Shown in pieces: positions 1 to 52,123 of a DNA stretch of 52,123 nt; positions within the stretch are counted from its first letter, which is position 1; the number at the start of each line of letters is the position of its first letter. The position numbers were made by a program, and so were the translations under genes. The stretch covers positions 1-52,123 of the forward strand of contig JANMAX010000316.1 of NCBI GenBank assembly GCA_031360075.1. The letters are read 5' to 3'. This stretch comes from a bacterium (GTDB lineage Bacteria > Eisenbacteria > RBG-16-71-46). The notes under the pieces are model-generated. The model worked only from the letters and a program-made list of their open reading frames with translations. It made no database searches and was not told the DNA's origin.

Positions 1-12
1 CCGGGTCGGGGC

Positions 13-57
13 TTGCACCTGACGCGCATTCGGTCGATACTGACGCGTAATGCGTCA
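13..57 (+). promoter_or_regulatory. sigma70-type promoter with overlapping palindromic operator for the MNT-HEPN operon
   Basis: TTGCAC (13-18), 17 bp spacer, GATACT (36-41); ATG follows at 50. Inverted repeat TGACGC-N5-GCGTCA at 41-57 and an extra TGACGC half-site at 20-25. Confidence 0.65.
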
Positions 58-739
58 CTCACCCTCCCTCGATGCCGTCGTCCCAGTGCTTCGCCAGCTC
101 ATTCTGGCGGAGCTGCTCGTGCGCGAAGCGCGGCCGATGTACCGAGTCGAGCTGGCGCGAAAACTCAGCGTGTCGCCTTCGAGCCTGCAGCGCCCGTTGC
201 AGGCCATGGCCCGCACCGGGTTGCTCAAGGTCACCAAGCGCGGCCGAGAAGTCCTCTACGAAGCGGATCCGGAAAACCCGCTCATTCCTGAACTTCGAAG
301 CCTGCTTCGAAAGAGCCACGGCCTGCTCGACATCGTGCGAACGGCCCTGGCGGCTTTCTCGGGGAAGATCATCGTGGCGTTCGTCTACGGCTCGATGGCC
401 AGTGGCTCAGAGCGCCCCTCTAGTGACGTGGACCTGTTGGTCGTGGGGGACGTGACGCTCAGCGAGCTGACACCGTCCCTTCACCGGGCGGAGGAGACTC
501 TAGGGCGCCCCGTTAACGCCGTCCTCTACTCCCGCAAGAGCTTGGGCGAGAAGCTGGCCGCGAAGAACCACTTCCTCAGCTCGCTGCTGGACAAACCGAA
601 GCTCTTTGTCGTAGGAACGCAGGATGAGCTGGACGAAGTTGTTGGAGCAGGGACGCGCCGAGCGCCACAAGACCAGCGCCGAGGAACTCGCGGCGCTGCG
701 GGCGGTGATCGAGCGCAACCTCGCCGACGCAAGGGTTGA
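50..739 (+). CDS. HTH-fused minimal nucleotidyltransferase (MNT) antitoxin
   Basis: N-terminal wHTH (RVELARKLSVSPSSLQRPL) followed by the MNT motif GSMASG...SDVDLLVVG; overlaps the downstream HEPN-like gene. Confidence 0.85.
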   Translation: MRHSPSLDAVVPVLRQLILAELLVREARPMYRVELARKLSVSPSSLQRPLQAMARTGLLKVTKRGREVLYEADPENPLIPELRSLLRKSHGLLDIVRTALAAFSGKIIVAFVYGSMASGSERPSSDVDLLVVGDVTLSELTPSLHRAEETLGRPVNAVLYSRKSLGEKLAAKNHFLSSLLDKPKLFVVGTQDELDEVVGAGTRRAPQDQRRGTRGAAGGDRAQPRRRKG

Positions 740-1070
740 GGCGATTTCTCCAGATACGCGCTTTGGGTGCGCGTACGAGGCCGCGCTGATTGTCGCCACG
801 GCGGCCATCGCGTGCTCGGGGCATCGCGTCAAAGGCCTGGGACACCATCGAACCACGTTCGAAGCCCTGTCGTTTGCCCTGCCCGGTAAGGAATCGGTCG
901 GCGACGCGCGCTACTTCGATCGGTGCCGACGCCTTCGAAACGAGTTCAGCTACGAAGCCGCCGGGGTGGTTGACGAACGCGAGGTCCATGAGCTTCTTGC
1001 TCGAGTCGAGTTGCTTCAAGGCCGCGTGAAGGGATTCTTGGAAGCTTCCTTCCCGCGGGTCTGGAGCTGA
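624..1070 (+). CDS. HEPN-domain toxin-like protein
   Basis: 148 aa helical protein directly downstream of an MNT gene; variant R-X4-6-(H/Y) motif RNEFSY; GHH motif. Confidence 0.7.
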   Translation: MSWTKLLEQGRAERHKTSAEELAALRAVIERNLADARVEAISPDTRFGCAYEAALIVATAAIACSGHRVKGLGHHRTTFEALSFALPGKESVGDARYFDRCRRLRNEFSYEAAGVVDEREVHELLARVELLQGRVKGFLEASFPRVWS

Positions 1071-1252
1071 ACCGGCCCGGATCGAGATGCGGGGTCAGGC
1101 CGTACCGAGGGTCGCGAGCAGCCGCGCGGTGCGCTCGGCCTACCGGGATGCGCACTCGCCGGTCTGAAGAGATCTGGCGCCCAGGCCTCCCGGCTGAGTC
1201 CTCCCCCTGGCTTCAGCCCACGTCAGGCCCCCGCCAAACCCCGCCATTTCCG

Positions 1253-1281
1253 TTGACCCGACCCCTCTGAGGCTCTACTTT
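1253..1281 (+). promoter_or_regulatory. sigma70-type promoter upstream of the smc leader
   Basis: TTGACC (1253-1258), 17 bp spacer, TACTTT (1276-1281). Confidence 0.65.
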
Positions 1282-1595
1282 GCGTGGCGGCAGACCCAGC
1301 CCCAGACGCACTTCGCCAGCTATCCGGCCGCCACACGCACGAGCCCTCGGGCTCGGGTGGTCGAAAACGGCTAAACGCCTGTGCCCGTTGGGATAAGCCG
1401 TACGAGACAGCGCTCACGCAGCCTTGAATGACACCCGAGGTCTCGCCTCGGACACTGAACCGCGGGCTGACTCCCCGCGACCGGTGCTCGGGAGTGGTCC
1501 AGCCTTGGACGGACCGACTGCGCGCAGGCGCCGCCTGTGGCGTCGGCTTTCCGTCCCCGGCTCGGCCGCTGCCCGTGCACCTGTGGAGTGCATGG

Positions 1596-4500
1596 ATGTT
1601 CCTCTACAAGCTCGAGATCCAGGGGTTCAAGTCGTTCTGCGACCGCACCGACCTGCTGTTCGGTGACGGCATCACGGGCGTCATCGGTCCGAACGGCTGC
1701 GGCAAGACCAACGTCTCCGACGCCATCCGCTGGGTGCTGGGCGAGCAGTCCGCCAAGCAGCTGCGTGGCGACTCGATGGAAGACGTCATCTTCGGCGGCT
1801 GCCCAACGCGCAAGCCGCTCGGCATGGCCGAAGTGCACCTGACGTTCAAGAACGATGCCGGCATCCTGCCGACGGAGTTCTCCGAGGTCACCATCTCGCG
1901 CCGCGTGTTCCGCTCCGGTGTGAGTGAGTACTTCCTCAACAAGACGCCGTGCCGCCTGCGCGACATCCGCGACCTGTTCTTCGACACCGGCATGGGCAGC
2001 CATGCCTACTCGGTGATCGAGCGCGCCATGGTCGACAACATCCTGTCGGACACCACCGGCCACCGCCGCTTCCTGTTCGAGGAAGCGGCCGGCATCACCA
2101 AGTACAAGCAGCGCAAGAAGGAAGCGCTCAACAAGCTCGATGCCACCGAGGCCGATCTCACGCGCCTGAACGACATCGTATTCGAGATCGAGCGCGAGCT
2201 GCGCTCGCTGGCCCGCCAGGTGGGCAAGGCGCGCCGCTACCAGCGCCTGCGTGACGAAGTCCGCGACCTCGACCTGGCGCTCACCGGCGGCAGCATCGAG
2301 GCGCTCAAGCTGCGCGAGGCGAAGGCCAAGGACGAGTGGCAGGAGGAGGCCACGCGCCGCGAAGGCATCACCGCCCAGCTCGACCTGCTTGAGGCCACGC
2401 TCACCGACCGCAAGCTGGCGCTGCTCGAACTCGAGCGCGAACTGCTCACCGCCCAGGGCGGCCTCAAGGACCGTGAAGAGGCGCGTGTGGCGGCCGAGCA
2501 TCAGGTCGTGCTGCTGCGCGAGCGCGCCTCCGGGTTGCTGCGCCGCGCCGAAGAGGCCGAGCTGGATGCGCGCCGCATGCGCGAGCGTCTGGACGAGACC
2601 AAGGCGCGTGAGCAGGAGGTCCAGCTCACGCTGCAGGCGACGCGCGAGCGCCGCGAGTCGTCGCACATCGAGTCCGAGCAGGCCGAGGCCGCGCTCGAAC
2701 AGGTCGAACAGGAACTTCGTGCCGGCCGCTCCAAGGCCGCCGAGCACAAGCAGCTGTCGCTCGACTTGTTCTCGGTCGAGGCCGACAAGAAGGGCACCTG
2801 CGAGCGCATCCGCGACCGCCAGGTGTCGCTCACCGAACGCAGCACCGCGGCCGAGACGCGCCGCGCCGAACTGCTCGAGCGCGTCGCCGACCTGGAGCGC
2901 GGCAAGGCCGAGGGCGAGGTGCGCCGCACCGAACTGGACGAGTCCCTGGCTGGCGCGCGCGGCGAACTCGCGGCGAGTGAAGATGGCATCCGCGCCGTGG
3001 AAGGCCGCATCCACGAAGCCGATATGTACCTGTCCAAGATGCGCCAGGACTCGGCCGGCGCCGATTCGCGCTTGCAGACCCTGCTCGAACTGAAGGCCAA
3101 CTTCGAGGGCGTGTCCGAGGGCGTGAAGTCGCTGCTCGCCGAACGCGAGTCGCTGCCGGGCCTGGTCGGCGTCGTCGCCGACGTGCTCGAAGTGCCGACC
3201 GCCTACCTGGACGCGCTCGAGGCTTCGCTCGGCGAGGCCGCGTCGTTCGTGCTGGTGGAGGATCGCGCCGCGGTCGATCCCTCGATCGAACGCCTGCGCC
3301 GGCCCGAAGGGGGCCGCGCCACGCTGGTCGACCTGTCGGCGCTGTCCGAGCGCGCGCTGCCGGACGTCCCGGCGGTGAACGGTGTCATCGGACGCGCCTC
3401 GGACCTGGTGCGCTGCGAGCCGCGCTTCCGCCAGCTGGCCGAGCGCCTGCTGGGTTCGGTCGTGGTGGTGGAGTCGCGCGAACTGGCGGCCATGCTGGCG
3501 CACGAGTCGCCGGCCGGGCTGCGCTTCGTGAGCATCGATGGCGAGGTGTGGGAGCGCGGCCGCGTGCGCGCCGGCGCCGGCAAGACGGCCGGCGGCCTGC
3601 TGCACCGTGAAGCCGAGATCCGTGACCTGTCGGGCCGGCTCACCGAGCTGGGACTGACGATCGAGGGTCTGCAATCGCAGCGCGACGCCGAAGACGAAGC
3701 GCGCCGCCTGGCGATCGAGCAGCGCGATCATGCGCGCTGGCTGGTCGACGAGACGCGCACGGCCCTCGAATCGCAGGTGCGCGAACTGGCCGGCCTCGAG
3801 CGCGAGCGCACGTTCGCCGCCAGCGAAGCGGGCGAACGGGTGCGCGAACTGGATGGCATCGCACTCGAGATGGAGACGCTGGCGCGCACGCTGGCCGAAG
3901 CCGAGGCCGAACTGGCCGCGTTCCAGGGCGAGCTCGACGTGGTCCGTGCGCAGCTGGCCGAGACCGATGGCGCGGTGCAGACGCTGGAGCAGAGCCGCGA
4001 CGAAGCGTCGCAGCGCGCGCAGGCCGCACGCGAGGCGCTGTTGCAGCTGTCGCGCTCGGCGGGCGAGCTCGAGACGCAGTGGGCACGGCTGGAACAGACT
4101 GTGCAGGAACTCACCAGCGGGATCACCGCGCGTGATGCGGAAGCCATGCAGCACCGCGGTTCGATCGACGAGATCGAGGCGCAGGTCTCGGGACTGGCGG
4201 CCGGGCTCACCGGGCTGCTCGAGTCCGAGGGCTCGCAGCGCGATCGCGTCGTCAATCTGCAAAAGGGCTTCAACGCGCTCAAGGAAGAAGTGCGCGTGCT
4301 CGATGACCAGGCCCGCGACCGCCGCTTCCAGCAGCAGGAGCTCGGCGAGCGGCTGCACATGCTGGAGCTCGACCGGGTGCAGGCGCGTGCCGAACTCGAC
4401 CGCACGTTCGAGCGTCTGCGCAGCGAGTACGAGATCGAGCCCGAGACGTTCGAGCCGCGCGAGCTGCCCGAAGGAGTCACGCCCGAGGAAGCGCCGGGCA

Positions 4501-5180
4501 AGCTCGAGTCGTCCCGCACGACGTTGCGCGCGCTGGGTCCGGTGAACCTGCTGGCGCTGGACGAGTACAGCAAGAAGAAGGAGCGCTTCACGTTCCTGAC
4601 GCAGCAGCGTGAGGACATCCTGCAGGCCCGGACACAGCTGCTCGAGGCCATCGAGAAGATCAACATCACGGCCGCCGAGCTGTTCACCGAGACGTTCGCG
4701 AAGGTGCAGAAGAACTTCAAGGACATCTTCCAGACTCTGTTCGAGGGTGGCGATTGCGAGCTGCGGCTGCTGGGCGAAGACCCGATGGAGGCCGAGATCG
4801 AGATCGCGGCCAAGCCGCGAGGCAAGCACTTGCAGAGCATCACGCTCATGTCGAGCGGTGAGCGCGCCCTGACCGCGATCGCGCTGTTGTTCGCGATCTA
4901 CCTGGTCAAGCCGAGCCCGTTCTGCCTGCTGGACGAAGTCGATGCGCCGCTGGACGATGCCAACGTCGAGCGCTTCCTGCGGCTGCTGCAGCGCTTTGGC
5001 GATCGGACGCAGTTCGTGGTCATCACGCACAACAAGAAGACCATGGAGTCCGCAGGTTGCATCTACGGTGTCACCATGCAGGAGCTGGGGGTCTCGAAGC
5101 TCGTCTCGGTGAACCTGGACGGCGTCGACGTCAGTCACTCGTCGCGCCGCGAACAGCCGGCCGAAGCGACGGTGTCGTAG
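1596..5180 (+). CDS. smc: chromosome segregation protein SMC
   Basis: MFLYKLEIQGFKSF start after a GGAG RBS; Walker A GPNGCGKT; long coiled coils and hinge; signature MSSGE; Walker B LLDEVDAPLD. Start moved from 1428 to the ATG at 1596. Confidence 0.97.
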   Translation: MFLYKLEIQGFKSFCDRTDLLFGDGITGVIGPNGCGKTNVSDAIRWVLGEQSAKQLRGDSMEDVIFGGCPTRKPLGMAEVHLTFKNDAGILPTEFSEVTISRRVFRSGVSEYFLNKTPCRLRDIRDLFFDTGMGSHAYSVIERAMVDNILSDTTGHRRFLFEEAAGITKYKQRKKEALNKLDATEADLTRLNDIVFEIERELRSLARQVGKARRYQRLRDEVRDLDLALTGGSIEALKLREAKAKDEWQEEATRREGITAQLDLLEATLTDRKLALLELERELLTAQGGLKDREEARVAAEHQVVLLRERASGLLRRAEEAELDARRMRERLDETKAREQEVQLTLQATRERRESSHIESEQAEAALEQVEQELRAGRSKAAEHKQLSLDLFSVEADKKGTCERIRDRQVSLTERSTAAETRRAELLERVADLERGKAEGEVRRTELDESLAGARGELAASEDGIRAVEGRIHEADMYLSKMRQDSAGADSRLQTLLELKANFEGVSEGVKSLLAERESLPGLVGVVADVLEVPTAYLDALEASLGEAASFVLVEDRAAVDPSIERLRRPEGGRATLVDLSALSERALPDVPAVNGVIGRASDLVRCEPRFRQLAERLLGSVVVVESRELAAMLAHESPAGLRFVSIDGEVWERGRVRAGAGKTAGGLLHREAEIRDLSGRLTELGLTIEGLQSQRDAEDEARRLAIEQRDHARWLVDETRTALESQVRELAGLERERTFAASEAGERVRELDGIALEMETLARTLAEAEAELAAFQGELDVVRAQLAETDGAVQTLEQSRDEASQRAQAAREALLQLSRSAGELETQWARLEQTVQELTSGITARDAEAMQHRGSIDEIEAQVSGLAAGLTGLLESEGSQRDRVVNLQKGFNALKEEVRVLDDQARDRRFQQQELGERLHMLELDRVQARAELDRTFERLRSEYEIEPETFEPRELPEGVTPEEAPGKLESSRTTLRALGPVNLLALDEYSKKKERFTFLTQQREDILQARTQLLEAIEKINITAAELFTETFAKVQKNFKDIFQTLFEGGDCELRLLGEDPMEAEIEIAAKPRGKHLQSITLMSSGERALTAIALLFAIYLVKPSPFCLLDEVDAPLDDANVERFLRLLQRFGDRTQFVVITHNKKTMESAGCIYGVTMQELGVSKLVSVNLDGVDVSHSSRREQPAEATVS

Positions 5181-5239
5181 GTGACGGCGTCGTCGGTGAC
5201 GGCCTCGTTCCTGATGAGTCGCTACTGATGTCGTCGTAA
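5168..5239 (+). repeat. degenerate 15-bp tandem repeat at the smc 3' end
   Basis: GACGGTGTCGTAGGT / GACGGCGTCGTCGGT / GACGGCCTCGTTCCT / GATGAGTCG... starting at 5168, 5183, 5198 and 5213. Confidence 0.55.
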
Positions 5240-5312
5240 GCACGAAAGGACGCTCTCGCGCGCGGTACGGGCTGGCTCGTCCAGCTGGTGCCGCGCGCGG
5301 GCCTATCTGGCC

Positions 5313-6215
5313 ATGAATCTCTGGGACAAGTTCCGGCGCGGGCTCGAACGCACGCGCGAGGCGTTCACAGGCGTGGTGGGCGCAGCCTTGGGCCGGCGCA
5401 CGGTCGATGCCGCCACCGTCGTCGCGCTCGAGGAGGCGCTGCTCGCCGCCGATGTTGGCCCGGCGACCACCGATCGCCTGATCGCCGACGCCAGGAAGCG
5501 CCTGGCCCAGGACGGCTCGCTCGATCTGCGTGGCGCACTCGAAGCCGCCGCGCTGCAACTGGTGTCGGGCGCGCGCGCGACGTTCGAGCCGGGTCCCGAG
5601 AAGCCGTGGGTAGCGCTGCTCATCGGCGTCAACGGCGTCGGCAAGACGACGTTCGCCGGCAAGCTGGCCGCGAGCTACGCGCGCGCCGGCAAGCGCACGC
5701 TGCTGGTGGCCGCTGACACGTTCCGGGCCGCCGCCGCCGAACAACTCGAAGTCTGGGCTGGCCGTGCCGGTGTCGAGGTCGTGCGCGCGCGCGCTGACGG
5801 CACCGACCCGGCTGCGGTGGTGCACGACGGGCTCGCTGCCGCCAAGGCGCGCAGTACCGACATCGTGCTCATCGATACCGCCGGCCGGCTGCACACCAAG
5901 CACAACCTGATGGCCGAGCTCGACAAGGTGTCGCGCGTGTGCGCGCGGCTGGTGCCGGGTGCGCCGCACCACGTGCTGCTCGTGCTCGACGGTACGCAGG
6001 GGCTGAACGGCTTGGCGCAGGCGCGCGAGTTCACCAAGATCACGCCGGTGACGAGCCTCGCGGTCACCAAGCTCGATGGCACGTCGCGTGGCGGCGTCGT
6101 GCTGGCAATCGCCGGCGAGCTGGCGCTGCCGGTGAGCCTCGTCGGCCTGGGTGAGGGCCCTGACGACTGGCAGCCGTTCGACGCCGAGGCCTACGTGCAC
6201 GGGCTGTTCGACTGA
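5313..6215 (+). CDS. ftsY: signal recognition particle receptor FtsY
   Basis: GVNGVGKTT, DTFRAAA, DTAGR and TKLDG motifs; classic smc-ftsY synteny. Confidence 0.96.
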   Translation: MNLWDKFRRGLERTREAFTGVVGAALGRRTVDAATVVALEEALLAADVGPATTDRLIADARKRLAQDGSLDLRGALEAAALQLVSGARATFEPGPEKPWVALLIGVNGVGKTTFAGKLAASYARAGKRTLLVAADTFRAAAAEQLEVWAGRAGVEVVRARADGTDPAAVVHDGLAAAKARSTDIVLIDTAGRLHTKHNLMAELDKVSRVCARLVPGAPHHVLLVLDGTQGLNGLAQAREFTKITPVTSLAVTKLDGTSRGGVVLAIAGELALPVSLVGLGEGPDDWQPFDAEAYVHGLFD

Positions 6216-6346
6216 GCTGCCGCCGGGCCGCCGCGCCGGCGGGCGCTGGCACAACAGGCGCCGCACGTGACGTGGGGCGCTTGTTGAAACGACGACTGCC
6301 CGGCGCTCGGATGCGCCGGGCCGTCGTCACGAAGCCGGTGTCGGCG

Positions 6347-7249
6347 CTAGCGCTTGCCGCCCGAGGCCGTGCGGCGCCGGGCCGGCGGGCGTGATGCGGC
6401 ACGTTCGGCGGCCTGCTGTTCAGCGATGCTGCGCTGCAGGCTCACGGGGACGATCCGGCCCTTGTAGCCGTGCCCGAAGTCGACCAACCGGGCGCTGCCG
6501 AACCCGCGGTCGCGCGTGGTGAGCGCGGTCGCATCGCCCGAGCGGCCGATGAGCCACGCCTTGCGGGCCGCAAGCGTCATGATGTCCTCGCGGGCGAGAT
6601 GCGTGATCGGCACTTCGTCCGTGAAGAAGCTGGTGCGTTCCTCGCGCAGTTCCTGGTAGATCGAGCTGTCGCCGACCGCCTGCGTGCTGCCGGTGCCTTG
6701 CTTCAGCATGATCTTCCGCGTCTTCATGATGCCCCGCGGAGTCTGCACGGTGTCGACGCCGAGCGTGTCGCGGGTCCAGCGCACGGGGTTCTTCACCTCA
6801 CGCCGCGTCTTGAGCATGGAGGCGGCCGGTTTGTTGATCTCCATGCGAGGCGTGCCATCGTCATTCAGCGTGCTGACGACCTTGCGCATGTAGAGCTGCA
6901 GCCGCTGGGTCGCGGCCGTGTCGCCGAAGCTCTCGTACGACATGAGCGAGGCTTGGGTCTCGGGCGGCCGGCCGGGATAATCGATCCAGCTCTCGATCCA
7001 GAATCCCGGGTCGCCCCAGAAGTCCTCTTCGCCAGCGATCACGAGCGTGACGTCATACGCCTCGGTGACCCCGAGCTCGCTCTTGCTCGACATGTGGTAG
7101 CGAACCCAGTCGCCGACCTTGAAGTCCGGTTTACGCGTGTAGTCGACGAGACCGATGCCGTTGAACGTCATGGCGGCGGCGTGGGCGATGGCCGCGGCGA
7201 GGGCGGCGGTGGTCACCAGCAGGATCAGGAACACGATGGCACGACGCAT
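6347..7249 (-). CDS. hypothetical secreted protein
   Basis: Signal peptide MRRAIVFLILLVTTAALAAAIAHA; host-like codon usage; start reassigned to the ATG at 7249. Confidence 0.75.
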   Translation of the reverse strand: MRRAIVFLILLVTTAALAAAIAHAAAMTFNGIGLVDYTRKPDFKVGDWVRYHMSSKSELGVTEAYDVTLVIAGEEDFWGDPGFWIESWIDYPGRPPETQASLMSYESFGDTAATQRLQLYMRKVVSTLNDDGTPRMEINKPAASMLKTRREVKNPVRWTRDTLGVDTVQTPRGIMKTRKIMLKQGTGSTQAVGDSSIYQELREERTSFFTDEVPITHLAREDIMTLAARKAWLIGRSGDATALTTRDRGFGSARLVDFGHGYKGRIVPVSLQRSIAEQQAAERAASRPPARRRTASGGKR

Positions 7250-7407
7250 GCAGCGGATCTCCAGAGGCTGGGGGGTCGCGCGAGCAGCGCGGACCCGGCC
7301 GGGTGAACGGGGCGGCCACAAAACCCGCGGAGCGGGCAGGCCGTCCATTATGGCAGCGCTGAGGCCGCATGCGAAGGCGCCAGATCCGCCCCCGGGGAGT
7401 GAGCGGT

Positions 7408-8112
7408 ATGCCCATGGACGAGCTGACGCCTCCGGAGACGATGGCGGTCGAGTCGGGCAGGGCCCTGTCGCGGGCGCTGCGGCCGCGCGAGCGGCTCCGG
7501 GAGCACGGCCCCGGGACATTGTCGGATGCCGAACTGCTGGCGCTGGTCCTCGGTTCGGGCGTGGCTGGCCGGAGCGCGCTGCGCATGGGACGGCAACTGG
7601 CGCGCCGTCACCCGTCCGAACTGGCGCATTGGCCGCTGCCGCGTTGGCTCGGCGTCGCCGGCGTCGGCCCGGCGCGTGCCGCAGCGCTGGTGGCGGCGTT
7701 CGAACTGGGGCGCCGGGCCGCGGCACCGCCCGCGTGCAGGGCCCCGATCCGGGGCCCCGAGGACGTCCTGGCGCATGTCCGCGACCTGCCCCGCGCCAAG
7801 CGCGAGCACTTTGTCGTGTTGCTGCTGAACGCCCGCCATGAACTGGAGCGGCGCGAGACGGTCAGCATCGGGTCGTTGAACGCCTCGATCGTGCACCCGC
7901 GCGAGGTATTCCTGCCCGCCATCCTGCACTCGGCCGCGAGTGTCGTGTTGGTGCACAACCACCCGAGCGGCGACCCCGAGCCGAGCGAGGAGGACCTGTC
8001 GATCACCCGCCGGTTGCTTGAGGTCGGCGAACTGGTCGGCATCGGCGTGCTCGATCACGTTATCGTGGCGACGCGCGGCACGGTGTCGTTCCGCGCGCGG
8101 CAGTTGTTGTGA
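7408..8112 (+). CDS. radC: RadC family JAB/MPN-domain protein
   Basis: RPRERL...LSDAELLAL N-terminus, HhH region, VHPREVF and the HNHPSGDPEPSEED JAB motif. Confidence 0.93.
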   Translation: MPMDELTPPETMAVESGRALSRALRPRERLREHGPGTLSDAELLALVLGSGVAGRSALRMGRQLARRHPSELAHWPLPRWLGVAGVGPARAAALVAAFELGRRAAAPPACRAPIRGPEDVLAHVRDLPRAKREHFVVLLLNARHELERRETVSIGSLNASIVHPREVFLPAILHSAASVVLVHNHPSGDPEPSEEDLSITRRLLEVGELVGIGVLDHVIVATRGTVSFRARQLL

Positions 8113-8217
8113 TCCCGCGACGACCGCCGCCGCCAACCGAACGCCGGCCAGGCCGGCCGCTGCACCGGGTCCAGCGCCGGCGATCCTGGACCGCGGTGGG
8201 CCACGCGGGGCGCGACC

Positions 8218-9000
8218 TCAGCGTTCGCGCCGGGGCGGCCACGGCAGGAACGCGCTCGTGCGGCGGGCATACGCGTCCCAGCCTGGCCGCTGGCGCATCG
8301 TGGATTCCAGCAGGCCGACACCCGAGACGCGCGCCAGCAGCAGTGTCATGAGCGCGGGCCCGGCGTACACCCACCACGGCGCGTGTGCCGCGGCGGCGAA
8401 CAGTGCGAACGCCCACCACACGCAGGCATCACCGAAGTAGTTGGGATGGCGCGTCCATGCCCACAGACCGCGATCCATGATGCGGCCGTGGTTCGCCGCG
8501 TCGCGCTTCCACGCCGCCAATTGCGCGTCGCCGACCGCCTCGAACGCGAAGCCGACCACCCACACCAGCAGCGCGATGGCGTCCACCGCGCCGAGCGTGC
8601 CGGCCCCCGGCCGTGCGATCGCCCACAGCGGCCACGCCACGATCCACTGCAGCACGGCCTGCAGCATGAACACCGTCGCGAGGCTGCTCCACGCGAACGT
8701 GCCGGGCGAACGGGCGCGCATCGCGGCGTAGCGCGCGTCCTCCGCGTGGCCACGGTTGCGGCGCTGGATGTGCCAGCCGAGCCGCATGCCCCAGACCGCC
8801 ACGAGCACCGCCACCAGCCCGGCGCGCGGGTTGGCCGCGTGCATGGCCAGCGGCCATGCGAGTGCCAGCAGCGCGAAGCCCGGCCCCCAGAAGCGATCGA
8901 CGAGACTCACGTCGCGCGCGCGCAGGCTCGCGAGCCAGACCAGCGTGAACACGACAGCAGCCAAGCCCAGACCGCCGACCAGCGCCAGCGCTGGGCTCAA
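8218..9000 (-). CDS. DUF1295 family membrane protein (steroid 5-alpha-reductase-like)
   Basis: SLVDRFWG, EDARY and GLWAWTRHPNYFG motifs; multiple TM segments; start approximate (TTG at 9000). Confidence 0.85.
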   Translation of the reverse strand: MSPALALVGGLGLAAVVFTLVWLASLRARDVSLVDRFWGPGFALLALAWPLAMHAANPRAGLVAVLVAVWGMRLGWHIQRRNRGHAEDARYAAMRARSPGTFAWSSLATVFMLQAVLQWIVAWPLWAIARPGAGTLGAVDAIALLVWVVGFAFEAVGDAQLAAWKRDAANHGRIMDRGLWAWTRHPNYFGDACVWWAFALFAAAAHAPWWVYAGPALMTLLLARVSGVGLLESTMRQRPGWDAYARRTSAFLPWPPRRER

Positions 9001-9034
9001 GCCAGATCCGGAAGAGGCGGCATCCGGGCGTGCG

Positions 9035-10369
9035 TCACGAACCACTCCTGTACGCCGGGCGCTCGATGCCGGCGCCGGACCGCGGCCCGGCGAGCACCAC
9101 CTGCAGCAGGCCCACCGTGCGCTCGAGGAAGCCAGCCTCGCAATAGCAGAAGTACCACTGCCACAGCCGGCGGAACGTGTCGTCAAAGCCCATCGCCGCG
9201 AGGTCACCGGCGTGCGACTCGAAGCGCGTGCGCCACTCGCGCAGCGTGCGCGCGTAGTGCGGTGCCAGGTCCTCGGCGTGGTCGATGCGCAGGGCGGTGG
9301 CCCCGGCCGCGGCGGTGATGGCGCGCAGCGACGGCAGCGCGCTGCCCGGGAAGATGTGCTTCTGGATGAAGTCGACGTTGGCGCGATAGGTCTTCTCGGC
9401 GTGATCCGGGATGGTGATGGCCTGCAGCAGTGCCAGACCATCGGGCGCCAGCGTACGATCGATGACCGAGAAGTACTCGTCCAGATGGTCGTAGCCCACA
9501 GCCTCGATCATCTCGATGCTGACGAGGCGGTCGTAGCGCTTGCCGGCGGCAGGCAGGTCGCGGTAGTCCGATTCGAGCAGCGTGATGCGGTCCGCGAGTC
9601 CCGCCCGCTCGAACGCTGCGCGCGCGAACGCCGCCTGCTCGCGGCTGATGGTCGTGGTCGTGACGCGCGCGCCGCGGCGTGCGGCGTGCAGCGCGAACCC
9701 GCCCCAGCCCGTACCGATCTCGAGCACTTCGTGACCGGGTCGCAGTCCCAGCTTGTCGCAGACCACGTCGAGCTTGTGCGCGGCGGCTTGTTCGAGCGTG
9801 GCATCGGCGTGCGGCCACAGTGCGCACGAGTACATGCGCGTCGGGTCCAGGAACAGTGCGAAGAAGTCGTTGCCGAGGTCGTAGTGCGCGGCGATGTTCC
9901 GCCGGCTGCCGTGCCGCGTGTTCCCCTGCAGCGCATGCAGGATACGCAGGGCGGGCGAGCGCAGGCGTGCGAGCCCGCGCTCCAGACCGCACAGCGCGTC
10001 GCGATCGCGCGCCAGGATGCGCACGAGCGTGGTCAGGTCGTCCGTGTCCCACTCGCCGCGAGCGAAGGACTCGGCTGCGCCCAGCGCGCCTCCGGTGGCG
10101 ATCTCGAGCCAGAAGCGCGGGTCGTGCACGGCGATACTCGCGGTGAGTCCGGCCGCGTCATGCGCATCGCCCGCGCCGACGGTCCCCAGCGCGTGCTCGC
10201 GAGCGCCTTCCTGCAGCATGATGCGGCCGCCACGAACATCTGCCAGCTTGGCGAGAACGCCGTCGCGGGCCAGCCGTACGCTCAGCGACGGTGCCGCGCT
10301 GCCGTGCCTGGCGCTGGCCGGGCGGTCACTCGCGCGCCGGTCGCTCACCGGTTTCAGGAGCGTCGTCAT
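9035..10369 (-). CDS. cfa: cyclopropane-fatty-acyl-phospholipid synthase family SAM methyltransferase
   Basis: NIAAHYDLGNDFF, MYSCA, LEIGTGWG, SIEMIEAVG and YFCYCEAGF motifs; ATGA overlap with the upstream gene. Confidence 0.9.
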   Translation of the reverse strand: MTTLLKPVSDRRASDRPASARHGSAAPSLSVRLARDGVLAKLADVRGGRIMLQEGAREHALGTVGAGDAHDAAGLTASIAVHDPRFWLEIATGGALGAAESFARGEWDTDDLTTLVRILARDRDALCGLERGLARLRSPALRILHALQGNTRHGSRRNIAAHYDLGNDFFALFLDPTRMYSCALWPHADATLEQAAAHKLDVVCDKLGLRPGHEVLEIGTGWGGFALHAARRGARVTTTTISREQAAFARAAFERAGLADRITLLESDYRDLPAAGKRYDRLVSIEMIEAVGYDHLDEYFSVIDRTLAPDGLALLQAITIPDHAEKTYRANVDFIQKHIFPGSALPSLRAITAAAGATALRIDHAEDLAPHYARTLREWRTRFESHAGDLAAMGFDDTFRRLWQWYFCYCEAGFLERTVGLLQVVLAGPRSGAGIERPAYRSGS

Positions 10370-11139
10370 CGGGGCGCTCCCGGGGCCGGCGCTGGCGGCG
10401 GGTCCTTGGCGTCGCCCGGATGCGGATGGTAGGGGACGCGCTTCCACCACAGCAGCAGCGCGTGCGCGTAGATTCCGGCCAGCACCAGCAGCGTCATGGC
10501 CGGGTGACGGGCGATGGTCCCGAGCAGCGCCCGTGTTCCGAGCGCGCGGCGTTCGAGTACCAAGGCGGCGGTGAAGCCCGCACTGTCCTCGCCGTGGTTC
10601 GCCGCGGCCACCGCTAGCGTGCTGCCCGGCACGGTGAAACGGAACTCGTGCGAGAGCCGCATGCCGATGAACGGCGAGACATGGAACGCCTTGGGGACCT
10701 TGAAGCGTAGTGCGCCCGTGCGCGCGTCGAACACGTAGCAGTGGCGCTGGTTCCACGGCGTGTTGTTGATCTCGGCGACGATGGCCTCGAGCCGTTCGCC
10801 GCCGGCCGCGAAGCAGTAGTAAAAACTCACCGGATTGAACGCCAGGCCGAACGTGCGCGGATGAGTCAGCAACCGCACCGCGCCCGCGGGCCGGAACCCG
10901 AGCCGCTCGTGCACGAGCGCGCGGATCGATTCAGCGAGCGGCTGGCGCGGATCGCCCGAGTAGTCAGCACGGCGGAACCACAGCAGCGCGGGCCAGCGCG
11001 ACAGCAACGGCCACGGCCGGCAGGCCTGCGTCACCTCATCGAGGTCCAGGTAGAGCATGTAGAGCGGCCAGCGGAAGGCGTGACGCACCGGCGTGCGCCG
11101 TTCATGCCGGACGTGCCCGGTGTAGAGCGCGCTGTTCAC
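10366..11139 (-). CDS. DUF1365 family protein
   Basis: HERRTPVRHAF, FNPVSFYYC, EINNTPW and KAFHVSPF motifs; GTGA overlap with the upstream gene. Confidence 0.9.
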   Translation of the reverse strand: MNSALYTGHVRHERRTPVRHAFRWPLYMLYLDLDEVTQACRPWPLLSRWPALLWFRRADYSGDPRQPLAESIRALVHERLGFRPAGAVRLLTHPRTFGLAFNPVSFYYCFAAGGERLEAIVAEINNTPWNQRHCYVFDARTGALRFKVPKAFHVSPFIGMRLSHEFRFTVPGSTLAVAAANHGEDSAGFTAALVLERRALGTRALLGTIARHPAMTLLVLAGIYAHALLLWWKRVPYHPHPGDAKDPPPAPAPGAPR

Positions 11140-12557
11140 GCCGCACTCCCCACGGCTGTGGCGAGTGGCGCGCCGGCGGATCGCGGGCGCGACAGGATGG
11201 CGCGGGCCACGCCCTCGCCGCTCACCAGGCCGTCCTCGTGGAAACCATTGCGCCAGTAGGCACCGCAGAAGTGAATGCGGTCGCGGCCGCTGATCTCGGC
11301 GTGCCGTGCCTGCATCGCGACCGAGGCGCGCGTGAACGCCGGGTGCTCGAACGTGGTGCGCAACAGCACGCGGCCGGGGCCGACGCGGCCGCCGTCGTTG
11401 AGCGTGAGCAGCAGCGGGGTCGCGGTGCGCAGGTTCTGGAGGCGCGACAGGTCGTAAGTGACCGCCACCGGGGCGCCCCGATCGGCGGGCACGTGGTAGT
11501 TCCAACTCGCCCACGCGCGCCGGCGCCGCGGCAGCAGCGAGAAGTCGGTGTGCAGCACCGCGGTGTTGCGGCGGTAGGGGAACGCCGACAGTGCTTCATG
11601 TTCGAGCGGCGTGGGCTCGGCGAGCAGGGCCAGGGCCTGGTCGGCGTGCAGCGCGAGGACGACTTCGTCGAACTGCTCGCGGCCGCTGGCCGCGGCGACT
11701 TCGACGCCGCCCGGCACGCGTTGCACGCGCTGGACGGGTGAGGACAGCCGGATGCGGCCGGCGAACGGCTGCGTGAGCGCGGCGACATAGCGCCGCGCGC
11801 CCCCGGTGACCACACGCCAGCGGAACTGGCGCGAGGGCGGTGCGAGCATGCCGTGGTGGTGCAGGAAGCGCACGAAGAACGCCGCTGGGAACGCCAGCAT
11901 GTCGGATTCACTCGCCGACCAGATCGCGGCGCCCATGGGGATCAGGTATTGGTCGCGGAACTCACGCGGGAAGCGTTCGGCCGCGAGCAGCTGGCCCAAG
12001 GTCGAACCGGCGTGCCGGGCACTGCACCACGCCACGGCGTCGCGATTGAAGCGCGTGATGTCGAGCAGCATGCGCCAGAATGCCGGGCGCAACAGGTTGC
12101 GGCGCTGGGCGAACACGCCGTCGAGCGATTCGCCGGCATATTCGAGTCCGCTCGCCGCATCGCTCACCGAGAAACCCATCGAGGTCGCGGCGGTCTCGAC
12201 GCCGAGCCGTTCGAACATGCGCCTCAAGCCCGGGTAGGTGTGGTGGTTCCACACCATGAAGCCGAGGTCCGCGGCATGACTGCGCGCGGACGGGCTCGGT
12301 TCGCCGATCTTGATACGATCCGCGAACCCGGCTGCGCGCGCCGACGCGGACGCGCTGGCCTGTGCGCCGAGCTTCAGGAGTTCTCGGGCGGGCGGTTCGT
12401 TCAGGGTCGCGTGGATGGCGTCGTCCGGCACATCGACCGTACACGCATGCCCGCCGGCATGCGGCGCCGCCTCGTACAGCGTCAGGTCGTGATCCGGGTG
12501 CAGGCGGGCAGCGGCGGCAAGTCCGGCGATCCCGGTGCCGACGACAGCTATCCTCAT
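11136..12557 (-). CDS. FAD-dependent oxidoreductase (amine oxidase/desaturase-like)
   Basis: Rossmann fold IAVVGTGIAG; DLGFMVWN; WASWNY; GAYWRNGFHEDG; typical first gene of the DUF1365-cfa operon. Confidence 0.9.
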   Translation of the reverse strand: MRIAVVGTGIAGLAAAARLHPDHDLTLYEAAPHAGGHACTVDVPDDAIHATLNEPPARELLKLGAQASASASARAAGFADRIKIGEPSPSARSHAADLGFMVWNHHTYPGLRRMFERLGVETAATSMGFSVSDAASGLEYAGESLDGVFAQRRNLLRPAFWRMLLDITRFNRDAVAWCSARHAGSTLGQLLAAERFPREFRDQYLIPMGAAIWSASESDMLAFPAAFFVRFLHHHGMLAPPSRQFRWRVVTGGARRYVAALTQPFAGRIRLSSPVQRVQRVPGGVEVAAASGREQFDEVVLALHADQALALLAEPTPLEHEALSAFPYRRNTAVLHTDFSLLPRRRRAWASWNYHVPADRGAPVAVTYDLSRLQNLRTATPLLLTLNDGGRVGPGRVLLRTTFEHPAFTRASVAMQARHAEISGRDRIHFCGAYWRNGFHEDGLVSGEGVARAILSRPRSAGAPLATAVGSAA

Positions 12558-12933
12558 GAAGGTTCTCCGGGGGGAAGCCAAGGCGAACCATCAACGGCTG
12601 CCGGCGTTTGTTATGGATGCGGGCGTTTGCCCGAAGACGCAGACCACATGAGCGCGGTCCGCTGGGGCCAGCTGCACAGTTCTGGCAGCACGGTGGCGTG
12701 TGGGGGGGTGGCGAGCACGCCCCGTCACGGGCGTTCATGGGGACACGCTCATCCGGCCGGCCGGGTCTGAGGTCAGTGGGTGCGGGTATGACGCCGGGCT
12801 TGGTGGCGTGGCATCATGCGCCGCTCGCCCGTCATGCAGGCTGTGCCGGGCAGATCAGGTTTCACCCCTGCCCGGATCGCCAGCCAGCGAGCGTGCCACA
12901 CGGCTCGTGGCCCCAACACAGCGAGACCTCCCC

Positions 12934-14277
12934 ATGATCGACCCGACACCGCCCGCCCTGCTGACCGAACTGCTCGACACGCTGCATCCGGCCAATCTGG
13001 CGTTCATGGCAAGCCACCCCGGCGACCCGCCGCGCCGCCAGCCGGTGCACGTCGTCTATGGTGGCGGCCACCTGTTCCGCGCCGAGACGGCGGGCCGGCT
13101 CGGCGAGGTCGCGCGCCGCGCGCTGAGCGAGTACGCACCCGATGCGGCGGCCCTCGATCGCGCGCTCGGACTGGGTGCGCTCGCGGAGGCGGTGTACACG
13201 CGTGTCCAGGACAAGCTCGTGCGCGAGCCGGTCGAGGACTTCCGCATCGACTTCGAGGACGGCTACGGCACGCGTCCCGATGCCGACGAGGACCGGGATG
13301 TCGTGGCGGCGGCTCGCGAAGTCGCCAAGGGGCACGCGGCCGGCACGCTGCCCGGGTGCATCGGCATCCGGGTCAAGCCGCTCACCGAGGAACTGCGCGC
13401 GCGCAGCCTGCGCACGCTGCGGCTGTTCCTCGCCACCGTGCTCGAGTCGGCCGGAAAGCTGCCCGCGAACTTCATCATCACGTGCCCGAAGATCACGGCG
13501 CTCGAGCAGGTGCGAGTGTTCGCCGGGTTGCTCGAGGCGCTCGAATGCGAACTGGGCATCGGCGCCGGTGAGTTGCGCTTCGAGGCCATGATCGAGACGC
13601 CGCAGAACGTCATCGATGCCGACGGCAGCTGCATGATGCCGCGCATGATCGCGGCCGCGGCCGGCCGGCTGCAGGCGGCGCACTTCGGGACCTACGACTA
13701 CACCGCCGCGCTCGGCATCACCGCGGCGCACCAGCGTATGCGGCATCCGGCGTGCGATCACGCCAAGCAGGCCATGCAGGTGTCGTTCGCGGGCACGGGC
13801 GTGTGGCTGTCGGATGGCTCGACCGCGATCCTGCCCGTCGGCCTGCACACCGCGGCCGGGGGCCGTGACTTGTCCCAGGGCCAACGCGCCGAGAACCGCG
13901 CCAGTGTGCATGCCGCATGGCGGCTGCACGCCGACGACGTGCGGCATTCGCTCGCCGGGGGCTTCTACCAAGGCTGGGACCTGCACCCGGCGCAACTGGT
14001 GTCACGCTATGCCGCGGTGTTCGAGTTCTTCCTGGCCGGCCTCGAGCCCGCCAGCGACCGGCTGCGGAACTTCGTCTCGAAGCTGGCGCAGGCCACGCTC
14101 GTGGGTGACGTGTTCGATGACGCGGCCACCGGCCAGGGCCTGCTCAACTACTTCCTGCGCGGGGTGCAGTCCGGGGCGATCAGCGAAGACGAAGCGGTGC
14201 GGCGCTCGGGTCTCACCGTGGACGAGATCCGCGGGCGGTCGTTCGCGGCGATCGTGAAGGCTCGCGCTCGGCCTTGA
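12934..14277 (+). CDS. HpcH/HpaI aldolase-citrate lyase-like protein (DUF6986-type)
   Basis: RQPVHVVYGG, EDFRIDFEDGYG, MIETP, HFGTYDY, LSDGST and QGWDLHPAQL motifs. Confidence 0.75.
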   Translation: MIDPTPPALLTELLDTLHPANLAFMASHPGDPPRRQPVHVVYGGGHLFRAETAGRLGEVARRALSEYAPDAAALDRALGLGALAEAVYTRVQDKLVREPVEDFRIDFEDGYGTRPDADEDRDVVAAAREVAKGHAAGTLPGCIGIRVKPLTEELRARSLRTLRLFLATVLESAGKLPANFIITCPKITALEQVRVFAGLLEALECELGIGAGELRFEAMIETPQNVIDADGSCMMPRMIAAAAGRLQAAHFGTYDYTAALGITAAHQRMRHPACDHAKQAMQVSFAGTGVWLSDGSTAILPVGLHTAAGGRDLSQGQRAENRASVHAAWRLHADDVRHSLAGGFYQGWDLHPAQLVSRYAAVFEFFLAGLEPASDRLRNFVSKLAQATLVGDVFDDAATGQGLLNYFLRGVQSGAISEDEAVRRSGLTVDEIRGRSFAAIVKARARP

Positions 14278-14302
14278 GCGTCCTGCGCGCGCTCGCGGCG
14301 CT

Positions 14303-14650
14303 TCAGCTGCCGCGGTAGGTCGAGTAGCCGAACGGTGACAGCAGCAGCGGCACGTGATGATGCTGGCCGGCGTCGCGAACCTCGAACACCACCACGACCT
14401 GCGGGTGGAAGCTGGCCGCGCCGCGCGCCGCGAAGTACGCCCCGGTCGCGAACGTCAGCCGGTAGCGGCCGGCGGCGGTGAGCGGCGCGAACGCATCGCG
14501 GACCCGGCCATCGGCGTCGGTCGTGGCGCGGCCTTGCGCTGTCCACTGCTCGCCCTCGGCGCGCTCGAGCGTCACGCCCACGCCGGCCGCGGGCGCACCC
14601 GAAGCCAGGTCGAGCACGTGCGTGCTGATGTGGTTGGCGATTGGGTTCAC
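14303..14650 (-). CDS. uraH: 5-hydroxyisourate hydrolase
   Basis: ISTHVLD N-terminus and HVPLLLSPFGYSTYRGS C-terminus (transthyretin-like signature). Confidence 0.95.
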   Translation of the reverse strand: MNPIANHISTHVLDLASGAPAAGVGVTLERAEGEQWTAQGRATTDADGRVRDAFAPLTAAGRYRLTFATGAYFAARGAASFHPQVVVVFEVRDAGQHHHVPLLLSPFGYSTYRGS

Positions 14651-14736
14651 GTGCGCCAGCTTACACTGCGGCGTGCCGCGAGTGCGACCCGTGCCGGACA
14701 CGCCCGCCGGGAGCGCTCGATAAGCCGGCCCGCGCT

Positions 14737-15246
14737 TCAGTCGTCCGCGAGCAGCCGCTCGAGCCGCAGCCGCGTGATCTTGTGCAGTTCAGCCGCGGTG
14801 ATCCGCAGTTCGGTCGCGGCATCGTTCGCCAGCCGCGCACGCAGCGTGGCGAGCATGTCGGCCGCCGAGCGGCCGCTCGCGCACAGGATGAACGTGTGCC
14901 CGAAGCGCGCTTCGTACTCGGCATTTCCCGCCACGAGTGCGCGCCGCGTCGGGTCATCCGCCGCCGTCGCACCGGACTGCTCGCCGGCCGACCACTGGCT
15001 GGCGAGCGCGTTCAGAGCAGCCGCGGCCCGCGCCTCCCCGAGCCGCGGGTGGTGGGCGACCGCGTGCGCGACATCGGCCGGCGGGAGCGCGGCCCAGCAG
15101 CGGTCGGCCAGCGCGAGCAGCGCGTCGCGGTCCCGCCATGGGCGGGCCGCGAGCATGCCTTCGACCCATGCCCGCGCGCCGCAGCAGGCGGTGAGCGTCT
15201 GGCGTGCGTCGTTGTCGGACAGCGCCTCGAGTGCGGCGAACGTCAT
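14737..15246 (-). CDS. uraD: OHCU decarboxylase
   Basis: CCG..W, HPRLG, EQSG, NAEYEARFGHTFILCA and ITRLRL motifs. Confidence 0.92.
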   Translation of the reverse strand: MTFAALEALSDNDARQTLTACCGARAWVEGMLAARPWRDRDALLALADRCWAALPPADVAHAVAHHPRLGEARAAAALNALASQWSAGEQSGATAADDPTRRALVAGNAEYEARFGHTFILCASGRSAADMLATLRARLANDAATELRITAAELHKITRLRLERLLADD

Positions 15247-15253
15247 GGTGTGC

Positions 15254-16249
15254 TCAAGCGGCCGTGCCGAACAGCCGCAGGCGGGCGACGCCGCCGTCGG
15301 GATAGATGTTGAGCCGTACGTGCGTCGCGCGGACCGGGGCGGCGAGGTCCCAGGCGTGCCGGGCGTGCGGTTGCAGCGCCGTCTGCGCGTGCAACGGCTG
15401 CCACTGCACTTGCGAAGCCAGCGCGCCGGGCGTGGCACCCGCCGCATCGCAGTATTCCAGCATCGCCGTGCCGGGCGCGTTGCCCTTGAAGTGATCGGTG
15501 TCGAGTTCGATGCGTTCGAGTGTGCCGCGCACGGCCAGTCGAACGATGCTCCAGTCGTGTCCCGGGCCGCGCCGGCGACGCGTCTCCCAGCCGTCTCCCA
15601 TGTGCGTCGAGCGGCCGGGTAGGATCAGGTTCTGGCGGTGGCCGAAGAACATGTCGCTGCAGCACTCCACATAGCCGCCGTTCTCCACGGCTGCCAGGTC
15701 CAGCATCCGGCCGGGCTTGAACACCTCGGGTGCGGGCCGCGCTTCGCCATGCACGCGCAGCCGGGCGACGCCGCCATCCGGGAAGATGCTGAAGCGCAGG
15801 TGCGTGGTGCGCTCGGCACAGGTCACCGCGAACGCGTTGCGCGTGTCACCCGCTAGCGCTGAGCGCGGCACCAGGGAGTGCCAGCGGATACTCGCGTCGG
15901 CCGCCAGTGCCTCGGGATCCGGCACGCCTTCGAGCGCACAGCCCTCGAGTGTGCAGTGCTCGGGGAAGTTGCCACGGAAGAACGCCGTGTCCACGACGAC
16001 GCCGCGGACGACGCCGGCGAGCCCCAGGCGGATCAGGCACCAGTCGTGGCCGGGGGTGCGCCGTCGGCGCGTCTCCCAGCCGTCCATCCACTTGCCGCGG
16101 TCGGTGTAGTCGTGTTCACGCCATTCGGCGGCGGTGGCCTTGAGCAGTGCTTCTTTCGGGGCGAAGAACTCGTCGTTCGCCAGCAACACCGTGCTGCCCA
16201 GGCGTGCGGCGGCGAGGTCGATCAGGTCGGTGAATGCAGGTTCGCTCAT
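15254..16249 (-). CDS. alc: allantoicase
   Basis: Two repeats, each with DGWETRRRR..GHDW and PDGGVARLR. Confidence 0.95.
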   Translation of the reverse strand: MSEPAFTDLIDLAAARLGSTVLLANDEFFAPKEALLKATAAEWREHDYTDRGKWMDGWETRRRRTPGHDWCLIRLGLAGVVRGVVVDTAFFRGNFPEHCTLEGCALEGVPDPEALAADASIRWHSLVPRSALAGDTRNAFAVTCAERTTHLRFSIFPDGGVARLRVHGEARPAPEVFKPGRMLDLAAVENGGYVECCSDMFFGHRQNLILPGRSTHMGDGWETRRRRGPGHDWSIVRLAVRGTLERIELDTDHFKGNAPGTAMLEYCDAAGATPGALASQVQWQPLHAQTALQPHARHAWDLAAPVRATHVRLNIYPDGGVARLRLFGTAA

Positions 16250-17601
16250 ACGTTGGCGATCTCCCGGTAGAGCAACTGTCCGTGTGTGCCGGTGACACCG
16301 GCACCCTGCGCGAACACACGTTCACCACGCAGGTAGGTGGCGTGGACGACACCAAAAAGTCTGCGGCCGGCGTAAGGGGTGAGCGGGTGGCGGTGCAGGA
16401 GGTGTGCGGGCTCCACCGTGAACTCCTGCTCCGGTGTCCAGATGACGAGGTCGGCGTCGTGCCCGGGTGCGAGCGAGCCCTTGCGGTGCGCGAGCCCCAC
16501 CAAGCGCGCGGGTGCCCCGCACATCCAGCGCGCGAGCCACTCGAGTGGCAGTCCGCGTTCGCGCATGCCGGTCCACACCACGGGCAGCCCCAGTTGCAGC
16601 GAGGCGATACCGCCCCACGCCGCCACGAAGTCGCCGCTGTCGATGGCCTTGAGCGCGGGCGGTGCGGGCGAGTGGTCGGAGACCACTTGGTCGAGCGTGC
16701 CGTCCACGAGTGCTGCCCACAGCGCGTCGCGATCGGCGTGGCCGCGCAGCGGGGGGGCGCACTTGAACGCGGTGGCGCCATCCGCGACGTCGTCGGCGGT
16801 GAACGTCAGGTAGTGCGGACAGGTTTCGGCGGTGATCCGCACGCCGCGCGCGCGCGCCGCCGCGATCAGCGGCACCGCCGCGGCACTCGAGACGTGCACG
16901 ATGTGCACGCGCGCCCGGTGCTGCTCGGCCAGCCGCACGAGCAGTTCGATCGCAGAGGTCTCCGCGCTCACGGGCCGGGTTGCCGCCCAGGCCGCGAAGC
17001 GGCGCGTGCTCACCGGCGAGGCGACCGCGGCGATGGGGCCGGGCAGTTCGGCGTGCGCCATGAGCACCGCACCGAGCGGAGCGAGCCGAGCGAGGGCCAG
17101 GGCCAGGTCGTGTTCGGCGACCGCGGGGAACTCGTCGACGCCCGAGGGCACCAGGAAGCACTTGAAGCCCAGCACGCCCGCTTCGTGCATGCCGGCCAAC
17201 TCGAGCGTCCTGCCGGGCACCACACCGCCAAGGAATCCGACGTCGACCGCGCACTGGCCGTTCGCGGCCGCGCGCTTGGCGCTGAGCGCGTTGCGGCTCA
17301 CGGTGGCGGGGATGCTGTTGAGTGGCATGTCGGCAAACGTCGTCACCCCGCCCGCCGCGGCTGCACGGGTCGCGCTCGCGAAGCCCTCCCAGGCGGTGCG
17401 CCCGGGCTCGTTGACATGCACGTGCGTATCGACCAGCCCCGGCATGACCACGGCGTCGCCGGCTTCGTGCAGCGGCAGGCCGGCGGGCGGGGCGTCGTGC
17501 GCATGGATCGCGACGATGCGCCCGGCGCGGATCTCGAGCGTCGCAGGGCACAGGCCGGCGGGAGTCAGGACGCGATTCGAACGCAGCGCGAGCGTGTTCA
17601 C
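16246..17601 (-). CDS. allB: allantoinase
   Basis: PGLVDTHVHVNEPGR, DMPLNS, ETCPHYL, KCAPP, SDHSP and WGGIASLQ motifs; start reassigned to the GTG at 17601. Confidence 0.93.
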   Translation of the reverse strand: MNTLALRSNRVLTPAGLCPATLEIRAGRIVAIHAHDAPPAGLPLHEAGDAVVMPGLVDTHVHVNEPGRTAWEGFASATRAAAAGGVTTFADMPLNSIPATVSRNALSAKRAAANGQCAVDVGFLGGVVPGRTLELAGMHEAGVLGFKCFLVPSGVDEFPAVAEHDLALALARLAPLGAVLMAHAELPGPIAAVASPVSTRRFAAWAATRPVSAETSAIELLVRLAEQHRARVHIVHVSSAAAVPLIAAARARGVRITAETCPHYLTFTADDVADGATAFKCAPPLRGHADRDALWAALVDGTLDQVVSDHSPAPPALKAIDSGDFVAAWGGIASLQLGLPVVWTGMRERGLPLEWLARWMCGAPARLVGLAHRKGSLAPGHDADLVIWTPEQEFTVEPAHLLHRHPLTPYAGRRLFGVVHATYLRGERVFAQGAGVTGTHGQLLYREIANV

Positions 17602-17686
17602 GATGCAGGTCACCTCTGGATGTCGCGAGCTTCTGGTTCGCCGCGCTGCCGGAGCCATGCGGGGCGGATGGTGGCGCAGCGGTGGT

Positions 17687-18508
17687 TCAGGCGGTGGCGT
17701 CCCAGAACTGACGGACGAGGTTCGCCGCCACTTCGCGACGGTATGCGGCGGTCGAGCGCACATCGTCGATGGGCGCGATCTCGCCCGCGAGCAGCCCGAG
17801 TGCGGATTCCAGCGGCTGCCCGGCGGCCAGGGCCGCCTCGGTGCGCGGCAGACGAACGACCGTGGCGGCGACGCTGCCGAGCGCCAGCCGTGGCGCAGCG
17901 GCGCGCACGCCCGCGAACACGACCTTGGAGATCGCCTGCGCGGCACGCGTGCCGACCTTGCGGAACCATTGCCGGCCTTGCACGGGCGGCACTTCCACCG
18001 CCACGATGAGTTCATCGGCGCGGCGCACACTGGTCCGGTAGCCCGTGTAAAAGTGGTTGAATGGCACCCGGCGATCGCCCTCGGGGCCATGCAGCACGAC
18101 CACCGCGTCGGCAGCCGCGAGCACGGGCAGCGAGTCGCCTGCGGGCGAGCCATTGGCGATGTTGCCGCCGATGCTGCCGCGGTTCTGGATCTGGATGCCA
18201 CCCACCAGGCGCGCGGCCTCGACGAGCATCGGCAGGCGCTGGCGCACGAGCCGCGAGGCCTGCACTTCGGTGAACGTGGCGAGCGCGCCGATCGACAGCA
18301 TGTCGTCCTTGAGCGTGATGCGGTGCAGTGCCTTAAGCGGCGACAGGTCCAGGAAGCGCGTGCCCGGCCGGCCGCCGAACTCCAGTGCGACATAGACGTC
18401 GGTGCAGCCGGCGAGCGGCACGGTGCCGGGTTCCGAGCGCATGATGTCGATCGCGCCCGCCAGCGTGCGCGCGCGGCGCAGCGTCCAGCCCCGCGTGTCC
18501 GTCCTCAC
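17687..18508 (-). CDS. xanthine dehydrogenase family FAD-binding subunit
   Basis: AGCTD, QIQNRGSIGGNIANGSPAGD and PIDDVRSTAAYR motifs; GTGA overlap with the upstream gene. Confidence 0.9.
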   Translation of the reverse strand: MRTDTRGWTLRRARTLAGAIDIMRSEPGTVPLAGCTDVYVALEFGGRPGTRFLDLSPLKALHRITLKDDMLSIGALATFTEVQASRLVRQRLPMLVEAARLVGGIQIQNRGSIGGNIANGSPAGDSLPVLAAADAVVVLHGPEGDRRVPFNHFYTGYRTSVRRADELIVAVEVPPVQGRQWFRKVGTRAAQAISKVVFAGVRAAAPRLALGSVAATVVRLPRTEAALAAGQPLESALGLLAGEIAPIDDVRSTAAYRREVAANLVRQFWDATA

Positions 18509-18953
18509 TGGGCGTGCCTTTCGGCATGCGCGGCGAGCACGGCGCGATGGATGGCTTCGTAGCCAGTGCACCGGCACAGGTTGCCCGCGAGGGCCTCGCG
18601 CATCCTGGCGAGCGATGGCTGCTTCGCGGATTCCACGAGTGCGAGCGCGGCCATGACCACCCCCGGTGTGCAGATGCCGCATTGTGCGCCGACTTCGCGC
18701 AGCATGGCGCGCTGCAACGGATGGTCGCCCGAGAGGCCCTCGATCGTGACGACTTCACAGCCTTCGGCCTGAGCGCACGGGACCAGGCACGAGCACACCG
18801 GTGCGCCGTCGATCAGCACGGTGCACGCGCCGCACTCCCCTTCGCCGCAGCCTTCCTTCGTGCCGGTGAGCGACAGGTCCTCGCGCAGGACATCGAGCAG
18901 GCGCTTGAGCGGGTGCGCGTCGAGTTCGTGCGGCTGCCCGTTGAGCGTGAAGT

Positions 18954-18957
<4 letters not shown>
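18505..18957 (-). CDS. xanthine dehydrogenase family 2Fe-2S subunit
   Basis: GCGEGECGAC, QCGICTPG and NLCRCTGY cysteine motifs. Confidence 0.95.
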
Positions 18958-21133
<2,176 letters not shown>

Positions 21134-21489
21134 CCTGCCACTATAACTCGCGCCGGGGCGGTTTCCCCAGCCGCCAGCAGGCCCGCGTGCAGGGGGACAT
21201 CCGCCAGCTATGCCCGCTGACCCTGTTCCCGTGATCTCGTCACACCTGGCACGGCTCGTTCCCGGTCCCGAGCGGTCCGACCGCGCACTGGCCCGTGCCA
21301 TCGACCGCGACGCGGTCGTGCCCGAGCGCCAGCCGGGCTCGGTGTTGTTCGACGCCGGCCCCACCGTGTTGCGGTTTCCTCTTGCTCGAGGTGCTCGAGG
21401 ACGGCTTGGCGCGTCAGCCGGCTGGGCGAAGACGGCCGTCGAGGCATCCACACGGCTTCTGGGACGCCATCCGAGTCCCGCTCCGAGCG

Positions 21490-21530
21490 AAACAAACGAA
21501 CGGCGCCCTCGTGTACAGGGCGCCGTTCGT
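21490..21530 (-). terminator. intrinsic terminator of the S8 peptidase gene
   Basis: 14-bp perfect stem ACGAACGGCGCCCT/AGGGCGCCGTTCGT (21496-21530), followed by TTGTTT on the minus strand. Confidence 0.85.
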
Positions 21531-21569
21531 GTCACTCGTATCCGGCCGCGAGCGACGGCGCTTCGGGAG

Positions 21570-23090
21570 TTACTTCGCGGAGCGGAACTGACGAGACGCC
21601 GAGAACACGCTCGAACCCGCTGTGTTCGAGGCGCTGACACGCCAGAAGTACGTCACGCGGCTCCCCAGCCCCGACAGCGAGATCGATGTGCTCGTGAGCG
21701 TGGCGTTGTCGAACACCAGCGCGCTGAACGTGCTGCTCGTGGAGACCTGCAGCCGGTAGTTGGTGGCACCCGCCACCGACGTCCAAGTCAGCACGGCGTT
21801 GGTGCGCGAAATATTCGTGGCGCCGTCGGCCGGTGACACGAGCGTCGGCACCGGCGGCACTCCCGGGGGCGGCGGCGGCGGGGCTGAGCCCTGGGTGGTG
21901 AACAACAGGCGGTTCGCCGTGCCGGACGGCACCGAACTGATCTTGTCCGGCGTCGAGGCCGCGACGAGCGCACTCGCCACCGTCGCGGGCGAAGCCGTCG
22001 GGTTGCCTTCGAGGTACAGCGCTGCCGCACCGCAAACGTGCGGGGCCGCCATCGACGTGCCCGAGATCGTGTTGGTCGCGACGTCGGACGTGAACCACGA
22101 CGACGTGATGTTCACGCCCGGCGCGATGATGTCGACGCCGGCACCGAAGTTCGAGAACGATGCGAAACCGTCGGTGATGTCCGATGCCGCCACCGTGATG
22201 GCTGCAGCGACACGCGCGGGCGACTGCGTCGAGGCGTCGGCGGCCGAGTTGCCCGCGGCGATGCAGTACGTGACGCCATCGTTGATCGAGTTGACCACGG
22301 CTGCGTCGAGCGTGGAGGAGGCGCCGCCGCCCAACGACATGTTGGCGACGGCCGGGTTGGTGGTGTGGTTGCCCGTGACCCAGTCGATGCCGGCGATGAC
22401 GCCAGCAGTAGTGCCCGAGCCCGAGGCGTCGAGCACGCGCACCGCGATCAGGCGGACGTTCTTCGCCACGCCGTAAGTGCTGCCGCCGACGGTGCCGGCG
22501 ACGTGGGTGCCGTGACCGTTCTGGTCGGCAGCGGTGCCGCCCGAAGTGACCGCGTCGAAGCCGGTGACCGCACGGCCGCCAAACTGCGAGTGCGTGAAGC
22601 GGATGCCCGTATCGATGATGTACGCATCGATACCCGTGCCGGTGGCCGTGTAAGTGTAGTCGCCCGACAGCGGCAGGCTGGTCTGGTCGATTCGGTCAAT
22701 GCCCCAGGTGGCGCCGGTCTGCGTGACGTTGGCGTGGACTTCCTGATTTTCCTCGATGTAGGCGACGCGCGGATCACCGCGCAACATGCGCACGGCGGAT
22801 GGGGTGAGCGTGGCCGCGAAACCGCGCACGGTGTTTCTGTAGCGGAAGCGGGCCAGGAAGCCGTGGCGGTTCGCGAGCTCGTTGGTCAGGGCATCCACAG
22901 CGGAAAGCGGGGCATCTTTGTACACGACGATGTACGACCCGGGAACGACCTTGCCCGCGGCGCTGACGACCGGCGCCAGCCCGTCGCCAGAAACGGGAGC
23001 CGTGAGTCCAGCGGGCTTCTTGGAGCACCCGGCGGCGAGCAGCGCGAGCGCCGCAACCGCCAACAGCACCTTCGAGACCAAACGCTTCAT
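21570..23090 (-). CDS. S8 subtilisin-like serine protease (aqualysin/proteinase K-like) lipoprotein with I9 propeptide and C-terminal Fn3-like domain
   Basis: Lipobox LAAGC; catalytic motifs DTG, HGTHVAG and GTSMAAP; poly-Pro linker; start at ATG 23090 after a GGAGG RBS. Confidence 0.93.
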   Translation of the reverse strand: MKRLVSKVLLAVAALALLAAGCSKKPAGLTAPVSGDGLAPVVSAAGKVVPGSYIVVYKDAPLSAVDALTNELANRHGFLARFRYRNTVRGFAATLTPSAVRMLRGDPRVAYIEENQEVHANVTQTGATWGIDRIDQTSLPLSGDYTYTATGTGIDAYIIDTGIRFTHSQFGGRAVTGFDAVTSGGTAADQNGHGTHVAGTVGGSTYGVAKNVRLIAVRVLDASGSGTTAGVIAGIDWVTGNHTTNPAVANMSLGGGASSTLDAAVVNSINDGVTYCIAAGNSAADASTQSPARVAAAITVAASDITDGFASFSNFGAGVDIIAPGVNITSSWFTSDVATNTISGTSMAAPHVCGAAALYLEGNPTASPATVASALVAASTPDKISSVPSGTANRLLFTTQGSAPPPPPPGVPPVPTLVSPADGATNISRTNAVLTWTSVAGATNYRLQVSTSSTFSALVFDNATLTSTSISLSGLGSRVTYFWRVSASNTAGSSVFSASRQFRSAK

Positions 23091-23540
23091 CTCATCCTCC
23101 TGCAGGAACGGGGGGACACGGGTGCCTCCAGCACTGGGCACGCCACTGTGAAACTTATTTACATCCGGCACGGACTGTCAATGAGAAGTTAATACTATTA
23201 CCGGAGAACGTCAGGCGTGGCCCCTGTTTTTCGGCGACCCATGGCCCCAAGGCGCTCGTTCGGCCGGTGGGGCTGGTGCCACTCGACGTTGGATCTCCGC
23301 AAGCGTCTGTGCGCACCACTTCGAGAACCAGTCCATGCGCGGACATGGTCCGCCGACTCGCTTCCTGATAACTCACTGATGGGCAATCCGTTGTGCGCCT
23401 CGAACTGCCCGTTCGCATGGGGCAGCCGGGAACTCGGGCACGCCGTGGACAGCGTTGCGCAGGCTCCCGGCCGGGCGCGTGGGACCTGCGGAGTCGGGCG
23501 ACCGCGTGGCGAGCGCCGTTGGGTGGCGGCGCCACCCGTG

Positions 23541-25049
23541 CTACTCGTCGTCCGGGAACAGCTCGCGGGCGCCGGTGCTCAGCGGATCGTAGCCCGCGAG
23601 CCGCCTCACGCGGTCGCGCACCCCGGGCAGGAGCCGCACTGCGCGGCCCGCCGCCAGCGCGGCGCGCAGGTCGGCCTCGAGCAGGTAGTCCGTGTACCAC
23701 GGGTGCGCGCGGTCCTGTGGCAGCCGGTCGGTCAGTTCGGCGCACAGCACGCCGGCGAACAGCAGCACGCCAGCGGGCATGGTGTCGCGCGCGGCGATGA
23801 CGCGCGACACCACCGCAGCGGCACGCAGGCGTTTGTCGTGGTCCTGCAACAGCGGTCCGCGCAATGGATCGAGCACCACGGTGTAGGCGCCGGCAGCACG
23901 CCCGATTGCATACGCCGAGCGAGTCGCAGGGGCGATGCCCTTCTTGGGCGGCACGACATCGACGCCCAGCACGAACGGCGACACGAGCATGGCGATGCAC
24001 GCCGCACGGAACCAGCTTCGCGGGCTCACAGCCGCGGCGAGCAGCAGGGTGAACGGCACCGCTGGCAGCAGGTAGCCCTCATCGAGCGGCAGCCGCAGGT
24101 AGAGCACGAGCTCGGTGGCGATCGCGGCGCCAGCGGCCAGCAGCACACGCGCGGGCGCCGAGTCGTAGGCGCGTGACGCGGCGGGGAGCGCGCCACCGGC
24201 GGCACGTGATCGCGGTGTTCGTGTGGCGAAGGCGCCCGCGAGGAGCGCCGCGACCAACACCAGCGTGCCCGGGATGCCCCACAGCAGGGCCGTGGCCTGG
24301 CCCACGATGAGCGCCGGCGGGAACGGCAGCCGGTCCAGGTGGAAGATCCCAGTGACGAAATCGAGCGGTGAGTTGCCGGTGCCGAGCGGGTCGACGAAGC
24401 GCATGAAGCCCCAGCCATAGCGGCCGTACGCGGGCAGGTAGCACAGCGCGCCCAGTGCGATCGCGATGCCGGCAAGGAACACCGCGGCGCGGGGAGAGCC
24501 GCGCTCCGGCCGCGGCGGCGGGAGCAGCAGGATCGCGGGTAGCAGGGCGGCCGAGGTGAGGCGGGTGCCGATCGCGAGCCCGAGCCACAGCCCCGCGAGT
24601 GCGCTGCGACCACTGACGCGGGCATGTGCGGCCGCGAGCACGAACGCCACGGCGAACAGGTAGTCCATGGCTGACACGCTCGCCACGTAGGCCGCCGGCA
24701 CGCACACCAGCGCAGCCGCGGCGAGCACGACGTCGCGCGCGCCCAGCCGGCGCAGCAGCCGCGCGAACACGAATGCGCAGGCGGCGGCGGCGAGCGCGCT
24801 CAGTAGGTTCATGGCCGGCGGCCCGCCGCCGGCGCGCGCGACGCACGAGGCGAGCCATTCCTGGATGGGGTAGCCCGGGAATCTCGACGTCGTGTAGCGG
24901 CCGGTGGCCGCCATCTCACGCGCGGCGTTCACCAGGAACCAGCCGTCGTTGTCGTTGCCTGCGCCGGGGCCGAGGAACGGCAGCCGGGACAATAGCACCG
25001 CGACAGCGAGCCAAGCGTCCGTCGTCAGTGAACGGGAGAGGGTCCGCAT
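23541..25049 (-). CDS. polytopic membrane protein, GT-C/ArnT-like glycosyltransferase candidate
   Basis: Many TM helices; acidic motif NDND after the first TM; SRFPGYP loop. Confidence 0.6.
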   Translation of the reverse strand: MRTLSRSLTTDAWLAVAVLLSRLPFLGPGAGNDNDGWFLVNAAREMAATGRYTTSRFPGYPIQEWLASCVARAGGGPPAMNLLSALAAAACAFVFARLLRRLGARDVVLAAAALVCVPAAYVASVSAMDYLFAVAFVLAAAHARVSGRSALAGLWLGLAIGTRLTSAALLPAILLLPPPRPERGSPRAAVFLAGIAIALGALCYLPAYGRYGWGFMRFVDPLGTGNSPLDFVTGIFHLDRLPFPPALIVGQATALLWGIPGTLVLVAALLAGAFATRTPRSRAAGGALPAASRAYDSAPARVLLAAGAAIATELVLYLRLPLDEGYLLPAVPFTLLLAAAVSPRSWFRAACIAMLVSPFVLGVDVVPPKKGIAPATRSAYAIGRAAGAYTVVLDPLRGPLLQDHDKRLRAAAVVSRVIAARDTMPAGVLLFAGVLCAELTDRLPQDRAHPWYTDYLLEADLRAALAAGRAVRLLPGVRDRVRRLAGYDPLSTGARELFPDDE

Positions 25050-25203
25050 GAGTCCCGCACTCTACACCGTGAGGCATGGGGCGGGTGGGCCGGTGGTGCC
25101 GCTGCTGCGGTGCGTGATTCCCTGAACCCGGCTAGGATGCCGGCGGCCGGGTCCCTGCCCGGTCCCCGCGTCGCGCCCTACCTTCTTCCACAGAGGACCC
25201 GCC

Positions 25204-26511
25204 TTGCGCACGCCCACGGATCTCGGACTCGCCGCCGCGCCCATCACGGATCGTTCGCTGTCGCGACTCGCCCAGGGACTGGTCGGTTCCGAGGTGCTGC
25301 GCATCGCCGGCGAAGTGCGCGCCGCCATCGCGGGCGGGCGCGACATCTGCAACCTCACCGTGGGCGACTTCGATCCCAAGGAGTTCCCGCTCCCGAAGAA
25401 GCTGGCCGATGGCGTGAAGGCCGCGCTCGACGCCGGGCACTCGAACTATCCGCCGTCCAACGGCATGCCCGAGCTGCGCAAGGCGGTGGTCGCGTTCTAC
25501 CAGCGCGAGATGCAGCTGGACTACCCGGTCGAGTCGGTGATCATCGCCAGCGGTGCACGGCCGTTGATCTATGCCACCTACAAGACGCTGGTGGATGCCG
25601 GCGATGTCGTGGCGTTCCCGGTGCCGTCGTGGAACAACAACCACTACATCTACATGACCGGCGCGCGTGGTGTGCCCCTCGAGGTGAAGCGCGCGAACCA
25701 GTTCCACCCGACGCCTGAACAGGTCGCCGCCGTGCTGTCCGAGGCGAGGTTGCTGGCGCTGAGCTCGCCGCTGAACCCCACCGGCACCGGCATGAAGCCC
25801 GAGGCCCTCGCCGCCATCAGCCGCATGGTGGTCGACGAGAACAGGCGTCGCGAGGGCACCGGCCAGCGCCCGCTGTTCATCATGTACGACATGGTGTACT
25901 GGGCCACGACGTTCGACACCGGACTGCCGCTGACGCCGCCGTCGCTCGTGCCCGAGGTGGCGCCCTATACGGTGCTCGTCGATGCGATCAGCAAGTCGCT
26001 CGCGGCGACCGGGCTGCGAGTGGGCTGGGGGCTCGCGCACCCGGCCGTCACGCAGCGCATGAGCGACCTGATCGGGCATGTTGGCGCGTGGGCGCCCAAG
26101 CCGGAGCAGGTGGCGAGCGCGGCGTTCATCACGGATGCCGCGGCGTTCCACGAGTTCCGCGGCCAGATGGCGGAGCGGCTTGGCATGCGGCTGCGTGCGC
26201 TGCACGAGGGCTTCGCACGCATGCGCGCCAAGGGCATCGATGTCGAATCGGTGGAGCCGGAAGGTACGCTCTACCTGTCGGTGCGCTTCCCGCTCGGCAT
26301 TACCGTGCGCGGGCGGCAGCTCAAGACCAACGAGGACATCCGCAAACTGCTGCTCGATGAGGCCGGCATCGCCGTGGTGCCGTTCCAGGCATTCGCACTG
26401 CCGCATGAGGACGGCTGGTTCCGCATGTCGGTGGGCGCGGTGTCGATGAAGGCGATCGAGCAGGGTCTGGCGCGCATGGAGCAGGTGCTGGGCGAGGCCG
26501 CCGCGAGCTGA
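25204..26511 (+). CDS. PLP-dependent class I/II aminotransferase (aspartate aminotransferase-like)
   Basis: NLTVGDFD, YPPSNGMPELR, NPTG, DMVY and SKSLAATGLRVGW (PLP-binding Lys) motifs. Confidence 0.92.
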   Translation: MRTPTDLGLAAAPITDRSLSRLAQGLVGSEVLRIAGEVRAAIAGGRDICNLTVGDFDPKEFPLPKKLADGVKAALDAGHSNYPPSNGMPELRKAVVAFYQREMQLDYPVESVIIASGARPLIYATYKTLVDAGDVVAFPVPSWNNNHYIYMTGARGVPLEVKRANQFHPTPEQVAAVLSEARLLALSSPLNPTGTGMKPEALAAISRMVVDENRRREGTGQRPLFIMYDMVYWATTFDTGLPLTPPSLVPEVAPYTVLVDAISKSLAATGLRVGWGLAHPAVTQRMSDLIGHVGAWAPKPEQVASAAFITDAAAFHEFRGQMAERLGMRLRALHEGFARMRAKGIDVESVEPEGTLYLSVRFPLGITVRGRQLKTNEDIRKLLLDEAGIAVVPFQAFALPHEDGWFRMSVGAVSMKAIEQGLARMEQVLGEAAAS

Positions 26512-26594
26512 GCGCGGCAATCGTGCGGTCGCGCCGCGCGCGGTGCGCTCCGGTGCGACAGAGCCCACGCGGCTGTCGTGAGCGCGCCGGCCGT

Positions 26595-26996
26595 TCAGTG
26601 CGCCAGCAGTTCCGCCGGCAGCATCACGCCGATGGAACGACGGCAGGCATCGCAGCGGAACTCGAGCCGCGCGCTTGCGGCACTGCGCAGAAGTTGTTCC
26701 TGTGCCACGCCACATCCCGGGCAGATGCCGCGCACGTCGATGACGCTGACGCGTTCGCGCAGCCGTTGCAGTGCGAGCCAGGGCCCGCCCAGCAGCAGCA
26801 ACGGCACGAGCACGAAGTGCAGCACGGGCAGGAACACCGCGGCGACGGCGAGACCCCAGGCCGCGAGCCACGTGCGCACAGCGCGGCGGGTGCGAGCACC
26901 CGCGTCATGCACGACGATGCGCAACATGGCCGGCTGCTCCGGCTTGCCGAGCCAGACCAGCGTGGCTGGATGTTCCAGCCATGGCAGAGCACTCAT
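26595..26996 (-). CDS. hypothetical membrane protein with C-terminal Zn ribbon
   Basis: Two TM segments, then CPGC...CDAC. Confidence 0.65.
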   Translation of the reverse strand: MSALPWLEHPATLVWLGKPEQPAMLRIVVHDAGARTRRAVRTWLAAWGLAVAAVFLPVLHFVLVPLLLLGGPWLALQRLRERVSVIDVRGICPGCGVAQEQLLRSAASARLEFRCDACRRSIGVMLPAELLAH

Positions 26997-27075
26997 GGGC
27001 GACGGACTCGCAATCGTAAGGTGCGCACATGCAGCGTGCCGCACCCGGACAGGTGGTGGAGCGTGAACTTACACC

Positions 27076-27714
27076 GTGCGGGACTTCGCGGCCAGACTTC
27101 AGGCCGGTGGGACGTTCGTGCGGGCGAGCCATCCTCGACTGGCCGGGCAGGTTCAGCCGCCCAACGGACGGCGACCACAGGGCCGCCTGCGAACAGCTGG
27201 TGCTCGCGCCGGAGGCGGGCTTCCGAACGCCGTCGTGGTCTTGGCTGGTGCCACCGCCACATTCGGGCTGGGCGCGTCGACCTACGACGCCAACGGAATC
27301 GGCCCGCGAGCCTACGCGGCGTATCCGCTTCGGAACGGCCAATCGGCGACGTTCAACGTCCATGTCGTGCAGGGGGCAACTGCCATCGTGCGAATCGACA
27401 CCCTTGCAACCACCGGAGTCAGTGACGTGTCTATCGCCTACCACACAGGATTGCTTGTGCGGCCCAACCCGAGCCGCGGCAAGGTGGAGTTGGTCGCGGA
27501 GATGGCCGAAACAGGTCGTTTGAAGATCGAGGCGTACGACGTGGCTGGAAGGCTTATTGCACAGCCATGCAACGGTCCGGTCGCTGTGGGTCAACAAGTC
27601 GTCCAGTGAGACGCTTACAACGGAGGGAGCATGAACGCTCGAGCTGGGCTCGATTTTGTTCGAATGAAGACCGGGCATCAGGTCTTCACCCGTCGACTGA
27701 TGATGACCAGATGA
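27076..27714 (+). pseudogene. truncated, degraded paralog of the C-terminus of the 43003-46068 protein
   Basis: FGLGASTYDANG...VHVVQGA..VRIDTL...RPNPSRGKVELVA matches the 3' end of 43003-46068. TGA at 27607-27609 sits where the paralog has Trp, and the frame continues to VFTRRLMMTR-stop at 27714. Confidence 0.85.
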
Positions 27715-28265
27715 ATGCACTGCAGCCCACACGTCGCAACTGCGCTCGCTTCGTCCCGGTAGCAGCGCTAGGCCTCATGCTGTCGCTCCCGTGCGTGGCC
27801 CATGCAGCTACTGTCGGGCACCTGATTCTATACGTGCGGGGAAACGTGAGCGACATTGCCCTGGTTGATCCGCTCGGAAGGACCGATCGGGACGACGACG
27901 AAGTTTCGAAGGAAGGCATTCCGGGCTGCTCGCGGTGGCCTGGCGGGATAAAGACGGGCGAGGAGGACTCGCCGAGCGCCGACTCTTCAGCAAATGTGCT
28001 CATGATGTTTGAGCTGAGCAGCGTCCAGTACGGTCGATACGTCGTATGCGTTCGAGCCGATAGCGTGGTGGAGGTGACGGTCTCGGCCACATTTGAGCCC
28101 GAGCCTCAGAGCACATCCGGCTGCATCGATCTAGCCAGGACTTATACGGTCGGCCCGGGGCGTCATGGTTGGGCAATTCATGTGCGACGCGCTCCTCCCA
28201 AGGGCGAATGCGCCGTCCGCATCGCCCCCCTCGTCAAGAAGAAACGGGCCGCGAAATCTCGATAG
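27711..28265 (+). CDS. secreted hypothetical protein, paralog of 46065-46613
   Basis: Signal peptide; GHLILYVRGNVSDIALVDP.GR...IPGC.RWPGG...FELS.V.YGRY is shared with 46065-46613; same ATGA overlap with the upstream gene. Confidence 0.8.
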   Translation: MNALQPTRRNCARFVPVAALGLMLSLPCVAHAATVGHLILYVRGNVSDIALVDPLGRTDRDDDEVSKEGIPGCSRWPGGIKTGEEDSPSADSSANVLMMFELSSVQYGRYVVCVRADSVVEVTVSATFEPEPQSTSGCIDLARTYTVGPGRHGWAIHVRRAPPKGECAVRIAPLVKKKRAAKSR

Positions 28266-28351
28266 GATGTCCAATCCGACGAGTCTGCTTTGATAACGTG
28301 CCTCGTGAGCTTCTGATGGTGGTTTGCCAGATTGCCGAGTGTCAATACGCG

Positions 28352-28825
28352 TCACCCCTCGCGACTGTGCCTCGCCTCGTACGCCCGGTACTGCAGCGCC
28401 TCCGCCAGCCTTAGCGCACCCACACGCGGCTCGCCCGCGAGGTCCGCGATGGTGCGCGCCACGCGCATCGCGCGGTGCACGGCGCGCGCACTCATGCCGC
28501 CGCGGTCCACGGCGTCGGCGACCAGTTGGCGGCCGGGCGCGTCCAGCGCACAGTGCTCGCGCAACAGTGGCGCGGGCATCTGCGCATTCAGCCAGCTGCG
28601 CTGCAACTGCACGGCGCGCGCGGCGAGCACACGCGTGCGCACGGCGTCCGACGGCTCGCCGGGGGCGGCGGCCATGAGTTCGTCCGACGTGAGCGGCGTC
28701 ACCTCGATCTGCAGGTCCAGACGATCGAGGATCGGCCCGCTCACCCGTGCCGTGTAGCGCATCAGGTCGCGCGGCCCGCAGCGGCAGCCGCGTTTGGGAT
28801 GTCCGAGCCAGCCGCACGGGCAGCG
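28352..28825 (-). repeat. displaced comM 3' end, copy 1 (474 bp, open frame, no native start)
   Basis: Encodes CPCGWLGHPKRGCRCG...ALQYRAYEARHSREG; the last 136 aa differ from intact ComM at 3 positions. Confidence 0.95.
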
Positions 28826-28830
28826 TTGCG

Positions 28831-29262
28831 TTGCCTTTTACCAGCTTGCGGCTCAACGTCGCCAAACCGCGCGTGTTCCCAAGGGGTTACCCGCAGAATC
28901 CAACGACGCTCGGCGAATACGTCCGACGCCGAAGACTCGATCTCGGGCTCCCGCAACGAATCCTCGCCGAGCGCTGGCGGGTCACCCGCGAGACGGTCGC
29001 CGGATGGGAACTGGGGCGCTGTCAGCCCGCTATCCGGCACTGGCCGCTCGTCCTCGCGTTCCTGGGGGACGACCCCACGCCGACCGGATTCGTCCTTGCC
29101 GACCGCATCCTTGCCCACCGTCGGAGGTTCGGATTGAAGCAAACCGAGCTGGCCGCCCAGCTCGGGATCGATGCTGGAACGGTCCTCGACCTTGAGTCCG
29201 GGCGGAGAACGCCGAGCGCCCGCGTGAGCGCAGTCGTCGAACGGCTGCTCAGGCGCCGGTAG
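28831..29262 (+). CDS. tandem XRE-family helix-turn-helix protein (unit 1)
   Basis: TLGEYVRRRRLDLGLPQRILAERWRVTRETVAGWELG plus a second HTH (GLKQTELAAQLGIDAGTVLDLESG); TTG start inferred from the paralogs. Confidence 0.85.
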   Translation: MPFTSLRLNVAKPRVFPRGYPQNPTTLGEYVRRRRLDLGLPQRILAERWRVTRETVAGWELGRCQPAIRHWPLVLAFLGDDPTPTGFVLADRILAHRRRFGLKQTELAAQLGIDAGTVLDLESGRRTPSARVSAVVERLLRRR

Positions 29263-29299
29263 TCAACACCGCGGCTACCAATGGACCATGCCGGCGAAC

Positions 29300-29395
29300 G
29301 AGATTGGACTTGCGCCAGGGGGGGGGGGGCACATGCCTACTCTCCACGTGCGCGACCCCCTGTCGTGTCCATCACGCAAGCGCGTCCTCGTGAAG
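29300..29395 (+). promoter_or_regulatory. conserved cassette promoter/operator box with G12 tract (unit 1)
   Basis: GAGATTGGACTTGCGCCA-G12-CACATGCC-TACTCT; homologous boxes at 35286 and 42838. Confidence 0.6.
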
Positions 29396-29631
29396 GCATT
29401 CCCGAGGCGCGCGATCTGATTTCATTGAACTCTCGCGGATGTAGAAACCTGGAGTGGCCGCGGCATGCCAATCGCCGTGCACACGCCTCGGTGCTTGGCG
29501 TAACCCTCCGCGGAAGTTCGGTGAGCGCGATGAGCGAAGCGACGCTTGCTGGTTTGGGCCGATGGGCCGCCACACCTCCACCGCAGGCTCCGATGTCGTT
29601 GAACCAGTATCTCGATTGGGGGGATGCACGC

Positions 29632-31761
29632 ATGATCTCACCGGCGCGTCTCAACTCGCATCGTGTTGCCTTGGCAGCTCTCATGCTCCTGTTGCAACTG
29701 GCAGCTCCGCGACAATCGTCGGCCCTCCAACTGCGATGGAGCGGCGGGTCCGCGGCGCTGGACTTCAGCACCAACACGCGAGTGGTGCTCAGGGTCCAGG
29801 CGGATTCCAGCGAGGGAGTACTCCCTGTGTGGTGGAAGCTCATTGGCGTTTCGGATTCCTCGGGCATTCACATCGTCGCACCCGACTCGCTGACGGCCTG
29901 CCAGGTCGACACGGCCAAGGTCTCCTCTGTCGACCCGCCGTCCACGCCGGCGGACAGCGCCGCGAACCAGACGACGGCGCACCTCTGTTCGTCCGAGAGC
30001 ATCCGCGCCACCGTTGCGTTCTACACTATCGACCTCCTTGCAGGGAGCAAGGGGAGGCTCAAGGTCGTGGCCCTGTCCCCGGCCGATCCAGATTCCGTCA
30101 TCGAGTCGAATGAGGTCGTGTACAATGGTGGGGTCGAAGGCAATTTCCCTCCCGCGCTTCTCCGAACGACCAGCAACCACGCAACCGCATCCCTCGAGGT
30201 CACGGCGGTCGGTGCCGGTCTGGCCGACGTCGATTCGGTGACGGTCGGGGCCGCGGATGGACTCTGGAGTGTTCCGTTGGTCGTCCAATCGAAAAGTCCG
30301 AAGCGACTCACCGCGAGCGCTGATGTGCCCGCCAAGCTGCCCAGCGCGGTGGTCAAGGTGGTGAGTCCCTCTGGGATCAGTGTGGAGGATCTGCCGGCCG
30401 ACAACTCGAGCGCGCTCGTCGTTGTCAGCGCGACGTCCGACACCATCCTGTACCGGGACCCGGATCCAGGCGTCTATTGCCACGATTTCGCGTTCTACTA
30501 CAACGCGGTCCCCGACCCGACGAACCCGGCCCATCCTTGGAAGGGCGCGTTCCACCTGTTCTACATCCGGGTCAAGATCGCCAATTCTGCAGACAGCATC
30601 ATCGCCCACGCCTGGTGCGACACGCTCGGCGCACCTTGGAAGGTGGATTTGAACGCCTTCCGCCCAAGTGGCCAGGGCTGGGACGCCGCAAAGGTCTGGG
30701 CGCCGTCGATCCAGCAGATCGGCAACCTGACGTATATGTTCTATACGGGTGTGGATGCGCTGGGGAACCAGAGCATCGGCTACGCCACCACGCCGATGCT
30801 CGGCACCACCAACATCAGTTGGACGCGCAGGACAACGCCGATCTACACGGCGGCCAACGCGGGCTGGGCGGACAAGGTCGGCCACGAAGTCTCGGGAAGA
30901 ACCAGCTTTCGCGATGCCTTCGTCATGCCGGACCCCGACGAGGTGAAATACCCGGGTCGCTACCTCTTGTTCAATGCGGGCGAGGACGGCGTCCTGTTCC
31001 CCCACTACGCGATCGGTGTCGCCAGGAATCGAGCTGGCACGCTGAATCAGTGGGATGATGGTGGCAAGTTCTTCGCGACCGACCATACCCACATGCCATT
31101 CATCACTGGAGCGCTCGAATCGCCACTGATGGTAAGGGACTCGCTCACGGGGGCGTGGCGTATGTTCGTCGCGAACGCGAACTACGATAATTTGGGCCGC
31201 AAGTCGACGTACTTCTTGACCCAAGTGCCCGGGGACAGCGTCACAGACATCGCCGCCTCTGCCTGGCCTGGGCTCGATTCGCTCTACTACTACACCGGCA
31301 ATGATGCGAGCGTGATCGGATGGCAGGCAGCCGAGCATCTCCAGATCGGTCCGGTCCACTTCTTTGCCTCCTACGTCGGACCGACGGGCATCGGCATCAC
31401 TCGGATGCACTGGGATCCGGTGGCGCAGCGGTTCTTCTTCGTGCATCCCACGAATGCAAGTGTGGGCGATCAGCCCGACGGAGGAGACCTACGCTTCTAT
31501 CTAACTGAGTTTCGTCCGCGGGCCGACCTCGTGCGCTTCGTCCTCGAGTCCGCAAACGCGATAATCCCGAAGCTCATGATCTACGATCTCCTGGGACGGC
31601 GAGTCCGCAACCTCAGTGACGGTCGCGCCACGCAGGGGCGCCATGAGTTCGCGTGGGACTGCCGCAAGGACGATGGCGAGCGCGTCTCGGCGGGCATGTA
31701 CTTCGCTCGGCTGACGGGTTCGAACCGGGCCATGGTGGTTCGTGTTCCGATCCTCCGATAG
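29632..31761 (+). CDS. secreted protein with GH32/GH43-like five-bladed beta-propeller and C-terminal FlgD-Ig/T9SS-CTD-like domain
   Basis: Signal peptide; HDFAF, HLFYI, WAPSI, YMFYTG, FRDAFV and LESP clan GH-J/F-like motifs; C-terminal IYDLLGRRVR...WDCRKDDGERVSAGMYFARL. Confidence 0.7.
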   Translation: MISPARLNSHRVALAALMLLLQLAAPRQSSALQLRWSGGSAALDFSTNTRVVLRVQADSSEGVLPVWWKLIGVSDSSGIHIVAPDSLTACQVDTAKVSSVDPPSTPADSAANQTTAHLCSSESIRATVAFYTIDLLAGSKGRLKVVALSPADPDSVIESNEVVYNGGVEGNFPPALLRTTSNHATASLEVTAVGAGLADVDSVTVGAADGLWSVPLVVQSKSPKRLTASADVPAKLPSAVVKVVSPSGISVEDLPADNSSALVVVSATSDTILYRDPDPGVYCHDFAFYYNAVPDPTNPAHPWKGAFHLFYIRVKIANSADSIIAHAWCDTLGAPWKVDLNAFRPSGQGWDAAKVWAPSIQQIGNLTYMFYTGVDALGNQSIGYATTPMLGTTNISWTRRTTPIYTAANAGWADKVGHEVSGRTSFRDAFVMPDPDEVKYPGRYLLFNAGEDGVLFPHYAIGVARNRAGTLNQWDDGGKFFATDHTHMPFITGALESPLMVRDSLTGAWRMFVANANYDNLGRKSTYFLTQVPGDSVTDIAASAWPGLDSLYYYTGNDASVIGWQAAEHLQIGPVHFFASYVGPTGIGITRMHWDPVAQRFFFVHPTNASVGDQPDGGDLRFYLTEFRPRADLVRFVLESANAIIPKLMIYDLLGRRVRNLSDGRATQGRHEFAWDCRKDDGERVSAGMYFARLTGSNRAMVVRVPILR

Positions 31762-31779
31762 GCACGCGATGCACGTGGA

Positions 31780-34314
31780 GTGCGACACATCGACCGGCCG
31801 GGGCTGGCTGTGAGCGGAATGGCTCAGACGGCGCCAGTTGGTCGGAGCAAGGCAAGCCCAGCGACGTACCGCGGCTCGATAGTAATACGGGCACTGTACG
31901 TCTGGCTGGGGCTGGTGGTCGCCGTCCACGGATCCGCGCACGCCCAAGTGGTGGACTCTACGCTATGGTGTCTTAATCCAGGTTCCACGCTGCTCGCCAT
32001 CGGCAAGCTGGGGCATACCCTCTACCTCGGCGGTAGCTTCCGGTACATTGGGCCGTCGACGGGCGGAGGAGTGCCGTGCGACTCTCATTCTGCGGCCCCG
32101 CTCGCGAACTATCCTCGCGTCGTCGGCCGGGTCTACACGGTAGTCGCCGACGGGCAGGGCGGGTGGTACATCGGCGGCCTGTTCTCCTATGTCGGCGGGC
32201 AGCCGCGGGCGAATCTCGCCCACATCCTCGCGGATGGGAGCGTGGCTGCGTGGGCTCCGGATCCGGACCAACAGGTGTCGGCGATCGCACTCGCCGGCGG
32301 GACCGTCTACGTGGGCGGGGATTTCAAGCTCGTCGGGGGCCAGCCGAGGGCACACTTGGCCGCGCTAGGTCCATCGAGCAGCAGGCCCTTGCCCTGGACG
32401 TGCGATGCGAACGACCGCGTGATGTCACTCGCGGCAAGCGGGTCGACGCTGTACGTGGGCGGATGGTTCACGGTCCTCGCGGGTCAGCCGCGTGCGCGCG
32501 TCGCCGCGGTGGACTTGGCCAGCGGAGTGCCCACGCCGTGGGCGGTGAATCTCGACGATCGCGTCAGCGCGCTGGCGATGCACGACACGACCCTGTTCAT
32601 CGGCGGTTACTTCTGGACCGCAAACGCCGATACGCATCGTTGCATCGTCGCAGTCGGGGCTTCCACCGGCGCGGTGCACGCGTGGAATGCGCTCGTCGAC
32701 CGCCAACCGCCCTCCTCGTTGGATTTCGGCCCGCACGTCAACGCCATGCTATTCAGTGGGGAGTCATTGTTCGTCGCCGGGTCATTCACGCATATCGGTC
32801 GTCAAGCTCGCCAATCGCTGGCGCAGATAGACGTTGCGAGCGGGCGAGCGACGGATTGGAATGCGCGCCCATTCCGCGACACGAGGCTGGGGCCGGAGTT
32901 CTTCTCGCTCGCGTGCTCGGGGGACACGCTCTTCGTCGCGGGGCCATGCGATTCGATTGGCGGCGAGCCATGTGGGCAGGCGTCGGCGCTCAACTCGCGG
33001 AACGCAACCAAGCTGGAATGGGACCCACTGACCAACGATTTCGTGTTCGCGCTGAGCTTGCAGGGTGGTGTCATCTACGTCGGGGGTTGGTTCACGTCGG
33101 TGCGCGACTGGGTGCTCCGCCCCGGCCTCGCCGCGATCGATGAGCAGACGGGACGAGTCACCGATTGGGACCCTCATCCCGACGACTACGTGAGGAGCCT
33201 TCTCGTTCACGGCGGCAAGATCTACGTTGGCGGCTATTTCGGGTCGGTGGGCGGCCAGTTCCGTTCGGGAATCGCTGCGTTGGATCCCGTGACCGGCGAA
33301 GCCACGTCGTGGAACCCGAGTGCAGATGGAGCAGTTTGGTCCATGGCTCCGATGGGCGACGCGGTGATCGCCGCGGGGCTATTCAGGCGAATCGGTGGCC
33401 GTTTCCTAACCGGCCTCGCTGCAATCGATACCTCGACCGGCCGTGCGACATTGTGGACTCCCGATGCAGGAGGCGACGTACACTGCCTGGCTGTCAGTGA
33501 CACGGCGATCTATGTCGGGGGGGACTTTCTCGTCATGGGCGGCAAGCCTCGTGGATCACTCGCCGCCGTCGATCCGTTGACCGGCGCGGCTACCCCCTGG
33601 AACCCCCCGACCGACGGAATCGTGAATGCGATTGCCCTGCTTGACGGAACCATCTATGTCGGAGGCTTGTTCAACACAGTAGGTGGGCTTCCACGCAATT
33701 TCCTCGCCGCCGTCGATCGAGCCGGCTCCGTGTTGCCGTGGGACCCTGATGCCTTCGGCCCAAATGGGGACGGTCGCGTTCGAGCCCTTGTCGCCAAGGA
33801 CAGCACCCTCTTCGCAGGCGGATTCTTCTCCGGGGTGTCGGGGGAGTCCCGCGAGTACTTCGCGGCGCTGGACGCCAAGACGGGCGCTGTGCGACACGAA
33901 TACCCGCACCCCGACGGACCGGTATGGGCGCTTGCCGAGAGCGGCGGCAGTATCTACGTGGGGGGGGCGTTCGGGCGTATGGGACAGTGGCCCCAGGTGG
34001 CACTAGCGGCGATCCGGCCGAGTGGCGCGCTACCGCCGCCTGTCTCGATTCGCCTCCTGCTTGCGCAGAGCGCCCCGAACCCCGCGACCAGCTCCACGGT
34101 AGTGCGGTACTCACTGCCAGCCGGCGCGCCGGTAAGCCTCACCCTGTTTGACTTGCAGGGCCGTCGAAGCGCAAGGGTTCTATCGGACGTATTCCAATCC
34201 GCCGGCCCGCATCAGGTCAGCGTTCGCACCGATGGTCTACGGGCGGGATGCTACCTCTACTGTCTAGAAGCTGGTTCGCTCAGAGCAACGAGGAAGATGG
34301 TGATCGTGAGATAA
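31780..34314 (+). CDS. secreted beta-propeller repeat protein with C-terminal sorting-like domain
   Basis: About 14 repeats of a (L/I/V)YxGGxF..GG..R..LA blade; C-terminal PNP...LFDLQGR...AGCYLYCL; start codon uncertain. Confidence 0.8.
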   Translation: MRHIDRPGLAVSGMAQTAPVGRSKASPATYRGSIVIRALYVWLGLVVAVHGSAHAQVVDSTLWCLNPGSTLLAIGKLGHTLYLGGSFRYIGPSTGGGVPCDSHSAAPLANYPRVVGRVYTVVADGQGGWYIGGLFSYVGGQPRANLAHILADGSVAAWAPDPDQQVSAIALAGGTVYVGGDFKLVGGQPRAHLAALGPSSSRPLPWTCDANDRVMSLAASGSTLYVGGWFTVLAGQPRARVAAVDLASGVPTPWAVNLDDRVSALAMHDTTLFIGGYFWTANADTHRCIVAVGASTGAVHAWNALVDRQPPSSLDFGPHVNAMLFSGESLFVAGSFTHIGRQARQSLAQIDVASGRATDWNARPFRDTRLGPEFFSLACSGDTLFVAGPCDSIGGEPCGQASALNSRNATKLEWDPLTNDFVFALSLQGGVIYVGGWFTSVRDWVLRPGLAAIDEQTGRVTDWDPHPDDYVRSLLVHGGKIYVGGYFGSVGGQFRSGIAALDPVTGEATSWNPSADGAVWSMAPMGDAVIAAGLFRRIGGRFLTGLAAIDTSTGRATLWTPDAGGDVHCLAVSDTAIYVGGDFLVMGGKPRGSLAAVDPLTGAATPWNPPTDGIVNAIALLDGTIYVGGLFNTVGGLPRNFLAAVDRAGSVLPWDPDAFGPNGDGRVRALVAKDSTLFAGGFFSGVSGESREYFAALDAKTGAVRHEYPHPDGPVWALAESGGSIYVGGAFGRMGQWPQVALAAIRPSGALPPPVSIRLLLAQSAPNPATSSTVVRYSLPAGAPVSLTLFDLQGRRSARVLSDVFQSAGPHQVSVRTDGLRAGCYLYCLEAGSLRATRKMVIVR

Positions 34315-34337
34315 GTGTGCACGTGCCCGGAGGCTAT

Positions 34338-34811
34338 TCATACTTCGCCGCTGTGTCTCGCCTCATACGCCCGATACTGCAGCGCCTCGGCGAGCCGCAG
34401 CGCTCCGACGTGCTGTTCCCCGCACAGGTCCGCGATCGTCCGCGCCACGCGCAGCGCACGGTGAACGGCGCGCGCGCTCATGCCGCCGCGGTCGACGGCG
34501 TCGGCGACCAGTTCTCGCCCTGCTGCATCCAGTGCGCAGTGCTCGCGCAGCAATGGCGCCGGCATCTGCGAGTTGAGCCAGCCGCGAGCGCGTTGTAGTC
34601 CACGGGCAGCGAGCACCCGCGAGCGCACATTTGAGGAGCACTCGCCCGGCGCCGCCGCCATCAGCTCATCCGAAGTGAGCGCCATCACTTCGATCTGGAG
34701 ATCCAACCGATCTAAGATCGGCCCCGACACGCGCGCCGCGTAGCGCGCCAGGTCACGCGGTCCGCACTTGCACCCGCGCTTCGGGTGGCCCAGCCAGCCA
34801 CACGGACAGGG
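34338..34811 (-). repeat. displaced comM 3' end, copy 2 (474 bp, most divergent)
   Basis: PCPCGWLGHPKRGCKCG...ALQYRAYEARHSGEV; open frame; same breakpoint as the other copies. Confidence 0.95.
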
Positions 34812-34816
34812 TTGCG

Positions 34817-35272
34817 TTGCCTTTCTGCAATCTCCGCCTCGCTGGACGAAGAGCGCCTGCGTTGCCAAGAGGTTACCCGACTTCGCTCGTCACGCTTGGC
34901 GACCACATCCGCCGCCGTCGGCTCGACCTGGGCCTATCGCAACGAACCCTGGCAGGCCGCTGGCGGGTCACCCGCGAGACCGTCGCTGGGTGGGAACTCG
35001 GTCGGTACGAGCCCTCGATTCGCCACGGGCCACTCGTGATTGCCTTCCTGGGTATGGACCCAACTGCCACCCGAAGCGCGATCCCCGAAGGGCTCAGGTC
35101 CGTCCGCCGCCGGTTCGGTCTCACCCAGGGCGAAATGGCGGTTCGGCTCCGGCTCGACGCCGGGACCGTCGCCGATCTCGAAGCCGGGCGGCGGTCCCCA
35201 AGTGCGCGAGTCAGGAGCGCCGTCGTGCGCCTGTTGGAGCAGGCCCTGCAAGATCCGAGTGTACCGAAGTAG
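34817..35272 (+). CDS. tandem XRE-family helix-turn-helix protein (unit 2)
   Basis: TLGDHIRRRRLDLGLSQRTLAGRWRVTRETVAGWELG plus a second HTH; paralog of 28831 and 42369. Confidence 0.85.
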   Translation: MPFCNLRLAGRRAPALPRGYPTSLVTLGDHIRRRRLDLGLSQRTLAGRWRVTRETVAGWELGRYEPSIRHGPLVIAFLGMDPTATRSAIPEGLRSVRRRFGLTQGEMAVRLRLDAGTVADLEAGRRSPSARVRSAVVRLLEQALQDPSVPK

Positions 35273-35285
35273 CTCGCCGAGTATC

Positions 35286-35365
35286 GAGGTTGGACTTGCG
35301 CCAAGGAGGGCGGCCCCGGTTGCGCCTGCCACCCCTCCGTCGTGACCCAATGAGTCTCGCGTGAC
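35286..35365 (+). promoter_or_regulatory. degenerate cassette promoter/operator box (unit 2)
   Basis: GAGGTTGGACTTGCGCCAAGGAGGG; no poly-G tract and no TACTCT. Confidence 0.5.
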
Positions 35366-35708
35366 CGAGTCCAGCTCAAGCATGCGGGCGCTTCACGTTG
35401 GACGCCGGAACGAGCCGCATTCAGGGGTGGCCTCATGGCCACGCCTCAGGGGAGCGACTTCGCGAGCCGCAGCTTCGTGGTTTGCGCCCGTGCCCAGGAG
35501 GCCGCCATGGGCGGCGAGCCGAAGCTCCTGGAGGAGCACATGGGCCCCCGTGAGATTGACCGTCCGGCTCCCCACATACCGTTGCCGGTAGAGCCTCCTG
35601 GGTCGCCAGTGGCCGACTGCGCACAAGGGACCACTGCGCGCCTCTGAGCGAATCAAGGACAATCGATTTCTGAGAAGGGATGATTGAAGAGGACGGGAGG
35701 TCACGTGC

Positions 35709-36557
35709 ATGTTGCGACTCTTGAGGGTGATGACTTGCTCGGTGTGTTTGATGGCCTTCGTCCCATGCGTACAGGCTGGGAACAACGCGGGTGCATCGGT
35801 CGAGTTGGCGTGGGACGCGAATGCCTTGCGGTCCTCGCCATCGGGCTTCCCCCTCTGTCTCGCCGTGTATGACGCGCCCGATCTTCGGCAGCTCGTGATC
35901 CACGTGAGTTGGACTCCGTACGATCCGGGAGGGGATTGTTTCCGCTTGAAGCCGGCGGGAAAAGCAGTCGCGTGCGACAGCCTCCGGGCGCTGCCGGTTG
36001 GCACGAGCCTCGAGGACTCAAGCTACGTCTGGACCGTGCTCTTCGCTTCCGCGCCAGCTTCACCCCAGCACCTGATCTACTGGATCACCGGGACGAGCTG
36101 CGACTCGACGGCGTCCCCGCGGTTCCTGGTGACCGACGTCCGGGCGCTGGATTCCTCGGGAGCGAGCGACACTCTTACTTCTCGCGGCTGCGTGATTCTG
36201 AATAGCGCCATGGCGTTTGGGGCCGCCGACGTCACTCAGTCGATATCACCCATGCCGTCGGGTGAGATGGGTGAGGCACTTCCCACTCGCCTCGCTCTCT
36301 TCGCGAACCCAAATCCCCTGGTCGAAGCGGCGACGATCAGATTCGACCTGCCCGGACCAATCTCCTGCCACCTCGCGATCTATGACGTGAGCGGAGCTCT
36401 CGTGCTGGACGCGAGTCCCGTCGTGCGCGCACAGCGCGGCAGCTTCCGCTGGGACCTGACCCGCAGGGATGGCGAACGGGTCCACCCAGGAGTGTACTTC
36501 GCACGCCTCACCAGCTCGGCTGGCTCTCGCGTGGTGCCGCTGACGGTGCTCAAGTGA
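35709..36557 (+). CDS. secreted protein: GNNAG N-terminal module fused to a C-terminal sorting-like domain
   Basis: Signal peptide; N-domain homologous to the 43003 protein; PNP...IYDVSG...WDLTRRDGERVHPGVYFARL. Confidence 0.8.
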   Translation: MLRLLRVMTCSVCLMAFVPCVQAGNNAGASVELAWDANALRSSPSGFPLCLAVYDAPDLRQLVIHVSWTPYDPGGDCFRLKPAGKAVACDSLRALPVGTSLEDSSYVWTVLFASAPASPQHLIYWITGTSCDSTASPRFLVTDVRALDSSGASDTLTSRGCVILNSAMAFGAADVTQSISPMPSGEMGEALPTRLALFANPNPLVEAATIRFDLPGPISCHLAIYDVSGALVLDASPVVRAQRGSFRWDLTRRDGERVHPGVYFARLTSSAGSRVVPLTVLK

Positions 36558-36685
36558 ACCGCGCGAACCTTGTACACGAGTCCCCGCCGCGCAAAGCTCT
36601 CGCCACGCGATGGCGCGTTTCGCGAGCGCCTTCCGGTCATGGCTTGTCGGCGACGCCACTTCTGCGACCTGCTCAGGAGTCTGCC

Positions 36686-38710
36686 GTGTTCATCCGATTC
36701 CTGTCGCTGGTCGGGCTGGTCGTTTGCCTTAACGCGGCCATTGCCTGGGCGCAAGCACCATTCGCCCCACACGCTTCGGGCGACAAGGTCACCAGGTACC
36801 CGCAGGCTGAGGGGACCTACCCCTACCCGTCCAGGCCCCAGTATCTGATTCCGACCTCGGTGGAGACCGGAGCGGGCGCGACCACTTGGAACGCGGTCCT
36901 CACCCGGATCACCGGCGATGCGGGCGCATCCATCACCCACTTGAGCCCGTCCGTCTGGGGAAAGGACGGGCGGCACCAGTACTCAAGCCGCTCTTCATGG
37001 AACGCCACCGGCTCGCTCCTCTACATCGAGAATGGCATGTGCAACGACTGCGTGGCAGCGGTGGATGGTGTACACTGCCCGAAGACGTCCGGTGGGTTCA
37101 ACGGCTACAACGGCCCCGCAGAGCCGAAGAAGCTGTTTCTGGACGGGAACACGTACATCCCCCAGAACATCGGCCAGTTCACCGCGATCACTGACGCCAA
37201 AGAGTTGGTGTGGCACCCGTCGACCTCACGGGCGGACTACATGATCGTCGTAAGGGACTCGCTCGGGTCGCCGGAGGACGCTGCCCACAATCGCTCTCTG
37301 CTGCAGTGGGTGAACGTCTGGAATGGCGCTATCGCGCGCACCTGGACGCTCCCGTTTCAAGTGGCGGGCATCGGACCCGGCGAAGGCGCCCCCAGCAACG
37401 ACGGCCGATTCATCACCCTCCTCAACGTCGCCGGAGATAACGTGGTCCTGGTTGACATGGACCCGTCGATACCGGACCCGTATCCTAGGCGGCGAATCAG
37501 TGCTGCATCACCGTTGCCGCAGCCGTGTGGGCTGTCTTGTCCAACGAGCTGCAATGTTGGCCACGTGACGGTGTCGAGCAAGGGTACATTCCTCGACGTG
37601 GCGTATGGCAATGACATTCACCGCATCTTCGACATCGACTGGAAGCTGACTGAACAATCTGCCATGCCAGCTCTGGGATCCCCGCACACGATGCACGTGG
37701 CACCTCCGTCGTGTTACGACGGTGCGCTGGCACTCGACGCGAACGGCTGGATCATGCCTCTTAAGCACGCCGACCATCTGACTTACGGAGACGAGGAGTA
37801 CATCGTTGGCTTCGACGATTGCCGCGTTTTTGGTTCCTGTGAATTCCCGGGCGGCTTGGAACCTTTCGCCGAGGACTCGGGCCGCGTTGTCGTGGTGAAG
37901 CTGACCCCTGGTTCACTCCTTCAAGACGGATCGGTGCGGCACGTAAGCGCGGGCCGCCTTGAAGTGGGCTCAAGGGAGCGGTCGGGTGCCCACGTTTCCG
38001 CACGCAATGTGAGCGGGCAGACCTCCTGGGTCTTCGCGAGCTACGACAAGACACCGGGTGATTTGCCAACCGGAAACACGCGGATGATGGGTGAAGTCGT
38101 GGCCTGGAGCCTGGACAGGAGCGCGACCGTCCCCAAGGCGGTCAAGCGCTTCACCTGGAGTCACAGTGCCTGGTCGAGCGCTCTCGGCTACGAGTGTTAC
38201 CGCGCCGAGATGCACCCCAGCCCGTCGCCGGATGGCCGGCGCATCCTGTTCGCGTCGAACTGGCGGCGCTGGACGCAGGGCGTAAGCGACTACGCTCCGA
38301 ACGATTGGCGGAAAGCCTACGTCATCGACACCCGGCCCACGCCGGCAGCGGTCAGCGGCCTGACCGCTGAGTCCACGCAGGGGTGTGCGATCACGCTCCG
38401 ATGGACGGCTCCGAAGGACGACATGCTGGACCCCGCATCGGGGCAAGTCGCTGGGTACGATATCCGGTACAATACGACAGGCGAGATCACGCCCGAAAGC
38501 TTCTACGATCAGGCATTTGTAGTGCCACCGTCGCCGCTCGCGCCCGGTTCACTCCAGACCCTGGTGGTGAGCGGGCTAGATGACACCCAGACCTACTACT
38601 TCGCTGTGAGGTCGATCGGGACCAACGGCCCGCGCTCGACGATCGTGGGCCCGGTAACGGCGACTCCAGGACCGCCCCCGCCGCACAACCCGCCGTTCTT
38701 CTGCGGATGA
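36686..38710 (+). CDS. secreted TolB/oligogalacturonate-lyase-like beta-propeller protein with C-terminal Fn3 domain
   Basis: GTG start after AGGAG; signal peptide; HQYSSRSSWNATG and HPSPSPDGRRILFASNW motifs; Fn3 motif LRWTAP...SGLDDTQTYYFAVRS. Confidence 0.7.
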   Translation: MFIRFLSLVGLVVCLNAAIAWAQAPFAPHASGDKVTRYPQAEGTYPYPSRPQYLIPTSVETGAGATTWNAVLTRITGDAGASITHLSPSVWGKDGRHQYSSRSSWNATGSLLYIENGMCNDCVAAVDGVHCPKTSGGFNGYNGPAEPKKLFLDGNTYIPQNIGQFTAITDAKELVWHPSTSRADYMIVVRDSLGSPEDAAHNRSLLQWVNVWNGAIARTWTLPFQVAGIGPGEGAPSNDGRFITLLNVAGDNVVLVDMDPSIPDPYPRRRISAASPLPQPCGLSCPTSCNVGHVTVSSKGTFLDVAYGNDIHRIFDIDWKLTEQSAMPALGSPHTMHVAPPSCYDGALALDANGWIMPLKHADHLTYGDEEYIVGFDDCRVFGSCEFPGGLEPFAEDSGRVVVVKLTPGSLLQDGSVRHVSAGRLEVGSRERSGAHVSARNVSGQTSWVFASYDKTPGDLPTGNTRMMGEVVAWSLDRSATVPKAVKRFTWSHSAWSSALGYECYRAEMHPSPSPDGRRILFASNWRRWTQGVSDYAPNDWRKAYVIDTRPTPAAVSGLTAESTQGCAITLRWTAPKDDMLDPASGQVAGYDIRYNTTGEITPESFYDQAFVVPPSPLAPGSLQTLVVSGLDDTQTYYFAVRSIGTNGPRSTIVGPVTATPGPPPPHNPPFFCG

Positions 38711-38795
38711 GAAGACTGCACTCGAACGGTGGGCTCGAACGTCGCAGAGCCTGGCGCGAGCCACTTTCCGGATCTGATCCGGATCGAGGCACTCC

Positions 38796-41700
38796 ATGAA
38801 CTCACCCCGCCGGATGTCGAGTTCCAGGTGGTCGTGGCTGGCCGTGGCCATGACATCGTGCGCGCTCGTGAGTTCGACGCGCTCACTCGCCGAGTGCGAG
38901 CCGGGCTTTGAGCTCCATCCCGAGTACTACACGTTCAGCGTGGGCGCCAAGCCGGTGTCCGTGGCGACTGGAGACTGGAACGAGGACGGCCGACCCGACG
39001 TCGTGACCGCGAACGCGGATGGCCGTTCGCTCACGTTGCTGTTCGGTGCGGGCGGCTTTCACCTCCGGCCCGGAGGCGAGATCCCGATGGGGGCGGCCGC
39101 CTACTGGGTGGAGCCCAAGGACATGAACGCCGACGGGCATCTCGACCTGGTCGCCACCGGGGACTTCGGCACTGTCGTACTGGTGGGTGACGGCCGGGGA
39201 GGATTCCGGACCGGCGCTACCTACCCCTATGCCGGTACGTTCCTGGCGCTTGGAGATCTCAACCGGGACGGCTCGTGCGACATCGCGCTGGCGTCCAGGA
39301 CGGCCAAGCTCGACGTGACGTTCCTGTTCCTCAAAGGGCTGGATGTAGACCACGTGCATACGTTGCCCTATCCAGTGGATGCGATCCATCTCGGGGACTT
39401 CAACGAGGACGGGGCTCTGGACATGGCCGTTGTTGGATGTGGGGGCTACATCTGGCTGAACCCTGGCGACGGAACCTTCAGCCCATCATGGACCTTCTAC
39501 CCGTATCACTGCTGCACCAAGTGGGGGGCAGTCGGCGATATCAACGGCGACGGTCACGTCGATATCGTGGGAGTGGAAAGCTACCCGGGCTGCGGTGGCG
39601 TCCTGCTCGGCCGCGGAGATGGAACCTTTCAAGACCCGTATGGCGGGCTCGCCGCCGAGTTGCCCTCGGGTCCGGAGGAGCCGCGACCGCCAGCCGTCGC
39701 GCGCCGCCAAGTGCCCAGCGGCGAAACGAGGCACGAGCCGTGGATGCCACCCCTGCTCAGCGGCGCATCCTGGCAGGTTCAGGACTCGGGCGGCGAGCCC
39801 CTGCCGGAGCGTCCGGCGAGTGTTCCCAGTGCGTTGTGGCCGACCAACGAACCGGGCGCCGGCCCCGATCTCCTGCTGGACGCGGTTCACTATGGACCGC
39901 ACTGGGTCATGCTCGCGGATCTCGATGGGGACGGCCGGGACGACTGGGTCACACTGAGCAATCAGCCGGGAGAAGAAGTCCTGTACCGGCGCTCGGTGTC
40001 CTACCCGACGGCGGCGGTGGTGGTCGACATCGACGGCGACGGTCGCCTGGACGTGGTGGCCGCGGGACGCCAGTACTGGGGCGCTGGACCGATCGATGGG
40101 GCGGTGGCGGTGCATCCGGGGGACGAGCACGACATCATCCGCCGCAACCCGAGCGTGTACATGAGTGACCGGCCGGTGATGGCAGAGCTGGTCGACTTCA
40201 ACCGGGATGGGATCGCGGACATCGCCTCCATGGGAGACGACGGCCTGCAGATCGTTGTCAGGCAGGCCGACGGGAGCCTCGGTCCGATCCTGGGCGCGCC
40301 GGGCTACTACGGCTTTGGGCACGCGTTCGTCGACATCAACGGTGACGGGAACCTCGACGTGCTGGACGGAGATCCCATGCTGTATCTCGGCAATGGGGAT
40401 GGGACGTTCGACTGGGAGATGCCGATCCAGTACTTCGACAGTCGTCTGAGCGGATTCGACGCGGGGGATGTGGATGGGGACGGCAAAGTGGACGTGGTCG
40501 GGATCCGCTGGTACAGCGTGCCCGGCAACCGGCCGGAGGGCCCCGCACTGCTCCTGCGTGGGAACGGCGACGGGACGTTCCGCCCCGCGACCGAGCTGGG
40601 GATAACCGCCGCCCAGGTGAGGCTCAAGGACCTGGACGGCGACGGCCACCTGGACATGGTCGTCGCCAGGGAGAACGGAGGCATGTCGGTGTACTGGGGC
40701 AGCGGCGATGGGACATTCACGATGGGCCCGGTGCTCGAGAGCTCCGGGACGATCTACTCGCTGCTCTATGGAGACATCGATGGGGACGGGCGGCTCGACC
40801 TGTTCGCCAACCCGGAAGCCCGAGAAGTCGTCTACCGCAGTCTGGGAGGGCGGAGTTATCAGCGCCTGGCACTGAATCTGCGAGTCTACCCGACATTCCC
40901 GGCCCTGGGGGATATCAACGGCGACGGCAAGGATGATCTCATTGACTACGGCATCCAGGCATTCCACGTCTACTTGAGCAATGGTGACGGCAGTTTCCGA
41001 GGGCCACTCGAGGATTCGTATGGACCGGGCGGGCTCGTCCTCGTGGACCGGGCGAGCCGGAGCCCGCAGCAGCTCTTCGCGCTCACTCGGAACAACGAGT
41101 ACTACTTCACCAAGGTCACACTGGTCGAGAACGAGCAGAGGCCCAACCGGGGGCCGATCACGGGCAACGCCCGCGCGGTGGTGACGGGCCCGGGGGCTCG
41201 GAATCACGGTTGGGCGGACATCTCGATCGCGGGCGTGAGCGATCCCGAAGGTGACGCAGTGAGCATCGCGGTGACGGGGATCACGCAGGACGAACCGGTG
41301 GGGAGCGGGTTCATGGGCGGTCCGCACGGGACCGCGGGCTCCGGCGGGCCTCACTGTCCGGATGCTCTCATCGTGGGCGGGCAGGCGCGGGTGCGTTGGG
41401 AGCGTGCGGGCTCCGGAAACGGCCGCATGTACAGGGTGGACTTCATCGCGACGGACGGCTGTGGCGGAACAAGTCCCGGCCAGGTAAACGTGTGCGTGCC
41501 GCACGATGCCGCGTCGCTGACATGCGTGGACGATGGTCAGCGCTACAACTCGCTCGGATGTGAGGTGGGCGGTCCCGCAGCGCTGGCGGTGTCGGCGGCG
41601 GATGGCCTGTACGCGCCGCAGGTGCACGCCGGAGGCGCGGAACTCCACTATTCGCTGGCACAGTCGGCCGAGGTGCGACTCGAGATCTTCGACCTCTTGG

Positions 41701-41849
41701 GCCGAAGGCGCGCGGTGCTGACGGGCGGACTTCAGCCGCCGGGTGAGCACCGGGCGCGCTGGGATGCCGTGGGGGCCGCGGGGGTGTACTTCGCGCGGCT
41801 CTCGATCCGGGGGCAGAGCTTCGTCCAGCGCTTCGCGCTTCTCCCTTGA
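38796..41849 (+). CDS. secreted FG-GAP/VCBS repeat protein with C-terminal sorting-like domain
   Basis: 13 DxxxDGxxD repeats; signal peptide; C-terminal IFDLLGRR...AGVYFARL. Confidence 0.88.
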   Translation: MNSPRRMSSSRWSWLAVAMTSCALVSSTRSLAECEPGFELHPEYYTFSVGAKPVSVATGDWNEDGRPDVVTANADGRSLTLLFGAGGFHLRPGGEIPMGAAAYWVEPKDMNADGHLDLVATGDFGTVVLVGDGRGGFRTGATYPYAGTFLALGDLNRDGSCDIALASRTAKLDVTFLFLKGLDVDHVHTLPYPVDAIHLGDFNEDGALDMAVVGCGGYIWLNPGDGTFSPSWTFYPYHCCTKWGAVGDINGDGHVDIVGVESYPGCGGVLLGRGDGTFQDPYGGLAAELPSGPEEPRPPAVARRQVPSGETRHEPWMPPLLSGASWQVQDSGGEPLPERPASVPSALWPTNEPGAGPDLLLDAVHYGPHWVMLADLDGDGRDDWVTLSNQPGEEVLYRRSVSYPTAAVVVDIDGDGRLDVVAAGRQYWGAGPIDGAVAVHPGDEHDIIRRNPSVYMSDRPVMAELVDFNRDGIADIASMGDDGLQIVVRQADGSLGPILGAPGYYGFGHAFVDINGDGNLDVLDGDPMLYLGNGDGTFDWEMPIQYFDSRLSGFDAGDVDGDGKVDVVGIRWYSVPGNRPEGPALLLRGNGDGTFRPATELGITAAQVRLKDLDGDGHLDMVVARENGGMSVYWGSGDGTFTMGPVLESSGTIYSLLYGDIDGDGRLDLFANPEAREVVYRSLGGRSYQRLALNLRVYPTFPALGDINGDGKDDLIDYGIQAFHVYLSNGDGSFRGPLEDSYGPGGLVLVDRASRSPQQLFALTRNNEYYFTKVTLVENEQRPNRGPITGNARAVVTGPGARNHGWADISIAGVSDPEGDAVSIAVTGITQDEPVGSGFMGGPHGTAGSGGPHCPDALIVGGQARVRWERAGSGNGRMYRVDFIATDGCGGTSPGQVNVCVPHDAASLTCVDDGQRYNSLGCEVGGPAALAVSAADGLYAPQVHAGGAELHYSLAQSAEVRLEIFDLLGRRRAVLTGGLQPPGEHRARWDAVGAAGVYFARLSIRGQSFVQRFALLP

Positions 41850-41889
41850 TTCGGGAGCACGAGGCGGGGAATCAGCGCGGGCAGGGCAT

Positions 41890-42363
41890 TCATGCTTCGG
41901 AAGCGTGCCGTGCCTCGTACGCCCGGTACTGCAGCGCCTCCGCCAGTCGTAGCGCGCCCACCCGCGGCTCGCCCGCCAGGTCCGCGATCGTGCGCGCCAC
42001 GCGCATCGCGCGGTGCACGGCGCGCGCGCTCATGCCGCCGCGGTCCACAGCGTCGGCGACCAGTTGGCGTCCGGGCGCGTCGAGTGCGCAGTGCTCGCGC
42101 AGCAGGGGTGCTGGCATCTGCGCGTTCAGCCAGCCGCGCTGCAACTGCACGGCGCGCGCGGCGAGCACGCGCGTGCGAACGGCATCAGACGGCTCGCCGG
42201 GAGCCGACGCCATCAGCTCTTCTGAAGTCAGCGGCGTGACCTCGATCTGCAGGTCGAGCCGGTCGAGGATCGGTCCCGAGACACGCGCCGTGTAGCGCAT
42301 CAGGTCGCGCGGGCCGCAGCGGCAGCCGCGCTTGGGATGCCCGAGCCAGCCGCACGGGCACCG
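41890..42363 (-). repeat. displaced comM 3' end, copy 3 (474 bp)
   Basis: CPCGWLGHPKRGCRCG...ALQYRAYEARHASEA; open frame; same breakpoint as the other copies. Confidence 0.95.
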
Positions 42364-42368
42364 TTGCG

Positions 42369-42815
42369 TTGCCTTTTACCAGCCTGCGGCTCAAGGCGCC
42401 CAGACCCTCCGTGTTCCCAAGGGGTTACCCGAAGAATCCGGTGACACTCGGTGAACAGCTCCGTCGTCGAAGGCTCGATCTCAGCCTGCCGCAACGAATC
42501 CTCGCCGAGCGCTGGCGGGTCACCCGCGAGACGGTCGCCGGATGGGAGCTGGGACGCTGTCAGCCCTCGATCCGGCACCGGCCGCTCGTCGTGGAGTTCC
42601 TGGGGCTCGACCCGACGCCGACCGCGGCCACGCTCGGCGGCCGACTTCGGGCCTACCGACGCAAGCATGGACTGACGCAGGCGGAGCTCGGTGTCAGGGT
42701 GGGCATCAATGAGGGGACCATCCTCGATATCGAAGCGAATCGGCGAAAGACCAGCGCCCGCGTCGTGGCGCTCATTGAGGGCTTGCTGGCGCGGGGCCGG
42801 GCTCCAAACCGGTGA
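42369..42815 (+). CDS. tandem XRE-family helix-turn-helix protein (unit 3)
   Basis: TLGEQLRRRRLDLSLPQRILAERWRVTRETVAGWELG plus a second HTH (GLTQAELGVRVGINEGTILDIEAN). Confidence 0.85.
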   Translation: MPFTSLRLKAPRPSVFPRGYPKNPVTLGEQLRRRRLDLSLPQRILAERWRVTRETVAGWELGRCQPSIRHRPLVVEFLGLDPTPTAATLGGRLRAYRRKHGLTQAELGVRVGINEGTILDIEANRRKTSARVVALIEGLLARGRAPNR

Positions 42816-42837
42816 CCAAAGGATAACTTCGAAGAAT

Positions 42838-42930
42838 GAGATTGGACTTGCGCCAGGGGGGGGGGGAGGCGCCTACTCTGCCCCTTGCGCTCCCCCGTCG
42901 CGCACCAGTGCGATCATGCGTGCTCGACCT
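42838..42930 (+). promoter_or_regulatory. conserved cassette promoter/operator box with G11 tract (unit 3)
   Basis: GAGATTGGACTTGCGCCA-G11-AGGCGCC-TACTCT. Confidence 0.6.
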
Positions 42931-43002
42931 GTCCTTTCCGATGAGCACGAGCGCATTGCATTGAACCTCGTACCTCGCGGCAGCTCTCAGTGGGATAGTC
43001 GA

Positions 43003-46000
43003 ATGACGGATCAGATTCGTCGACTTGCGATCATCGCGTTGGGCTCGCTGCTCCTCGCCGCTTCTGCGACAACGAGTTCGGCAGGCAATAACGCAGGGGG
43101 AACAGCGCGATTGAGTTGGGACGAGGCCGGCGTGGTGCTGAATATTGCATCTCCTCCTTCCGACTCGTTCCCCCTGTTTCTTTCCCTGTCCGGAGCACCA
43201 AACGTACGCGCCCTCGCCGCCGTGGTTCAGTGGTTTCCCACCGACCCGACGGGTGCGTGCTACGGCTTGCTCCCGGCCTCGCCAGGGGGGACTTGCGGCA
43301 GCACGAGCGAAATGCCGACGACTGGCGAGTTCCACGGAGAGCCGACCAACGAGTGGTGGAGCATTTCATTCCCGCCAGGCAGCACCGCACGGCACTGCGT
43401 CTCCTGGATCGTGACTGCCGCCGGCTGCCCGATTCTTCCACCCGCGATCTTTACGGCACAGGTTCGTATCGAGGACTCGAATGGCGATGTCGACACCCTC
43501 GCGGTGCAGCTACCGGCCACGATCGGATCGTCTCAGGCTGCCTCGTTGGAGGCGACCGCCATCTCCCCCGCGATTGTGGTGCCGGCCACGGAAACCATGT
43601 TGCGAGTCCGTGGATCGGGATTTCTTCCCGGGTCGCACGTGTCGCTTAGCAACTCCACGAGCCGCGTGGAGGCCAGTCGCGTCATCGTGCTTTCCCCTGA
43701 TGAGATTGCCGCAACCGTGGCGCCCGGCCAGTCGGCGACTCCATACGATCTGACCGTCTCGATGGCAGACGGACGCTCTTCGGTTTCACCGCAGGACGTG
43801 GCGACTGCTCCCGCATTGGCATTGTCGATTTCCAGCCAGTTGCCGCGCCCAACCAACGCCGCCGGAGCGATTCGCACGCTCGCCCTCTGGGCCGATCAAA
43901 GCGCTACAGTGAACGTTGCGCATATTGGATTACCTCTCCCTTCAGCTTTGACCACCGACTCGCTGCTGATTCCACGCCCCGCCGGAGGCGACACGATGGC
44001 CGTGCTCAGGAGCACGCCGAGCGATTGCATCGAGTTCAACGCCGGTGTCGCGTGTTGTCCCAGCTATGTCGAGTACAACATCTCGCCGCCTCAGTACGCC
44101 ACATCGATTGGCCTGCTGCAGATGGGCAAGGGGGTCCTCAGGGGCACGGGGGCATTCGACGACAACAACCTTCCTATCGTCTCGGTCAGAACACGATTCG
44201 CAGACGGTGATTCGGTCGTCGATACGCTTCGCGTCGGGCGGCAGGTGCGCAATTCCAAGGACGGCTCGCTCTCATGCCCGATCGCCGGGCCCATTCCGTA
44301 CTTCGTGCTTCAGCCCGACGATCCGCTGAATGCCCAGTTGTACGCTAGCGGTGGGGCGTTCTACGACGCGCAAGAGGTGCAACTGCCGCCGAGCAAGCGC
44401 TCCAAGCTCGTTAGTGCGATACGCATCAGTGAGCTTGCCATCGTGCACAACAATTGTGCTCCGTCTGGTTTCACCGGGTGCCAGAGCTACCTGAGCGGGA
44501 TCGGCCTGTGGCCTTCATTCGAAGTCAGAAACCGTCATGGTGGCAGCCTTGGGCTTCAGACTCAGTTCGCGACAGCCTACGCGGGCTTGCCGTATGGAGG
44601 GTACATCGTGCGCGACACCCTGTTCGGGGCGCACAACACTATCCGGGCCCTGGGTTGCATGCTGAGCTGCATGGCGATGGCTAACTCGTTCCTGGGCGAC
44701 ACCGTTACCGTCTTGGGGCTGAACAAGTACCTAGCGCTGCACGATGGATTCGAGCCTACAACTCTTGTCACGCTCAACCAGGTGAACGGCCAGAGCCTCG
44801 GGTCGACGGTGACCTGGACGGTTAGGCCCGGCGTGAAGTTGTCTGTCGGCGATACGGTGCTCTTCGAATCGCCTGGGACTCAGCGTCGAAGTCCCCTCGT
44901 GACGTTGGTGACCGGTCCGACAACCTCGCAGGCTACGATTGTTCTCAGGCACCGCTCGGGCCTCTTGACAGGCAACATGACGGGCGTCGGGTATGGACTC
45001 GTCAACACAGATGTGGCCGCCGAGGCGTACTCCAAGAGTAGTGGGCATCCTTGGCACCTGGTCAGGCTCATCGGGACGAGTCCGGCAATCCCGCCGCTCG
45101 TGGAGACCGCCCTGGTGGATTCGCTTCCTGTGCTGTTGGAGGAGCCGCACCACTACGTCCTTGCGCGCGGCTGGCGACCCAGTTTTGGCGGCAACTTTGC
45201 GAATGGCACCTACGTCCTGAACGACCCGGGCCATGATGGCGTGACTCGACTTAACCAGAATTTCGTGGTGGGCGGAACTCCTACGAGTTTCGGAAACACG
45301 TTCTTGGCGGCGAGATCGTGCGTCCCGCTGGAAGCGAACCACTACAACTCGACGGCGGTCGGCGGTGGGGCTGTCAGCTTCGTTCTCCAGGGGGGCGGCC
45401 GGCTCAGCATTACTGATTCCTCGGGTCGCGGATTGGACTTCTACGACACGCTCGGCGGATACGACGGCAATCTCCCGGGCGCGAATGCCTGGCCGGACTA
45501 TGGGGCCGGTCTGGACGATGGCCTGGCCGCTGAGGCGCCAGTTGAGTACGTTGAGCTTGCAGGTGCCGCCGGCGGCGACTACCGAGTGCAGGTCGTCGCC
45601 AAGGGCTCTGCTTCCTTTGGGCTGGGTGCCTCAACCCTCGATGCCGATGGCAACTGCGCCCGAGCGTACGCAGAGTATCCGCTGAGCACCGGCGAAGCAG
45701 TGACGTTCAGCGTGCACGTCGTGCAAGGCGCATCGTCCAGCGTGCGAATCGACACATTGACGACTGCTGGTGTCGGGGGCGGAACTCAGCAACTCCCAAC
45801 CGCGCTGACGGTACGACCGAACCCAAGCCGCGGTAAGGTGGAGTTGGTGGCTGACATGGCGGTTCAGGGAAACGTAACGATCGAACTGTTTGACATCGCT
45901 GGAAGGCTTGTTGCTGTACCTCTCAATGGTCCAGTTGCTGCAGGACGACAGGTCATCCACTGGGACGCCGAAACTGGGGGAAGCGTGAGCGGACGAGCAG

Positions 46001-46068
46001 GGCTCTATTTTGTACGAATGAGAACAGGGGCGCAGGTGTTTACGCGCCGCCTACTGGTGACGCGATGA
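43003..46068 (+). CDS. large secreted multidomain protein: GNNAG module, IPT/TIG-like domain, C39-like papain-fold peptidase, C-terminal sorting-like domain
   Basis: Signal peptide; LRVRGSGF..G IPT-like motif; TIRALGCMLSCMAM / HHYVLARG / LNDPG Cys-His-Asp pattern; PNPSRG...LFDIAGR...AGLYFVRM. Confidence 0.75.
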   Translation: MTDQIRRLAIIALGSLLLAASATTSSAGNNAGGTARLSWDEAGVVLNIASPPSDSFPLFLSLSGAPNVRALAAVVQWFPTDPTGACYGLLPASPGGTCGSTSEMPTTGEFHGEPTNEWWSISFPPGSTARHCVSWIVTAAGCPILPPAIFTAQVRIEDSNGDVDTLAVQLPATIGSSQAASLEATAISPAIVVPATETMLRVRGSGFLPGSHVSLSNSTSRVEASRVIVLSPDEIAATVAPGQSATPYDLTVSMADGRSSVSPQDVATAPALALSISSQLPRPTNAAGAIRTLALWADQSATVNVAHIGLPLPSALTTDSLLIPRPAGGDTMAVLRSTPSDCIEFNAGVACCPSYVEYNISPPQYATSIGLLQMGKGVLRGTGAFDDNNLPIVSVRTRFADGDSVVDTLRVGRQVRNSKDGSLSCPIAGPIPYFVLQPDDPLNAQLYASGGAFYDAQEVQLPPSKRSKLVSAIRISELAIVHNNCAPSGFTGCQSYLSGIGLWPSFEVRNRHGGSLGLQTQFATAYAGLPYGGYIVRDTLFGAHNTIRALGCMLSCMAMANSFLGDTVTVLGLNKYLALHDGFEPTTLVTLNQVNGQSLGSTVTWTVRPGVKLSVGDTVLFESPGTQRRSPLVTLVTGPTTSQATIVLRHRSGLLTGNMTGVGYGLVNTDVAAEAYSKSSGHPWHLVRLIGTSPAIPPLVETALVDSLPVLLEEPHHYVLARGWRPSFGGNFANGTYVLNDPGHDGVTRLNQNFVVGGTPTSFGNTFLAARSCVPLEANHYNSTAVGGGAVSFVLQGGGRLSITDSSGRGLDFYDTLGGYDGNLPGANAWPDYGAGLDDGLAAEAPVEYVELAGAAGGDYRVQVVAKGSASFGLGASTLDADGNCARAYAEYPLSTGEAVTFSVHVVQGASSSVRIDTLTTAGVGGGTQQLPTALTVRPNPSRGKVELVADMAVQGNVTIELFDIAGRLVAVPLNGPVAAGRQVIHWDAETGGSVSGRAGLYFVRMRTGAQVFTRRLLVTR

Positions 46069-46613
46069 GGGCGAGCGGAGTTGTTCTAGGAAAGCGCTTG
46101 TGTCTTAGCTTGCTGGTAGCTGTGCTTGTCGAAACTCCGCCCGCCACTCAGGCTGGGACGGCAGGACATTTGCTTTTGTACGTTCGTGGGAACGTGAGCG
46201 ACATCGTCCTGGTCGATCCCGCTGGAAGGGCCGACCGGCAGAATGACAGTATCGCGGTCGCCAACATTCCTGGCTGCGGGCGGTGGCCCGGTGGTCTGGG
46301 GGGAGACCAGAGTGACCCCACTACTGTTGACTCCAGCGCCAGGTCCCAGATGCTGTTCGAGTTGAGCATCGTTCATTACGGACGGTACCTCGTCTCCGCT
46401 CAGTCTGACGACAGTCTCGATGTGGAAGTGGTGGGGACCTTCGATACAGCGGACCACTCCTCGACGGCTTGCGTAGACCTGACCCAGAGGGACCGAGTCG
46501 CAGTCGGCCGCACCACCTGGGCCGTTGACGTTCGGCGTTCGCCGCCACCGGGTGAATGCACAATCCGGATTACTCGGCTAGGCGAGTGGAAATCGAAGGG
46601 TAGGTGTCGGTAG
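46065..46613 (+). CDS. secreted hypothetical protein, paralog of 27711-28265
   Basis: Signal peptide; ATGA overlap with the upstream gene; extensive identity with 27711-28265. Confidence 0.8.
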   Translation: MRASGVVLGKRLCLSLLVAVLVETPPATQAGTAGHLLLYVRGNVSDIVLVDPAGRADRQNDSIAVANIPGCGRWPGGLGGDQSDPTTVDSSARSQMLFELSIVHYGRYLVSAQSDDSLDVEVVGTFDTADHSSTACVDLTQRDRVAVGRTTWAVDVRRSPPPGECTIRITRLGEWKSKGRCR

Positions 46614-46742
46614 CCCTTGAGGTTGGCTCCAGAGGCAGCGAGCCGCGAAAACTCGATGGGACGACCGACTTGATGGGTCCGCATTGATAGACTGGCTCGC
46701 GAGCTTGAGTTGGAAGGCAAGATTGCCTCGTATCAATACGCG

Positions 46743-48254
46743 TCACCCCTCGCGACTGTGCCGCGCCTCGTACGCCCGATACTGCAGCGCCTCCGCCAGT
46801 CGTAGCGCGCCGACGCGCGGTTCACCCGCGAGGTCCGCGATGGTGCGCGCCACGCGCAGCGCGCGGTGCACGGCGCGGGCACTCATGCCGCCGCGGTCCA
46901 CGGCGTCGGCGACCAGTTGGCGGCCGGGCGCATCGAGTGCGCAGTGCTCGCGCAACAGCGGCGCCGGCATCTGCGCGTTCAGCCAGCCGCGTTGTAGCTG
47001 CACCGCGCGTGCCGCGAGCACGCGCGTGCGCACGGCGTCAGAGGGTTCGCCGGGCGTGGCGGCCATCAGTTCGTCAGACGTGAGCGGCGTGACTTCGATC
47101 TGCAGGTCGAGGCGATCGAGGATGGGCCCGGAGACCCGCGCGGTGTAGCGCATCAGGTCGCGCGGCCCGCAGCGGCAGCCGCGCTTCGGATGCCCCAGCC
47201 AGCCACAGGGACAGGGGTTCATGGCCGCGACAATGAGTGGCCGCGCCGGGAAGCGCGCGTGCGAACCAGCACGCGCGATCGCGACTTCGCCGTTCTCGAG
47301 CGGCTCGCGTAGCGCGTCGAGCAGTGAGCGTGGGTACTCCGACAGCTCATCCATGAACAGCACGCCACGATGCGCTAGCGACAGTTCGCCCGGCCGCGGC
47401 GGATTGCCGCCGCCCACCAGACCTGCACGTGACACCGAGTGATGCGGCGCGCGGAACGGCCGTGAGCGCATGAGTCCGCGGCCGGGCGAGCGCAGGCCGG
47501 TCGCCGAGTGCAACCTTGTCACCACCAGCGCCTCGCTGTGCTCGAGCGGTGGCAAGAGTCCCGGGAGACGCCGCGCCAGCATGCTCTTGCCGCAGCCCGG
47601 CGGGCCCACCAGCAGCACATGGTGTCCGCCCGCAGCGGCGATCTCGAGTGCATGGCGTGCGATGGCCTGGCCGCGTACGTCCGACAAGTCCTCGTCGTGC
47701 CCGGTCTGTGCGTCGGGGGAGGCCCGCAGTGCGCGCGGCAGGTCTTCGCCACGCAGCCACGCCACCGCTTCCCCCAGGTGCTTCACCGCGAGCACTTGCA
47801 GGCCATCGACCAAGGCGGCTTCGGGTGCGGCCTCGGCCGGGCACACCAGCGTGTGTGCGCCGGCGCGCCACAGGCTCTCGGCCAGCGCCAGCGTTCCGCG
47901 TGTGCCGCGCAGGGCGCCGTCCAGTGCCAGTTCGCCCATGGCCGCGGTGCGCTCGAGCCTTTCCAACGGGGCCTGGCCGGTGGCGGCCACCAATCCGAGC
48001 GCCAGCGCCAGATCGGCCGAGGCGCCCTCTTTCCGGCGATCGGCGGGGGCCAGGTTCACGGTTACGCGGCGGTCGGGTGGTGAGAACCCGGCATTGCGGA
48101 GCGCAGGCCAGACGCGCTCGCGCGACTCACGCGCAGTGGCGTCGGGCAGCCCGACCATGACAAATCCCGGCAGTCCCGGCCCGACGTCGATCTCGCAATC
48201 GACCGGGAACGCGTCGAGTCCCCACAGTGCTGCCGTGCGCACGCGTGCGAGCAT
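46743..48254 (-). CDS. comM: ComM / YifB family Mg-chelatase-like AAA+ ATPase (intact)
   Basis: VGLPD...ESRERV, VNLAPAD, GELALDG, Walker A GPPGCGKS, RAPHH, GELSLAHRGVLFMDE, MNPCPCG and SGPILDRLD motifs; start at ATG 48254. Confidence 0.96.
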   Translation of the reverse strand: MLARVRTAALWGLDAFPVDCEIDVGPGLPGFVMVGLPDATARESRERVWPALRNAGFSPPDRRVTVNLAPADRRKEGASADLALALGLVAATGQAPLERLERTAAMGELALDGALRGTRGTLALAESLWRAGAHTLVCPAEAAPEAALVDGLQVLAVKHLGEAVAWLRGEDLPRALRASPDAQTGHDEDLSDVRGQAIARHALEIAAAGGHHVLLVGPPGCGKSMLARRLPGLLPPLEHSEALVVTRLHSATGLRSPGRGLMRSRPFRAPHHSVSRAGLVGGGNPPRPGELSLAHRGVLFMDELSEYPRSLLDALREPLENGEVAIARAGSHARFPARPLIVAAMNPCPCGWLGHPKRGCRCGPRDLMRYTARVSGPILDRLDLQIEVTPLTSDELMAATPGEPSDAVRTRVLAARAVQLQRGWLNAQMPAPLLREHCALDAPGRQLVADAVDRGGMSARAVHRALRVARTIADLAGEPRVGALRLAEALQYRAYEARHSREG

Positions 48255-48426
48255 GGTGGTTCCGTGTGCGGGGGCAGGGACCATTGCGCGCGGGCGGCCA
48301 TGGCAGGCACGACGCGGGGGTGGACGGCCCCGGCGAATCGGGCGGCCCATGCGGGGCGACTGCACGCCGGGCCACGCAAGTTCCATGCAATGCCCAACCC
48401 GTTGCGGCTAAGGTATCGCGTCCAGT

Positions 48427-48475
48427 ACACACCGACGCCGGCATGGTCGGACTCTCCACGCCGGCGTCAGTGTGT
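48427..48475. terminator. hairpin downstream of the lipoprotein gene (possible terminator)
   Basis: ACACAC-C-GACGCCGGC ... GCCGGCGTC-A-GTGTGT inverted repeat; no clear U-tract. Confidence 0.45.
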
Positions 48476-48485
48476 CGCTTGGCGA

Positions 48486-49871
48486 CTACCGCTCGTCGCC
48501 GCTCTCGGCCACGCCCAGGTCGACGTCGTCGATGCCATCCAAGCGCGCAAGGTCGCTCACCAGTGGCTGCCAGGCGCCCTGCGCGGCCAGGCGCGCCAGT
48601 TCTTGAGCGCCCGGGAGTTCCTGCAGGAACACGAACGCCGTGCCCAGTGCGAATCGCGCCACGGTGCCGCGTGCGCTGGTTGTGGCGCGTGATGCCTTCG
48701 CCTCGCGGCTCGCGGCCAGCACCTGCTGCAGCGTGGTCTCATCGCCGCACGCCGCCTTCCAGCGCGTTTCGATGGCTTTGGCGCGCTCGGGGTCGGCCGC
48801 GCGCACGGCGTCCGAGACGAGCGCGTAGCGGTCGAGCTCCCCTTCCGGCACGTACGAGGTCCACACCACGCGTGCGCGGGTCTTGAGTGGCGTGCGTTGG
48901 TGCGCAAGGGTGCTGCCGTCGCGCGTCGAGACCACTTCGTGATCGACCTCGAATGCCACGTCGCGCAACCGTGCCACGACCTCGATCGGCACCTCGACCC
49001 AGTGCACTTCGCTCTCACCGGCGGCGCTCTTCTGCACGATGCGGCGCGCGACGGTGTCCCGGAAGTACTCGAGGTGGGTCTCCGACGTCACCGGGCCCAG
49101 CGAGCCGAGCACGACGCGCTGTGCGCCAGACTTGCGTGCCAGCTTCAGCGCATCGGCGCGCGGCAGGTGCGCCAACTGCGCCACGGTCATGCGCGAATCG
49201 ATGGCGTCAGCGCCGAGCACGCGCGTGAAGCGCGAGTGCGGTGGCGAGAGCTCGTGCATGACGGCATCCCGCCAGTGGTCGGCGACGTCGCGGCCGACGC
49301 CGACATCACCCCAGGCGCACGTCACCGGCATCACCACCACACGAGTCAGCGCCTGTTCGTAGGCCGCATCGGCCAGCTTGGAGGCATCGCGCCACGGGTT
49401 CTCGAAGCGTTCGCTGTCACGGTACCGTTCAAACGCCAGCTTGGGCCGGTGCGCGCTCATGGCCTCACGGCCCTGGCTGTAGCTGCGGCGAGCGGCCGAG
49501 CGGCGCAGCGCGCGCTCGTCGTCCGTCCACTCCGGCGTCATCGTGAGCGTGGTGTAGTGGGCGGCGTTGCCCCTGAAACCCGCGAACTCCAGCACCTGTT
49601 CAGCGGCACGCAGGCTGTCGACCGCGGCGAGCGCGCGGATGCGGCGCTGCCAGTCCCCCGAGATCGCCTGTCCGGCGGCGTGCGCCGCGGCGCGTGCGTT
49701 CGGGTTCAGCGGCTCGCGGTCGAGCGCGCGTATCGCCAATTGCCAGGCGCGCCACATGTCGCCGCTCGCCAGCTTCTGCTGGCTCTTCTCTGCCAGCTTG
49801 CTCGGGCCAGCACAGCCGTGCACGACCAAGGCCGCCAGCACGAGTGCCGCGGTCAGGATGCGTCGCTGCAT
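48486..49871 (-). CDS. hypothetical lipoprotein with TPR-like N-terminus
   Basis: Lipobox VHGC; AGGAGG RBS; helical repeats. Confidence 0.75.
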   Translation of the reverse strand: MQRRILTAALVLAALVVHGCAGPSKLAEKSQQKLASGDMWRAWQLAIRALDREPLNPNARAAAHAAGQAISGDWQRRIRALAAVDSLRAAEQVLEFAGFRGNAAHYTTLTMTPEWTDDERALRRSAARRSYSQGREAMSAHRPKLAFERYRDSERFENPWRDASKLADAAYEQALTRVVVMPVTCAWGDVGVGRDVADHWRDAVMHELSPPHSRFTRVLGADAIDSRMTVAQLAHLPRADALKLARKSGAQRVVLGSLGPVTSETHLEYFRDTVARRIVQKSAAGESEVHWVEVPIEVVARLRDVAFEVDHEVVSTRDGSTLAHQRTPLKTRARVVWTSYVPEGELDRYALVSDAVRAADPERAKAIETRWKAACGDETTLQQVLAASREAKASRATTSARGTVARFALGTAFVFLQELPGAQELARLAAQGAWQPLVSDLARLDGIDDVDLGVAESGDER

Positions 49872-49974
49872 GAGGGACCTCCTGGTGGGAACATCACGGG
49901 TCCCCTGGATTATCGGCCGTCGGGCCGCCCGGATTCAGCGGTGTCCACGGGACATGCGGCGGGCCGGCGTCAGC

Positions 49975-52020
49975 TCACCTCACCCAAGCCAGCCGCGTGC
50001 TCTTGACGCCCCATGGGGTGGCGAGCCGAACCAGGTAGAGCCCGGCGCCGAGCGGGCGGCCGGAGGCGTCGCGGCCGTCCCAGCGGAACGCCTGCGCGCC
50101 AGCGGGCAGCGTCTGCGCCAACCCCCATACGCGTCGGCCGGTCACGTCGAGCACCTCGAGCCGCACGCTGCCCGCGGCGGGCAACGCGAACCGCAGCGTC
50201 GTCGCACCGCGCGCCGGGTTCGGCATCGGACGCGCCAGCGCGAGCACGGCCGGGCCGCGATCACCCACCCCGACATTCGCGGAGATCGTGAACAGCGCTC
50301 CACTCACGGCCGGCGTGGCGTTGCCGGCGGGATCGAACGCCGTCACGCGCACGAGGGCGCTGTCGGTGGGGGCCGCGGGCACGAGCCAATTGAAGCTGCC
50401 CGTGTTCGCCAGCGCGTTCGCGATGGCTTGCCACGGGCCGCTGCTGCCGTGCGCCGACCACTCGACGGTCACGGAGTCCACCTGCACGTTGTCGCTCGCG
50501 GTCCAGGTGATGGCGTGCGAAGTGTTCACCTCCCAGGTCTCGCCGCCGAGCGGCGCGGTGAGTTGGACGCTCGGCGCCTGGACATCGGCGAACGTGGCCG
50601 CGAGCGTGTGATTCGCCGACACGGTGCTGAACGTGAAGCTGCCCGGGGTGCCGACCGAGGCGCCGTCGACCAGCACGTCGGCAATGCCGAAGCCGGCGCT
50701 CGCCGTGACGCTGACGGTGACGCTGCCGCCCTGCGCCAGTGGGATCGTGCCACTGGGGGACACGCTCCCGCCCGGGCCGGCCGAGGCGAGTACCTGCCAG
50801 CGCGAGATCGTGAAGCTGGCGTTGCTGGCATCGGAGGTGGCGTTGTTCGCGGCGTCCCGTGCGGTGGCGCGCACGCGCATGCTGGCGCCCACGGTGTCGG
50901 GTACGGTCCAGCTGAAGCTGCCGCTGTTCGCGAGCCCGGTCGCGATGGTGCTGGGGTAGGTCGTGCCGCCGTCGAATGACAGCGCCAGGTCCACGGCGGT
51001 CACGGCGACGTTGTCCGACGCGGTCCACGTGAGTGCGTGCTGCGAGCCGGCCTTCCAGTCCTCAGTGCCGTTGGGCGAGGTGATCGTCACGGAAGGCGCA
51101 GTGAGGTCGCCGGCTGGCGCGGCGCGACGCGTGGCCCACAGCGTCGCGTTCACGAACAGTACGCTGTCGGCGACCTCCGCCCAGCCATCGAAGATGTTGG
51201 TGTTGCCGGGCTGAGCCGAACCGTCGTCGATGGGTGAGCTGTCGCCGCAGAAGAACACGCGGCCGCTGCCGTATTGCGAGGACGCCGCCATGATGCCGGT
51301 GGTGCCGGCCTGGGACGCGGCCGCCATCCAGACTTCACCGCGCACCGTCGGATTGACCTCGGGGTGGATCGTGAACGTCGTGCCATTGTGGAACGCGAGT
51401 GCTGCGACGTTGCCCTCGGGGCCGCGCGTGATGCTGTCGGACGGCGCCGCGTTCACGTTGCTCGAGGTCTGCACGATGTTGGCGTTGGCATCGCCGGTGC
51501 TGCCCCAGTGCACGCCCAACTGGAACGTGGGGTCCAGGGCGTTCCAGATCTTGGGCGAATCGAAGCCGTCGTTGTTGCGGTCCGAGATATCGTGGTCGCC
51601 CACGGCGATCAATCCGCCGCCGTTGCGCACGAAGGCCAGGATCGCCGTGCCCTCGGCAGCGCTGAACAGCGTGTTGGGCTCGGGCACGATGAAGACGTCG
51701 AAGTTCGAGAGGTCGAGCGGGTTGCCGGCGTTGCCGTACGTGATGGCGGCATTGTTGGTGGTCACGGTGAAGCCGCGTTTCACGAGGTCGACACCCCACG
51801 ACGAGATCGCACCGAGCCAGTACGTGCGCGGCGTCGAGGGCACGATCGCGCCCTGCGCCGGTGACGGCGTCGGTGCATTGTCATCGATGATCCAGTCGGC
51901 ATTGCCCGCAGTCTCGGCGTGGAAGTTGTCGAACAGCGCGCGCTTGGCGGCTGCGGCCGGTGTGACATGCAGGGCGACGGCGAGCAGCGCTGCGAGCGCG
52001 TGGCGGAATGAGGACGGCAT
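49975..52020 (-). CDS. secreted protein with GATase-like (DUF4350-type) N-domain, Ig-like repeats and C-terminal FlgD-Ig/T9SS-CTD-like domain
   Basis: Signal peptide; LFDNFHAETAGNADW, PEPNTLF and GGGLIAVGDH motifs; two APSV.(I/L)T.P.G Ig-like repeats; WDGRDASGRPLGAGLYLVRL. Confidence 0.8.
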   Translation of the reverse strand: MPSSFRHALAALLAVALHVTPAAAAKRALFDNFHAETAGNADWIIDDNAPTPSPAQGAIVPSTPRTYWLGAISSWGVDLVKRGFTVTTNNAAITYGNAGNPLDLSNFDVFIVPEPNTLFSAAEGTAILAFVRNGGGLIAVGDHDISDRNNDGFDSPKIWNALDPTFQLGVHWGSTGDANANIVQTSSNVNAAPSDSITRGPEGNVAALAFHNGTTFTIHPEVNPTVRGEVWMAAASQAGTTGIMAASSQYGSGRVFFCGDSSPIDDGSAQPGNTNIFDGWAEVADSVLFVNATLWATRRAAPAGDLTAPSVTITSPNGTEDWKAGSQHALTWTASDNVAVTAVDLALSFDGGTTYPSTIATGLANSGSFSWTVPDTVGASMRVRATARDAANNATSDASNASFTISRWQVLASAGPGGSVSPSGTIPLAQGGSVTVSVTASAGFGIADVLVDGASVGTPGSFTFSTVSANHTLAATFADVQAPSVQLTAPLGGETWEVNTSHAITWTASDNVQVDSVTVEWSAHGSSGPWQAIANALANTGSFNWLVPAAPTDSALVRVTAFDPAGNATPAVSGALFTISANVGVGDRGPAVLALARPMPNPARGATTLRFALPAAGSVRLEVLDVTGRRVWGLAQTLPAGAQAFRWDGRDASGRPLGAGLYLVRLATPWGVKSTRLAWVR

Positions 52021-52123
52021 CGAGGCCTCGGGGGGAAGGGCGGGGTGCGGGAACCGGGCGGCTGGGAGCATGCAGGGGTGCGCGGGGACGGGCAACCTGA
52101 GGTGCCGTGAGCAACCGAACCGC

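Follow-up and report, generated by a model that had tools for sequence, protein, structure and literature searches.

The window analysed here, a 52-kb (52,123-nt) stretch of bacterial DNA, contains the competence gene comM together with an array of three complete islands and one broken island, inserted serially inside that gene. The features of the array and its host gene are as follows, with the type of evidence in parentheses.

46743..48254, minus strand: intact comM, encoding a YifB-family Mg-chelatase-like AAA+ ATPase of 503 aa (Pfam, TIGR00368, homologs)
46743..47216, minus strand: copy 4, the working comM 3' end, 157 codons plus stop, C-terminus HSREG (repeats, alignment, translation)
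42364..46742, plus strand: island A, 4.4 kb (Pfam, TIGR04183, GC3)
46065..46613, plus strand: island A, 182-aa protein with no assigned function
42691..46068, plus strand: island A, secreted 1125-aa ORF with a T9SS-type sorting domain (TIGR04183, 33.2 bits, cutoff 23)
42369..42815, plus strand: island A, double-HTH gene (Pfam)
42338..42377, no strand assigned: island A junction, in which 5 nt separate the 5' edge of the comM block from the TTG start codon of the HTH gene
41890..42363, minus strand: copy 3, a displaced comM 3' end, C-terminus HASEA (alignment, translation)
34812..41889, plus strand: island B, 7.1 kb (Pfam, GC3 0.74-0.82)
34817..35272, plus strand: island B, double-HTH gene (Pfam)
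35709..36557, 36554..38710 and 38796..41849, plus strand: island B cargo with, respectively, a FlgD_ig-like tail, fn3 and PD40 domains, and FG-GAP repeats (Pfam)
34338..34811, minus strand: copy 2, a displaced comM 3' end and the most divergent, C-terminus HSGEV (ORF list, translation, pairwise comparison)
28826..34337, plus strand: island C, 5.5 kb (Pfam, tblastn, NCBIfam)
28831..29262, plus strand: island C, double-HTH gene (Pfam)
29281..31761 and 31780..34314, plus strand: island C cargo with, respectively, a FlgD_ig tail and a DUF5122/PQQ-like beta-propeller with a sorting domain
28352..28825, minus strand: copy 1, a displaced comM 3' end nearest to copy 4, C-terminus HSREG (alignment, translation)
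27076..28351, plus strand: island D, the remnant of a fourth island (repeat families, ORF list, tblastn)

The comM product contains the three domains of the ComM/YifB family, PF13541 ChlI (E = 1.4e-33), PF01078 Mg_chelatase (8.1e-88) and PF13335 Mg_chelatase_C (4.1e-29), and matches the family model TIGR00368 (YifB) over its full length at 518.1 bits (cutoff 362.4). Its start and length agree with those of homologs of 502-504 aa. The preliminary description of this locus had proposed that the units preserve ComM rather than destroy it, and the working gene is indeed complete by each of these measures.

A repeat search identified two adjoining four-copy families running from 28352, 34338, 41890 and 46743, with members 77-91% and 79-86% identical to copy 1, and a tblastn search with ComM recovered exactly four comM 3' copies in the whole window and no fifth. 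MAFFT alignment and translation agree with the preliminary description that all four are open and 474 bp long, with C-termini HSREG, HSGEV, HASEA and HSREG in copies 1 to 4; each includes its TGA stop, encodes 157 residues and shows neither gaps nor internal stops. Because true homology does not begin before the Cys in CPCGWLG, the homologous block measures 471-473 nt. Upstream of this Cys, copies 1 and 3 have a TAA stop at a distance of 5 codons, and the reading frame of copy 2 is open as far as a TTG at 34868. On the other side, homology between the copies stops within a few nucleotides of the stop codon. The exception is the pair of copies 1 and 4, with related islands and 90% identity over the first 60 nt past the stop. 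Copies 1 and 4 are 89.2% identical in DNA, with 42 of their 51 nucleotide differences at third codon positions; as described earlier, they differ at 3 of the last 136 aa, and overall at 4 of 157. Copy 3 is 87.0% identical to copy 4 (8 of 157 aa differ). Copy 2 is only 76-79% identical to the others, with 22-26 aa differences, and a quick tree groups the other three in a clade that excludes it.

We examined selection on these ends through pairwise dN/dS, a check that the preliminary description had proposed, using the Nei-Gojobori method. Across all six pairs of copies, nucleotide identity is 0.764-0.892, dS is 0.48-1.15 and dN/dS is 0.037-0.136; the nonsynonymous share of changes is 0.10-0.37 against a neutral expectation of 0.73-0.74, with binomial p values of 1e-14 to 1e-20 in every pair. 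Both outcomes that the preliminary description named as refuting it are thereby excluded: dN/dS is not near 1, and the copies are far from identical in DNA (76-89%). The strong excess of silent changes shows that, as parts of a working comM, the four ends were under purifying selection while they acquired nearly all of their divergence. The displaced ends thus appear selected because their divergence built up in service. The earlier proposal that each fragment served as the 3' end of comM is supported, in that the silent excess places the divergence in working comM genes. A low dN/dS does not, however, show recent service in this genome, since it is equally expected if the ends diverged on elements or while working in other hosts.

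The openness of all four copies would also be expected if the comM-end/HTH module had been duplicated locally in tandem and had diverged in place, with selection retaining the fragments because they are expressed as free-standing C-terminal proteins of ComM. In copies 1 and 3 an internal ATG opens a 136-aa ORF, and gene callers have predicted ORFs of this kind in public data. We nevertheless consider this very improbable. There is no conserved start, given the TAA in copies 1 and 3 and the loss of the internal Met in copy 2 (DLARY versus DLMRY); a dS of up to 1.15 would require very old duplicates; and the three islands carry unrelated cargo of foreign composition. Moreover, copy 2 is 83-86% identical in amino acids to the other copies in the window and 87% identical to P0010, a fragment on another contig.

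The three complete islands span 4.4-7.1 kb and differ in cargo from one to the next. Their GC3 (0.64-0.82 over the islands; 0.67-0.78 in island A) lies below the 0.87-0.90 of the flanking core genes, and their GC content is 61-68% compared with about 70%, which indicates a foreign origin. From island D, the HTH gene is missing and so is the original end of comM. What it retains are the last 160 codons of a gene related to the one for the 1125-aa island A cargo (27232-27711; 62.5% aa identity), apparently broken by the stop that ends ORF 27076-27609 as judged from the ORF and tblastn coordinates, and a homolog of the 182-aa island A protein (27768-28262; 47%).

The position of this remnant at the far end bears on whether the array is genuine. 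The window is apparently metagenome-derived, the repeat is common to many related populations, and the HTH protein has no match in the species-representative genome collection we searched, so single-island contigs of several strains could in principle have been joined through the common comM segment. However, the order of decay fits serial insertion, and the longest exact in-register runs between neighbouring copies are just 19, 29 and 32 nt. The k-mers that underlie final assemblies are usually longer than this. An assembly artefact of this kind is, in our judgement, highly unlikely.

No integrase, resolvase or transposase family was found by Pfam search in any of 136 ORFs tested across the window: 17 that include the 13 named ORFs of the array, 70 more of at least 90 aa on both strands between 26.5 and 47.1 kb, and 49 in the flanks. 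Specifically, Phage_integrase, Resolvase, Recombinase and transposase families are absent from the array and flank ORFs tested; the array ORFs contain no remnants of integration or transfer genes at the Pfam level, and the 52-kb window holds no helper element. One could suppose that each island arrived with an integrase and lost it after insertion, decaying into a cis-mobilizable element before accretion. This is a documented route to tandem arrays (PMC5704250), and the leftmost island is visibly decayed, being truncated and carrying an apparent internal stop. Yet a clean loss would be needed in three of three complete islands, leaving no remnant among the tested ORFs of at least 90 aa while the HTH gene and cargo stayed intact, and the 6 nt between the junction and the HTH start could not accommodate an integrase on that side. 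Independent integrase loss is accordingly improbable.

The junctions themselves are uniform. At island A, the 5' edge of the comM block (42338-42360) forms an imperfect 9-nt inverted repeat with a 5-nt spacer, and the gap of 5 nt past the 474-bp copy (42364-42368), or 6 nt from the first Cys codon, leads into the HTH gene. The equivalent junctions of the other two islands lie at approximately 34786-34825 and 28800-28839. The three displaced copies share their starting position to the nucleotide, and in each case the element-side sequence and the HTH start that precede it are the same. The double-HTH (XRE) gene, beginning 6 nt from the edge of the comM fragment, is the only gene common to the complete islands. 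Its product is of the XRE/Cro-CI type, with HTH_3 and HTH_31 above Pfam gathering cutoffs in all three copies; HTH_31 matches two separate stretches of each protein, as does HTH_3 in the island B copy. A profile of the protein searched against the PDB matches the 434 and P22 repressors, HipB and ICEBs1 ImmR, and one copy has a sub-threshold match to the VC1465 Xer activation factor family in NCBIfam (E = 3.4e-4, 20.7 bits, cutoff 70). The likely role of the protein is that of a CI/ImmR-like regulator or of an accessory factor that binds DNA.

The same junction recurs in public data. In 45 of the 120 best short ComM C-terminal proteins, CxCGWLGH follows a non-native junction peptide, (K)ATQx, and in another 47 the peptide is the native ..AAMNP; both types are scattered over the tree of short ComM fragments. 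An N-terminal PFTSLRL motif is present in six of eight public HTH homologs, the exceptions (P0003 and P0004) starting further in, and either this motif or the neighbouring PRGYP occurs in 14 of the 148 HTH representatives examined. Full-length relatives of ComM, in turn, record a change of allele at the junction. The closest, P0278, is 98.6% identical before the junction (5 of 347 residues differ, none in residues 179-348) and 83.2% identical after it, where 26 of 156 residues differ starting at residue 349 (Fisher p = 4.7e-10). P0279 shows the opposite pattern, with 91.9% identity in the N-terminal part and 95.5% in the C-terminal part. The idea that C-terminal ComM alleles are swapped, put forward when the locus was first described, thus gains independent support from the chimeric P0278, with its switch at residue 349.

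With an intact target at one end and a partial copy in direct orientation at the other, the locus has the anatomy of a gene-restoring island, and we think it probable that the tandem array was formed by Campbell-type, gene-restoring insertion at comM with a recombinase acting in trans. All insertions would have occurred at one fixed point, just 5' of the codons for CPCGW, with 156-157 codons left to the stop. Each island would bring its own comM 3' segment, insertion would join the resident 5' part to the incoming 3' part, and the previous 3' end would be displaced downstream behind the new island. Island D would then be the oldest and island A the newest. The displaced ends would have gained most of their divergence as functioning comM ends, in this or other lineages, and would have spent a short time as relics. 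That the islands retain exactly the restoring segment is typical of gene-restoring islands. Recombination would be site-specific, by an integrase from an autonomous relative or another resident element; since the array encodes no recombinase, supply in trans is the most likely arrangement, as in accretion and cis-mobilization. The variable cargo consists of secreted or surface proteins. Several observations weigh against this reading: no recombinase was identified in the array or elsewhere; the integrase is absent and yet the HTH gene is kept in three of three islands, whereas random decay of integrase-bearing islands predicts otherwise; and the ORFs tested yielded no remnant of integration or transfer genes.

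A further point against it is that the linkage between fragments and their flanks is mixed. The 3' end of copy 1 and the sequence past its stop resemble those of copy 4, which ties the fragment to the stop-side cargo. Other features tie it to the HTH side: copy 2 is an outlier and so is the HTH gene next to it, and copies 1 and 3 match each other both over their first 30 nt and in the neighbouring HTH genes. This conflict is compatible with a crossover roughly 30-50 nt inside the block, or with homologous exchange or gene conversion. The crossover could lie at more than one position in the block, so that four copies leave the assignment of fragments to islands ambiguous.

Mixed linkage would also arise if the islands spread without any recombinase of their own, by homologous recombination of linear island DNA that moves between related cells through natural transformation. 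One crossover would fall within the displaced fragment, and the crossover at the opposite flank within the working fragment or the comM 5' part; if a donor's displaced fragment crossed over with a recipient's working fragment, islands would be stacked in tandem. An intact ComM would benefit such an element because ComM helps to integrate heterologous DNA flanked by homology (10.1101/147660; PMC11472951). Consistent with this route, no recombinase domain is present in the ORFs tested, comM homology that any relative would possess flanks every island, and informative sites are interspersed along the block (13 group copies 1 and 3, 11 group 1 and 4, and 6 group 1 and 2). However, most silent sites alternate between G and C at a GC3 of 0.78-0.89, and such a patchwork can then come from homoplasy alone; no gradient of divergence is evident along the block. 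The junction nucleotide is the same in each of the three displaced copies. Its peptide is also found in 45 of the 120 best public fragments, and the ComM lineages of these show just 64-86% identity to copy 2. In P0278 the block was replaced whole, from the second codon on. Finally, the longest exact in-register matches between neighbouring copies, at 19-32 nt, make a poor RecA substrate. Taken together, spread by homologous recombination appears doubtful.

Campbell-type insertion with a recombinase in trans would place the comM array in a known class of gene-restoring islands. It is like e14/phage 21 at icd of Escherichia coli in that the insertion lies inside a coding gene and the element carries the substitute 3' end, and unlike e14 in its target, in the length of the substituted segment (471-474 bp), in its three and a half tandem elements and in the absence of integrase or phage genes; e14 carries its own integrase. 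With e14, icd stays functional, the old 3' end is kept as displaced icdC, and excision changes the allele mostly at silent sites (PMC13626634). Like the islands of tRNA/tmRNA genes (Islander), the trmE 3' end and the dusA 5' end, the comM islands restore a split gene with island sequence, and the displaced fragment marks the far end (PMC4383910, PMC8409611 and PMC4482086). Those islands restore tens of bases, and the comM islands about 31% of the 503-codon gene. The former also differ in encoding a tyrosine integrase beside the att site.

CIMEs are described in PMC5704250 as integrase-less, att-bounded elements that stand in tandem at one target and can be mobilized by a neighbour's integrase. 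The comM islands likewise have att-type repeats at their borders, are devoid of integration and transfer genes and are arranged in tandem at one target, as in ICESt1-type accretion. CIMEs, however, are by definition decayed ICEs or IMEs, whereas the comM islands show no integration or transfer remnants at the Pfam level and have a conserved HTH gene at the junction of every complete unit.

The AbaR/Tn6022-type (Tn7-like) islands and other elements in comM of Acinetobacter interrupt the gene and lower transformability. The contrast drawn in the preliminary description between the present units and comM-disrupting islands holds against these elements (PMC11441513 and PMC11472951); set against site-specific islands in general it does not, for restoration of the target is ordinary among them (PMC4383910). 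The Acinetobacter elements share comM as a landing site and variable cargo with the comM islands, but they are transposons with their own transposition genes, whereas the comM islands rebuild comM at each insertion. An identification as a Tn7-like transposon of this type was rejected: transposase families are absent from the ORFs tested, comM is intact, and the repeat is a 474-bp gene segment, not a short target duplication.

IMEX of the CTX/TLC type at dif exploit the host Xer recombinases, lack a recombinase of their own and form tandem arrays, and a small DNA-binding factor encoded by the element can activate the host enzyme. The comM islands are similar in lacking a recombinase and standing in tandem, the sole further link being the sub-threshold VC1465 match, and differ in that their insertion point lies inside a coding gene, where no dif-like site was noticed.

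We raise, tentatively and as something we would not expect to hold, that the islands form a systematically recombinase-less family whose sole conserved parts are a portable 471-nt comM 3' end and the double-HTH gene. Such a family might spread by ComM-dependent transformation with comM as a universal homology arm, or by a host recombinase that the HTH protein recruits to act inside comM. On either route, the elements would depend on the transformation helicase and for that reason leave it whole, which would make them the mirror image of the AbaR-type islands that break comM.

The array comprises one intact comM gene and three further direct copies of its 3' end, with islands between them:

46743-48254, minus strand: intact comM, 503 codons, YifB family (Pfam ChlI, Mg_chelatase, Mg_chelatase_C); its last 474 bp form copy 4, the working end
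41890, 34338 and 28352 (starts), minus strand: copies 3, 2 and 1 of the last 474 bp of comM (repeat search)
42364-46742, 34812-41889 and 28826-34337, plus strand: islands A, B and C, of 4.4, 7.1 and 5.5 kb, occupying the gaps between successive copies
27076-28351, left of copy 1: D, what is left of a fourth island, a relative of island A (repeat families, tblastn)

The intact comM product scores 518 bits against TIGR00368 (NCBIfam cutoff, 362). All four copies align without gaps and are stop-free as far as a common TGA, so that the preliminary description of four intact 474-bp copies is upheld by alignment and translation; its C-termini (HSREG, HSGEV, HASEA, and HSREG) and its count of three amino acid changes between copy 1 and the last 136 residues of intact ComM were also exact. 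Homology of the displaced copies to intact comM starts at the Cys of CPCGWLG, and the block is thus 471 to 473 nt, or 156 to 157 codons, about 31% of the gene. No fifth copy was found in the window by tblastn. DNA identity among the four copies is 76.4 to 89.2%, with most differences at third codon positions (42 of the 51 nucleotide differences that separate copy 1 from the working copy) and only 4 to 26 of 157 amino acids differing. As had been predicted, dN/dS is low in all six pairs, at 0.037 to 0.136 (dS 0.48 to 1.15, Nei-Gojobori). The nonsynonymous share of changes is 0.10 to 0.37, versus 0.73 to 0.74 expected under neutrality, which is rejected in six of six pairs (p 1e-14 to 1e-20). 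A ratio that never exceeds 0.136 and an identity of at most 89.2% exclude both a dN/dS near 1 and near-identical DNA; given this divergence and the excess of silent changes, the copies are neither recent duplicates nor pseudogenes in free decay. Purifying selection therefore supports the proposal that the displaced ends were once in service, but it does not imply that this was recent or took place in this particular genome.

Based on this arrangement, we propose that elements carrying a substitute for the part of comM that they cut off would insert into the gene in the manner of Campbell, repeatedly and in tandem at the same place, as in site-specific accretion. At each insertion the incoming 3' end would become the working one and the former end would be displaced. 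Displaced ends would then bear the mark of selection because it was as working ends that they diverged. That the fragments are instead expressed and under selection themselves strikes us as very improbable. The anatomy of the array and the selection signature together support the earlier suggestion that these units preserve ComM.

All island genes lie on the plus strand and are thus convergent with comM. Each island opens with a gene for a 143- to 151-aa protein consisting of two XRE-type helix-turn-helix (HTH) domains (Pfam). The three proteins are 59 to 69% identical to each other, and theirs is the sole gene common to islands whose cargo otherwise differs from one to the next. Public homologs start with MPFTSLRL, which places the start codon at a TTG at 42369, 34817, and 28831; just 6 nt separate each of these from the comM block before it. 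The protein is similar to repressors of the CI, Cro, HipB, and ImmR types, and we read it as a regulator of the island or an accessory factor that binds DNA. The secreted cargo proteins are large and carry sorting tails of the FlgD_ig or T9SS type, a beta-propeller, FG-GAP repeats, and fn3 domains (Pfam, NCBIfam). The 844-aa beta-propeller protein (31780-34314, plus strand) matches the phage family phrog_5490, of unknown function (E 2e-100), as well as DUF5122 and PQQ_2. In island A, residues 87 to 283 of the 1125-aa cargo protein are similar to the cargo protein that comes first in island B (282 aa; 31% identity, E 3e-17; 42691-43540 and 35646-36215, plus strand), and because of this resemblance the gene directly downstream of the HTH gene may be a second, loosely conserved island component. 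GC3 is 0.64 to 0.82 in island genes, versus 0.87 to 0.90 in flanking core genes; it is 0.85 to 0.89 in copies 1, 3, and 4, 0.78 in copy 2, and 0.81 in the 5' part of comM (47217-48254, minus strand), below the neighboring core genes.

Remnant D lacks the HTH gene and its original comM end. What it keeps is the final 160 codons of a gene related to that of the 1125-aa protein, apparently broken by the stop that ends the ORF at 27076-27609 (a coordinate reading), and a homolog of a 182-aa protein of island A. This pair (46065-46613 and 27567-28265, plus strand) shares 47% identity over 165 aa, adjoins a comM copy in both places, and has no Pfam, NCBIfam, or PHROG match. Between D and an aminotransferase gene sits a 149-aa ORF (26595-27044, minus strand) with two CxxC pairs, hydrophobic stretches, and no family match, which may be the native downstream neighbor of comM. 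Farther away, a purine-catabolism cluster (14737-20987, minus strand) encodes OHCU decarboxylase, allantoicase, an amidohydrolase, and xanthine-dehydrogenase-like FAD and molybdopterin subunits; a 61-nt repeat at 15535 and 16024 lies inside the allantoicase ORF (15254-16249), in which Pfam matches two Allantoicase repeat stretches. At about 70% GC, the window also contains long spurious ORFs opposite real genes, such as 1371-6266 (minus strand, 1,631 aa) over an SMC gene and 39486-41750 (minus strand) over an FG-GAP gene; these have no family matches.

We examined whether the junction, the edge of the comM block before the CPCGW codons that abuts the HTH gene start, recurs in public data. The 176-aa ORF of copy 2, searched against proteins of 96 to 308 aa, returned 1,556 ComM C-terminal proteins. 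Among the best 120 of these, 45 carry a non-native ..ATQx (often ..CRKATQx) right before CxCGWLGH, matching the KATQR or KATQP of the displaced copies in the window, and 47 carry the native ..AAMNP, mostly cut off by contig ends; nine begin at MNP, 11 begin further downstream, and eight are of other kinds. The ..ATQx peptide is an antisense reading of the start region of the HTH gene; that it recurs implies that many genomes have the same junction on the element side, and its frequency among these best 120 suggests that the element family is common in this lineage. Some of the public fragments lie on contigs of 55 to 395 kb. In a quick IQ-TREE tree, both junction types are mixed throughout the fragments, and copies 1, 3, and 4 group together (SH-aLRT 97) to the exclusion of copy 2. 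We regard an assembly chimera as a very improbable explanation of the array.

If comM is rebuilt at each insertion, its last third becomes a swappable allele. The CxCGW motif served as the dividing point for 118 of 120 full-length ComM homologs; several close homologs are labeled Candidatus Eisenbacteria bacterium by their sources. One public homolog, P0278, is 98.6% identical to ComM of the window over 347 N-terminal residues but only 83.2% identical over the 156 C-terminal ones (Fisher p 4.7e-10), with no differences at residues 179 to 348 and differences from residue 349 on (BLASTP). A second, P0279, shows the opposite tendency (91.9% versus 95.5%), which alone is not significant (p 0.18). 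The chimeric P0278 shows that comM ends are swapped in nature, and it lends support to the allele exchange that had been anticipated. Within the window, the first 30 nt of the block hold 5 of the 13 sites that group copies 1 and 3 (binomial p 8.5e-4, uncorrected), with other site patterns interspersed. Copies 1 and 3 agree both in these 30 nt and in the adjoining HTH genes, and copy 2 and its HTH gene are both outliers. Copy 1, however, matches copy 4 at the 3' end and for 60 nt beyond the stop (90%), as would fit the relatedness of their cargo. The signals as to which fragment pairs with which island thus appear to conflict, pointing to both the cargo side and the HTH side.

How the islands move is less clear. 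No integrase, resolvase, or transposase family was found in the 17 ORFs first tested (Pfam), in 70 further ORFs of at least 90 aa on both strands of 26.5 to 47.1 kb, or in 49 ORFs from the remainder of the window. A tRNA-linked insertion site is ruled out by scans of the window, which returned no tRNA genes and no Rfam matches. A 9-nt inverted-repeat pair with a 5-nt spacer lies at the edge of copy 3; no such pair was reported for the other three regions at the threshold used there, and it is thus not convincing as a core site. A consensus scan of 41700-42900 found neither promoter nor terminator. The likeliest mechanism, in our view, is site-specific recombination with the enzyme provided in trans, which has about an even chance of being correct. 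It is favored by a single junction nucleotide fixed across divergent lineages, by a comM block whose end coincides with the stop codon, and by replacement of the entire block in P0278; against it, no candidate recombinase is in hand, and all three complete islands are without one yet keep the HTH gene, which itself leaves no space for an integrase at the junction. Decay of integrases that the islands once carried seems improbable to us. The main rival, homologous recombination after transformation, would spread and stack islands with no recombinase at all and would make the preservation of ComM self-serving for them. We nevertheless think it unlikely, since exact runs between neighboring copies are only 19 to 32 nt and the fixed junction would be left to descent alone.

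Relatives of the HTH protein were sought in public data. A word-indexed search found nine proteins, which understates the family; 218 representatives emerged from an exhaustive profile search at E <=1e-30, many of them long multi-HTH repeat proteins (one of 4,162 aa has 25 matched stretches). A PFxxLRL or PRGYP N-terminal motif occurs in 14 of the 148 representatives examined. Three of 66 long profile matches (P0191, P0194, and P0226; about 1,000 aa, 26 to 34% identity) are large serine recombinases, in which Resolvase and Recombinase domains occupy the N-terminal part and repeats of this HTH unit come after them. Both motifs are absent from these fusions, which hint at a possible type of cognate recombinase and are a lead, not evidence. 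An HTH alignment scan of genome contigs gave five loci (four Streptomyces and one Lentimicrobiaceae MAG), taken for generic XRE genes (35 to 43 residues matched, 40 to 51% identity), and tblastn matches on plasmids (five records) and phages (two) were all generic HipB, XRE, or CI repressors.

The gene comM is best known as one destroyed by mobile elements, which lowers transformation and is thought to guard the element against curing (PMC11441513, PMC11472951). AbaR and Tn7-like elements, as described there, break comM, whereas the islands of the window would rebuild it at every insertion. The contrast drawn earlier with comM-disrupting islands holds against these elements but not against site-specific islands, for which target restoration is the norm. 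The same principle of replacing the part cut off is known from tRNA and tmRNA islands (PMC4383910) and from e14 at icd, which leaves icdC as a relic (PMC13626634), and a tandem arrangement like this array from site-specific accretion (PMC5704250). A table in PMC10322971 lists an island that lies in comM of Acidithiobacillus ferrooxidans and has Int and RitABC. We found no description of comM-restoring islands, or of Eisenbacteria elements so arranged, in the literature searched. Gene restoration by islands is already well known, and the array is a further case of that kind, at comM. It shows a strategy other than destruction at this gene, in an uncultured lineage. If the element family is as common there as the public fragments suggest, comM 3' ends can serve in practice as markers of island boundaries in these genomes. 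Diversification of the cell surface may have a hotspot in this array, because the secreted or surface proteins that it brings in are variable and bear T9SS-type sorting domains.

Follow-up and report, generated by a model that had tools for sequence, protein, structure and literature searches.

In tRNA and tmRNA islands, as in the SCC arrays at orfX, the repeated sequence is either a short att core or a gene end carried on attP, and it is made by the integrase. The locus that we describe here is likewise built of recombinase-less cargo lying between att-bearing pieces of the target gene, beside a working copy of that gene. Unlike in those arrays, however, the enzyme implicated here does not duplicate anything, so that another source is needed for the 470-bp repeats. 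The target, comM, is also entered in Acinetobacter by Tn7-like insertions of the AbaR/Tn6022 type, which employ a transposase, produce a short target duplication and leave comM broken. These share the target gene with our locus but occupy a different position in it, and Pfam scans of the ORFs revealed no genes of the AbaR/Tn6022 type in the window, by which we mean the whole stretch of 52,123 nucleotides that was analysed.

Closer in kind are the large serine recombinases (LSRs) targeting the gene for a Mg-chelatase/ATP-dependent protease (ComM/YifB) that were catalogued by Durrant et al. 2022 (PMC10083194). They represent the same enzyme class and the same target gene as those considered here; att sequences, an HTH partner gene and arrays are not given for this group in the main account of that work. 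In sr1WO of the Wolbachia phage WO, an LSR sits at one end, the prophage is integrated in a magnesium chelatase gene, pieces of which flank it, and HTH_XRE regulators lie at its far (3') end (PMC9203015); secondary sites and rearranged copies still carrying gene pieces are reported in the same account. As portrayed there, WO is a tailed phage, whereas the elements discussed below carry T4SS coupling-protein-like and defence genes and no phage structural genes were seen in them; moreover, WO leaves the chelatase gene split, whereas comM in the window is whole again through extra 3' copies. A search of the literature on comM together with serine recombinases or integrases returned nothing on this arrangement, the only reports on magnesium chelatase being the Durrant and Wolbachia papers. 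That LSRs target Mg-chelatase/comM has been published before; what stands out here is a tandem array in which comM stays whole. As far as the main texts of the published accounts go, what lies beyond them is a target gene apparently restored three times over, with a stack of putative scars left behind, each of which keeps a living regulator gene, genes for secreted proteins and a gene half that is intact yet goes unused.

Results

The intact comM of the window (46743..48386, minus strand) encodes a YifB-family Mg-chelatase-like AAA ATPase that scores 518 bits against TIGR00368 (cut-off 362) and contains all of the Pfam domains ChlI, Mg_chelatase and Mg_chelatase_C. It presents an uninterrupted putative attB, with the proposed crossover dinucleotide CA at 47212-47213 within the M-N-P-C-P-C-G codons. 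Beside it stand three cassettes without a recombinase, each composed of an HTH gene, genes for secreted proteins and its own displaced copy of the comM 3' part. These displaced copies all lie on the minus strand and are all open to the same stop, encoding 156 aa (from the Cys1 codon in copy C). With nucleotide identities computed against 46743-47216 of the intact gene, copy C (28352..28822) is 89.4% identical and has a dN/dS of 0.03, copy B (34338..34808) is 79.9% identical with a dN/dS of 0.11, and copy A (41890..42360) is 88.6% identical with a dN/dS of 0.05; the corresponding putative crossover CA is found at 28821-28822, 34807-34808 and 42359-42360, respectively.

Each displaced copy is adjoined on the plus strand by the element-side arm of a putative attR scar, made of two bases and a 14-mer (28823..28838 for C, 34809..34824 for B and 42361..42376 for A), and by a double-HTH gene, of the XRE type in cassette C (28831..29262), with counterparts at 34817..35272 in cassette B and 42369..42815 in cassette A. 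A TTG inside the 14-mer is the likely start of the HTH gene. All cargo is encoded on the plus strand. That of cassette C (29281..34314) comprises an 826-aa protein whose C-terminal domain is FlgD_ig and an 844-aa DUF5122 propeller that carries a T9SS sorting tail; that of cassette B (35709..41849) comprises a 282-aa protein, a 718-aa protein (fn3) and a 1017-aa protein (FG-GAP repeats); and that of cassette A (42691..46613) comprises a 1125-aa protein carrying a T9SS sorting tail, along with a 182-aa protein, both of which are paralogous to genes left of copy C. The latter genes, a C-terminal remnant of a sorting-tail protein and a 232-aa gene (27076..28265, plus strand; 47% aa identity to the cassette A cargo, E 2e-55), appear to be older downstream neighbours of comM. 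The three cargos are mutually unrelated at the nucleotide level.

An earlier note on this DNA had proposed that a 14-mer is invariant at the three junctions, and this was confirmed by exact matches of GTTGCGTTGCCTTT at 28825-28838, 34811-34824 and 42363-42376, all on the plus strand, with no further copy in the window even when up to 2 mismatches were allowed. The number of matches expected by chance is 0.19, and none of 100 shuffles produced three or more. The whole 4.07-Mb assembly contains four copies, the fourth of which, on contig C178, is also located at the start of an HTH gene. Each copy in the window stands directly 3' of a minus-strand comM 3' copy of ~471 nt, and these copies are all cut at one place. 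The note had set the breakpoint at 47216, from where intact comM does read GGTTCATGGCC; a cut site common to the three copies stands, but the true end of similarity lies 3 nt earlier, past the CA at 47212-47213 (the TG of the first Cys codon of NPCPCG, read in antisense). Two variable, element-derived bases (gc in C, gg in B, cc in A) separate this CA from the 14-mer, all three junctions having the form comM 3' half-CA-NN-arm. We infer that the crossover would be the TG/CA of this codon.

Candidates for the responsible enzyme are encoded by relatives of the host. In the congener G010 and the family member G045, the junction word adjoins not the HTH gene but the 3' end of an LSR gene (Pfam Resolvase and Recombinase); the two proteins are 71% identical and both display a CxC...CxxC stretch. 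A gene combining Resolvase, Recombinase and a Cys-rich zinc ribbon at the element end beside the site was found in relatives only (L046, L045, L169). At the 3' end of the LSR gene in relatives the 14-mer is inverted and read in a different frame and strand. In the attP form, the LSR gene is followed by AAAGGCAACRCAAC-NT-CA-NN-GTTGCGTTGCCTTT and then by the double-HTH gene, with the arms forming an imperfect inverted repeat around the 2-bp crossover. A complete element of 43,975 bp was found on one contig of G086 together with both hybrid junctions: at one end the comM 5' part runs ...ATGAATCCG-TG-GA-GTTGCGTTGCCTTT, and at the other the order is inverted arm-GA-TG-comM 3'. The LSR and the HTH gene of this element occupy opposite ends, and its cargo includes a T4SS coupling-protein-like gene, a type I restriction-modification system and an ImmA/ImmR-like pair.

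The full elements of G086, G010 and G045 break up comM but bring no 3' copy of it, which speaks against a tyrosine-integrase island with the 3' end of the target gene in its attP. An attP of that kind is the usual cause of partial-gene-copy arrays at tRNA and tmRNA genes, and it would create a similar picture, namely tandem units that each end in a target 3' copy while the gene is kept whole. In relatives, however, the junction word is flanked by a serine and not by a tyrosine recombinase, and the seven Phage_integrase (PF00589) matches in the host's assembly fall on contigs C173, C229, C209, C111, C212 and C334, with none on the window contig C373 or on C178; we thus regard such an island as exceedingly improbable. 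An integron cassette array was also considered and rejected, there being no tyrosine recombinase on the contig and the repeats being 470-bp gene copies with an HTH gene, not attC.

A scan of genome contigs for the LSR yielded 344 relatives, the best 80 of which (51-74% identity), from many phyla, were examined. In 53 of these 80 loci the comM 5' part follows in antisense right after the LSR, and in 49 of the 53 LSR-comM junctions the sequence is arm-NT-CA-NGGRTTCAT, broken at the same M-N-P|C codon. Breakpoints scattered over homologous loci, which the earlier note had named as counter-evidence, were hence not seen; across many phyla they fall on one comM codon. The attP form, with the HTH gene directly past the palindrome, occurs in 11 of the 80 loci, the opposite polarity, with the comM 3' part in sense after the LSR, in three, and the remaining loci either reach a contig end (6/80) or show another or undetected arrangement (7/80). 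Judging by the record titles, the best 80 of the 344 matches span from candidate-phyla-radiation bacteria to Proteobacteria, Bacteroidota and Actinobacteria. In phage collections no LSR at least 60% identical to the comM-targeting LSR was found (26-28% among the 25 matches listed), and the plasmid collection gave no LSR match at E 1e-40.

The dinucleotide CA is the sole one common to attP, attB, attL and attR, and the bases on either side of it track their partner of origin. With the LSR beside the comM 5' part the order is LSR...CA, and with the LSR beside the comM 3' part (G045, L049) it is LSR...TG. For phiC31 and Bxb1, insertion polarity is set by the orientation of the asymmetric central dinucleotide. 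The attachment-site-like junction that had been suggested from the window alone is accordingly well borne out by the same word standing inverted at the LSR end, by the attP palindrome and by the junctions at one comM codon. We therefore favour, with a probability of roughly 0.8 and on comparisons of sequence, the view that the 14-mer is the conserved attP arm of a family of integrative elements with an LSR targeting comM at M-N-P-C-P-C-G.

Pfam scans of the 42 ORFs identified no recombinase in the window. The host's own assembly (92.8% complete, 382 contigs) likewise gave no Resolvase or Recombinase family match and no tblastn match for the LSRs of relatives, so the link to the LSR rests on the relatives. 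Among 101 related genomes the HTH gene is present in 25 but the LSR in only 8. Since the LSR is found in relatives and not in the window or in its own assembly, the 14-mers of the window are called scars: all three junctions are probably of the attR type, on the HTH side of elements whose recombinase and remaining parts would be gone. The identity of the att arm, the position of the crossover and this scar status, taken jointly, appear very highly probable from the sequences compared. Even without a recombinase, the HTH genes are under purifying selection (dN/dS 0.22-0.36).

A constraint on the protein, through the residues VALPF encoded by the 14-mer, had been named by the earlier note as an alternative. 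HTH-side junctions were collected from databases via the HTH protein, and their selection was therefore blind to the 14-mer; they were aligned with MAFFT, and seven rows without an HTH junction were dropped before counting. Among the 24 HTH-side junctions the 14-mer is exact in 12 and has at most one mismatch in 17, and its mean major-allele frequency is 0.93 vs 0.68 for the next 40 coding bases. The difference is larger still at third codon positions, with 0.92 inside the word vs 0.57 downstream (24 junctions), as the DNA-level reading had predicted for synonymous sites. Protein constraint retains a share in that TTG-CCT-TT starts the HTH frame, but it leaves both the inverted copy at the LSR end and the invariant synonymous sites unexplained. 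The residues L/M-P-F are in frame and at a fixed 54 nt from the conserved PRGYP in 18 of the 30 HTH matches, plus 2 mis-registered ones, and the distance from the 14-mer to PRGYP is not a multiple of 3 in 9 plus 2 of the 30; some of these off-frame cases are mis-registered or are probably decayed genes. In old scars, the HTH start codon, the first codons and perhaps a control region probably keep the word invariant.

The alternative wording of a fixed ancestral element end holds for one of the three scars, in that the junction of cassette C is common to a congeneric genome, G003, and was therefore inherited, not freshly made. This common junction can also be cited for a single ancient insertion that was followed by tandem segmental duplication of the comM 3' part, the junction, the HTH gene and the cargo. 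The 14-mer would then be kept only by the HTH start codon, the first residues and the operator, without acting, now or recently, as a recombination site, and the in-frame TTG-CCT-TT at its fixed distance from PRGYP, the purifying selection on HTH genes that have no recombinase, and the paralogy of the cassette A cargo to the left flank would all find a place. However, the four comM 3' copies, with dS of 0.5-1.2 and dN/dS of at most 0.14, are unlike unused in-place duplicates unless conversion from a selected copy is invoked; the three cargos show no relationship in nucleotide sequence; single cassettes differ between congeners (e.g. G005 vs G003); and the word is the att arm in 64 LSR loci elsewhere (53 junctions and 11 attP). 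That the junction arose as a recombination site is thus not in doubt; what may be doubted is its recent use, and we consider the single ancient junction unlikely.

Discussion

The model that we propose begins with integration, in which the attP of the element and comM would swap halves at the first Cys codon, across its TG (CA in antisense). The products would be a junction of the comM 5' part with one arm and a junction of the other arm with the comM 3' part, without any duplication. As serine recombination does not duplicate its target, some further process must account for the ~470-bp comM 3' repeats. The initial repair of comM could have been an illegitimate join bringing in the comM 3' part of a relative together with its downstream genes; an intermediate of this step was not found in this analysis. 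Each scar would be left with its HTH gene, then secreted-protein genes and then one more comM 3' copy. With a 3' copy at the end of every cassette, whichever lies closest to the comM 5' part would complete the gene and older ones would be shifted downstream, giving rise to a tandem array beside an intact comM.

By a slight margin over even odds, we infer that homologous recombination between these ~470-bp repeats, including recombination with DNA acquired from relatives, built the array and reshuffles it. The comM 3' copies I, A, B and C are all open, with pairwise dS of 0.48-1.17 and dN/dS of 0.03-0.14. In G003, the working and displaced 3' copies are each other's closest relatives (dS 0.26 vs at least 0.72 to all others), a pairing that is in sequence terms a signature of gene conversion. 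Cassette C is colinear with the single cassette of G003 over 6,470 nt (75.7%), and the flanks are syntenic. A comparison of the 5' part and of each 3' copy with congeners, made to find the native copy, placed copies I, A and C at about the same distance from them. Both copy B and HTH B are outliers, which fits a scar inherited with the copy to its left, although with three taxa the chance of such agreement is ~1 in 3. In congeners lacking a cassette, the 1.5 kb downstream of comM, where an empty site was sought, has no nucleotide similarity to the left flank of the window.

The gene order in G045 (the comM 5' part followed by a full element with LSR, a comM 3' copy, a cassette and then a second comM 3' copy) raises the alternative that the cassettes are themselves mobile through an LSR supplied in trans, in which case the enzyme would form the junctions to the exact base and every cassette would come with a comM repair patch of its own. 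Two routes are conceivable. First, a looped-out cassette circle with an attR-type site (comM 3' half plus 14-mer arm) could insert into the attB of an intact comM. Second, a full element could excise via a distant attR, carry neighboring cassettes with it and leave them behind after re-excision in a new host. Consistent with such mobility, all attR sites in G045 are in direct order, the array always grows at the comM-proximal side, cassettes with the same type of cargo are found at several loci across the family, with the cargo in either orientation, and the displaced copies, by their dN/dS of 0.03-0.14, look functional until recently. Gene conversion alone, however, can account for the low dN/dS, the first duplication of the comM 3' part would still not be created, and the vertical inheritance of cassette C dates back to before the split of G000 and G003. 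Furthermore, serine integrases require the synapsis of attP with attB, or of attL with attR plus a directionality factor, and the first of the two routes would need an attR-by-attB reaction, which is not known for serine integrases. Mobility in trans therefore seems unlikely.

A still less probable joint reading would make the cassettes distinct hitchhikers on comM-targeting LSR elements, endowed with a repair patch, HTH immunity and recycled comM halves. The built-in patch would be the cassette's own comM 3' half with the B' half-site, and the enzyme of the element would move the cassette via a distant attR at excision or by attR-by-attB exchange, leaving comM whole. The double-HTH protein would bind the 14-mer arm and serve as an immunity factor against further elements in the restored comM, whose displaced halves would be cycled back into use and hence kept intact.

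Under the preferred reading, that of an LSR attachment site whose scars were multiplied by homologous recombination, the puzzle of the repeats would be explained by a concrete enzyme and a base-exact crossover. The pairing of an almost invariant attP arm with a highly conserved motif of a near-universal gene would have the natural logic of a broad-host landing site, and such a site in comM may be useful for genome engineering. It also becomes testable how bacteria regain a competence gene after LSR insertion and whether scars seed variable gene arrays.

HTH units are also encountered on their own, and these are explained neither by the homologous-recombination route nor by the enzyme-driven cassette route. 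Their 'ATGAAYCC-N-CA-NN-14-mer' ends were considered as pseudo-attB sites, decayed attP arms or comM 5' remnants, none of which fits cleanly because the polarity of the central CA is wrong for a comM 5' junction. Such stand-alone units, lying outside comM with ends that resemble it over only 9-30 nt, occur on the host's own contig C178 and at loci L008/L041, L015, L018, L031 and L043.

The comM junctions

An invariant 14-mer had been described in the earlier note at three comM-fragment junctions, and this was borne out. GTTGCGTTGCCTTT (hereafter the word or, at element ends, the arm) occurs exactly three times in the window, at 28825, 34811 and 42363; allowing up to two mismatches added nothing in the whole window, and none of 100 shuffles of it contained three or more matches. 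On the forward strand each word is preceded by an abutting antisense comM 3' part, namely copy C (28352-28822, minus strand, 89.4% identity to the 3' part of the intact gene), copy B (34338-34808, minus, 79.9%) and copy A (41890-42360, minus, 88.6%), all three of which reach the same stop codon in open frame; the intact gene occupies 46743-48386 on the minus strand. When lined up, junction C reads ...CCAGCCGCACGGG-CA-gc-14-mer, junction B ...CCACACGGA-CA-gg-14-mer, junction A ...CCGCACGGG-CA-cc-14-mer and intact comM ...CCACAGGGA-CA-GGGGTTCATGG, so that similarity stops at the CA of 47212-47213, the antisense of the TG in the first Cys codon of M-N-P-C-P-C-G. The shared cut position claimed earlier thus stands, but not its exact base, 47216, since similarity ends three bases before it. 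Two variable bases (gc, gg, cc) lie between the crossover CA and the 14-mer.

After each 14-mer comes a gene for a protein of about 145 aa that contains two XRE-type HTH domains, then cargo, then the next comM 3' copy; we call these units cassettes A, B and C after the comM copy that precedes the HTH gene. The cargo comprises genes for large secreted-looking proteins (FlgD_ig or T9SS sorting tails, DUF5122 propeller, FG-GAP, fn3). Pfam scans of the 42 ORFs in the window found no recombinase, and the genes left of 26.5 kb are ordinary chromosomal ones. A large protein of the same class as the cargo, with Big_7 and a C-terminal FlgD_ig domain, is encoded at 49975-52095 (minus strand), two genes upstream of comM and separated from it by a 461-aa ORF at 48486-49871; the genome may simply encode many proteins of this type.

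A recombinase gene at comM junctions

When the HTH protein was searched in the window's own genome and 100 related genomes, its gene was found in 25 of the 101. Most of the loci returned have the 14-mer or a near copy at the HTH start, and a comM 3' fragment starting at residue 388-392 abuts 17 of 30, a count that includes two of the window's own loci and one overlapping another. In the congener G010 and the family member G045, in neither of which intact comM was found, the comM junction runs from the word into the 3' end, in antisense, of a gene whose Resolvase and Recombinase domains mark it as a large serine recombinase (LSR). The two enzymes are 71% identical. Their neighbours include TraG/TraD-like coupling-protein genes, a ThsB-TIR gene, a DNA methylase and a helicase, among other genes of this sort.

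In G086, another relative, a single contig contains an entire element, 43,975 bp long. At one end the comM 5' part reads ...ATGAATCCG-TG-GA-GTTGCGTTGCCTTT, and the LSR gene points towards this junction; at the other end inverted arm-GA-TG is followed by the comM 3' part, and the double-HTH gene points into the element. The word is thus an inverted repeat at both element ends. Inside this element (C28, about 58125-58150, within L169) is a further ATGAACCCC-GTTGCGTTGCCTTG, a comM-like half directly joined to a near-exact 14-mer, and the element also carries a second, different LSR (L171:1363-2925).

When the G045 LSR was used to scan a single genome of each species, 344 relatives were obtained, the best 80 of which are 51-74% identical to it and have record titles from Verrucomicrobia, Proteobacteria, Acidobacteria, Bacteroidota, Elusimicrobia, Armatimonadota, candidate-phyla-radiation groups, Eisenbacteria, a Bifidobacterium, a Eubacteriaceae member and others. 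The sequence past the LSR 3' end, classified in all of these best 80 of 344, was the comM 5' part in antisense in 53, the HTH gene in 11, the comM 3' part in sense in 3, a contig end in 6 and other or undetected in 7. Of the 53 LSR-comM 5' junctions, 49 have the arrangement arm-NT-CA-NGGRTTCAT, whose GGRTTCAT reads ATGAAYCC (Met-Asn-Pro) on the other strand; their arm consensus is AAAGGCAACRCAAC, with its central GGCAAC at 0.94-1.00. The 11 HTH loci represent the unintegrated site, as in AAAGGCAACACAAC-TT-CA-CT-GTTGCGTTGCCTTT with the HTH gene at once after it. CA is the sole dinucleotide common to attP (the free-element site), attB (the comM site) and the hybrid junctions attL and attR, and its adjacent bases follow their partner, which places the 2-bp crossover at CA. 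In serine integrases such as phiC31 and Bxb1 the central dinucleotide sets polarity; in G045 and at locus L049, where the LSR end meets the comM 3' part, this dinucleotide is reversed relative to the LSR, which fits that rule. With the arm at the same comM codon in those 49 junctions, and with the 11 attP loci, the attachment-site-like junction suggested previously is upheld, and we hold this reading with high confidence for what the word is and where the crossover lies.

Further features were noted at individual loci. At L046:5994-7721 and L045:10496-12097 the LSR frames cross the arm and stop within the adjoining comM sequence, so the last residues of the enzyme would differ between its integrated and free forms. 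In the Armatimonadetes record L097 (1406-5530) the recombinase gene stands between an intact comM, directly upstream and in the same direction, and the 5' part of the interrupted host comM; the intact gene may be a replacement that the element brings with it. Both comM 3' copies of the congener G003 (L160:4309 and 10288) have C-A-C-G, not C-P-C-G, at the targeted motif, altering the half-site that adjoins the crossover. In the HTH units L008/L041, L015, L018, L021 and L031 the 14-mer is preceded by ...(A/G)TGAAYCC-N-CA-NN, with unrelated DNA beyond; the motif resembles the Met-Asn-Pro side of attB, but is joined via CA, not TG.

Constraint on the word

Protein-level constraint had been raised as an alternative explanation of the invariant 14-mer, and part of it holds. 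From the word to the conserved Pro-Arg-Gly-Tyr-Pro codons there are 54 nt in 18 of 30 matches (two more are the same junctions, out of register by 5 nt; the spacing is 53 nt in five and 55 nt in two, and three are unrelated), and over this stretch synonymous sites vary and L-P-F-x-x-L-R-L is kept, which suggests that the TTG inside the word is likely the HTH gene start and its last eight bases are coding. Such constraint does not, however, explain the invariance of third positions or the inverted word that ends the recombinase gene, read there as K/N-R/W-Q-R/H-N. In a MAFFT alignment anchored on the HTH motif rather than on the word, from which 7 of 31 rows that were not junctions were dropped before counting, the frequency of the major allele in the 24 genuine junctions averages 0.93 over the 14 word columns vs 0.68 over the next 40. 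Synonymous conservation, which the earlier note had proposed looking for in collected junctions, is evident at codon third positions (0.92 within the word vs 0.57 outside), and the 14-mer is exact in 12 of the 24. Column conservation, third positions and the inverted copy at the LSR end demonstrate constraint at the DNA level. Both kinds of constraint probably act: the att arm accounts for how the word arose, and the HTH start, perhaps with an operator, for its survival in old scars.

Scars and the history of the array

The window's own assembly (92.8% complete, 382 contigs) yielded no Resolvase or Recombinase family match and no LSR by tblastn, and its seven tyrosine-recombinase matches are all on contigs other than the window's. 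Among the 101 genomes 8 have the LSR, 7 of them belonging to the 25 with the HTH gene. All three window junctions are attR-type and thus scars, and the HTH genes, whose dN/dS is 0.22-0.36, also between cassette C and its G003 counterpart, remain intact, so they have stayed in use without the LSR.

The four comM 3' copies have pairwise dS of 0.48-1.17 and dN/dS of 0.03-0.14, low values that point to evolution within working genes or correction against one. The working and displaced 3' copies of G003 are mutually closest (dS 0.26, and no less than 0.72 to any other copy) and have unusual residues in common, the mark of gene conversion. Cassette C with both flanking copies is colinear with the only cassette of G003 (6,470 nt, 75.7%), the genes upstream of comM are syntenic in the two, and G005, another congener, has a different cassette beside the same left flank. 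The same layout with a single cassette occurs in G037, G049 and G031; in the complete genome of G037 IS3-type insertion sequences replace the cargo, and there two inverted IS3-family transposase (rve) copies bracket the displaced comM copy and HTH gene (L039:715-4088).

The cargo pair of cassette C recurs across the family's cassettes, in some reading with the HTH gene and in others against it. The 182-aa gene of cassette A is paralogous to a 232-aa gene left of copy C (47% aa, E 2e-55), the C-terminus of its 1125-aa gene to a remnant left of copy C (70% nt over 457 nt), and homology of the intact comM 3' end with copy C extends 118 nt beyond the stop. Given this paralogy and homology, the cargo looks like genes that natively follow comM and were carried in with its 3' part.

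Serine recombination makes no target duplication, so the 470-bp repeats need another cause. We propose, at a probability of about 50-60%, that an element inserted in comM and later decayed to its HTH end; that a relative's DNA would then have repaired comM by a homologous join in the 5' part and an illegitimate join inside the remnant; and that homologous recombination between repeats, including relatives' DNA, would add, remove and homogenise units. Alternatively, the LSR itself could move cassettes via distant attR sites or attR-by-attB exchange, a reading supported by the full element directly beside a cassette in G045, but the reaction required is one not known for these enzymes. Insertion, repair and repeat recombination are preferred, and our confidence as to how the array is built is moderate to low.

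Relation to known systems

According to Durrant et al. (PMC10083194), 12.4% of predicted site-specific LSRs hit Mg-chelatase/ATP-dependent-protease homologues, so this kind of junction is already known. Searches of the literature found no published account of comM restored by extra 3' copies or of arrays of such scars; the supplements of PMC10083194 may list this cluster's att sites. What stands out here is the tandem array beside a whole comM. All LSR matches to database phage integrases are below 60% identity (26-28% among the 25 matches listed), suggesting only a distant relationship, and at E 1e-40 the LSR had no plasmid match.

Two further pieces lie on other contigs of the window's own assembly. 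On C178 (L001:7165-13426) a fourth cassette, located away from comM, is bordered by an M13 peptidase gene on one side and unrelated genes on the other, and has the exact 14-mer, an HTH gene that is probably frameshifted (53-nt spacing, early stop), an inverted C-type cargo pair and a frameshifted comM 3' copy. This copy extends about 8-18 nt beyond the crossover into the 5' side, and only about 11 comM-like bases precede the 14-mer, an arrangement reminiscent of a unit flanked by a minimal attB. On C34 (L002:1-2092) 57 nt of the comM 3' end adjoin the C-terminal 589 aa of a protein 77% identical to the 844-aa cargo protein of cassette C; this fifth piece may be a further array member or a strain variant assembled separately.

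Follow-up and report, generated by a model that had tools for sequence, protein, structure and literature searches.

Two guanine homopolymers, of 12 and 11 nt, are real, exceptional, and placed at homologous positions in the leaders of two tandem gene cassettes within the 52,123-base stretch of an uncultured soil-type bacterium analyzed here (the window). We propose, at a probability of roughly 0.4, that they are slippage-prone promoter spacers that tune or switch expression of the cassettes' cargo by phase variation. Three things are inferred under this reading: the flanking boxes form a promoter, tract length varies within the population, and length controls expression.

The cassettes, which we number as units 1 to 3, stack in tandem at the 3′ end of comM (Table 1). 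Each begins with a copy of the comM 3′ end, and one comM is intact. A double-HTH (XRE-type) regulator gene always adjoins the leader, and each tract lies within this conserved non-coding leader, between the regulator gene and the secreted cargo genes. Cargo proteins carry signal peptides and T9SS-type C-terminal domains, in line with an initial annotation of the window, which had pointed to spacer homopolymers that tune surface genes; secreted and surface proteins are the usual class of phase-variable genes. The cassette island has a G+C content of 0.61–0.68 vs. 0.70–0.73, and its GC3 is also lower. Integrase, recombinase, and transposase Pfam families were absent from the 36 window ORFs (of at least ~90–100 aa) and, apart from an IS21 IstB fragment, from 40 ORFs of four other loci (L009, L010, L011, and L020). 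The HTH protein had no match in plasmid and phage collections. Cassettes stacked at comM were found in at least 10 bacterial lineages, as judged from record titles and including that of the window, spanning Eisenbacteria, Planctomycetota, Cyanobacteriota, Chlorobiaceae, and Armatimonadota as well as Rhodothermales, Terriglobales, Gemmatimonadales, and Opitutus. Literature searches returned nothing relevant on Eisenbacteria or on comM-targeting cassettes, the latter search having low power, as the term comM also matches unrelated words. This recombinase-less cassette family is more novel than the tracts themselves.

Table 1. Features of the three cassettes and their leaders (positions in the window)
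Feature	Position	Strand	Remark
comM 3′ fragment before unit 1	28352..28838	-	further copies 34338-34824, 41890-42376
Double-HTH (XRE-type) gene, unit 1	28831..29262	+	counterparts 34817-35272, 42369-42815
Conserved box, unit 1, GAGATTGGACTTGCGCCA	29300..29317	+	TTGGAC 29304-29309 and TTGCGC 29310-29315; L001 counterpart GATTTGACTGGGGGCA
G12 tract, unit 1 leader	29318..29329	+	56 nt 3′ of HTH gene stop codon
Most conserved non-coding block, unit 1 leader	29330..29388	+	87% vs. L001; before it 60%, after it 48–57%
TACTCT, -10-like, unit 1	29338..29343	+	sole TAnnnT of leader; GCCTACTCT also present in L001
Second ATTGAAC box	29424..29430	+	86 nt 3′ of TACTCT; counterparts 42960-42966, 35397-35403, L001:7357
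Unit 1 cargo, two secreted proteins	29632..34314	+	72% and 81% amino-acid identity to L001
Unit 1 cargo protein with FlgD_ig C-terminal domain	29632-31761	+	
Unit 1 cargo beta-propeller with Por_Secre_tail	31780-34314	+	
Conserved box, unit 2, GAGGTTGGACTTGCGCCA	35286..35303	+	
Interrupted G-rich counterpart, unit 2, AAGGAGGGCGG	35303..35313	+	
Unit 2 second box, GAGATTGACC: TTGACC, 15 nt, TACCGT	35552..35582	+	candidate tract-free promoter, 127 nt 5′ of cargo ATG
Unit 2 cargo, three proteins	35709..41849	+	FlgD_ig/Por_Secre_tail; fn3/PD40; FG-GAP repeats
Conserved box, unit 3	42838..42855	+	
G11 tract, unit 3 leader	42856..42866	+	41 nt 3′ of HTH stop codon
TACTCT, -10-like, unit 3	42874..42879	+	
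Unit 3 cargo	43003..46613	+	1021-aa TIG/Por_Secre_tail protein and 182-aa protein
Full-length comM/yifB (Mg_chelatase family)	46743..48386	-	3′ 487 bp are the fourth repeat copy

Within unit 1, TTGCGC is followed by CA, the G12 tract, CACATGCC, and TACTCT, leaving 22 bp between the hexamers. Unit 3 has the same order, with TTGCGC at 42848-42853, CA, the G11 tract, AGGCGCC, and TACTCT, leaving 20 bp. Unit 2 reads TTGGACTTGCGCCA and then AAGGAGGGCGG (35290-35313), and TACTCT is absent from 35210-35712. The initial annotation had reported the same tract positions and gaps, had described unit 2 as interrupted and without TACTCT, and had taken the two tracts for the longest homopolymers, all of which is borne out. 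The whole window has just six runs of at least 7 nt: G12, G11, one G8, and three G7, the G7 and G8 runs being at 12702, 16751, 33517, and 33960. By analytic chance estimates, G/C runs of at least 11 nt were expected 0.035 times in the window under a first-order Markov model and 0.0135 times by extrapolation of the observed length distribution, vs. two seen. Across ~121 kb, comprising the window and four related loci from MAGs (L001–L004), G/C runs numbered 143 at length 5, 25 at length 6, 9 at length 7, and 1 at length 8; the only longer ones measured 11, 11, and 12 nt, with none between 8 and 11. Each of these three sits in intergenic DNA 5′ of cassette cargo. Other microsatellites were unremarkable, with none of note among 46 TRF rows.

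G12 and G11 are not independent events, because the tracts sit in paralogous modules. Without the tract, the unit 1 and unit 3 leaders are 65% identical (104 of 161 columns), making passive inheritance of a pure 11–12-nt run in both unlikely (naively, 0.65^12 = 0.005). The tract lengths are consensus values, since the window is an assembled contig. Coding through the tracts was considered and rejected: ORFs 29281..31761 and 42691..46068 span them, but the signal peptides begin at 29632 and 43003, and over the intervening stretch indels occur and identity between unit 1 and L001 drops to ~50%. This places the tracts in non-coding DNA.

Homologous leaders number only four. L001, a Candidatus Eisenbacteria MAG, holds an orthologous cassette with G7 where unit 1 has G12, so that tract lengths at homologous sites are 12 and 11 in two paralogs and 7 in one ortholog. 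L002, another Eisenbacteria MAG, has an 11-nt tract 5′ of homologous cargo. However, read on the coding strand of the cargo, that tract is poly-C, its leader is without TAnnnT, and no significant similarity to the window leaders extends past the run; L002 therefore gives no confirmation of the promoter architecture. Of the 27 HTH gene copies compared (3 from the window and 24 from 19 loci), only 2 had a homopolymer of at least 9 nt within 400 nt downstream, and the tract is thus not general to the cassette family. A G10 tract in L019 was left out, as it lies inside an unrelated LexA-like ORF.

In these alignments, most of the length variation between a TTGAC-like box and TACTCT comes from the tract. 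Unit 1, unit 3, and L001 measure 35, 33, and 30 nt, respectively, from box to TACTCT, and 86, 86, and 88 nt onward to the second box. The block adjoining the 3′ edge of the tract is more conserved between unit 1 and L001 than much of the coding sequence. TACTCT stands alone as a TAnnnT hexamer in the leaders of unit 1 and L001; the scanned stretch of unit 3 has one other, TAACTT at 42824, just past the regulator stop codon, and TACTCT is the only one there 3′ of the box. TTGCGC, which the initial annotation had treated as the -35, is not supported in this role: the hexamer is not conserved (TGGGGG in L001), and the conserved element is the box just upstream, reading GAGATTGGAC in units 1 and 3, GATTTGAC in L001, and GAGATTGACC at the second unit-2 site. 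This upstream box is the better-conserved -35 candidate, with spacers of 22–28 bp: if it is preferred, they measure 28 bp in unit 1, 26 bp in unit 3, and 22 bp in L001. The related expectation that G7 or G8 would give a 17-bp spacer fares better in one respect: in L001, with its G7, exactly 17 bp separate TACTCT from the site that corresponds to TTGCGC, which is the geometry predicted in the initial annotation for the ON state, but it is TGGGGG that stands there, and the conserved box is 22 bp away. Likewise, a promoter of the form TTGCGC...TACTCT gains from the placement of the tract between TTG hexamers (TTGGAC and TTGCGC) and TACTCT, but a consensus sigma-70 scan found no promoter at the tract sites (positions 28300-43200 held 1 match, at 37629, vs. 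1.6 expected).

None of these spacers in the window is near 17 bp. From the best-conserved box, the three homologs are 5–11 bp too long, which would leave them many slippage steps from an ON state. Canonical-looking sites in the window include TTGACC-17-TACTTT (1253-1281), 5′ of an SMC gene, and TTGACA-18-TAAGTT at a subtilase gene, and sites of the form TTGnnn-16..18-TAnnnT number only three in the whole window. TACTCT resembles the TACTTT -10 of the SMC site, and the box variants TTGACT (L001) and TTGACC (unit 2) fit the -35 of the canonical sites. Bacteroidota-type promoters carry TTTG at -33 and TAnnTTTG at -7; TAnnTTTG was not found in the leaders, and its single match in the whole window (43199-43206, minus strand) compares with 1.71 expected. 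A sigma-54 or ECF promoter was set aside by eye, as the box spacing does not fit, and TTGCGYYR was discarded as a repeated operator half-site (12 matches vs. 22 expected, without enrichment). tRNA genes, wanted for deriving native promoters, were absent from the window and L001–L004.

If the tracts do act as switches, the G tract would be a slippage-prone spacer in a sigma-70-type promoter on the conserved comM-cassette backbone, with the double-HTH regulator gene of the cassette 5′ of it and the secreted-protein cargo 3′ of it. The tract has a box with TTG (GAGATTGGAC-TTGCGCC) on its 5′ side and the -10-like TACTCT on its 3′ side. Whenever a G is added or dropped at replication, the distance from box to TACTCT would change, and the altered spacing would then turn cargo transcription down, off, or on in a heritable yet reversible way. 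At their assembled lengths, the spacers of units 1 and 3 span 22 and 20 bp if counted from TTGCGC, or 28 and 26 bp if counted from TTGGAC, so that a low or OFF state is predicted for both cassettes. Unit 2 may represent a locked variant, with its interrupted tract and the separate, tract-free TTGACC-15-TACCGT.

The tract could instead be an idle hypermutable run, that is, a G-rich stretch that grew by slippage in the weakly constrained leader of acquired cassettes, with its length drifting while the HTH protein or read-through sets cargo expression. This would fit spacers far from any optimum and a lineage-specific tract (2 of 27 HTH copies), and the lower G+C and GC3 of the island agree with a recent acquisition and with relaxed selection. 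Decay of the region is also seen in unit 2 and in the L003 copy, in which an IS is inserted after the HTH gene. Yet two leaders with 65% identity elsewhere have both kept pure 11–12-nt tracts, L002 has a third long tract 5′ of homologous cargo, the adjoining block is conserved above much coding sequence, and runs of 9–10 nt are missing everywhere else in the 121 kb. We regard an idle run as a serious contender, though an unlikely one.

Rather less probable is that the tract determines how far candidate double-HTH sites (ATTGGAC-type boxes) lie from the -10, and in which helical phase. Its length would then act through activation or repression instead of basal -35/-10 spacing, a mechanism known from nadA/NadR and Bordetella fim. 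ATTGRAC-type boxes occur on both sides of the tract at a fixed distance from TACTCT, and the regulator gene is always adjacent. All 10 window matches to RTTGRACY fall in the island (5.45 expected; 5 of 100 shuffles reach 10), and GAGATTGRNC has 4 matches vs. 0.66 expected (3 of 100 shuffles reach 4). Still, the boxes are short and this enrichment is modest. The 28- and 26-bp distances from box to TACTCT equal 17 bp plus about one helical turn, but the 22 bp of L001 is half a turn off. A study of nadA offers a precedent (PMC2791445).

An RNA element is improbable. Here the G tract would form the 5′ arm of a leader hairpin with a C5 run ~26–30 nt downstream, enclosing TACTCT and acting on a transcript begun upstream and co-transcribed with the HTH gene. 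A terminator scan found no terminator after that gene, and pairing is possible in all four leaders (CAGGGGG/CCCCCTG in unit 1 and L001, GGGGGAG/CTCCCCC in unit 3, and GGAGGG/CCCTCC in unit 2). RNAalifold predicted the helix, with both sides changed in 2 of 12 pairs, but the covariation term was only -0.62 kcal/mol. Similarly, three of four single-sequence MFE folds contained the pairing, but fold energies were no better than those of shuffles (z = -0.23, 0.02, -1.35, and +0.72), and only 5–7 of the 11–12 G would be paired. Rfam 15 gave 0 matches at E ≤1 on both strands of 26000-48500, and there is no G run near the poly-C tract of L002.

Cargo exchange at the tract, as a recombination or cassette-boundary site, would fit its position near the switch from conserved backbone to variable cargo, but is very improbable given that similarity between units runs ~100–120 nt beyond the tract, up to the second box, and that the edge of comM homology lies ~490 bp upstream, at the HTH start. 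We give almost no credence to a sequencing or assembly artifact, such as poly-G from two-color chemistry: homopolymer calls in an assembled metagenomic contig can err by at least one base, but each tract is internal and flanked by unique conserved sequence on either side, the two occupy homologous sites in two diverged paralogs, and an independent MAG (L001) has G7 at the same site.

To our knowledge, nearly all documented cases of homopolymer phase variation come from host-adapted pathogens. If the tracts are phase-variable spacers, they would provide a working example in a free-living, uncultured lineage of 68% G+C, suggesting that contingency loci are a general bacterial strategy, and it would be especially telling that the tract forms part of the backbone of surface-protein cassettes acquired horizontally. 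It could also explain how arrays of acquired cassettes are kept while only subpopulations express them. More doubtfully, the G tracts may be built-in stochastic switches of a previously undescribed, recombinase-less kind of cassette, consisting of a comM 3′ copy, a double-HTH regulator, and variable cargo. Each cassette in this Eisenbacteria branch would then combine a dedicated regulator with a contingency tract, and lineages would randomly display subsets of acquired surface proteins. Such a system would be the first of the simple-sequence contingency type known from an uncultured, high-GC environmental phylum. In practice, assembled tract lengths at this site are not trustworthy, and metagenomic read pile-ups could reveal switching.

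Among known systems, integrative islands with a 3′ copy of their target gene and integron arrays resemble these cassettes in the comM 3′ copies, variable cargo, and arrayed units, but differ in the absence of integrase, recombinase, and transposase families from the 36 window ORFs. The fim2 and fim3 genes of Bordetella pertussis have a poly-C tract between the site of the activator BvgA and the -10. Both there and here the repeat is a long C/G homopolymer, although the Bordetella system belongs to a pathogen and involves the activator BvgA. In Neisseria meningitidis, nadA has a repeat flanked by operators of a dedicated regulator, NadR, and repeat length alters operator spacing (PMC2791445); by contrast with our tracts, the nadA repeat is a TAAA tetranucleotide 5′ of the core promoter, and the HTH sites described here are putative.

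Promoter poly-G tracts of 7–12 switch expression of tpr genes and tp0126 in Treponema pallidum and of porA in N. meningitidis, and opc of N. meningitidis has poly-C over the -35, according to PMC7864442. The porA tract, between the -35 and -10, is a core-promoter homopolymer that sets spacing and hence expression, as is proposed for ours (PMC7864442 for porA). However, porA tracts are within 1–2 nt of the optimum, and here the spacers are 3–11 bp too long and the -35 is uncertain. There is also a likeness to T. pallidum tprE/G/J, tprL, and tp0126, where poly-G of ~7–12 lies in or just 5′ of surface-gene promoters that are followed by long leaders, and where ORFs had been wrongly annotated as spanning the tract (PMC7864442). 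Either only tracts of ≤8 are permissive there, or the optimum puts the -35 and -10 17 bp apart (PMC7864442). Length heterogeneity, transcription start sites, and reporter dependence were measured in T. pallidum (PMC7864442), in contrast to the sequence comparison presented here. Our tracts also differ in their setting, a high-GC, uncultured environmental lineage in which the tract belongs to a mobile-looking cassette backbone with its own regulator gene.

Long uninterrupted G tracts lie in the leaders of units 1 and 3, two of three tandem cassettes that each combine a comM 3′ fragment, a double-HTH gene, and secreted cargo. The comM homology ends at PCPCGW-motif codons, exactly where the HTH gene begins on the opposite strand. 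The HTH stop codon is followed by a non-coding leader of 187–436 nt containing a conserved TTG-containing box, the tract, and the −10-like hexamer TACTCT, and then by secreted-protein genes whose products carry signal peptides and C-terminal FlgD_ig or Por_Secre_tail domains. The initial annotation described the three sites correctly (G12 and G11, gaps of 22 and 20 bp, no TACTCT in unit 2). The two tracts are, as it also noted, the window's longest homopolymers; only six runs reach at least 7 nt, and the next longest is G8.

Coordinates and composition of the features discussed
Feature	Location	Strand	Sequence or remark
Unit 1 site	TTGCGC 29310-29315; G12 29318-29329; TACTCT 29338-29343		TTGCGC, CA, G12, CACATGCC, TACTCT; gap 22 bp
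Unit 2 site			14-nt TTGGACTTGCGCCA, as in units 1 and 3, then AAGGAGGGCGG; no TACTCT
Unit 3 site	TTGCGC 42848-42853; G11 42856-42866; TACTCT 42874-42879		TTGCGC, CA, G11, AGGCGCC, TACTCT; gap 20 bp
L001 homologous site			GATTTGACT, GGGGG, CA, G7, CACGCGCC, TACTCT
L002 11-nt run (Eisenbacteria MAG)	15484-15494		G on locus plus strand, C on cargo coding strand
Unit 2 second box	35552-35582		GAGATTGACC; TTGACC 15 nt before TACCGT
TTGACC-17-TACTTT	1253-1281		upstream of SMC gene
TTGACA-18-TAAGTT	23152-23181	minus	at annotated start of subtilase gene
Full-length comM/yifB	46743..48386	minus	Mg_chelatase family
comM 3′ repeats (last ~487 bp)	28352-28838, 34338-34824, 41890-42376		77-91% identity
Double-HTH genes	28831..29262, 34817..35272, 42369..42815		~145-150-aa protein, two XRE-type HTH domains
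Fourth-unit remnant	~27076-28351		resembles unit 3 tail (repeat families D4, D11, D17)
L-x-L-x-W stretches	29632-29780, 35709-35860, 43003-43150; L001:7564; L002:15332		e.g. ALQLRWSGG, ARLSWDEAG
Junction sequence	28826-28850, 34812-34836, 42364-42388; upstream ends of HTH matches in L002-L020		TGCGTTGCCTTT-like
IS3-family-like insertion	L003:9253-10447		directly after HTH stop
G10 in repressor gene	L019:10184-10193		IGGGAE; Phycisphaerales MAG

In the window (68% G+C), counts of G/C runs fall ~0.24-fold per extra base. Two runs of at least 11 nt were observed vs. 0.035 expected under a first-order Markov model and 0.0135 when the observed length distribution was extrapolated. Across ~121 kb comprising the window and four loci in other genomes with relatives of the HTH gene (L001–L004), runs of 5, 6, 7, and 8 nt numbered 143, 25, 9, and 1, and the only longer ones were G12, G11, and the L002 run. 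The unit 1 and unit 3 tracts are paralogous and so are not independent events. Their leaders are 65% identical outside the tract (104/161 aligned columns), which makes it improbable that both simply inherited an unbroken run of 11–12 nt. A long tract is not a trait of the wider cassette family, as a homopolymer of at least 9 nt occurs within 400 nt 3′ of the HTH gene in 2 of 27 copies, both in the window.

L001 carries the counterpart of unit 1, with cargo proteins 72% and 81% identical, followed by full-length comM. The distance from the box to TACTCT is 35 nt in unit 1, 33 nt in unit 3, and 30 nt in L001, vs. 86, 86, and 88 nt from TACTCT to a second conserved box, ATTGRAC. These distances and the L001 site itself make the tract the chief length variable among the three leaders. 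The block from the tract's 3′ edge (29330–29388) is 87% identical between unit 1 and L001, compared to 60% upstream and 48–57% downstream, a local peak indicating that this non-coding stretch is under constraint. The initial annotation had proposed TTGCGC as the −35 element and contraction to G7 or G8 as the route to a 17-bp spacer. The G7 of L001 places the TTGCGC-homologous position exactly 17 bp from TACTCT. The hexamer itself is not conserved, as L001 has TGGGGG there; conservation is instead seen in the box immediately 5′ of it, which reads TTGGAC in units 1 and 3 and TTGACT in L001.

No TAnnnT hexamer other than TACTCT occurs in the leaders of unit 1 and L001, or 3′ of the box in unit 3. 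Sites of the form TTGnnn-16..18-TAnnnT number only three across both strands of the window. As two of them stand at expected promoter positions, the organism appears to use canonical hexamers, which TACTCT, TTGACT, and TTGACC fit. Outside the cassette island, canonical-looking TTGACx-17/18-TAnnnT sites occur at 1253–1281 and 23152–23181 alone; the subtilase gene probably starts further downstream than annotated. A strict sigma-70 consensus scan found no promoter at the tract sites. Spacers from the box to TACTCT are 28 bp in unit 1, 26 bp in unit 3, and 22 bp in L001; with these, and with 22 and 20 bp from TTGCGC, both candidate tract promoters in the window are predicted to be OFF or weak in sigma-70 terms. 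For the unit 2 cargo, the second box would serve as a candidate promoter that lacks a tract.

The L002 run precedes the ATG of a unit 1 cargo homologue (37–40% identity) by ~150 nt, with a comM fragment on its other side. The cargo operon there is inverted relative to the HTH gene and sits directly 3′ of the comM fragment. The L002 leader was not significantly similar to the leaders in the window and contains no TAnnnT hexamer. L002 therefore supports a link of long G/C tracts with regions 5′ of this cargo; it does not support the specific box-tract-TACTCT architecture.

We propose that the slippage-prone G run may lie between the −35 and −10 elements of a sigma-70-type promoter carried by the cassette backbone, where it would tune or switch transcription of the secreted-protein cargo, and give this reading a probability of about 0.4. 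The run could also be hypermutable and functionally idle, which we consider doubtful. In an arrangement resembling nadA/NadR, as outlined in PMC2791445, the tract might instead set the phase of the −10 relative to sites of the neighbouring HTH protein; this seems quite improbable. An RNA element in which the tract pairs with a C5 run 26–30 nt downstream is a minor rival: pairing is possible in all four leaders of the comparison set, and unit 2 shows a single compensatory-looking change, but fold energies were no better than those of shuffles (z = −0.23, 0.02, −1.35, and +0.72) and an Rfam search gave no match. Also minor is a cassette boundary at the tract, since inter-unit similarity extends about 100–120 nt beyond it. 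A sequencing or assembly artefact is unlikely given the unique conserved flanks, the two diverged paralogues, and G7 at the same site in an independent MAG. A coding tract was ruled out by the signal-peptide positions and by the similarity loss and indels between tract and start codon.

G+C content across 27000–46700 is 0.61–0.68 vs. 0.70–0.73 in the flanks, and GC3 is also lower. The fourth-unit remnant holds a C-terminal part like the unit 3 1021-aa protein and a 232-aa protein like that at 46065..46613 (71–84% DNA identity); its missing HTH gene and leader suggest deletion at the array's left end. In every cassette, a similar L-x-L-x-W stretch directly follows the signal peptide of the first cargo protein, hinting that these otherwise different proteins share an N-terminal module. 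No integrase, recombinase, or transposase family was found among 36 window ORFs scanned.

The HTH protein is rare, forming nine clusters in a 5.8-billion-protein set, with no match in plasmid or phage collections. A genome-contig scan seeded with its alignment returned 39 loci, the closest being the Candidatus Eisenbacteria MAGs L001, L002, and L004. By tblastn, a comM fragment from residue ~388–392 directly adjoins the HTH gene at 10 of the 19 loci whose HTH gene matches N-terminally; judging from record titles, these 10 span very different lineages, and several loci carry two or three copies. Tandem comM-fragment/double-HTH/variable-cargo cassettes were seen at 27076–48386 of the window and in L001, L004, L009–L015, and L020. 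Pfam detected no recombinase in 40 ORFs from four comM-HTH loci, the only related match being an IS21 IstB fragment, located in L009. The junction sequence encodes the HTH N-terminus MPFTSLRL, and its DNA-level conservation reaches across distant lineages; it could serve as a recombination core instead of, or besides, coding sequence. The L003 insertion, with a reverse ORF of rve-like type and terminal inverted repeats recognised by eye, takes the leader's place, and the cargo downstream is truncated. Unrelated to the cassettes, the L019 G10 lies within the coding region of a LexA/CI-like HTH-S24 peptidase repressor, which a frameshift there would truncate.

The comM cassette family, of which a low-power literature search found no description, is a more novel object than the candidate tract switch itself. 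If the promoter-spacer reading is true, the tracts would belong to a well-known kind of switch, but in an unusual host and setting. Upstream simple-sequence repeats serve as predictors of phase-variable genes, according to PMC5084427. The closest documented systems, as described in PMC7864442, are the Treponema pallidum tpr and tp0126 promoters, where poly-G tracts of 7–12 change length in vivo and expression is permitted only by short tracts or by tracts that yield a 17-bp spacer, together with Neisseria porA and opc.
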